From: an uncultured Chloroflexia bacterium
GTDB lineage: Bacteria > Chloroflexota > Anaerolineae > Anaerolineales > Anaerolineaceae
Reading direction: 5' to 3'
Length of the DNA: 32,000 nucleotides
NCBI GenBank assembly: GCA_963704755.1
Contig: OY969938.1
Coordinates: 3,090,001-3,122,000, forward strand
Positions 1 through 32,000 of the stretch are shown here, piece after piece. Position 1 is the stretch's first letter. The number at the start of each line of letters is the position of its first letter. The notes under the pieces were generated by a model. That model saw nothing but the letters and a program-made list of their open reading frames with translations, did no database searches and had not been told where the DNA came from. Both the position numbers and the translations under genes were made by a program.

Positions 1-127
1 TATGCTGCAAAGCCAGTTTGCTGCTTTGGAAGAACCGCCGGATGCTTTTACGGTGGATATCACCCCGCCGGTAGAAGAAATCGTCAAGCAGATTTTGGCC
101 GGTTTGTTCGCTCAACAAGCGGGATAA
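1..127 (+). CDS. gntK: gluconokinase, C-terminal end (gene starts upstream of window)
   Basis: Frame 2 is open from the window edge to TAA 125-127. The translation MLQSQFAALEEPPDAFTVDITPP... carries the SQFxxLEEP motif typical of the C-terminal part of GntK-type gluconokinases. It lies directly upstream of a 6-phosphogluconate dehydrogenase gene. Confidence 0.5.
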   Translation, partial: MLQSQFAALEEPPDAFTVDITPPVEEIVKQILAGLFAQQAG

Positions 128-174
128 ATTTTGTTGGGTCTGTAATTGGGAAGATTTGCCAAAGGAGGATTACG

Positions 175-1089
175 ATGAAAGTTGCCGTTATTGGTCTGGG
201 AAAAATGGGTTTGAATATCTCTCACCGGCTGATGAATGCCGGCCATACTGTAGTTGCTTTTGATATTAATTCAGATGCGGTCAAAGCCGCTGCAGAATTG
301 GGTGCGCAGGGAGCGGACAGCCTGGAAAAAGCCGTGACGCTGCTCGAACAGCCGCGTGTGTTTTGGGTTATGCTGCCGGCCGGAAAAATTACCGATGATA
401 CCCTGGATACGCTCTCCGGGTATCTGGCAGCCGGGGACATCCTTATCGACGGAGGTAATTCCAATTACAAGGATTCCATGCAGCAGGCGCAGAAACTGGC
501 TCAAAAGGGGATCACTTTGCTGGACGTGGGGGTCAGTGGTGGGGTGTGGGGCCTGAGCGAGGGCTACAGCATGATGGTCGGCGGGCCGGATGAGGCTGTG
601 GCGCACTGCCGGCCGCTGTTCGAGACCCTGGCGCCGGCGCCGGACCAGGGTTGGGCTCACGTGGGTCCGTCCGGATCCGGGCATTACGTCAAGATGGTGC
701 ATAACGGCATCGAATACGGCCTTATGCAGGCCTACGCCGAGGGGTTCGAGGTGCTCAAGACCCGCCAGGAATTTGGCCTGGACCTGCACCAGGTGGCCGA
801 GGTCTGGCGCTTTGGCAGCGTCATCCGCTCCTGGCTGCTGGATCTGGTCAGCGAAACCCTGGCGGATGAGAAGACCCTGTCTGAGATCCAGCCCTGGGTG
901 CCGGATTCGGGTGAAGGCCGCTGGACGGCCGCCGAAGCCATCGACCTGGGCGTGCCGGCCCCGGTGATCACCCTGGCGCTGCAGATGCGCTTCGCCTCCC
1001 GCGACGAGAAGAACTTCTCGGCCGTATTGGTGGCCGCCATGCGCAACAAGTTTGGCGGGCATGCCGTAAAAACCAATCCAGAGGCTTAG
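175..1089 (+). CDS. gnd: 6-phosphogluconate dehydrogenase, decarboxylating, short (~300 aa) form
   Basis: 304-aa ORF with an AAGGAGG RBS upstream. N-terminal Rossmann motif VIGLGKMG, plus GGNSNY, GVSGG and GHYVKMVHNGIEYG motifs characteristic of 6PGDH. Confidence 0.9.
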   Translation: MKVAVIGLGKMGLNISHRLMNAGHTVVAFDINSDAVKAAAELGAQGADSLEKAVTLLEQPRVFWVMLPAGKITDDTLDTLSGYLAAGDILIDGGNSNYKDSMQQAQKLAQKGITLLDVGVSGGVWGLSEGYSMMVGGPDEAVAHCRPLFETLAPAPDQGWAHVGPSGSGHYVKMVHNGIEYGLMQAYAEGFEVLKTRQEFGLDLHQVAEVWRFGSVIRSWLLDLVSETLADEKTLSEIQPWVPDSGEGRWTAAEAIDLGVPAPVITLALQMRFASRDEKNFSAVLVAAMRNKFGGHAVKTNPEA

Positions 1090-1140
1090 TTTTCATAAAG
1101 CGATGAATCCGAGGCAACCGCTCTGCCGAATGGGTAAGAA

Positions 1141-1197
1141 TCCCGAATTTGAGGTGTTTGCAGAGGCAAAGCCTCCGCAAACACCTCAAATTCGGGA
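1141..1197. repeat. 57-nt hairpin repeat, family 1, copy A (27-bp stem, AAA loop, one A/C mismatch)
   Basis: tcccgaatttgaggtgtttgcagaggc-aaa-gcctccgcaaacacctcaaattcggga. It sits ~50 nt after the gnd stop. A cognate copy lies at 3243-3297. Confidence 0.85.
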
Positions 1198-1315
1198 ACT
1201 TTCTAACAAGAGCCTGAATAGTTACCCAAAAACAATAAAAGCTCCCGCATCTTCTGAACCTGCCTGAGCAGTTGCAATCCAAGTTCATTCTTGAGTTGCA
1301 TTTTCTTGTATCTGT

Positions 1316-1344
1316 TTGACAATTTTGCAGTTTATCTGTAAAAT
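1316..1344 (+). promoter_or_regulatory. candidate sigma70-type promoter of the ATPase/RloB module
   Basis: TTGACA (1316-1321), a 17-nt spacer, then TAAAAT (1339-1344), ~25 nt upstream of ATG 1369. Consensus-like, but predicted by eye only. Confidence 0.45.
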
Positions 1345-1368
1345 TGTCGTATAGATCAGGAGAATCTC

Positions 1369-2589
1369 ATGTTAATCGAATTCCGGCTCAAGAATGTATT
1401 TTGTTTTAAAGACGAACAGGTCTTTTCGCTGGTAGCCACGAAAGATAAAAGCTTGACCGAAAACGTCATCTCTAAAGGTGGCGGCAATAAATTAAATTTG
1501 CTTCGCAGCGCTGTGGTTTATGGCGCCAATGCCTCAGGAAAAACCAAGTTAATTTGGGCTTTATACGGAATGGCGAAATTCGTCGCCGATTCTGCAACCC
1601 AGAAGGCCGATTACAATCCGTTTATTGCTCCGTTCATATTTGATCAGGAAACAGGCACATCCCCTTCTGAAATCGAAATCACCTTTGTTAACCAGGGAAT
1701 TCGCTATCAATACGGATTTTCCTTCGTCCGCGGAAAGGTGATCCAGGAATACCTGAATGCGGCACCCCGTGGTGTTACTGTGCCCTATTTTCAAAGAACT
1801 TTCGATGAAGCCGCCGAGAACAGCCAATACCAATTTGGGGCCTCATTTAAGAAGAACGATTATTTACCAAAGGCTACCAAAAACAACGCCTTGTTTTTAT
1901 CGATTGGCGGTGTTTTCGAACACCCCCAGCTTAAACCGGCTTTCGACTGGTTTCAAAAGTTGAATATTTTTCCCAGCCCCCATTACAACAATTGGGCCAC
2001 CTTTACAGATGACAATCATTCATCACTGAAAGAATTGCTCCGTTTTTCGGATTTTGGGATAATTGATTTCAAACTGGAAGAAAAGAGAGAGGGAGAAGAA
2101 AAGCCCATCCAGGAAAGGATTAAAACCACTCACAAAATTGCTGGTGGAAATTCCAGCCTGGATATTCCGCTAGAAATGGAGTCCGATGGCACGATTCGTA
2201 CAATGAACCTGGGGGCAGACATTCTTGATGCCCTGGAAAAAGGCAAGATATTCATCGTTGATGAGCTCGATTCATCCCTCCACCCCCTGTTGGTCAGGAG
2301 CATCATCGAAATGTTCCACAATCCCGAGATCAACAAGAACAATGCTCAATTGATCTTCAATACTCACGACACCACCTTGCTGGACCAAACCCTCTTCCGG
2401 CGCGACCAGGTCTGGTTCACGGAAAAGGATGCGGAAGGCGCCGCTCATCTTTATTCATTGAGCGAATACAGCCCACGCAAGGGCGAGGCTCTGGCAAAGG
2501 GCTATCTGCAAGGGCGCTACGGGGCAATCCCATTCCTGGGTGAACCATCCTTGATCTTTACCAGGGGCGAAGCAGATGCCCAGGGTTAA
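1369..2589 (+). CDS. AAA/ABC-type ATPase (AAA_15/AAA_21-like; RloA/AbiLi-like)
   Basis: 406-aa ORF with AGGAG 6 nt upstream of the ATG. Walker A GANASGKT, Walker B/D-loop IFIVDELDSSLHP and H-loop-like FNTHD. Markedly lower GC than the flanks. Coupled to an RloB-family gene. Confidence 0.8.
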   Translation: MLIEFRLKNVFCFKDEQVFSLVATKDKSLTENVISKGGGNKLNLLRSAVVYGANASGKTKLIWALYGMAKFVADSATQKADYNPFIAPFIFDQETGTSPSEIEITFVNQGIRYQYGFSFVRGKVIQEYLNAAPRGVTVPYFQRTFDEAAENSQYQFGASFKKNDYLPKATKNNALFLSIGGVFEHPQLKPAFDWFQKLNIFPSPHYNNWATFTDDNHSSLKELLRFSDFGIIDFKLEEKREGEEKPIQERIKTTHKIAGGNSSLDIPLEMESDGTIRTMNLGADILDALEKGKIFIVDELDSSLHPLLVRSIIEMFHNPEINKNNAQLIFNTHDTTLLDQTLFRRDQVWFTEKDAEGAAHLYSLSEYSPRKGEALAKGYLQGRYGAIPFLGEPSLIFTRGEADAQG

Positions 2590-3235
2590 AAAGACTTCAG
2601 GCAGGAATCCGCCTCTTCATGCCCATCGGCGTGAAAGCGATTACCAGCGCCGGCCGGGGAGAAAGCCCCCACGAGGTACCTTTCTGATTGTTTGCGAAAG
2701 CAGCCAGACGGAACCCAATTATTTCGAAAGCCTGCGTGAGGCTAAAAGACTGGCAAATATGAAAGTAATAAAGGGTCGGGGTCGGATTCCACTGGCAAGA
2801 TTGCTTCAGGTTGCAGAAAACGAAATGCTTAAACTGGATTGGAACCCCAATTTAGATCAGGCCTGGTGTATTTTCGACATCGAGAGGGAAGGAACTCACT
2901 CAGACTTGGAAGAAATTCGGGCCATTGCAAAGCAGAAAAAGATCTATTTGGGGGTTTCCAATCCATGTTTCGAGTATTGGTTCTTGTTACACTTTGCAAA
3001 GACAGGTAAGCCGTATATGGATGCGAACGAATTAATTCGTGACCTATACCAACACTTGCCCGGCTACGAGAAGTCACAAGACCACTTCAGCATTCTAAAG
3101 GAGCGCACAAGCCTTGCCCTGCAATATTCAGAGGAGCTGCGCTCTTTGAGCGAGAACAATTGGGACGATTTTCCCAATCCTTCCTCAACGGTCGACCAAT
3201 TGGTCCGCTTGATTTGGACAGGGGTGCCAGTTTGA
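2576..3235 (+). CDS. RloB-family protein (Toprim-like; AbiLii-like)
   Basis: 219-aa ORF. ATG 2576 overlaps the ATPase stop by 14 nt. LIVCESSQTEPNYF matches the RloB N-terminal signature (CEGxxTEPxYF) and SNPCFEYWFLLHF matches the conserved RloB C-terminal motif. Confidence 0.8.
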   Translation: MPRVKKTSGRNPPLHAHRRESDYQRRPGRKPPRGTFLIVCESSQTEPNYFESLREAKRLANMKVIKGRGRIPLARLLQVAENEMLKLDWNPNLDQAWCIFDIEREGTHSDLEEIRAIAKQKKIYLGVSNPCFEYWFLLHFAKTGKPYMDANELIRDLYQHLPGYEKSQDHFSILKERTSLALQYSEELRSLSENNWDDFPNPSSTVDQLVRLIWTGVPV

Positions 3236-3242
3236 AGGAGTT

Positions 3243-3297
3243 CCCTAATTTGAGGTATTTGCAAGAGCTTCACTCTCGCAAATACCTCAAATTAGGG
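3243..3297. repeat. hairpin repeat, family 1, copy B
   Basis: ccctaatttgaggtatttgcaagag-cttca-ctctcgcaaatacctcaaattaggg, 8 nt after the rloB-like stop. Same architecture as 1141-1197, with paired (compensatory) substitutions in both arms and the same A/C mismatch position. Confidence 0.85.
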
Positions 3298-3362
3298 GTT
3301 CGTATCCATCAGGTTGAGCAGTACCATAGTAAAATGCTTTAAGATTGCATGGGAGGATAATC

Positions 3363-4346
3363 ATGAAATACAGGATATTAGGCCGTACGGGTTGGCAGGT
3401 TTCAACTATCAGTTTTGGCTCCTGGGCCATTGGCAGCGCCTGGGGGGATGTGGACGACCGGGAATCGCTGGAGGCCTTACGGCGGGCGGCCGACCTGGGG
3501 GTCAACTTTTTCGACACCGCCGACGTCTATGGCGACGGGCGCTCGGAGCGCCTGCTGGCCAAACTAAAAAAGGAACGCAAAGAAGAGATTCACATAGCCA
3601 CCAAGGCCGGCCGGCGGCTGGACCCGCACGTGGCGGCCGGCTACAACCGCGCCAACCTGACCGCCTTTGTGGAGCGCAGCCTCAAAAACCTGGACGTGGA
3701 GTCGCTGGACCTGCTGCAACTGCACTGCCCGCCGACCGAAGTGTATTATCAGCCGGAGGTGTTCGGGGTGCTGGATGACCTGGTCTCGCAGGGCAAGCTG
3801 CGCAATTACGGGGTCAGTGTCGAGAAGGTCGAAGAGGCCCTCAAGGCCGTCGAGTACCCGGGCGTGCAAACCGTGCAGATCATCTTCAACATCTTCCGCC
3901 AGCGCCCGGCCGAGCTGTTCTTTGGCCAGGCCAGGGCCCGCCAGGTAGGCATTCTGGCGCGTGTGCCGCTGGCCTCGGGCCTGCTGACCGGCAAAATGAG
4001 CGCAGCCAGCACCTTTTCGGCCGGCGATCACCGCAATTACAACCGCCACGGTAAATCCTTCGACCGCGGCGAAACCTTCTCCGGGGTGGACTACGAGTTG
4101 GGCCTGCGAGCCGTGGACGAGCTGCGCGAGCTGGTCCCGGCCGGCTGGAGCATGGCCGAGTTTGCTTTGCGCTGGATTCTGATGTTCGACGCGGTCACCT
4201 GCGCTATTCCAGGCGCCAAACGGCCGTCCCAGGCCGAGGACAACTGTAAAGCGGCCGACTTAGCCCCACTTTCGACGGACGTGATGGACAAAATCAAAGC
4301 GATCTACGATGGGCGCATCCGCGCCGGGGTGCACCAGTACTGGTAG
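3363..4346 (+). CDS. aldo/keto reductase family oxidoreductase
   Basis: The ORF track starts at TTG 3345. I prefer ATG 3363 (MKYRILGRTG...), which has a GGGAGG RBS at 3351-3356. AKR motifs present: FGSWAIG, FFDTADVYGDGRSE, LRNYGVSV, PLASGLLTGK. Confidence 0.9.
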   Translation: MKYRILGRTGWQVSTISFGSWAIGSAWGDVDDRESLEALRRAADLGVNFFDTADVYGDGRSERLLAKLKKERKEEIHIATKAGRRLDPHVAAGYNRANLTAFVERSLKNLDVESLDLLQLHCPPTEVYYQPEVFGVLDDLVSQGKLRNYGVSVEKVEEALKAVEYPGVQTVQIIFNIFRQRPAELFFGQARARQVGILARVPLASGLLTGKMSAASTFSAGDHRNYNRHGKSFDRGETFSGVDYELGLRAVDELRELVPAGWSMAEFALRWILMFDAVTCAIPGAKRPSQAEDNCKAADLAPLSTDVMDKIKAIYDGRIRAGVHQYW

Positions 4347-4358
4347 ATCGTGGACTTT

Positions 4359-4417
4359 AGGGGTGTTTTTATTGTTTTTCACGTGCGAAGCATGTGAAAA
4401 ACAATAAAAACACCCCT
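4359..4417. repeat. hairpin repeat, family 2, copy A (28-bp stem, GAA loop); possible bidirectional terminator between convergent genes
   Basis: aggggtgtttttattgtttttcacgtgc-gaa-gcatgtgaaaaacaataaaaacacccct, with one G-T wobble. Located between the AKR stop (4346, +) and the lipoprotein stop (4504, -). A cognate copy lies at 12395-12463. Confidence 0.8.
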
Positions 4418-4503
4418 ACCTCTTACGAAAGCCAGGTAATCGACAAATTAAATATAGAGTACCGGTCGTGTTGCGACCGGTACTCTATATTAAAAACCAA
4501 AGC

Positions 4504-5346
4504 CTATCCCTCCGGTGTGGGAGTGGATTGCTCCATCGCAGGGGGAACTTCGGGGGTGGGGGTCGCAACCCCGGCCCGTTCGCTGAGCACGTTGATGATC
4601 GGGCTCAACAGCATCATCGGAATGGAAGCCGTGCGGGCCCTCATTTCAGCGACCTGGGTAGCCATCTGTGGATTCTCGGTACCCTGGGCCGAAGCGTTCG
4701 CGCCGGTGAAATTACCGCCACCAGCACCACCACCGGCGAACCCGCCGCCACCAGCACCACCGCTAGGGAAGCCACCGCCACCAGCACCACCACCGGAAGG
4801 TGCAACACCACCGGGGAAGCCACCGCCGGCATCCGGCCCACCCTGGGGGAAGGAGCCGTCGTCCGGGAAACCGCCGGTGCTGGTGCCGGTATCGGTACCG
4901 CTGGCGTTAGGCATCTGGTTATAACCCAGGTCGGAAAGGATGCTCTGCATGCTGTCCTGGGTGATGTTCATCTCGTTGATCGCCTGCATCTGGTCGCTGG
5001 TCAGCTCCTGCTCGATCTGTTGATAGACCGCGTCGATTTCGCTTTCGGTGATCGTGTCGCTGGAGGCAAAACTGCGCACCGCTTTCCACAACGGGAGCAG
5101 TTGGGTGGCCTGATCTTTGGTCACGGCCAGGTCGGTGCCTTCCAACTTGAGGGTGCCGGCTGCCAGGATCAACCCCTCGGACGCCTGCCCGCTGCTGGTG
5201 GAACTGCTGTCCACCTGAGTACCATTATTATCCGCGGACGATTGGGTATCGCTCGCTTGATTCTGGGTAGCCGTAGCGTTTCCGCCGCAGGCTGCCAGCA
5301 TTGTCAGGATCAAGACGACCACAATGCTCGTAAAAACTTTTTTCAT
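4504..5346 (-). CDS. secreted lipoprotein with Gly-rich low-complexity C-terminal region, function unknown
   Basis: 280-aa ORF. Signal peptide plus lipobox (MKKVFTSIVVVLILTMLAAC-GG), then a Ser/Thr/Gln-rich linker, a helical middle part and GGAGGGGF(P/A)x repeats. It is the last gene of the MFP/MacB operon. Confidence 0.75.
   Translation of the reverse strand: MKKVFTSIVVVLILTMLAACGGNATATQNQASDTQSSADNNGTQVDSSSTSSGQASEGLILAAGTLKLEGTDLAVTKDQATQLLPLWKAVRSFASSDTITESEIDAVYQQIEQELTSDQMQAINEMNITQDSMQSILSDLGYNQMPNASGTDTGTSTGGFPDDGSFPQGGPDAGGGFPGGVAPSGGGAGGGGFPSGGAGGGGFAGGGAGGGNFTGANASAQGTENPQMATQVAEMRARTASIPMMLLSPIINVLSERAGVATPTPEVPPAMEQSTPTPEG
4715..4804 (-). repeat. in-frame 30-nt x 3 coding repeat (GGAGGGGFxx decapeptide) inside the lipoprotein gene
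   Basis: ccgccaccagcaccacc recurs at 4715, 4745 and 4775 on the + strand (period 30 nt). Confidence 0.8.
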
Positions 5347-5407
5347 TCTTAAGTTTCCTTTCTTAAATTTTTGTAACTTGTCGAGATTTCTTTAAATAAG
5401 AGGTGAT

Positions 5408-5452
5408 TTGTAGGTAAGTTTTCGTGGCTACGCCACGAAAACTTACCTACAA
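5408..5452. repeat. perfect 21-bp-stem hairpin between the permease and lipoprotein genes
   Basis: ttgtaggtaagttttcgtggc-tac-gccacgaaaacttacctacaa. Intra-operonic, so possibly an attenuator or an mRNA-stabilising element. Confidence 0.7.
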
Positions 5453-5459
5453 AAGCTTT

Positions 5460-6698
5460 TTAATCGTGGCGCAGCGCTTCGATAGGATCCAACTGGGCGG
5501 CCCGTTGAGCCGGGATATACCCGAAGATGATTCCAACCAGGGCAGCGGAGGTAAAGGACAGCAAGATGGAGTACGGTAAAATCACCGTCCGCATCCCGCC
5601 AAACTGCCCAAACAGGATACTGCCGCCGATACCGCCCAAGACTCCGATCAACCCGCCGATCAGGCTGAGCATCAGGGCCTCCGACAGGAACTGGATCTGC
5701 ACATCGCCGGGTGTGGCGCCGATGGCCTGCCGTAAGCCGATCTCGCGGGTCCGTTCGGTGACGCTAACCAGCATGATGTTCATGATGCCAATACCGCCGA
5801 CCAACAAGGACACCGCAGCGACCCAGGTCAGCAGGGTACGGAAGGAAGACGTGGTCAATTCCTGGGCGGAGATGATGTCTTCCTGGGTCTGGATGGTAAA
5901 GTCGAGGCTGTCGGTGCTGACGTCGTGCCGTTTGGCCAGGAGCAGAGTCGTTTGCAGGATGACCGAATCCATGTTGGCGTCTTTATCCACAGCCACATAG
6001 ATGGTATTGATGCTGTCGCCCATGAAACGGGCAAACATGGAAGGCATGTACTTATCAAAGACCAGCGTGATGGGCACGTACATCTGGGTGTCGAAATCTA
6101 CGCCGGAAACCAGGCCCTTGGGAGCCATGACCCCGACCACGGTCAGCTTGATATCGCCCACGGTGATCAGTTGGCCGATTGGGTCGCTGGTGCCGAACAG
6201 TTCCGTGGCCAGATCGCTGCCCAGCACGACCACTTTGGCCGATTTATCCAGGTCGCTGCTGGTGACAAAGCGCCCATCGCCCAGGTCCACGTCGCGGACG
6301 GTCAGGTAGTCGGGGGTGGTGCCGATCAGAGAGATGTCGTCCAGGGTGATGTCGCTGTACTTGACGGTTTCGGTGGTGTTTTGCTCGACAGCCACACCGT
6401 CCAAACCGGAGATGCTGTCGCGGATGGCGGCCACGTCGTCATAGACCAGGCCGGTCCCGGATGAGGAGCTGGATTGCCCGGGCATCATCCGGTTCATCCC
6501 CGACGAGCGGATATAGATCAGGTTCGTCCCCAACCCGGTGATCGCATCGGAGATGCTCGCTTCGGTACCGGCGCTGATCGACATCATGACGATCACAGCC
6601 GCCACACCGATAATTACACCGAGCATGGTGAGGATCGAGCGCGATTTATTCGATAAAAGGCTTTTCCAGGCCACCCGGATGAGTTCAACTATTAACAT
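5460..6698 (-). CDS. MacB-type ABC transporter permease (FtsX family)
   Basis: N-terminal TM helix, a large extracytoplasmic domain and a C-terminal FtsX-type TM bundle (RTREIGLRQAIGA motif). The ORF track start at 6710 is GTG. ATG 6698 is preceded by GAGGA and overlaps the ATPase stop. Confidence 0.85.
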   Translation of the reverse strand: MLIVELIRVAWKSLLSNKSRSILTMLGVIIGVAAVIVMMSISAGTEASISDAITGLGTNLIYIRSSGMNRMMPGQSSSSSGTGLVYDDVAAIRDSISGLDGVAVEQNTTETVKYSDITLDDISLIGTTPDYLTVRDVDLGDGRFVTSSDLDKSAKVVVLGSDLATELFGTSDPIGQLITVGDIKLTVVGVMAPKGLVSGVDFDTQMYVPITLVFDKYMPSMFARFMGDSINTIYVAVDKDANMDSVILQTTLLLAKRHDVSTDSLDFTIQTQEDIISAQELTTSSFRTLLTWVAAVSLLVGGIGIMNIMLVSVTERTREIGLRQAIGATPGDVQIQFLSEALMLSLIGGLIGVLGGIGGSILFGQFGGMRTVILPYSILLSFTSAALVGIIFGYIPAQRAAQLDPIEALRHD

Positions 6699-7458
6699 GG
6701 TGTTCCTCACTCGATTTCAAAGATTTTTGATATGCTTCTTTCGCCTGGTAAGCGGTGTGCCCGTTCTTGCGATCCGAGTCCAGCTTGCCATCGCGAATAT
6801 AGATGATTCGTTGGGTATGCAAGGCGATATCGGGTTCGTGGGTGACCATGACGATGGTGCGGCCGCGGTCGTGCAGTTGGTGCAGCAAATCCATGATCTC
6901 CAGGCTGGATTGGGTATCCAGGTTGCCGGTAGGCTCGTCAGCCAGGATCATGATGGGGTCGTTGATCAGCGCCCGGGCAATGGCCACACGCTGCTGCTGC
7001 CCACCGGAGAGTTCTTTAGGCAGGTGATGCATCCGTTCGGTCAGGCCCACATCTTCGATGGCCGCTTCGGCGATTTCCCGGCGCGAGGCCATATCTTTGC
7101 GGTCCTGCCGTTCGTACATCAGCGGCAGCATGACATTTTCCAGGGCATTCATGCGTGGCAGCAGGTTGTAGGACTGAAAGACAAATCCAAGCCTGCGGTT
7201 GCGCACCTGGGCCAGTTCGGCCCGCGTCATCCCGCTGACGTCTTCGCCGGCCAGGAGGTATTGCCCTTCGGTAGGCCGGTCCAGGCAGGCCAGGATGTTC
7301 ATCAGGGTGCTCTTGCCGGAACCGCTGGGGCCCATGATGGCCACAAACTCGCCCGCGTAGATTTTCATGTCAATCCCGTTCAAGGCGGTTACCTGGATCT
7401 GGGTGGTTCCATAAACTTTCTTTAGATTTTTCGTTTCGATAATGACTTCACTGGCCAT
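6685..7458 (-). CDS. MacB-type ABC transporter ATP-binding protein
   Basis: Walker [10 protein letters not shown], signature [15 protein letters not shown], Walker [13 protein letters not shown]-loop VTHE. The start overlaps the upstream MFP stop by 11 nt. Confidence 0.95.
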
Positions 7459-8890
7459 TGCTCACCTCAGAAATACCGGTCGAAACGACGTCGCCGACTT
7501 CCAGGCCGGATTTGACTTCAGCGTAGGAGTAGTCCATCAGGCCTACCTCGACGACGTGCATGGTTAGCTGGCCGTTCTCCACCACAAAGGCGGAGTAAGT
7601 GCCATCACCCAGGTCGGTCAGGGCCTCTACCGGGACGATGGGTACGTTTTCGGCTTTACCACCGATAATATCGACCGCAGCGCTGGCGTTGAGCGGCAGG
7701 TTCACATCCGCCGAGGCGTCGGATAGGTCGATTTCAGCCAGGCCCTCGACCACCATCGACCCGTTGACGCTCTGCAAGCTGGGATCGATCTGGGTGACCG
7801 TGCCCTCGAAAGTGGTGTCGGGCAGGATATCGAAGGTCACATCGGCTTCGTAGCCTACGGCCACGTTGGCCATGTCGGTCTCGTCCAGGTAGAACTGGAT
7901 TTTGGGATGCTCGAGATCGGCGATGGTGATGAAAGTACTCGTGCCGACGTCGTCACCGGCCTCGCCGGCTACCGACAAGATGGTCCCATCGAAAGGCGCG
8001 ACCAGCGTTCCGCCGGCAAGATTTTTTTGGGCCTGTTCCAGCGCCAGTTGAGCCGAAGACACCGCGTTTTCTTTTTCCAGCAGGGTATCGGGGTCGATGC
8101 CGCTGTTGGCTTTCAGCTCATCCAGGGTAGCCTGGGTGGTCTTTACATTGGCTTCGGCTTTGACCAGGTCGGCCTGGGATGAGGTGATTTCATAATCGGT
8201 GTAGCCGGAGCAATAAACGTACTGGTTGTAGTACTGGTTGCGCAGCGTCTCGATCGGCTGGATATTCGCGCGGTAATAGGCGCTGTCGTCGTACTGGCTC
8301 TGGGAATACTGGTTTAGTTCTTTTTGATAAAGCTGGTATTTCTGATAGTCATCATCGATGGTATCTTCGTCGCAGCGGGCCAGGCCGGTCCATTTCAGGC
8401 TGCTCTGGGCATCCGTGTAGGTCTCTTTGGCTTCGGCCAGGGCGACTTCAGCGTCGGCCAGGTTGGAGTTGGCGCTGCTCTCCAGGTCGGCCAGATCACT
8501 CTTGGCCGAAGCCAGGTTGACCGTGGCGGTGGTGACCGCATCCTGCAGGGTCTGGAGGTTTTCCGGGCTCAACTCGGCCAGCACGTCGCCTTTGGTGACC
8601 TTATCGCCCAGGCTCACGTTGAGCGTCTCAACTGTGCCGGAGGTAGAAAAGCTCAGGTCGCTTTCTTCCCCGGCGATCAGCGTTCCGGTGCCGGTGGCCG
8701 AGAGAACGATACTGCCGGTCCGCACTTTGGTCGTTTGATAATCCTGGCTTTCACCCTGGGCTGTGGGTGCCGGATGCAGCCAGAGGGAATATGCGCCATA
8801 CCCGCCCGCGGCCAGTAACAAAACCACTATTGTGATGATCCAGGGTTTGATTGTCTTCTTTTTCATACCATTTTTCATGTTTATCACCAT
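7448..8890 (-). CDS. HlyD-family membrane-fusion (periplasmic adaptor) protein, paralogue 3
   Basis: 480 aa. N-terminal TM anchor, lipoyl-like motif GDKVTKGDVLAEL, coiled-coil hairpin, APFDGTI motif and a beta-barrel C-terminal part. Start uncertain (ATG at 8890, 8878 or 8866). Confidence 0.85.
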   Translation of the reverse strand: MVINMKNGMKKKTIKPWIITIVVLLLAAGGYGAYSLWLHPAPTAQGESQDYQTTKVRTGSIVLSATGTGTLIAGEESDLSFSTSGTVETLNVSLGDKVTKGDVLAELSPENLQTLQDAVTTATVNLASAKSDLADLESSANSNLADAEVALAEAKETYTDAQSSLKWTGLARCDEDTIDDDYQKYQLYQKELNQYSQSQYDDSAYYRANIQPIETLRNQYYNQYVYCSGYTDYEITSSQADLVKAEANVKTTQATLDELKANSGIDPDTLLEKENAVSSAQLALEQAQKNLAGGTLVAPFDGTILSVAGEAGDDVGTSTFITIADLEHPKIQFYLDETDMANVAVGYEADVTFDILPDTTFEGTVTQIDPSLQSVNGSMVVEGLAEIDLSDASADVNLPLNASAAVDIIGGKAENVPIVPVEALTDLGDGTYSAFVVENGQLTMHVVEVGLMDYSYAEVKSGLEVGDVVSTGISEVSNGQ

Positions 8891-9059
8891 TCCTTCGTGT
8901 TCTGATGAAACTTTCGTATCTTCTCAATAATTCGGGGTGGATGGGGTGTTTTGGGCAGGTTTCACCCGCCCAAAACACCCCGCGCCCCATTTATCGAGAA
9001 GTTACAAACTTTGTATCTGCTTAGTTTTTCGTGCATAAGGTTGTGATTTTGCGATGGCC

Positions 9060-10487
9060 TCAGTTTTGAACTGAAACGCTTCCGACCACAACCTGATCAC
9101 CCTGGCTCAAACCGCTCAGGATTTGGGCATAGGAGGACGTCTTCAGGCCTACTTCGACCGTGCGTTTCTCCGGCTGATCCTGGTTGAGCACATAGACGTA
9201 GTAGCTCTCGTCATCTGCCTGGTGCAGAGCTTCGGTTGAAACCAGGAGGACGTTTTGGGCCTGGCTGCAGGTGACGTTGACGGTTGCGTTGGCGCCGAGC
9301 AGCAGGACCTTGTTGGCCAGGATGGAATTGTCTGACAGGTCGATGACCCCTACCAGCGTGCTGGACATCCCATTACCGCTCACTTTCGGCGATAGTTCGG
9401 ATATGACACCCTGGTAAACCCGTTCCTCGGCGGCTTTGAAAGTGACCTGGGCCGAACAACCCACGGCTACGTTTTCCAGGTCGGATACATCCACGTAGAA
9501 CTGCACCTGGGGTGTGTTCAAGTCAGCCAAAGTGATAAAGGCAGAAGTATCCACGGTTTCCCCTTCGGCAGCGGCGATCGAAGTAACGGTGCCGTCCATG
9601 GGCGCGACGAGGGTCAGGTTAGCGATTTGCTGCTGGGCAACGTTGACTTGCATTTCGAGGTCTTTTTCTTTGGCTTCGGCCAGAGCTAATTCTTCAGGAG
9701 TAGCGCCGTTGCTGGCGACCCGGTCATCGTAGGTCTTTTGAGCCTGGTCCATTTGGGCCTTGGCCAGATCGAGGTTAGCCTGTGACTCGGCAATTTCCTG
9801 GTCGGTGTAGCTTTCGCAGTACTGGTAGGTGATGAGGGCCTTATCCATGCTGGTTTTCAGCGGGTCCATGTGCTCTTCGATGTACTGGATGCCGTAAACC
9901 GAGGTCCCCTGGTAATATTTTTTATATTCCTCGTCCCAATAATCGTATTGTTTCTTGATATCTACATACTGGTTGTAGTAAGACTTGGTCAGGCTTACCT
10001 GGCAGCGCGGGTCGCCTTTTTGGTGCAGGTTATCCAGTGCGTCCTGGTAGGCCGACTGAGCGTCCGCAAGATCTCCCTGGGCCTCGGCTATCAACTCGGT
10101 CCCAGTGTTTTGTAAATCGGCCAGGTCTTGTTTGGCGCTATCCAGTTCAGTTTGCAAGGTCTCCAGGTTTTCTTCCAGCTCATCCCCACCGTCCAGGACG
10201 GCCAGGGTTTCGCCGGCTGTGACCGTATCACCGACCTGCACGTTTAGCTGAGCCACGGTGCTGGCGACAGGGAAGGTCAAGTCCACCTGGTCGCCTGCGA
10301 TCAGGCTGCCGGAGCCGGAAGCCGTGGTCGTCAGATTGCCAATGCTGGCCTTTTGGGTCTGGTAGCTGCTGCCGGCGGCCTGGGAATTGGCAGTGTTCTT
10401 CTCGATCAAGGTATAGACACCCCAACCGACCAATCCCAGGACGACGACGACGGCCAGCCCAAGCCAGAGCTTCATTTTTCTTTGCAT
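9060..10487 (-). CDS. HlyD-family membrane-fusion protein, paralogue 2
   Basis: 475 aa with a GAGGAA RBS. TM anchor, GDTVTAGETLAVL, coiled coil, APMDGTV. Confidence 0.85.
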   Translation of the reverse strand: MQRKMKLWLGLAVVVVLGLVGWGVYTLIEKNTANSQAAGSSYQTQKASIGNLTTTASGSGSLIAGDQVDLTFPVASTVAQLNVQVGDTVTAGETLAVLDGGDELEENLETLQTELDSAKQDLADLQNTGTELIAEAQGDLADAQSAYQDALDNLHQKGDPRCQVSLTKSYYNQYVDIKKQYDYWDEEYKKYYQGTSVYGIQYIEEHMDPLKTSMDKALITYQYCESYTDQEIAESQANLDLAKAQMDQAQKTYDDRVASNGATPEELALAEAKEKDLEMQVNVAQQQIANLTLVAPMDGTVTSIAAAEGETVDTSAFITLADLNTPQVQFYVDVSDLENVAVGCSAQVTFKAAEERVYQGVISELSPKVSGNGMSSTLVGVIDLSDNSILANKVLLLGANATVNVTCSQAQNVLLVSTEALHQADDESYYVYVLNQDQPEKRTVEVGLKTSSYAQILSGLSQGDQVVVGSVSVQN

Positions 10488-10515
10488 CGATTTCCTCGCT
10501 TCTTGATTGGGCCGT

Positions 10516-11952
10516 TTATTTGGTCGTCTCGACGGTCCCGGTCGATACGACTTCCCCTTCGCTCAAGCCGCTCTTGATTTCGGCAAATGCGTCATCCATC
10601 AGGCCGACTTGAACCACCCGTAAAGTCAGGGATCCATCATTATTCACCACTGAAACGGCATATTGGCCGTCACCCAGATTGTGGATCGCTTCGACCGGAA
10701 CTTCCAGAATATCCTTGGATTCGGCCAGGATAATTTCCACCGAAGCGTTCAGCCCCAGGGGCAGAGTGTTAGCGATGCTGGTAAAGCTGTCGTCTGTAAT
10801 CTTGGCCACGCCGGTCACGACCGAATAGCCGGCGGTAGACTGGAGCAAGGGGTTGACCTCCGTGATTTCGCCATCGAAGGTCTGGTCGGGGACCGCATCG
10901 AAGGTCACTTCCACTTTGGTGCCAACCACCAGGTAGTCCAGGTCAGCTTCATCCATATAGATGGCCAGTTGCGGGTCGCTGCGGTCGGCCACGGTGATAA
11001 AGGTACCGCCGCTGACGTATTCGCCCTGTCCGGCCGCGATCGACATCACGGTTCCGTCGATGGGACTGGTAATCGTTGCGCCGGCCAGGTTCTCTTGCGC
11101 AACTTCCAGCTCCAGTTCAGCCTGGCGTAAAGTGACTTCGGCGATGGTCAGCTCGTTGGGGTCGATCCCGGCGTTATCTTTCAGGGTGTCGTATGTTTTC
11201 TCGGAGCTTTGCAGGGTATTGGCCGCGATGGTCGCCTGAGCGCTGGCTTCGGTCTTTTCGAGATCGGTATAGGAAATGCAGTAGGCATAGTTGGCGGCGA
11301 CGGTCTGGTACTGGCTCTTGGCGTCGTCCCATTCCTGGTCGGTGCTTTCAGAAGTCAATTTATCGAGCTGATCTTTGGCCCGTTGCAACTGGGTAGTTAG
11401 ATTTTTGATTTGAGTACTGCTGCAGCGGGTGGAATCGGTTTTTTGCTGGGTCTGGTCGGCCGCGTTGGCGCTGTCCTGGTCATCCAGGTAGTCGATATAG
11501 GCCTGGGCCAGGGATTGGCCGGCGTTTGCGTATAAATCATCCATGGATTGCTGCGCCTGGAGATACGCTAACTGGGCGCTGGCCACAGCCGCTTCGAGTG
11601 TTTCGGTATTATCCAACTCCGCCAGCACTTCGCCGGCGGTGACCTGGTCGCCCACGGCCACGTTCAAGGTCTTTACCGTCCCGGCGGTCGAGAAGCTCAA
11701 ATCCATTGAACGACTGGCTTCCAGGGTGCCGGAACCAGAGGTCGATTCGATAATATCGCCGACGCGCACCGGGGAGGTATAGAAGTCCGCGTTGCTCTGG
11801 GATTCGGCTTTGGCAGTAAAGAGATTGGTTTGGGTCAGCGCCAGCCAGGTGCCTACCCCTCCGCCGACGACTACGATCACCAGGACCCATAACCACCATT
11901 TCCTGGTGCGTTTGGCGGGCTTGAGATCGACTGATATTTTGCTTTCTTTCAT
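10516..11952 (-). CDS. HlyD-family membrane-fusion protein, paralogue 1
   Basis: The ORF track start is 11988. ATG 11952 (MKESKIS...) has GGAGG 7 nt upstream. TM anchor, GDQVTAGEVLAEL, coiled coil, SPIDGTV. Confidence 0.85.
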   Translation of the reverse strand: MKESKISVDLKPAKRTRKWWLWVLVIVVVGGGVGTWLALTQTNLFTAKAESQSNADFYTSPVRVGDIIESTSGSGTLEASRSMDLSFSTAGTVKTLNVAVGDQVTAGEVLAELDNTETLEAAVASAQLAYLQAQQSMDDLYANAGQSLAQAYIDYLDDQDSANAADQTQQKTDSTRCSSTQIKNLTTQLQRAKDQLDKLTSESTDQEWDDAKSQYQTVAANYAYCISYTDLEKTEASAQATIAANTLQSSEKTYDTLKDNAGIDPNELTIAEVTLRQAELELEVAQENLAGATITSPIDGTVMSIAAGQGEYVSGGTFITVADRSDPQLAIYMDEADLDYLVVGTKVEVTFDAVPDQTFDGEITEVNPLLQSTAGYSVVTGVAKITDDSFTSIANTLPLGLNASVEIILAESKDILEVPVEAIHNLGDGQYAVSVVNNDGSLTLRVVQVGLMDDAFAEIKSGLSEGEVVSTGTVETTK

Positions 11953-12241
11953 TAAAAACCTCCGATATGGATTTCGTACCCCAGTCAAAAAATAAAATGC
12001 AATTTCTCGGGCATGGGCAAGAAATTTCTGGAACCGTGGGGTTTATGGGAAGGTACCCCTGCAACCACCGCAAATCCGGGGTTCATGCCCATCAGGTTGA
12101 GCCATTTCAAAAAATCTTTTATTGAAAAGGTCTTTGGGAAAATTCGCACCCTGCCTTACTGGAAAGCATCATAAAGGTAAGATGTTTAAATCTTGTTTAG
12201 ATGGAATTTATGATTGGTATAACTTTTTGGAAGAATAAAAA

Positions 12242-12545
12242 ACCTCCCCAAAAATCCCGTTTTTGGATTTTGGGGGAGGAAACTGGCGCTTTCCCCCAAA
12301 TCAAAAACCAATTTGGGGGAAAGCAGGGAAGGGGGGCGCTGCGCCGGCCGTCCAGTGCGCGTGGGCCGGTGTGATCGCGTCTCAGCTACCGCAAAAAAGC
12401 GGGGTGTTTTTATTGTTTATCGCGTGCGAAGCACGCGATAAACAATAAAAACACCCCGCTTTTCCGAACGAGACTGAGTAGGAATAAAAACTACACCTGA
12501 AAGCTCCTGGTCTCCCCCCCAAAAAAACCGTTTTTGGGGGAGGGA
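12242..12545. repeat. cluster of four palindromic hairpins in one intergenic region
   Basis: Three C5A(n)/T(n)G5-type hairpins: cctccccaaaaatcc...ggattttgggggagg (~12242-12280), ctttcccccaaat...atttgggggaaag (~12288-12322) and ctcccccccaaaaaaacc-gtttttgggggaggg (~12512-12545). The fourth is family 2 copy B at 12395-12463. Confidence 0.75.
12395..12463. repeat. hairpin repeat, family 2, copy B (perfect 33-bp stem, GAA loop)
   Basis: aaaagcggggtgtttttattgtttatcgcgtgc-gaa-gcacgcgataaacaataaaaacaccccgctttt. Differs from copy A by paired substitutions that keep the stem. Confidence 0.85.
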
Positions 12546-12550
12546 TTAAG

Positions 12551-13597
12551 CTACATTCCCAGCACCTGGGCAAAGTCGGCCGGGACAACGCCGGGCGATT
12601 GGACCTGGTGCTGCCGGTAGAATTCGGTCACTGCGTTGGTGATGGCTTCGCTCTCGATGGAGACACCCTTCAGAGCCTGCTCCAGTTCGAGCAGGCTGTC
12701 GGCCGGGAAGAAGAAGAAATCGCCGGAGATGTGCACGTCGTCCAGCCGGCCGTCGCGGTTGACCGCGGTCACGCGGATCAGTCCGCCGGGGGTCTTGAGC
12801 ATCTTCTGCACCACATACAGGCCCTCGGCAATCTTGACCTGGGCCGCGTCCGGGCGGCGGCGGTCGTTGGCCAGCAGCCATTCGGGTGTGTTCATTTCGG
12901 CTAGCAGTTCGTCGGCTTTGGCGGTTAGTTCGCCGTCCAGCTCTTTGGGGGTCATTTCTCCCAGCAGGGGTGTGTACAGGCGGGCCAGCTCGGCGGCCAG
13001 GTCGGCGTTGGCGGGGATGCGGCCGGTCTCGCGCAGGAAGGTGGACAGGTTTTCGTACATGGTCTTGTGAACCTTGTCGCGGAATTTCTCGTCCGGCACC
13101 CGCAGCACGCGGGTCATGGTGTCGTAGTCGAAATCCTGGATGAAATTGCCCACCAGGATGAGCATGTCCTCTACCTGTGCGGCGCCGGTGCCGGAGACCT
13201 TGCGGCCCTGGGCGACGATGTCGTTGACCGGTTTGTACTCGGCCGGCACGCCGAACGCGCGGTAGGTGTCGATGACCGGGCCGAGGAACTTGCGGTAAAA
13301 CTCGGCGATGTTGGCCGGCACACCCGGCCGGTCGCGGCGCAGGATCAACTGGAAGAAAAGCTGCTGCCCGTCCAGGAAAACCGCCCCGCCGCCGACTTCG
13401 CGGCGAAAGACGGGAATATTGTGTTGGGCGGCGTATTCCAGGTCGATTTCCTGCTGGGCGTCCTGGTGGAAACCGATGCAGACGTAAGGCGTGGCCGGGC
13501 GCAGTACGAATAAGGCTTCGCGGCCCAGGTGGGCGGCGGCGTGGTATAGGGCCTGGCTGTATTCCCAGGAAACAGCATCCAAAAAGTAGAAATCCAT
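12551..13597 (-). CDS. lipoate-protein ligase family protein (BPL/LplA/LipB catalytic domain), paralogue A
   Basis: 348 aa with an AGGAGG RBS. FRREVGGGAVFLDG (RRxxGGGAV motif) and GRKVSGTGAAQ (catalytic Lys motif). Confidence 0.8.
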   Translation of the reverse strand: MDFYFLDAVSWEYSQALYHAAAHLGREALFVLRPATPYVCIGFHQDAQQEIDLEYAAQHNIPVFRREVGGGAVFLDGQQLFFQLILRRDRPGVPANIAEFYRKFLGPVIDTYRAFGVPAEYKPVNDIVAQGRKVSGTGAAQVEDMLILVGNFIQDFDYDTMTRVLRVPDEKFRDKVHKTMYENLSTFLRETGRIPANADLAAELARLYTPLLGEMTPKELDGELTAKADELLAEMNTPEWLLANDRRRPDAAQVKIAEGLYVVQKMLKTPGGLIRVTAVNRDGRLDDVHISGDFFFFPADSLLELEQALKGVSIESEAITNAVTEFYRQHQVQSPGVVPADFAQVLGM

Positions 13598-13621
13598 GGG
13601 CTTTTTTCCTCCTTAAGAAAT

Positions 13622-13998
13622 AACCACGGAGACACGGAGAACACGGAGAAGAAAAAGAGAAGAAAAATCACCGCAGAGGCGCAGAGCACGCTGAGAAGAA
13701 TTCTTAGCAAGAGCGCCGTCGTTGGGTGCGTTTGAGGGCTGAAATTTCGAACAGGATCGAATAAACGGACTGCTGGCTTTCCCAGGCGTGCCCGGAACGC
13801 ATCGTTAGAACGCGGCCTTTACGCAAATGTGCAATGTATCAACCAGGGGCACAGAGTTCAAAGAGAAGAACTTTAGATACAAATTATAACAATTTTGAAA
13901 ACCAGGGATTTAAATTGTAAGGCAAAGAACTAAGCAAATTCGAGATGCGTTTTTAAACCTTTCTTTTTTCTTCTCCGTGTCCTCCGTGTCTCCGTGGT
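13622..13998. repeat. MITE-like element: ~35-bp terminal inverted repeats made of three 8-9-nt iterons (CACGGAGA), flanking ~300 bp of AT-richer non-coding DNA
   Basis: Left end aaccacggagacacggagaacacggagaagaaaaag. The reverse complement of the right end is aaccacggagacacggaggacacggagaagaaaaaag. It fills the gap between two ligase genes and contains no credible ORF. Confidence 0.6.
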
Positions 13999-14016
13999 TT
14001 AACTTCCCTCTGTGGA

Positions 14017-15003
14017 TTAACATTCCTTGGCCAGCAACGCATTCCACTGGTCGAAGGGCTGGCCACGCAGGCGTTCTTCCAGCCTATGCCAATCGTGAGT
14101 GGGCTGCGATTCCAGGACGGCTTCCTGGATGGTCTCGCCGGCCAGCCAGAAGTTGCCCTTAATCGTATAGCCAGCCAGGCCAGCCTCCTCATAGCGGATG
14201 CTGGCGCGGGCCGAGATTTTCAGGTTTTGCACCGGCGCGACGGCCGTATCGGGGCGGTGCAGGGCCAGGAAATCGGTCGCGGCCAGTTCGGCTGCCTGGA
14301 ACTCTACGGCTTCTAATTCGGCAGAGGTTAATTGGCCTGGTTGCAGCGGCCGGCCCATCGTTTCGGCATAGGCGTCGATCAGCAGGTCAGCGACCTGCTC
14401 CGCTGTGATCCCCGGCAGCAGCTCATTCAGGCAGGTGATCCGCTCGCGCAGGGCTTTTTGGGCCAGCCCGCGGAAAGCGGGGGTGGGCGCCTGCCAGACG
14501 GCCGCCATGGCGGCGAAATCGAAATCGAACAGCAGATTGCCCACCACCACGGTCGCTTCACCGATCTGGCCTCCGCCGGTCCCGGCGATGCGCTTCCCGT
14601 CCACTTCGATCTCGTTGACCTCGTGCAGGGCGGCGTTCAGGCCCAGCCGGCCCAGGGCCAGCACCGGGGCGGCCAGGGCGAAGGCGAAGATGTCCTTGAA
14701 CATCACCGGCATGTGCTGCCGGTGGAAGATGCACTGGTAGAAGACCTGGTTCTCGTCCAGGTAGGTCGCCCCGCCGCCGATCCGCCGGCGCAGCACCGGC
14801 AGGCCGCGCCGGGCGCATTCCTGCGGGTCGAAGATGCTTTCGAAGACCTGGTGGTAGCCCAGGCACAGGTATGGCTCGCGCGGGCGGCACAGGACGATCG
14901 TATCGGGCGAATCGTCGTCCATGCCCTCGGCCAGGGCATGGTAGATGGCCTGGGTCTGGGGGGAAGGGAGGCTGCCGAGGTTGATCAGGCGAATCGGGTT
15001 CAT
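14017..15003 (-). CDS. lipoate-protein ligase family protein, paralogue B
   Basis: 328 aa. LRRRIGGGATYLDEN and GKRIAGTGGGQ motifs. Same fold family as 12551-13597 but divergent. Confidence 0.8.
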   Translation of the reverse strand: MNPIRLINLGSLPSPQTQAIYHALAEGMDDDSPDTIVLCRPREPYLCLGYHQVFESIFDPQECARRGLPVLRRRIGGGATYLDENQVFYQCIFHRQHMPVMFKDIFAFALAAPVLALGRLGLNAALHEVNEIEVDGKRIAGTGGGQIGEATVVVGNLLFDFDFAAMAAVWQAPTPAFRGLAQKALRERITCLNELLPGITAEQVADLLIDAYAETMGRPLQPGQLTSAELEAVEFQAAELAATDFLALHRPDTAVAPVQNLKISARASIRYEEAGLAGYTIKGNFWLAGETIQEAVLESQPTHDWHRLEERLRGQPFDQWNALLAKEC

Positions 15004-15042
15004 AGAGGTCTGTGGGAGGGCTTATTCAGCCCCTCCCCCTGC

Positions 15043-15234
15043 CCCCTCCCCGCTGGCAAAAGCCTGTGTAAAACAGAGGTTATATGCGGGGAGGGGAGAA
15101 GATTTAAGAGGAGAGGGGCCAAAGGCCCCTCTCCTCTGTATTTCTTTCCCTTCCCCCAGCGAAATAAGCCTGGCTATCCCGGGCTCTATTCGCTGGGGGA
15201 GGGGTAGGGGTGGGGGCCGGGAAAATTCCCGGCC
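15043..15234. repeat. array of four G/C-rich hairpins (CCCCTCCCC/GGGGAGGGG type)
   Basis: Stems pair 15043-15053 with 15087-15097, 15107-15120 with 15124-15137, 15148-15163 with 15189-15204, and the two arms of 15215-15234. Located between the radical-SAM stop (15238) and the ligase start (15003). Confidence 0.7.
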
Positions 15235-15237
15235 GTC

Positions 15238-16347
15238 TCAGTCGGCGGCCAGGGCGGCCTGAGACCACACTTCCTCCAGCCGCATTTGCTGGCGGATGAT
15301 GGCCAGGTCGTCGGCGTCTGGCTGGAAGGGGTAGTCGCGGTATTCCTCGCCGGGGCGATAGGAGCCGTAGGGGCGGTTGCAGGCCATAACCCCATGCCGG
15401 TTGGGGCAGCCGTCGGTCATGAAAGGAATGCCCGCGCGGATGGCGGCCTCCACGGCCGCTTCGGGCGCGTCCAGGTGCAGCAGGTTACCGGCTTCATCGT
15501 AGCTGATGGCATTCGGCGCAATCTGGCCGTTCTCGATCAGGTATTTGACCAGTTGCACCCGGCGGTGACGGGCGATCGGCTGGCGGGGCTGGTCCTGGGT
15601 GACCGTGCCCGGCTCGGGGTTGAACGAGAACAGGTAGGCGGCAATCTGTTCGTCGTGGAGCTGGAAGAACAGTTCGAACAGGTCGCGGTCGCTCTCGCCC
15701 AGGCCGACGATGACGTGGCAGTTGACGTTCAGCGACCCAAAAAGGTCGCGCGCCAGGCGGATCATCTGCCAGTGGTAATCCCACTTGTGCGGGCCGCGGG
15801 TCTGTTTGCCACGGGCCTGGTCGAAGATCTCTTCGGTAGCGCCGTCCAGGCCGATGCCGATGATATCCACACCGGCCGCGCGGATCTCGCGCAGCTTTTG
15901 TTCGTCCATCAAGGTGGCGCTGACCAGCGCGGCGATGGGCACCTGCGGGGCGCGGCTGTGCACCCGCTGGATGATGTCCATCAGGTCGTCGTTGGCGCGG
16001 TGATCCTGCACCTGCGAAACGCACACCCGCCCGACCTCACGTTTGGCTTCCAGTTCGGCGATCTTTTCGGCCACCAGGTCGGTGGGGTAGAGCGGCCAGG
16101 CTACGCGGATAAAGGTGTTGTCTTCGGGCATCCCGGGGCGCTCGCGGGCCAGCCCGCAGTAGGTGCAGTTGGCGTAGCAGCCTTCGGGGTAGTTTTGCAG
16201 CAAATTGATGCAGTCACAGGTGCTGCGGTAGATCCGGCCGGGCTTAAGCCCCAATTCGATGGCCGCTGCCATGCTGATGCGCACATATTCCGGGCTGATT
16301 TGGTAAAGTTCTGCTTGTTGGCTGGCGGGTACGGTGACTTTCGCCAT
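15238..16347 (-). CDS. radical SAM protein, LipS1/LipS2-like (putative lipoyl synthase subunit)
   Basis: 369 aa with a GAGGA RBS. CxxxCxxC radical-SAM motif (GCYANCTYCG). Context of lipoate ligases plus LbpA. Confidence 0.7.
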   Translation of the reverse strand: MAKVTVPASQQAELYQISPEYVRISMAAAIELGLKPGRIYRSTCDCINLLQNYPEGCYANCTYCGLARERPGMPEDNTFIRVAWPLYPTDLVAEKIAELEAKREVGRVCVSQVQDHRANDDLMDIIQRVHSRAPQVPIAALVSATLMDEQKLREIRAAGVDIIGIGLDGATEEIFDQARGKQTRGPHKWDYHWQMIRLARDLFGSLNVNCHVIVGLGESDRDLFELFFQLHDEQIAAYLFSFNPEPGTVTQDQPRQPIARHRRVQLVKYLIENGQIAPNAISYDEAGNLLHLDAPEAAVEAAIRAGIPFMTDGCPNRHGVMACNRPYGSYRPGEEYRDYPFQPDADDLAIIRQQMRLEEVWSQAALAAD

Positions 16348-16360
16348 AATCTATCCTCAC

Positions 16361-17494
16361 TTAAGAAATGTTGGCCACAGATGCACACGAATGGACACAG
16401 ATGAAGATTTTATAAAACCCAAAAAGATGTGTTTGCTGGGGCTTCGCCCCAGCAAACACATCTTTTTTTGATTCTTTATCTGTGTGCATCTGTGTCCATC
16501 TGTGGTTAAATTCCACCCCGCAGCAAGCATTGATGAACTGCGGTTGCAGGCCGGCCTGGCGGGCGTAGTCGATGACGTCCGCGGCGGGGAAGGCGATGCC
16601 GTTCAGGCCCGCGTCCACGGCCAGGCGGTCGATGGTGGTCTTGAGGCTGCCCAACGGGCGCGCACAGCCCAACATCACCGGCGTGGTGGGGAAGGCCCGG
16701 CGCGCTTTGACAAAAAAGGCGCCGATCTCTTCCGCCGAGGGTGGCGTGACGCCGGACATCTCGGTGCGCGAGATGGGGGTCAGCACCACCAGCACCAGCA
16801 GCTTGGGTGGGTGGCGGGTGACCATCTCCAGGGCGCGTTCTTCGCCCAGCAGGCGGCCGAAGTGCAGGCCCAGCACAATGTGCGGCACGCTGGGAACGTG
16901 ATACTTTTCCAGCCAGGCCAGGGCCTCCTCGTAATCTTCGGGGTCGGCCGGCAGGTGATAGACGTCGCGGATCGTGTCGCGGTGGCCGATGATATCGATC
17001 ATCGCGCCGTCGAGGTCCAGTGCGCCTAGGGCCGCGCAGGTTTCTTCGTCCGGCAAACCCACGTGGACGCGCACGGCCAGACCCAGCTCGCGGCGGATAC
17101 GAGCGATCTCCGGCACCTGGGCCAGCAGGGGCACCCGCCCCTGGCGGTCGCTGCCGCCCGAGATCAACACACCACGGGTGCCGCGCTCGGCCAGCGAGGC
17201 GCATAGGTCGAAGAGCGAGCCTTGAAAATGATGTAAATCGGTCATGCCGCGCAGCATGCGGGTGTTGCAATGGGCGCAGTTCAGCGCGCAGGCGGTGCCG
17301 GTCAGGCTGACGGTGACGAATTCGTCGCTGGCCAGGTTGTCGTGGTCGCCGGTCTGGTAGCCGCGAAAGCCGGGCGTGTGGAAAAGGATCTCGGCGGAAA
17401 AATTGGCCTGGCGGATTGCCTGGCACTGCGCGAAAACGGCAGCCGAATCAGACAGTCCCGCCTGGTTCTCTGCCACCTGGAGCACTTCAGCCAT
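16361..17494 (-). CDS. radical SAM protein, LipS1/LipS2-like (second subunit); C-terminal ~47 codons run through a palindromic repeat
   Basis: 377 aa. CxxxCxxC motif (ACALNCAHCN). The ATG overlaps the end of the upstream ligase frame (ATGGCTGA). The tail NHRWTQMHTDKESKK...ICVHSCASVANIS is encoded by the repeat at 16375-16505. Confidence 0.7.
   Translation of the reverse strand: MAEVLQVAENQAGLSDSAAVFAQCQAIRQANFSAEILFHTPGFRGYQTGDHDNLASDEFVTVSLTGTACALNCAHCNTRMLRGMTDLHHFQGSLFDLCASLAERGTRGVLISGGSDRQGRVPLLAQVPEIARIRRELGLAVRVHVGLPDEETCAALGALDLDGAMIDIIGHRDTIRDVYHLPADPEDYEEALAWLEKYHVPSVPHIVLGLHFGRLLGEERALEMVTRHPPKLLVLVVLTPISRTEMSGVTPPSAEEIGAFFVKARRAFPTTPVMLGCARPLGSLKTTIDRLAVDAGLNGIAFPAADVIDYARQAGLQPQFINACCGVEFNHRWTQMHTDKESKKDVFAGAKPQQTHLFGFYKIFICVHSCASVANIS
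16375..16505. repeat. nested palindromic element: iteron-type inverted repeats (CACAGATG x3) around a 22-bp-stem hairpin (16421-16467)
   Basis: Left end ccacagatgcacacgaatggacacagatgaaga. The reverse complement of the right end is ccacagatggacacagatgcacacagataaaga. Centre aaaaagatgtgtttgctggggc-ttc-gccccagcaaacacatcttttt. Confidence 0.75.
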
Positions 17495-18591
17495 TCGTTT
17501 CTCCGGCCGGCTCTCCGGCCTGGCTTTCCAACTGCGAGCGAGCGGGCGACCGCTTTTTGCACCGCCAGGACAATATATTCGAGCGGGAGGCTGTTGAATT
17601 CTTCGCGCCGGCGCATATAAACTTCTTCCAATGCTGCGGCCACCTTCTCGGGCTGGCCGGAATGCCAGCGTAGGGCCCCTTCCAGTTCGGCCACGGCCGC
17701 GGCCGAAGCGAAAAAGTCACCGCCGATGTAGGCCGCCTTGATGGTCGCACCGGCCATGGTCACGCGCACGTCGATCAGACCTTCGGGGGTCTTGATCTTG
17801 CTGCCGCCGGAGGTGTCCTCCACCTGCGAGGTCTGGTAGATCCAATCGTCGCTCTGGTATTTTTCGCGTTCCAGGGTACGGATGTCCTTCAACTCTTCGT
17901 CGCTGAAATAACCGGGGACCAGGTTCACATCCATCGTCTGTTCGTAGGCCTGGATGATGATCTTGCGCACCTCGGGCACCGTGATCCGCGAGCCGGTCTC
18001 GCGCCGTACGGTGGTGAGATGTTCGCCGATGGCCGCGATTTCTTTGTCGGAAATTTTCTCGAAGGGCGTGTTGAGCACCCGCAGCATGTAGGGCACGTCC
18101 AGGTCGACCAGCACGCTGGCGTGGAAGAGCAACCCGTCCGATCTGGGCGCGATGGATACCCAGCCCGACGATCTTCTTGCCGTTGACCACAATGTCGTTC
18201 TTGCGGTGGAAGTGGGCGTCGATGCCCAGGGTTTCAGCCCCTGGACCAGGGCGGTCGAGAATTGGGTCATGATTTCGCGCGCGCGGCTGTAGGTGTCGTC
18301 CACGTGGGCGGGCAGGGTCAGGGCCACACCGAGCTGGTCCTCGCCCATGATGATCGCGCCGCCGCCGGTCGGCCGGCGGTTGATAGGGATGTTGTTCTCG
18401 CGGCAGAAGTCCACCCGCAGCTCGTGGTCCACGTTCTGGAAACGGCCGACCAGGGCGCAGTAGGAGCGGTAGCTGTACAGGCGCAGGGTCGGCACCGACG
18501 TACCGGCGCCGACTCGCTCAGCGATGGTCTCGTCGGCGCTCAGGCCAAAGGAGGCCGTGACGCCGTCATCACAGATCAGGCGCCAGTCCAT
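17487..18591 (-). pseudogene. lipoate-protein ligase family protein, paralogue C, interrupted by 2-3 single-nt frameshifts (decay or sequencing error)
   Basis: MDWRLICDDG...NRRPTGGGAIIMGED...LVQGL is in one frame. ETLGIDAHFHRKNDIVVNGKKIVGLGIHRA is in another (shift near 18231-18237). The reading returns to the first frame at DGLLFHASVLVDLD (shift near 18135-18155). The in-frame reading then runs ~190 nt into the radical-SAM gene, whereas the +1 frame stops at 17487 overlapping its ATG. Confidence 0.65.
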
Positions 18592-19059
18592 CAGTCGATC
18601 CAACCTTGCTGGCGATAGCGCTCGAGCTCGGTTTCGACCCAGACGGGCAGCTCGCCGCCGGAGACCAACTGCTGTGATTCGTTCTGCCAGTCGCTGGGGC
18701 GGATGGTCACCAGCCAGCCCGCGCGGTAGCGAGTCCTGGTTGACCAGGCCCGGGTTGCGCACGGTGGCCTCGTTGCGGGCCACGATCACGCCGCTGACCG
18801 GGGACTTGAGGTCGCCGGCCATCTTGGCCGCCTCGAGCGTGCCCAGCGATTTGCCGCGCCGGACGGTGGTGCCCACCGGCAGTAAGGTGACGTAAGCCAG
18901 GTCACCCAGGGCCGCCAACCCCAGCGCGTCGATGCCCACGATGACCTCACCCTTTTCTGGGTCGTACTGGGCCCACATGTGGTTCTCGCGGCCGTAGCAG
19001 CGATCCTCGGGCAGTGAATAGGTTTCTTCCCCGATGTTGAATTCGTTTGCTTTTTCCAT
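18591..19059 (-). pseudogene. lbpA: GcvH-like lipoate-binding protein (LbpA-type), second copy, with one frameshift
   Basis: ATG 19059 has AGGAG 7 nt upstream. MEKANEF...HMWAQ...GKSLGTLEAAKMAGDLKSPVSG carries the lipoyl-Lys motif. After NPGLVNQD the homology (YRAGWLVTIRPSDWQ...QQGWID*) continues in another frame (shift within 18721-18740). The stop overlaps the next ATG (TGATG). Span is 469 nt, not a multiple of 3. Confidence 0.65.
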
Positions 19060-19080
19060 AAATTGCTCCTGATGAAACGT

Positions 19081-19425
19081 CTTGCTCCTTCCCCCTTCGC
19101 GAAGCGTGGGGAAGGCCGGGATGAGGGTCAGCGCCGGCCAACCGAAGCATTGGCTACCCGGCAACGCCTCCCCGTTTCTTGCTCCTTCCCCCTCCGCGAA
19201 GCGTGGGGAAGGCCGGGATGAGGGTCTGCGCCGGCCAACCGCAGCATTGGCTACCCGGCAACGCCTCCCCGTTTCTTGCTCCTTCCCCCTCCGCGGAGCG
19301 TGGGGAAGGCCGGGATGAGGGTCTGCGCCGGCCAACCGAAGCATTGGCGGGCCAACAACGCCTCTCCGTTTCTTGCTCCTTCCCCCTCCGCGAAGCGTGG
19401 GGAAGGCCGGGATGAGGGTTTAGCC
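19081..19425. repeat. 97-bp tandem repeat, ~3.5 copies, each with an internal CCTTCCCC...GGGGAAGG hairpin
   Basis: Units start at 19081, 19178, 19275 and 19372 (the last one partial) and are >90% identical by eye. Non-coding position between the endopeptidase stop (19469) and the lbpA2 start (19059). Confidence 0.9.
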
Positions 19426-19468
19426 CCGGCAGGCCGAGGTAATTGCCAGCAAGCCCTGCCCTATATTG

Positions 19469-19966
19469 TTAACGAACCTGAGCTGATTTTTCCACCAGAC
19501 CCCACTCCACCAGCACTCGCCGGGCGCGGGAAACCACCTCCGGCAGGGCTTTTTCCACCGTCGCACTCATTTCCAGACCGATAGACAGGTCCTCGGGCTG
19601 GATGCCGACCAGGTGCAGGTGCTCGGGCAGGAAGCCGCGTACGTTGGCCAGCCCTAACACTTCCTGGAAGGTGACCTGGTGCTGGGATAACTTGACCCCG
19701 GCATACAGGGGAATTTGCTCTTTGCGCAGCTCGACCACCGTGCCGGCCGGCTTGCCCACGTTGACCGAGTCCAGAATGAGCAGGTGGCTGCATTCTTCCA
19801 CGATCATCAACAGGTTAAGGCCCAGCACCCCGCCGTCCAGCAGTTCCAGGCCGGGTTGGTCCCCTAATTGGGCGTCCAGGCGCTTTAAGGCCTGAACGCC
19901 CAATCCCTCATCGCGGTTAAGCACATTGCCTAACCCCAATACGACTTTGCGGAGGTTTTCAGTCAT
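19469..19966 (-). CDS. [NiFe]-hydrogenase maturation endopeptidase (HyaD/HybD/HupD family)
   Basis: 165 aa. VLGLGNVLNRDEGLG matches the GxGNxxxxDDGxG family motif. Immediately downstream of the large subunit. Confidence 0.85.
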   Translation of the reverse strand: MTENLRKVVLGLGNVLNRDEGLGVQALKRLDAQLGDQPGLELLDGGVLGLNLLMIVEECSHLLILDSVNVGKPAGTVVELRKEQIPLYAGVKLSQHQVTFQEVLGLANVRGFLPEHLHLVGIQPEDLSIGLEMSATVEKALPEVVSRARRVLVEWGLVEKSAQVR

Positions 19967-19973
19967 AACCCGG

Positions 19974-21713
<1,740 letters not shown>

Positions 21714-21740
21714 ACTATCCTCCTACAAGTTCCGTAACCA

Positions 21741-23012
21741 TTAGCGTTCTTCTTCGATCAGGGCGTCGGCGACGATTTGCGCCAGCCCGGTGACTTTCCA
21801 ATCCAGTTTGAAATGTTCGACGCCGTCGGTGAATTGGAGGCGGCAGTTAGAACAACTCATGGCAACCGTTTTGGCCCCGACCGCGTTGACCTGGTCAACC
21901 TTCAATTGAAAGGCAGCGAAGCGGTTGGGATCGGCTTCCTTGATGGCTATTACGCCGCCCCCGCCGCCGCAGCAGATCAACTCTTCCTTGTTGGGGCTCA
22001 TTTCTTTGAAAGCGTGCGGAGCCAGGATGTTGAGGATCTCACGTGGTTCTTTGATATGCCCGCCGCGGCGCTGGATCTTGCAGGCATCGTGGAAGGTGAT
22101 GGTACCGTCGTTGTCGAGCGCGCCTTCCTTGAGCTTGATCCGCCCAGCGTGGACATATTCGCCGATCAGGCCGACGATGTGGGTGATTTCCAGTCCCTCG
22201 GGGACGTCCATCAGGTTGTAGGAGGTCCAGCGCAGGGCATCGTAGGCGTGGCCGCACTCGGTGACCACCAGCTTCTTGACGCCCAGTTCCACCGCGCCGT
22301 CGAAAACGCGCTGGAGGAACATCTTGGTGCGCTCGGTGTTGCCCTCGTAGAAACCGAAGTTGACCACCTCGCGCGCCTTGGTGCTCAGGGTCCAGTTTTC
22401 GCCGGCCGCGTTGAGGATCTTGGCGATGGCGGCCACGTTGGTGGGGAATTTCATGATCTCGATCGAGCTGAAGACTACCAGCGTATCGGCGCCTTTGACG
22501 TCCACCGGGATATCGACTTCCCATTCGTCGGCCACCCATTCGATGCGGCTGTCGAACACGTCATCGGTGACGCCCAGCGGACTGCCCTCTTCCACCTGTT
22601 TGTTGACCGCGGCCATCAGGTCGTCCGGCACCATGCCCGCTTCGGAGAAGGCCGAGCGGACCTCGTGGATCAATGGCCCAAGCTGGATGCCCATCGGGCA
22701 AACCATGGAGCATTTGTTGCACAGGGTACAGGCTTCATAGACGATCTTGCTGAAGTGGTGCAAATCTTCGTCGGTGATGCGTTTGTCGATGCCCACGGCC
22801 AGCTTGAACTTGCCGGCCAGGGTGAAGCGCTGTTCGTAGGCCCGCTTGAGCAGCTCGATTTTCCAGACCGGGGCGTATTCCGGGTTGCCGGTAGCCTGGT
22901 AGAAATGGCAGGCCTCGGCGCACATCCCACAGCGCGTGCAGGCTTCCAATTGGGAGGCAGCGTACCCGCCGGTCTCTTTTACAAAAGTATTCATCGCAAT
23001 ATCAGTTTCCAT
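21741..23012 (-). CDS. isp2: Isp2: HdrD/DsrK-like Fe-S oxidoreductase with two CCG domains
   Basis: The ORF track start is 23048. ATG 23012 (METDIAMNTF) has AGGAGG 7 nt upstream and lies after the isp1 stop. Two ferredoxin-type motifs (CTRCGMCAEAC, CTLCNKCSMVCP) and CCG-domain Cys patterns (TECGHAYD; CCGGGGG...SCSNC). Confidence 0.85.
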   Translation of the reverse strand: METDIAMNTFVKETGGYAASQLEACTRCGMCAEACHFYQATGNPEYAPVWKIELLKRAYEQRFTLAGKFKLAVGIDKRITDEDLHHFSKIVYEACTLCNKCSMVCPMGIQLGPLIHEVRSAFSEAGMVPDDLMAAVNKQVEEGSPLGVTDDVFDSRIEWVADEWEVDIPVDVKGADTLVVFSSIEIMKFPTNVAAIAKILNAAGENWTLSTKAREVVNFGFYEGNTERTKMFLQRVFDGAVELGVKKLVVTECGHAYDALRWTSYNLMDVPEGLEITHIVGLIGEYVHAGRIKLKEGALDNDGTITFHDACKIQRRGGHIKEPREILNILAPHAFKEMSPNKEELICCGGGGGVIAIKEADPNRFAAFQLKVDQVNAVGAKTVAMSCSNCRLQFTDGVEHFKLDWKVTGLAQIVADALIEEER

Positions 23013-23022
23013 GCTGCCCCTC

Positions 23023-23700
23023 CTAGGGTGTGACCGCCCGTTTTCCAAAATCGGCCCCGTGGATGGCCTTGGAGAAGAAATAGAACATGAAGTGCGAGAT
23101 CCGGCTGAGCGGGATCCAGATCAGCAGCACGTCCACCGAAAGCATATGCAGGCTAAAAAGCACTTCATAGCGGAACCACAGGTGGTGGGTCATGGCGTAG
23201 CCGGTGACCATCGGCAGAAAGACCAACAGCAGGTTGAGCCATTCCGCCGGGCCGGAGATCAGCTTCAGCACCGGGTTGACCAGCCGGTTGATGAACAACG
23301 CGATCATGGCCACGATCGTGGCAGCCGCCATCCAATCCACGATGGGCAGAGGCAGGGTCGGCCAGCCAAAGCCCAACAGGCTCTTCCAGACCAGCATGTG
23401 GGCCGTCCCTAAAATCAACACCACAAACAGGCCCAGGTGGAATAATCCACCGGCCATGTAGATGATGGGGTTTCGCTTGAAGGTGTTCTTAACCCAGGGG
23501 ACAAACGGCCAAATAATAATGCCCTTGAGAAAGGAAACCGCAGCGCCGCCCACTTTGCTGCCGCGCGCGGGTACCCGGTCGGCCTGCCACCCCAGTAAAA
23601 TAATCCGTACCAGGCGGTAGACCATTCCGGCCACAAATACCAGCAGCGCCGCCTGGAAAAATACACCTCTTGCAAAGGTCAATACGTCAGTCCAGGTCAT
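23023..23700 (-). CDS. isp1: Isp1: integral-membrane b-type cytochrome (NarI/DsrM/HdrE-like)
   Basis: 225 aa with an AGGAG RBS. About five hydrophobic helices with conserved His residues. Located between the hydrogenase small and large subunit genes. Confidence 0.75.
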   Translation of the reverse strand: MTWTDVLTFARGVFFQAALLVFVAGMVYRLVRIILLGWQADRVPARGSKVGGAAVSFLKGIIIWPFVPWVKNTFKRNPIIYMAGGLFHLGLFVVLILGTAHMLVWKSLLGFGWPTLPLPIVDWMAAATIVAMIALFINRLVNPVLKLISGPAEWLNLLLVFLPMVTGYAMTHHLWFRYEVLFSLHMLSVDVLLIWIPLSRISHFMFYFFSKAIHGADFGKRAVTP

Positions 23701-23709
23701 GGTAATCTC

Positions 23710-24046
23710 CTACTTCCCTTCGTTTTTCTTTTCGCTGTGGGCGGCTTTTTTTTGTGCCTGGTTGGATAGGCCCACTCCCGCGGCCAAAACAACCCCGGCG
23801 GCCGCGGCAATCCCGGCGGTAGTGATCGCCGGTCGGTCTAACGGCGCCGATTGGCCCTGGTAGAACCCGCCGCCATCCCAGAAGGCCGGCTGTGAGCAGC
23901 CCAGGCAGGGATGCCCGGATTGGATCGGGAAGGACAACCCGCCGCTCCACTTGAGCGTGGCGCAGGAGTTGTAAGTTGTCGGGCCCTTGCAGCCCAGTTT
24001 GTACAGGCACCAACCCTGGCGAGCGCCTTCATCGTCGAAGGAACTC
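23710..24046 (-). CDS. hynS: [NiFe]-hydrogenase small subunit, C-terminal part, in a different frame
   Basis: SFDDEGARQGWCLYKLGCKGPTTYNSCATLKW...GHPCLGCSQP carries the medial and distal Fe-S cluster Cys/His ligands. It ends in a hydrophobic C-terminal anchor (ITTAGIAAAAGVVLAAGVGL). Deleting one T in gagTTcc restores one continuous ORF. Confidence 0.85.
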
Positions 24047-24844
24047 GGCAAACTTACCGGCTTCGTAGAATGGGCGGCGCAGGCAGCGGTCGTGGATGGT
24101 TTGGGCATAGAAAGTCTTGGGCCGCAGCAGTTCATCCAGCTCGGGCAGGCTGCCAAAGACCAGGAAATTGGCCAGGACGCCGGTGAATACCTCGGGGATG
24201 GCCGGGCAGCCGGGGATATTGACCAGCGGCTTACCTTGCAGCACATCGGACACACCCAGGGCGCCGGTCGGGTTCGGCTTGGCCCGCGGCAAGCCGCCGA
24301 ATGAGGCACAGTTGCCGGTAGCGATCACGGCCGCGGCTCCGGCGACCGCTTCCTGGAATAAATCCATCGAGCTGCGCCCGCCGATGGTGCAATACACGCC
24401 ATCGTCCTTGTCGGAGAGGCTGCCTTCCACCACCAGGATGTACTGCCCGGCGTATTTCTGCATGGCGGCCTGTTTGGCGCCGTCGGCCTGGAAACCGGCC
24501 GCCGCCGACAGGGTCTCGTGGTATTCCACCGTGATCTGGTTCAGCACCAGGTCCACCAGGGTGGGCGACTGGCTGCGGGTCAGCGCTTCAGTACACCCGG
24601 CACAGTCTTGAAATTCCAGCCAGATAACTGGCAGTCGCGATTTGGTTTCCAGCGCGTGCGCAACCATCCCCACCAGTTTCTGGTTGCTTTCCAGATGGCT
24701 AGAGAAGTCGCTGGCCTGGGCCGACTGGACTGGCGGCAGGGCGTTCAACCCCAACGCGCCTGCCATCACACCGCAGAATTTCAAGAAATTGCGCCGGGAG
24801 AGGCCAGCTTTTATCATCTCTTCGTAGATTGTATCTTTAGCCAT
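24029..24844 (-). CDS. hynS: [NiFe]-hydrogenase small subunit, N-terminal ~270 aa (reading frame broken near 24042)
   Basis: GGAGGG RBS and Tat signal SRRNFLKF...AQA. Proximal-cluster motifs EFQDCAGCTE and GNCASFGG, plus IPGCPA. The frame ends prematurely (…GKFAEFLRR*). Confidence 0.9.
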   Translation of the reverse strand: MAKDTIYEEMIKAGLSRRNFLKFCGVMAGALGLNALPPVQSAQASDFSSHLESNQKLVGMVAHALETKSRLPVIWLEFQDCAGCTEALTRSQSPTLVDLVLNQITVEYHETLSAAAGFQADGAKQAAMQKYAGQYILVVEGSLSDKDDGVYCTIGGRSSMDLFQEAVAGAAAVIATGNCASFGGLPRAKPNPTGALGVSDVLQGKPLVNIPGCPAIPEVFTGVLANFLVFGSLPELDELLRPKTFYAQTIHDRCLRRPFYEAGKFAEFLRR

Positions 24845-25032
24845 CGGTCCCTCCGTTGAGTTACTTCCTGTGTTCGAAATTTGGTTTTTCTCCCTGGAAA
24901 AGCCCTGCTGCGCAGCTTTTTGGCCGGCACGAGCGGATCAATTGACAGAACCCTGGGAGATAGGAACAAAATACCAGACCCGGGTAATGCCTGCTTACTC
25001 GGGCTAAACAGAAAAATGAATTGAGCTAACCG

Positions 25033-25479
25033 CTAGCTACAGGTGATGTTGTCGGCTTCCAGTTTGGCCTGATAAGCGGCTATGCCATCCGCACCGGTGA
25101 CCAGGGCGGATTTCTCGCCGTCCCAGTCCGAGGCCTGCATCTCGGCGACCCAGCCTTCTCCATAAGGGTCGCTGACTGCCAGGTTGGGGTCGTCGGCCAG
25201 TTTTGTGTTGGCGCGCAGCAATACACCCGTAATCGGAGCCGGTACGGGCCCGACGAATTTGCTGCTCTCGACGGTTGCGATGCTCTTGGCTTGTTTGACT
25301 TCCTGGCCGATGTTTTTGGCCTTGACCGTAATTGCAGCCAGTTTTCCACCGGAAAGCTTGCCGGCTACGGCCGTGATCCCGACGCGAATGACGCCGCCAT
25401 CCAGCGGCTTTGCCCAGACGTGTTTTTCGATCAGATAATACAGGTCTTCGGGCAGGTTGCATCCCCGAACATTCGTCAT
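25033..25479 (-). CDS. lbpA: GcvH-like lipoate-binding protein (LbpA-type)
   Basis: 148 aa with an AGGAGG RBS. EKHVWAKP...VGIT...SIATVESSKFVGPVPAPITG carries the lipoyl-Lys motif, followed by DPYGEGW. Context of TusA/DsrE rather than glycine cleavage T/P proteins. Confidence 0.85.
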   Translation of the reverse strand: MTNVRGCNLPEDLYYLIEKHVWAKPLDGGVIRVGITAVAGKLSGGKLAAITVKAKNIGQEVKQAKSIATVESSKFVGPVPAPITGVLLRANTKLADDPNLAVSDPYGEGWVAEMQASDWDGEKSALVTGADGIAAYQAKLEADNITCS

Positions 25480-25584
25480 ACGTCCTCCTTTACGAAATGT
25501 GAAAGGTGCTGTCCGGCTTCCGGCAAAAAGTAGTTCGTTTTAGCTGCGAGGGGTATCCGTTGGCAGGAGCAGCGCGGGAAATTA

Positions 25585-25953
25585 TTAGAAAGTGAGTACG
25601 GTCTTGCAATCTTCGGCAATTTGCCACATGGTGGCGCCGCCGACCATTTTAATGCCGTCGATCAAGTCAGAGGGCTGTAAATCATGCAGTTCGGTAGAGG
25701 CGGTGCAGGCCAGGAAAGTCACGCCGCCATCCAGGGCATCCTGGATGAAGTCACTGACGGGCTTGCCGCCTTCTTTGGGGTAGACGGTCTCGGCCAGGCC
25801 TTTTTTCAATAATAAGGTGCCGTCGATGGTGAAGAACATAGTCACGTCGTAGTCCATGGCGGCAGCCAGGCTGGCGAAGAAGAACGGGGTTGCGCAGCGG
25901 CGGGGGGTATCCGGGCCGCTCGTCATCACAATCATTACTTTATCATCTGCCAT
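25585..25953 (-). CDS. DsrE/DsrF-family sulfur-relay protein
   Basis: 122 aa with a GGAGG RBS. YchN/DsrE-like fold pattern (VMIVMTSGP...) with a candidate active-site Cys in FLACTAS. Confidence 0.7.
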   Translation of the reverse strand: MADDKVMIVMTSGPDTPRRCATPFFFASLAAAMDYDVTMFFTIDGTLLLKKGLAETVYPKEGGKPVSDFIQDALDGGVTFLACTASTELHDLQPSDLIDGIKMVGGATMWQIAEDCKTVLTF

Positions 25954-25974
25954 TATTTCCTCCGGATGATTTGA

Positions 25975-26451
25975 TTAGAAAGTCAGCGAGATTGCATTTT
26001 CGCTGGCATAGCTGAGGAATGTCGCGGCCCCGCCGATCTCGATCCCGTCGATCAGGTCCTCTTTCTTGACGCCCATCACATCCATGGTCATCTGGCAGGC
26101 GATCATGCGGACACCGCCATCCAGGGCGATCTCGAGTAAATCGCTGAGCTTGGCTACGTTGGCCTTTTTCATCCAGCCATTCATCATACCGGTTGCCACA
26201 GAGGTCATTCCGGGCAGCATACCGATGATATTGGGTACCGGCACAGGCATAGCCGGGTTGGCGATCGGCGCCACCTTGAGTTTGTCGGCGTTGTCCTTTT
26301 TCAGGATTTCCAGGCCAAAAAAGGTAAAGAAGATGGCTACTTCCATTTCCAGGGCCAGGGCGGCTGTGCCCAGGATCAAGGGTGGGTAGGCTGCATCCAG
26401 AGTACCATGGGCGGCGATGATTGCCAAACGTTTGCTGCTTTCTTCGCTCAT
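25975..26451 (-). CDS. dsrE3: DsrE3-like sulfurtransferase (DsrE family, longer form)
   Basis: 158 aa with an AAGGAG RBS. LAIIAAHGTLD...FFTFFGL...MIACQMTMD. The length and the Cys context resemble DsrE3 proteins that accompany TusA in hdr-like clusters. Confidence 0.6.
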   Translation of the reverse strand: MSEESSKRLAIIAAHGTLDAAYPPLILGTAALALEMEVAIFFTFFGLEILKKDNADKLKVAPIANPAMPVPVPNIIGMLPGMTSVATGMMNGWMKKANVAKLSDLLEIALDGGVRMIACQMTMDVMGVKKEDLIDGIEIGGAATFLSYASENAISLTF

Positions 26452-26555
26452 ATTGAGCTCCTTTTCTAATCAAATTGTTGCGGCTGTCCGGTTTAGGGCA
26501 GTATCTTGTGAATGAAAAATTGAATAAAAAACCCGTCCGGCTTTATTCGAGGCGC

Positions 26556-26792
26556 TTACTTGGTTTTTTTAATGTAGAAGATGAATTTTCCGCTTTCCTG
26601 TTCCGATCCGACCAGCTCGTGGCCGGTTTTCTTGGTCCAGGCGTCGATATCGCTGGTGGAGCCGGGGTCAGTGGCGATCATTTTCAATACCTGGCCAATC
26701 TGTAAACCATCGACGGCTTTCTTGGTCTTCAAAATGGGCATGGGGCAGGCCATGCCGCTGCAATCCAGGGTCTGATCTGATGATACGGACAT
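26556..26792 (-). CDS. tusA: TusA-family sulfur carrier protein
   Basis: 78 aa. LDCSGMACPMPILKTKKA contains the CPxP active-site motif. Confidence 0.9.
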   Translation of the reverse strand: MSVSSDQTLDCSGMACPMPILKTKKAVDGLQIGQVLKMIATDPGSTSDIDAWTKKTGHELVGSEQESGKFIFYIKKTK

Positions 26793-26821
26793 TTGAATCT
26801 CCTTTATTGATTTTTGGACAA

Positions 26822-27586
26822 TTATGACTTGATTGCCGGGCGGATCGAGCTGATTTCGGCGATGCGCTGCAAACGGTTCATCAAACCGGAACGCTCACAA
26901 AGAATGGATTGGACCGTTCCGGCAACTTTGGGGGTCCATTCCATGACTTTCTCTTGTTGGTATTTCTTCAGGACCGGGATCTTGCGGGCAGCCTCCTTGA
27001 GCTGGTCCAGGGGAATTGCGTGTTTTTCGGATAGCTTTTGCAAGTGCTCCTCTTCTTTTTCGGGGTCGGGCTCGCTGGTGTAGAACTGGCCGCCGATCAG
27101 CCAGGCGACCGGCTGGCCATCCGAGGTGATGAGGGAGCGTTTGTAGTTCAGCCCGGCGTGGCAGACCTGGATGGGCGGATCGCCATTCGGCACAACGGCA
27201 ACCTTGCGCCAGGTGGCCTGGCAGGCCCGCCGGCCTGATTCTGAGGCCAGCATCAATTTGCAAAAAGAATTGCAACAGGTAGGCTGGGTCAGCGGGTCGC
27301 CCTGGCGAGAAACCGTGACGGCGCCGATGCCGATGATCCCGGCGTAGATTTCTTGCACTTTCTCGACACAATCGGAGGGGAAATCGGTAAGGAAATCTTC
27401 TTCCGCCTCGCTGGCGTTTTTTTCTGGTTCTGCTCCCATCAAGCGATCGATCTCAGTTTGAGGGAAACGCCATTGATTGCCGATCTTGACGCCTTTCAAC
27501 CGGCCGTCATTCAGCATGCGATAGACCGTGATCCGGTCTATTTTGAGTAGGTCTTGAATTTGCTTGGTCGTGAGGAGTTCGCTCAT
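26822..27586 (-). CDS. transcriptional regulator: excisionase/MerR-type HTH fused to a PocR-like sensory domain
   Basis: 254 aa. The N-terminus LLTTKQIQDLLKIDRITVYRMLNDGRLKGVKIGNQWRF is a HTH_17-type motif. The C-terminal domain has PocR-like Cys patterns (CCNSFCKLM...RRAC...VCHAGL). First gene of the supercluster, 29 nt upstream of tusA. Confidence 0.7.
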   Translation of the reverse strand: MSELLTTKQIQDLLKIDRITVYRMLNDGRLKGVKIGNQWRFPQTEIDRLMGAEPEKNASEAEEDFLTDFPSDCVEKVQEIYAGIIGIGAVTVSRQGDPLTQPTCCNSFCKLMLASESGRRACQATWRKVAVVPNGDPPIQVCHAGLNYKRSLITSDGQPVAWLIGGQFYTSEPDPEKEEEHLQKLSEKHAIPLDQLKEAARKIPVLKKYQQEKVMEWTPKVAGTVQSILCERSGLMNRLQRIAEISSIRPAIKS

Positions 27587-27630
27587 AATGTAACTCTATG
27601 TTACTCGTTGCAATACGTTGTTATATTAGC

Positions 27631-27674
27631 ATTAATGTCTGTGACTCGGTTAGTGACAAATGTTTGTGACAAAT
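27631..27674 (-). promoter_or_regulatory. candidate promoter plus direct-repeat operator upstream of the regulator gene
   Basis: On the minus strand: TTGTCA (27659-27654), a 17-nt spacer, then ATTAAT (27636-27631), ~45 nt before ATG 27586. On the + strand, GTGACAAAT occurs twice (27653-27661 and 27666-27674) plus GTGACT at 27641, at 12-13-nt spacing. Confidence 0.35.
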
Positions 27675-27709
27675 ATTACATTCGTCATGATACGGGATGG
27701 AGGGATATA

Positions 27710-27771
27710 AATATTCCGGCAAGTATAAACGCCCCGGCTTTTGCCGGGGCGTTTATACTTGCCGGAATATT
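27710..27771. terminator. perfect 29-bp-stem palindrome (62 nt, TTTT loop)
   Basis: aatattccggcaagtataaacgccccggc-tttt-gccggggcgtttatacttgccggaatatt. Located 15 nt after the stop of the truncated AKR (27786, -), between that fragment and the regulator promoter region. Confidence 0.6.
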
Positions 27772-27785
27772 ATTTCAACATCCTT

Positions 27786-28325
27786 CTACGGCAAAGCCTC
27801 TCCACGGCCGGCCAGGAACAGGCGGTACCAGTCTTCGCGGCCCAGCTCGACCTGGTCACCCTGGCAGGCGGCGGCGATACGCTGCGGGCGGGTGGTGCCG
27901 ATGATGGGCTGCATGTGAGCCGGGTGGCGCAGGATCCAGGCGGTCAGGATGGCTTCGGCCGGCACACCATGGGCTTTGGCCAGTTGGGCGACCACCACAG
28001 AAGCCTGGGTGGCCCGTTCATCTGCTTCGCCATCGTCGCGGCCGGTCAGCCGGCCCCAGGCCAGCGAACCCCAGGTCTGCAAGGTGATGTTGTGCATGCG
28101 GCAATACTCGATGGTGCCTTCGTTGCGGGCCAGCAGGGGATTATCCTGGTTGAAGACGATACCCTCGTTGAGCATATGCAGGTTGAGCGGGTTGAATGCC
28201 ACCTGGTTGGCCACAATGGGCTGGTCGAGGGATTGGCGCAGCAGCTCCAGTTGGGCGGCGGTGTGGTTGCTGACCCCGAACCAGCGCACCTTGCCGGCCT
28301 GGTGGAGCTCATCGAAGGCGCGGGC
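27786..28325 (-). pseudogene. aldo/keto reductase, C-terminal ~180 aa only (5'-truncated)
   Basis: AFDELHQAGKVRWFGVSNHTAAQ...LQTWGSLAWGRLTG...PIIGTTRPQRI are AKR motifs from the middle to the end of the fold. The N-terminal catalytic part (DxxxxY) is missing. Similarity stops at ~28325, where transposase-like sequence begins. Confidence 0.7.
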
Positions 28326-28700
28326 TACTTTGACTATGATCCAGATACGAGCCAATACATTTCCCACGATACCAGTGAGAACGGTAATAAAAGCGCCCAC
28401 CATAATAATGCGTGTTTCAATTGTGCCGATTGCCCTCTCAAGCCTAATGCACTAAAGCCAAATGCAACCACAAGATCCGGATCGGTGTTAGCCTGCCGGA
28501 ATACTGTAAGTAGGCTTGCGTCGACCTGACCAGTGAGCAAGGCCAACGACTGCGAGTGGCATGCTCTACTAAAGTCGAGACGATCTTCGGTCATCTCAAG
28601 TACAACATGGGCTTTCGATGATTCCGCTTTAGCGGGTTTTTCAAGCTCTCAAGTGCCACTTATTTACCCTGTTCAGACAGCCCCACCTAACCGTCAAACA
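28326..28700 (+). mobile_element. degenerate C-terminal remnant of an IS1182-like (DDE_Tnp_1_6-type) transposase gene
   Basis: YFDYDPDTSQYISHD...CFNCADCPLKP matches FxYDxxxDxYxCP...CxxCPL. Further on, KVETIFGHLKYNMGFR*F matches VExxFGxxKxxxGFRRF. The reading is interrupted by stops and frame changes, and the region has lower GC. Confidence 0.5.
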
Positions 28701-28717
28701 GTCCATTTTAAACGCTG

Positions 28718-28744
28718 AGAGCTGAGACCGGCGGTCTCAGCTCT
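28718..28744 (+). terminator. short GC-rich hairpin followed by TTT
   Basis: agagctgagaccg-g-cggtctcagctct followed by ttt. Weak intrinsic-terminator candidate after the IS remnant. Confidence 0.35.
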
Positions 28745-28850
28745 TTGAGCGAAAGGAGGAGAAATTTACCAAGAACAGTTATATCTTACCCAGCTTTCGC
28801 CGGCTCTGCTTGACGAACAGCCTACGCACGCCCTCCGGTTCTCAGACGGC

Positions 28851-29549
28851 TTAAAGCGACTCGGCCAGACCTTTGAGTGAGGTGAAGTCGCCCATGCGGA
28901 TCTCGCTCTCGCGGGCCAGCTCGATGATATGGTGCATAATGGTGGCCGACACAGCCCGCACGTAGGTATGGTCCTCGAGGCTGCCGTGAAAAGTCAGCGG
29001 TTTGCCCACGGTGAGGTTATAGGGCCCGCGCAAATACCAGCGCCCGTACTCATCTTTGCCTTGGACTGTGGAGCGGACGGTATGGACCCGCTCACGGTTG
29101 AGGTGAATGCCCACCGGGATAATGGGAGCTCCACTGGCCAGGGACAGGCGCGCTGCACCGGTCCGCGGCTTGAGGAACCCGCCTTTTTCCGGGCTGAGGT
29201 CGCCTTCCGGGAAAATAATAACCGTACAGCCCTCAGCTAATCGTTTGAGGGCTTCATCCATGGCAGCCGCCCCACTGCCGGCCACCACCGGGATATGCCC
29301 CGAAAAACGCAAATAGGGTCCCAGCAACGGTACCTGGAACAACAAATTGTTGATCAGGATAAAGGATTGGTGCCCAACCATTGAGGCGACAAAAAAGGGA
29401 TCGGTTGTGCTGGGATGGTTGGCTGCGATGATTTTTGGCCCGGCCGGGATAATCATGTGACGGTAAACGTCCATCTGTAGCATGGTCCCCGTATAGGAAC
29501 GCACCACAGGTTTGGAAAACCAGTACATCAATTTTTCGGATAAAGGCAT
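28851..29549 (-). CDS. lysophospholipid / 1-acyl-sn-glycerol-3-phosphate acyltransferase (PlsC family)
   Basis: 232 aa with a GAAGGA RBS. HX4D motif NHPSTTDP and FPEGDLS motif. Confidence 0.8.
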   Translation of the reverse strand: MPLSEKLMYWFSKPVVRSYTGTMLQMDVYRHMIIPAGPKIIAANHPSTTDPFFVASMVGHQSFILINNLLFQVPLLGPYLRFSGHIPVVAGSGAAAMDEALKRLAEGCTVIIFPEGDLSPEKGGFLKPRTGAARLSLASGAPIIPVGIHLNRERVHTVRSTVQGKDEYGRWYLRGPYNLTVGKPLTFHGSLEDHTYVRAVSATIMHHIIELARESEIRMGDFTSLKGLAESL

Positions 29550-29802
29550 TGACCATTCCTTCGCGAAAATGCTGGCCGGGCGCTATACGACCCATACCAT
29601 AGCATGAGGATACTCCTCTGGTATGGGTTTGTACATCGGCATAAAGACATATTGTTGAGGTGGAGGGGGTATATCTTTTTCCGGGTAGAGGCTGCGATGG
29701 TCATATGACCCCGGTACGGCTTTTTCTGCACGCGATTATTAAACCCCTTCTGGACGTACCGCGATACGGATAAAACCCTTGCAAATATGCAAGGCATCGA
29801 AA

Positions 29803-29970
29803 GAATCCCCCCTTCCCCCCTTTCGGAAGGGGGGCAAGAAACACACCCCTTTGCGGCTGCGAAGAAGTACAGCTACACGGATGAACCGCTCCTCCCCCGG
29901 TTATTCCATGGAAATACCGGTTGGCCTGAAAATTCTTTTCCCCCTTTCACAAGGGGGGAAGGGGGGATTC
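29803..29970. repeat. MITE-like unit: perfect 18-bp terminal inverted repeats (gaatccccccttcccccc / ggggggaaggggggattc), 132 bp apart, each with a local C6/G6 hairpin
   Basis: 29803-29820 versus 29953-29970. Local hairpins are cccccctttcggaagggggg and ccccctttcacaagggggg. Confidence 0.7.
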
Positions 29971-29992
29971 CTTACGATTGTCTGTAAGGACC

Positions 29993-31309
29993 TTAACCCG
30001 GCAGAATGGGATAGGTCATGCCGCCCTGGGGGAACACCAGCACTTCTGCCTTTTGCGGAAAGCGCTGGCGGGCCATATCCAGCGAGGCTTGCAGGCTCTC
30101 CTTGAAGGTCACGAAGGGCAGGCGTTCGTGGATTTCGGTCGGGATGGTTGGGGCAAAAAGCAGCAATTGACCGCGCCGCATGGCCTGCAAGGCAAAGTAC
30201 AGGAAGAATTTATCCTCCTCACCCATACCGCTCAATTTCAACTTAGGTACCAGCGGCAATAAAATCGGGCTGAGAATTTTCAAGGCCGAACGCCCAACCG
30301 GCAGTTTCTTGTTCGCCAGGCCAAAGACGCCGACGCCTTCTTCGGCCCGGATGGTGGTGATCATCACCCCGCCCGGGCGCATGGCCCGGATAGTATTGGC
30401 CAGGGCCTTGACCCCCTGGCGCAGGTCCTGGTCCATGGGGAACGAGCCGGTGATCAGCACATCCACCATACGCGGGATGCGCACACCGTAGATCTCGGCC
30501 GAGACGGCCGCCCCGGTCCGGTGCGCCTCGATGGGATGGCCGGTCACGATCCGTACCACCTGCAGTGAGCTGTTGAGCACTGCATTGATGATGAAGACGG
30601 GTGGTTTCAGCATCCCGGCCGCTTCTTCCAGGTCCAGGCGCATCGGGTTTTTCTCGATGGGCTGGCCGACCATGTTAAAAGTATCCGGCCGGCAGTTGAG
30701 CGCGTGGTTGTGGGCAATCGTGGCCCGCCCGGCGACTCCGGGTACCAGGTTCTTATAGCCCCCGCCAAAGCTGGCGATAATGTGCGGCTCGATACAGCCG
30801 ACGGAGATAATCAGATCCGCCTGGCTGGTGGTTTTATTGATTAATACCGGCGTCCCGCGCGAGGTAGTCCCCAGGTTGGCCAGCCGCTCGGGTGAATCGC
30901 AGTCGTGGCTCTCCCAGCTCACCTGCGCCATCCACTCTGGGCCGATCCGCTCGGCGACTTCCTGCTCTTCCATGGCGCGGTGAACGCCCAGGGCCGGGAT
31001 CACCGTGACCTGCCGGGGGTTCACCCCGGCGCGCTGCAGCTCGGCGAAGACGGCTGGCAGGATTTTGGCCACCGGGGTCGGCCGGCTGCCGTCGTCGATG
31101 ACCAGCATGATTTTCATGCCCGGCCTGGCCAGTTCCGCCAGGCGCGGCGAGCCGATCGGGTCGGCCAGGCTGCGGGCAGCCTCTTCGCCGGCATCCGCCA
31201 CCCCCTGGAGCATAGAAGGGCCTAACACACCCGACAGGTTCCAATCCGGTGGCAGGCTAAACTCCAGGCTTTCATTTCCCCACGGTAATGAAATCACTTG
31301 CTCGGGCAT
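29993..31309 (-). CDS. LarA-family (lactate racemase N-terminal domain / DUF2088) protein
   Basis: The ORF track start is 31327. ATG 31309 (MPEQVISLPWG) has AAGGAG 6 nt upstream. Family motifs IDDGSRPTP, GVHR and CIEPHIIASFGGGYKNLVPG. Confidence 0.75.
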   Translation of the reverse strand: MPEQVISLPWGNESLEFSLPPDWNLSGVLGPSMLQGVADAGEEAARSLADPIGSPRLAELARPGMKIMLVIDDGSRPTPVAKILPAVFAELQRAGVNPRQVTVIPALGVHRAMEEQEVAERIGPEWMAQVSWESHDCDSPERLANLGTTSRGTPVLINKTTSQADLIISVGCIEPHIIASFGGGYKNLVPGVAGRATIAHNHALNCRPDTFNMVGQPIEKNPMRLDLEEAAGMLKPPVFIINAVLNSSLQVVRIVTGHPIEAHRTGAAVSAEIYGVRIPRMVDVLITGSFPMDQDLRQGVKALANTIRAMRPGGVMITTIRAEEGVGVFGLANKKLPVGRSALKILSPILLPLVPKLKLSGMGEEDKFFLYFALQAMRRGQLLLFAPTIPTEIHERLPFVTFKESLQASLDMARQRFPQKAEVLVFPQGGMTYPILPG

Positions 31310-31566
31310 GGCAACTCCTTCTGACAATTGGATTTAGGATTTATCCGAAAGTTATGAGTATGTTTTAATTGAACGGCTTTGCCGCACAATTGAAAATAAA
31401 CTCGCCATATTATTCGGACAATTTTTTAGGGTAATTTGGGGTAGGAGACAATGGAAGCGGGCTGGATCATCCCCGTGCCTTATTATAGCCTGAACAGCCC
31501 TGTAAACGCGGATAGCGCTTATGGCTCAGTTAAAAAGTCGCGGTTCCGGCAAAGATTTGCGCCCCT

Positions 31567-32000
31567 TCACTCGTCTTTGCGTAAAAATGCAATCGCCAGG
31601 CCTTTTTCGTCACTCATCACAATTTCCATGTGATGATTTGGGCGATAATCCGCAATCCTTACCAGGCGTAAACTCGAGAGCAGTTCCTTGGGGACGTCGA
31701 TCCACTCTTCCAGCCGGTTGGGCGAGTTATAGAACAGGTCCCGCTGGAAAATCGTCTTCTCGTCGCCCATGTAAATCGCCAGGGGGTAGATCTGCGATTC
31801 GAGTAGGTCCTGGAAGAAATGTGTGCCCAACGAGGGCTCGGGCGGCAGGCCAAAGCCCTGGCCGGCCATTTCCACCAGTGAGCGGGCGTGGTAGATATCT
31901 CCGTAATCGATCGGTACGCCTAAATCGGAATTGGAGCTACCCCAACGACCGGGGCCAATACAGACAAAATCTTCTTTTTCGAGAGCCGCGTTCAGCCGGC
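31567..32000 (-). CDS. C-terminal part of a larger protein, possibly PEP/pyruvate-binding (PEP synthase-like) domain family; 5' end outside window
   Basis: The frame is open from the window edge (…ALEKEDFVCIGPGRWGSSNSDLGVPIDYGDIYHARSLVEMAGQGFG…) to the stop at 31567. The ORF-track start at 31875 is only an internal GTG. The family call rests on remembered motif similarity alone. Confidence 0.4.
   Translation of the reverse strand, partial: RLNAALEKEDFVCIGPGRWGSSNSDLGVPIDYGDIYHARSLVEMAGQGFGLPPEPSLGTHFFQDLLESQIYPLAIYMGDEKTIFQRDLFYNSPNRLEEWIDVPKELLSSLRLVRIADYRPNHHMEIVMSDEKGLAIAFLRKDE

Follow-up and report, generated by a model that had tools for sequence, protein, structure and literature searches.

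Gene organization of the array

The window, that is, the whole 32,000-nucleotide stretch of DNA that was analysed, carries a gene array at 12551–27586. Open reading frames together with Pfam and NCBIfam profile searches placed all array genes on the minus strand, and the content proposed in an earlier sequence-only reading, from the regulator to the ligases and LipS1/LipS2, was borne out by these searches. The first array gene (26822–27586) encodes a transcriptional regulator with a PocR sensor domain (Pfam PocR, 4.5e-27) and an HTH_17 domain (2.2e-13). It is followed by genes for a TusA sulfur carrier with Cys16 in a CPMP motif (26556–26792; Pfam TusA, 5e-27), a 158-aa DsrE3/DsrE2-like sulfur transferase (25975–26451; Pfam DrsE_2, 3.1e-49), whose NCBIfam DsrE2 score of 175 bits lies below the cut-off of 210, a small DsrE-family protein of 122 aa (25585–25953; Pfam DsrE, 1.3e-17), and a 148-aa LbpA-type lipoate-binding protein with the motif VESSKF (25033–25479; Pfam GCV_H, 5.8e-26), which scores below the NCBIfam GcvH cut-offs.

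The hydrogenase genes come next: hynS for the [NiFe] small subunit (23710–24844; Oxidored_q6 and NiFe_hyd_SSU_C), isp1 for a cytochrome-b-like membrane subunit (23023–23700), isp2 for a cytoplasmic HdrD/DsrK-like iron-sulfur protein (21741–23012; Pfam Fer4_8 and CCG), hynL for the large subunit (19974–21713; Pfam NiFeSe_Hases, 3.2e-229), and a HyaD/HybD-type maturation endopeptidase gene (19469–19966; Pfam HycI, 1.8e-24), the product of which scores 128 bits, above the cut-off, with the NCBIfam hydrogenase maturation protease model. A 97-bp tandem repeat of 3.5 copies (19080–19419; TRF score 610, 95% matches) then marks the junction between a conserved core and an add-on block; its pattern gave four matches against none expected by chance. 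Several further palindromic elements are present in the spacers, and a truncated aldo/keto reductase gene and many repeat insertions lie near the array.

The tail had been read as lbpA2, three ligases and two radical-SAM genes, an order that needs correcting to gcvH-like, ligase, lipS1, lipS2, ligase, ligase. The GcvH-like lipoyl protein gene (18591–19059) matches Pfam GCV_H at positions 5–90 of 122 in its long open reading frame, and the Lpl(AB)-type lipoate-protein ligase gene (17487–18591) contains LplA-B_cat and Lip_prot_lig_C domains. Of the two radical-SAM lipoyl synthase genes, the lipS1 type (16361–17494) matches NCBIfam LipS1 over residues 57–325 (4.8e-67; 226 bits, cut-off 230), and its final 47 codons run into a palindromic insert with inverted repeats at 16361–16509; the lipS2 type (15238–16347) matches NCBIfam LipS2 (1.4e-58; 199 bits, cut-off 270). 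A 328-aa LplA-like protein (14017–15003) has the catalytic domain only (Pfam LplA-B_cat, 2.2e-30) and weak NCBIfam ligase matches, and a 348-aa lipoate-protein ligase (12551–13597; LplA-B_cat, 3.7e-35, and Lip_prot_lig_C) is the last conserved-core gene.

Single-nucleotide frameshifts

Five 1-nt indels fall within 6.6 kb (17.5–24.1 kb), in hynS, the gcvH-like gene and the Lpl(AB) ligase gene. Alignment to the intact 374-aa hynS of the related locus L001 showed that the reading frame of hynS is broken by a 1-nt insertion near 24040, which splits NiFe_hyd_SSU_C so that positions 1–22 share one frame with Oxidored_q6 and positions 23–76 lie in another. The gcvH-like gene carries one frameshift near 18730, and its corrected 155-aa product can be aligned over its full length with the unbroken orthologue of locus L066. 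The Lpl(AB) ligase gene has three indels, at about 18229, 18139 and 17540, and its corrected product is 79% identical to that of the intact L066 gene.

If the hynS indel is real, the system may be inactive in this assembly. The indels are clustered, with no further frameshift noticed among the inspected genes in the rest of the window; three of them fall in one ligase that is redundant with the 348-aa ligase, and the truncated reductase and repeat insertions are close by, all of which would fit a decaying system, represented here by pseudogenes. We nevertheless regard decay as unlikely. All five changes are single-base, the three with resolved context lie at short homopolymers, and coding sequence is well conserved on both sides of them. 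The window comes from an Anaerolineae genome, on a single contig of 4.87 Mb that points to assembly from long reads, and fragmented genes among relatives occur mainly in long-read-labelled "MFD" MAGs (e.g., L019, L026, L031 and L041) and seldom in the loci of other MAGs. The five indels are probably long-read assembly errors.

An Isp-type hydrogenase with an HdrD-like cytoplasmic subunit

HynS bears the Tat motif SRRNFLKF and a C-terminal membrane anchor. HynL contains the motifs RIEGH, RACGVC and DPCMACAIH and is 83–91% identical to Anaerolineaceae MAG proteins; its best PDB match is the Isp-type enzyme from Allochromatium vinosum, 3MYR (3MYR_B), at 824 bits versus 711 for the next, in agreement with the proposed Isp-type large subunit. 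Judged by sequence, the hydrogenase is an Isp-type (group 1e-like) periplasmic [NiFe] enzyme. The multi-TM Isp1 has no Pfam match and resembles TmcC (7.8e-37) and HmcE (4.9e-31), both below the NCBIfam cut-offs, with several hydrophobic segments and seven histidines.

Isp2 contains two CxxCxxCxxxC motifs and CCGGGGG, and matches NCBIfam DsrK (7e-68), HmcF and TmcB, all below cut-off. The sequence-only reading assigned it two CCG domains; one is complete (Pfam CCG; CX35CCGX38CXXC), while the first is degenerate. Fourteen cysteines are conserved in the orthologue alignment, 12 fully and two at 99%. It shares its HdrD-like build with sHdrB3 and EMO, two proteins found alongside LbpA in type II sHdr clusters. 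Hydrophobic segments are absent from Isp2, LbpA, TusA and the small DsrE protein, and DsrE3 has one weak segment.

Conservation of the core across Anaerolineae

Among GTDB species, 317 Isp2 relatives were found, and the best 80 (69–84% identity), nearly all from Anaerolineae/Chloroflexota, were examined. The core gene order recurs in these 80 other species, so the arrangement is not due to chance, and flanking genes vary between loci, indicating that the unit moves as a block. Per-gene counts within these 80 take in informative loci only, hence the smaller denominators: hynS has LbpA immediately upstream in 75/75, TusA occurs in 68/69, DsrE3 in 68/70 and the small DsrE in 72/74, a PocR-like gene occupies the regulator position in 54/59, and a ligase comes after the endopeptidase in 55/59. 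The suspected adjacency of the hydrogenase to lbpA, tusA and dsrE is thus a conserved one, with TusA and DsrE at 97% or more. In L001, L002 and most relatives, it is the 348-aa ligase that directly follows the endopeptidase.

The conserved unit comprises the PocR-type regulator, TusA, the DsrE3-like protein, the small DsrE, LbpA, HynS, Isp1, Isp2, HynL, the endopeptidase and a lipoate-protein ligase. The "supercluster" of the sequence-only reading therefore stands for the core from the regulator to the 348-aa ligase, and not for the rare add-on block (gcvH-like, Lpl(AB), lipS1, lipS2 and ligase), which is complete in only 2/80 of these relatives. This block resembles the general Chloroflexota LipS1/S2 lipoate-assembly cluster (Tanabe et al. 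2023); it is optional in this genome and supplies lipoate de novo. Its lipS2 gene product shares 39% identity with a radical-SAM protein from an sHdr cluster. The label "lbpA2" for its gcvH-like gene had to be dropped: the lipoyl lysine is present, but the defining N- and C-terminal cysteines are missing, and the orthologues in L066 and L071 have zero cysteines.

The carrier cassette is related to sHdr accessory proteins

The LbpA residues Cys7, Lys74 and Cys147 do not vary among 77 sequences, made up of the window protein and its orthologues, or in an alignment that also takes in sHdr-linked LbpAs, and the two LbpA-specific cysteines point to sulfur binding. An AlphaFold2 model of LbpA has a pLDDT of 95.8, with the Cys147 region well ordered at 92; the predicted order of the C-terminus lends no support to a DsrC-like flexible arm. 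TusA Cys16 is conserved in 100% of 71 sequences, Cys119 is invariant in the DsrE3-like protein, and so are Cys20 and Cys83 in the small DsrE.

The nearest outside homologues of the cassette lie in canonical sHdr clusters. TusA is 51% identical to TusA of an Ectothiorhodospira sHdr cluster, the DsrE3-like protein 51% to DsrE3 of the L087 sHdr cluster, the small DsrE 45% to an L087 small DsrE sited between two lbpA genes, and the 348-aa ligase 41% (253 bits) to the ligase of a Dormibacterota sHdr cluster; with LbpA included, identities to canonical type I and type II sHdr-cluster proteins span 41–52%. Together with the defining LbpA residues, these identities uphold the assignment of the cassette to the sHdr accessory module, and the conserved unit accordingly combines an Isp-type hydrogenase with that module.

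No sHdr genes at the locus

The window was searched by tblastn with sHdrA/B1/B2/B3/C1/C2/H, EtfAB, EMO and LipT, all taken from two genuine sHdr clusters. The sole sequence matched, weakly, was Isp2, and the queries that found it were sHdrC2 and the HdrD-like proteins sHdrB3 and EMO; this confirms both the reported lack of sHdr genes in the window and the status of Isp2 as the only local HdrD-like partner. Homologues of sHdrA/B1/B2/C1/H, Etf or LipT were absent from the window and, in the 81 related loci searched, from the stretch up to 10 kb away from Isp2; an sHdr operon, which would have spoken against the linkage, was accordingly not present over that range. Other parts of these genomes could encode an sHdr system, DsrC or some different partner for LbpA. 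In the relatives' flanks, no gene for sulfur import or polysulfide handling is found repeatedly beside the operon.

A possible route from H2 to carrier-bound sulfur

The hyn genes are flanked by lbpA on one side and its ligase on the other, a layout that speaks for a single functional unit, and functional coupling of hydrogenase and carrier cassette is well supported. On balance, we lean towards reading the locus as an operon widespread in Anaerolineae in which an Isp-type hydrogenase joined to the sHdr accessory module replaces sHdr and drives reduction of carrier sulfur with H2. Tat-exported HynSL would oxidise H2 outside the membrane, cytochrome-b-like Isp1 would carry the electrons across, and they would arrive at cytoplasmic Isp2, whose CCG-bound cluster could act on lipoylated LbpA and reduce a disulfide, persulfide or trisulfide borne by the lipoamide dithiol and/or by Cys7 and Cys147. 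TusA and the DsrE proteins would load LbpA with sulfane sulfur, or unload it, for a net reaction of H2 + carrier-bound S(0) -> H2S. Energy would be conserved in the manner of a redox loop, with protons set free on the outside and taken up on the inside. The E0' of lipoamide is about -290 mV, above that of H2 at -414 mV.

LbpA would thus play towards Isp2 the role of DsrC towards DsrK. From gene neighbourhood only, we infer that Isp2 contacts LbpA and exchanges electrons with it; which way the electrons flow and which sulfur compound is the substrate are likewise presumed. The Isp-type enzyme of purple sulfur bacteria functions without LbpA, which means that LbpA does not serve as a substrate for Isp2 proteins in general. 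Group 1e enzymes have been tied to H2-dependent sulfur reduction (PMC10892978; PMC7735108), and no description of a linkage between a hydrogenase and LbpA or the sulfur carriers was found in the searched literature. The operon suggests an undescribed route for H2 electrons to carrier-bound sulfur, through a lipoic-acid protein and sulfur carriers previously known only from a sulfur-oxidation pathway.

Hydrogenase and cassette might instead share no more than a regulator and a promoter, the TusA/DsrE/LbpA/ligase cassette serving an enzyme encoded elsewhere (e.g., sHdr or another CCG protein) and the hydrogenase feeding the quinone pool through Isp1. In all published cases the LbpA partner is sHdr (PMC6067878), and Chloroflexota do have type I and type II sHdr (PMC11094781); canonical Isp-type loci also work without LbpA, and tusA, dsrE and lbpA are all missing from the annotation of a distant Isp2-like locus carried by a Methylovirgula plasmid. 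Such mere co-location is quite unlikely in our view, given an order maintained in 80 species despite changing flanks, the bracketing of the hydrogenase genes by lbpA and its ligase, and an Isp2 built like LbpA's type II companions; moreover, published sHdr organisms keep lbpA in or next to the shdr cluster, whereas here there is no sHdr within 10 kb of Isp2.

H2-releasing fermentation is described for many Anaerolineae and would suit a reversed flow, in which Isp1/Isp2 work like the DsrMK of sulfur oxidisers and pass electrons from reduced (dihydrolipoyl or thiol) LbpA to the quinone pool, or to proton reduction at very low H2 pressure, for carrier-sulfur oxidation or reductant disposal. HydDB calls group 1e bidirectional (quoted in PMC7735108), and the kin of the cassette belong to an oxidative pathway. 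Electron transfer from lipoamide to H+/H2 would be uphill, however, the operon is without sHdrA/B1/C1, the subunits thought to oxidise sulfane to sulfite, and a periplasm-facing Tat-exported hydrogenase fits H2 uptake; we find this direction distinctly improbable. Lipoyl proteins are usually re-oxidised by E3 enzymes, and electrons could run from H2 through Isp2 and lipoyl-LbpA to dihydrolipoamide dehydrogenase and NAD+, with the sulfur transferases confined to sensing or persulfide repair. A shared E3 for LbpA has been discussed by Cao et al., and the dedicated ligase shows that lipoylation matters. That shuttle is nonetheless very improbable: no E3 gene recurs near the operon in the relatives' flanks, and it would leave without a central role the conserved TusA and two or three DsrE proteins, each with an invariant active-site cysteine; both LbpA-specific cysteines are invariant as well, an indication of sulfur binding.

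Gene content and order of the operon

The window carries an uninterrupted gene array on the minus strand, spanning 12551-27586, in which ORFs were assigned to families with Pfam and NCBIfam. The array opens with an HTH_17 plus PocR regulator (26822-27586), followed by TusA (26556-26792), a 158-aa DrsE_2/DsrE2-3-like protein (25975-26451), a 122-aa DsrE protein (25585-25953) and a GcvH-fold protein matching Pfam GCV_H, the lipoate-binding protein LbpA (25033-25479). The hydrogenase genes come next: hynS (23710-24844), isp1 (23023-23700; TmcC/HmcE-like by NCBIfam), isp2 (21741-23012; Pfam Fer4_8 and CCG), hynL (19974-21713) and a HyaD/HycI-type endopeptidase gene (19469-19966). Between the endopeptidase gene of this core and an add-on block lies a 97-bp tandem repeat (19080-19419; 3.5 copies, 95% matches), for which no Rfam match was obtained. 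The block consists of a second GcvH-like gene (18591-19059), an Lpl(AB)-type ligase gene (17487-18591), a LipS1-like (16361-17494) and a LipS2-like (15238-16347) radical-SAM gene, each matching its NCBIfam model below the cut-off, and a gene for a 328-aa LplA-like protein that has only a catalytic domain (14017-15003). A 348-aa lipoate-protein ligase (12551-13597) ends the operon. All of these genes lie on the minus strand, and neither an Rfam scan nor a tRNA scan of the window detected an RNA gene.

Profile-HMM searches recovered the regulator, TusA, DsrE, GcvH-fold, ligase and radical-SAM families that a sequence-only reading of this DNA had proposed, and the motifs it had cited (CPMP, VESSKF, RIEGH, RACGVC, DPCMACAIH and CCGGGGG) were all found in the window. 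The tail of the array had been read as a second lbpA, three lipoate-ligase paralogues and two radical-SAM genes; the actual order is GcvH-like, Lpl(AB) ligase, LipS1, LipS2, 328-aa LplA-like protein and 348-aa ligase.

Conservation of the operon across Anaerolineae

HynL is 83-91% identical to proteins from MAGs of Anaerolineaceae and other Chloroflexota, and the window LbpA is 81-91% identical to Anaerolineaceae proteins named 'glycine cleavage system H protein'. Three relatives retrieved with HynL share a common order of regulator, TusA, DrsE_2, DsrE, GCV_H, HynS, Isp1, Isp2, HynL, HycI and 348-aa ligase, within flanks that are unrelated to one another. We then scanned one genome per GTDB species with Isp2, which returned 317 relatives. 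The 80 best of them, at 69-84% identity and nearly all from Anaerolineae, were annotated with the window proteins, and feature counts were restricted to loci on contigs reaching far enough to be informative.

The order hynS-isp1-isp2-hynL was kept in all 80 relatives. LbpA adjoined hynS at every informative locus (75/75), and the small DsrE (72/74), the DsrE3-like protein (68/70) and TusA (68/69) were nearly as constant; a PocR-like regulator was found at 54 of the 59 informative loci, and a lipoate ligase downstream of the endopeptidase gene likewise at 55 of 59. When the other flanking ORFs were clustered, few families recurred, namely hypABCDEF, sigma-54 response regulators and histidine kinases. 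The co-occurrence of the hydrogenase genes with lbpA, tusA and dsrE, for which a neighbourhood survey had been suggested, is therefore kept across 80 species.

The add-on block was complete in only two of the 80 relatives, at loci L066 and L071, and partial at L015; at L066 and L071 it replaces the 348-aa ligase, and the window carries both. With the block in 2/80 relatives and the ligase at 55/59 loci, what is conserved extends from the regulator through a single ligase, and the LipS1/LipS2 block joins it only occasionally. The 'supercluster' of the sequence-only reading is thus widespread in its regulator-to-ligase core but not in its LipS1/LipS2 portion. A foreign origin of the block was considered on the basis of G+C content and rejected: the block's G+C fraction of 0.636 is close to the 0.63 of the conserved 348-aa ligase gene, and the L071 copy of the block shows no G+C enrichment.

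Several variations were observed among the relatives. In 34 of the 80, isp2 and hynL are separated by an additional ORF of roughly 107 aa (L012:11247-11582, L015:11247-11582, L037:11253-11573 and 31 others); it is well conserved, has conserved cysteines and a weak SpoIIAA/STAS-like match (E 0.003), and is missing from the window. Many relatives carry a further DsrE-family gene, their third, which separates tusA from the DsrE3-like gene (Pfam DsrE, 5e-15; for example L006:6177-6668, L025:6340-6723 and L066:6224-6721); the window has two DsrE genes only. The full operon also occurs in MAGs labelled Aminicenantes, Ignavibacteriota, Pseudomonadota, Bacteroidetes, Actinomycetota and Calditrichaceae (L022, L042, L044, L056, L065 and L080); either these contigs were mis-binned or the operon has been transferred laterally from Chloroflexota.

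A probable Isp-type hydrogenase and its HdrD-like Isp2

The best solved relative of HynL is the membrane-bound Isp-type enzyme of A. vinosum (3MYR_B, 824 bits), followed by a group 1d enzyme at 711 bits. This proximity and the order hynS-isp1-isp2-hynL fit an assignment by sequence to the Isp type. The translations contain the Ni-binding cysteine pairs RACGVC and DPCMACAIH in HynL and the Tat motif SRRNFLKF in HynS. The Isp-type (group 1e) hydrogenases of Thiocapsa, Allochromatium and Acidithiobacillus have in common with the window the split gene order, a Tat-exported small subunit, a cytochrome-b-like Isp1 and an HdrD-like Isp2, and their physiology has been tied to H2-dependent sulfur reduction (PMC10892978; PMC7735108). 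The window differs in its host phylum, Chloroflexota, and in its PocR-type regulator, and the operon brings in TusA, DsrE proteins (two in the window, three in many relatives), LbpA and a lipoate ligase, which descriptions of the proteobacterial loci do not mention (PMC10892978; PMC7735108). A search of plasmids for the canonical annotated Isp locus gave one distant relative only, at 33% identity.

Isp2 matches Pfam Fer4_8 and one CCG domain. Its 14 conserved cysteines comprise two CxxCxxCxxxC motifs, one complete CX35CCGX38CXXC motif and a single conserved cysteine in a degenerate first domain, so that the two 4Fe-4S motifs and the CCGGGGG stretch noted earlier are present but only one of the two CCG domains then proposed is complete. 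The NCBIfam models matched by Isp2 are DsrK, HmcF and TmcB, and those matched by Isp1 are TmcC and HmcE; every score falls under its cut-off. With Isp2 at 229 bits on DsrK (cut-off 400), Isp1 at 19 bits on DsrM (cut-off 300) and no DsrC-like ORF recognised among the genes of the array, the genes do not qualify as a DsrK/DsrM/DsrC system. A search of solved structures with Isp2 gave weak matches only.

Predicted topology separates the two halves of the system. HynS combines its Tat motif with a C-terminal anchor and Isp1 is hydrophobic, while no hydrophobic segments were found in Isp2, LbpA, TusA or the small DsrE, and one weak segment in DsrE3. These signals put the site of H2 oxidation on the outer face of the membrane, and the CCG enzyme and the carriers in the cytoplasm.

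LbpA and the sulfur-carrier cassette

What defines LbpA proteins is a lipoyl lysine together with a strictly conserved cysteine close to either end of the chain; GcvH has neither of these cysteines (Cao et al. 2018, PMC6067878). The window LbpA has a single GcvH-like lipoyl domain (Pfam GCV_H) that scores under the GcvH cut-offs. Across 77 LbpA sequences (the window protein and 76 orthologues), Cys7, Lys74 and Cys147 were 100% conserved, and they remained invariant when sHdr-linked relatives were added; Cys7 and Cys147 are the known LbpA signature, not a novel feature. The second GcvH-like protein, which had also been read as an LbpA, has the lysine and lacks both defining cysteines, and its L066 and L071 orthologues are cysteine-free; it is not an LbpA. 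A DsrC-like flexible C-terminal arm was considered for LbpA and rejected, as the AlphaFold2 model is well ordered to its end. Among solved structures LbpA matched GcvH proteins only, and databases usually annotate it as 'glycine cleavage system H protein'.

The closest LbpA relatives examined outside Anaerolineae (42-52% identity) all lie inside canonical clusters of the sHdr sulfur-oxidation pathway, of type II in a Dormibacterota MAG and a Limnocylindrales MAG and of type I in Ectothiorhodospira. Identity to sHdr-cluster proteins was 51% for TusA, 51% for the DsrE3-like protein, 45% for the small DsrE, 52% for LbpA and 41% for the 348-aa ligase, and LipS1 and LipS2 are 38-39% identical to two radical-SAM proteins of one sHdr cluster. 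Judged by these identities, the window cassette is the sHdr accessory module. A dedicated LplA-like ligase belongs to it, the 348-aa enzyme closing the window operon and its counterpart in the relatives.

The add-on block resembles the Lpl(AB)-LipS1/LipS2 pathway, in which LipS1 and LipS2 radical-SAM genes adjoin an Lpl(AB)-type ligase gene and which has been reported, somewhat rearranged, in Chloroflexota (Tanabe et al. 2023, PMC10332631). The block differs in having a cysteine-free GcvH-like protein and an extra catalytic-only ligase, in its rarity among the relatives, and in its NCBIfam scores, slightly below the equivalog cut-off for LipS1 (226.4 bits against 230) and clearly below the cut-off for LipS2 (198.7 bits against 270).

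Absence of sHdr genes near the operon

We searched the window and 81 related loci by tblastn with sHdrA, B1, B2, B3, C1, C2, H, EtfA, EtfB, EMO and LipT of types I and II, taken from two loci with sHdr clusters, L086 and L087. Neither the window nor, at the 81 related loci, the DNA within 10 kb of Isp2 yielded an sHdr gene. This covers the cores of both types, shdrC1B1AHC2B2 (type I) and shdrC1B1AHB3-etfAB-emo (type II). The statement that the window lacks shdrA/B/C-like genes and that Isp2 is its sole HdrD-like protein was borne out.

The only tblastn matches were those of sHdrB3, EMO and sHdrC2, weakly, to Isp2 itself, sHdrB3 giving for instance 24% identity with E near 1e-16; Isp2 thus shares the Fer4-plus-CCG build of the HdrD-like partners in type II sHdr systems. 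sHdrB3 and EMO (L086:3753-5036 and 6861-9137) are 22-24% identical to the window Isp2, with E values of 7e-11 and 5e-6, reaching 4e-16 in relatives. By family, Isp2, sHdrB3 and EMO are all HdrD-like Fer4 plus CCG proteins encoded beside LbpA.

The relationship to the sHdr-LbpA systems of types I and II (Hyphomicrobium, Thioalkalivibrio, Aquifex, Sulfobacillus and Thermomicrobium) is therefore one of a common accessory module, comprising TusA, a DsrE3-type protein, a small DsrE, LbpA with its Cys/Lys/Cys pattern and an Lpl(AB)-type ligase, to which the window genome adds the shared LipS1 and LipS2 (38-52% identity overall). In contrast to those systems, the window has no sHdrA, B1, B2, C1, C2, H, EtfAB/EMO or LipT nearby; a periplasmic hydrogenase and membrane-bound Isp1/Isp2 stand in their stead, and the direction of electron flow is likely reductive rather than oxidative.

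Single-base indels in the window

The hynS frame is broken near 24040, where the window has one base more than the intact hynS (374 aa) of a relative. The GcvH-like gene has one single-base indel near 18730, and the Lpl(AB) ligase gene has three, near 18229, 18139 and 17540, the last of which abolishes the natural TGA overlapping the lipS1 start codon. Among the window genes inspected, these three genes contain all five single-base indels. Exact look-ups of the window HynL, Isp1 and LipS2 returned no recorded contig, and that of LbpA returned one short-read contig of 1.5 kb, with an identical lbpA (ERR11571143), whose extent covers none of the five sites. Local pseudogenisation would explain the broken frames. 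Short homopolymers, though, occur at all three indels with resolved context, the flanking protein sequence is conserved on both sides, and, once corrected, the GcvH-like and ligase sequences align over their full length with the intact L066 genes. The source assembly is a single 4,871,623-bp contig, suggesting a long-read assembly, and similar gene fragmentation occurs at the 'MFD'-labelled loci L019, L026, L031 and L041, presumed to be long-read MAGs, and is absent from most other MAG loci. Together, the homopolymer context, conserved flanks, single contig and MFD fragmentation make assembly error the more likely cause of the indels than decay.

Proposed mechanism and alternatives

In the mechanism we propose, H2 would be oxidised in the periplasm and its electrons passed through Isp1 to Isp2, which would reduce oxidised, lipoylated LbpA, either as a lipoyl disulfide or as a persulfide or trisulfide with Cys7 or Cys147. 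TusA and the DsrE proteins would exchange sulfane sulfur with LbpA, and H2S would be released. By analogy, this would mirror the reduction of the DsrC trisulfide by DsrK. The DsrMK(JOP)/DsrC trisulfide system and the Hmc and Tmc complexes of sulfate reducers likewise pair a membrane cytochrome b with a cytoplasmic CCG protein, and the concept of a small protein-borne sulfur or disulfide substrate reduced at a CCG cluster is common to DsrMK/DsrC and the window. The window departs from it in scoring under the family cut-offs, in its candidate carrier, a lipoylated GcvH-fold protein, and in its electron donor, a hydrogenase wired directly to the module.

Some direct functional coupling of cassette and hydrogenase is likely in our judgement. 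The rival reading, that the cassette is merely co-located and its partner encoded elsewhere, draws on the known attachment of LbpA to sHdr; set against it are the retention of the linkage across 80 species and the position of Isp2 as the local HdrD-like protein. The specific route from H2 through Isp2 to lipoyl-LbpA is a more tentative proposal, falling somewhat short of an even chance, and competes with an oxidative or hub role for Isp1/Isp2. H2 lies at -414 mV and lipoamide and polysulfide near -290 to -260 mV, so electron flow from H2 to LbpA would be thermodynamically downhill. The reductive scheme also fits the reported role of Isp hydrogenases in H2-dependent sulfur reduction (PMC10892978; PMC7735108). 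That LbpA serves the Isp2 of Anaerolineae as its physiological substrate, carrying both electrons and sulfur in the way that DsrC does for DsrK, is possible though doubtful to about the same degree or slightly more; here the competing idea is that LbpA acts as a pure electron shuttle, against which stand the adjoining TusA and DsrE genes and the invariant Cys7 and Cys147.

A full-text literature search turned up work on sHdr-LbpA and work on Isp hydrogenases, but nothing linking LbpA, TusA or DsrE to an Isp hydrogenase or describing the Anaerolineae operon. Every part comes from a known family; what is new is the combination and its implication. The original observation was essentially right with corrections: comparative genomics supports its linkage across 80 species, while the exchange between Isp2 and LbpA is a step we infer.

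If LbpA is the Isp2 substrate, the operon would be a self-contained H2:sulfane-sulfur oxidoreductase and a new type of energy-conserving sulfur respiration. Its hydrogenase would work in the periplasm, its cytochrome b would span the membrane, and in the cytoplasm its CCG enzyme would act on a lipoylated carrier that bears cysteines and is loaded by TusA/DsrE. Such a system would give LbpA its first function outside sHdr and Isp2 its first defined substrate. Published work links LbpA 'inevitably' to sHdr; here it does not adjoin shdr genes within 10 kb of Isp2. That rule may need widening, as a conserved LbpA cassette beside another CCG enzyme suggests that lipoylated LbpA pairs more generally with HdrD-like proteins. 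Isp2 has been described only by its likeness to heterodisulfide reductase, with no acceptor named (PMC10892978; PMC7735108), and the operon names a concrete candidate. Anaerolineae are reported from anaerobic digesters and sediments, where H2-driven reduction of sulfane sulfur, if true, would be an unrecognised H2 sink and sulfide source; under the annotation 'glycine cleavage system H protein' the system goes unseen in metabolic reconstructions.

Repeats and flanking genes

Palindromic or inverted-repeat elements occupy spacers of the add-on block at 12395-12463, 13622-13999, 15088-15204 and 16361-16509. Among them are a pair of 35-nt inverted repeats that bracket 308 nt and, just past the 348-aa ligase gene, a perfect hairpin with 33-nt arms. 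The hairpins between lipS1 and lipS2 are translated as a 47-aa LipS1 tail, which the L066 orthologue lacks.

Directly downstream of the array on the same strand (5460-11988) are genes for three paralogous HlyD-type adaptors (475-490 aa), then a MacB-type ABC transporter (ATPase and permease), which are not kept beside the operon in relatives. Upstream lie a 5'-truncated aldo/keto reductase gene, an acyltransferase gene and a LarA-like gene. The aldo/keto reductase ORF (27786-28403) covers only positions 118-278 of the 291-position Pfam model, and no N-terminal part was found upstream in any frame, so the gene survives at the operon's upstream edge only as a truncated remnant.
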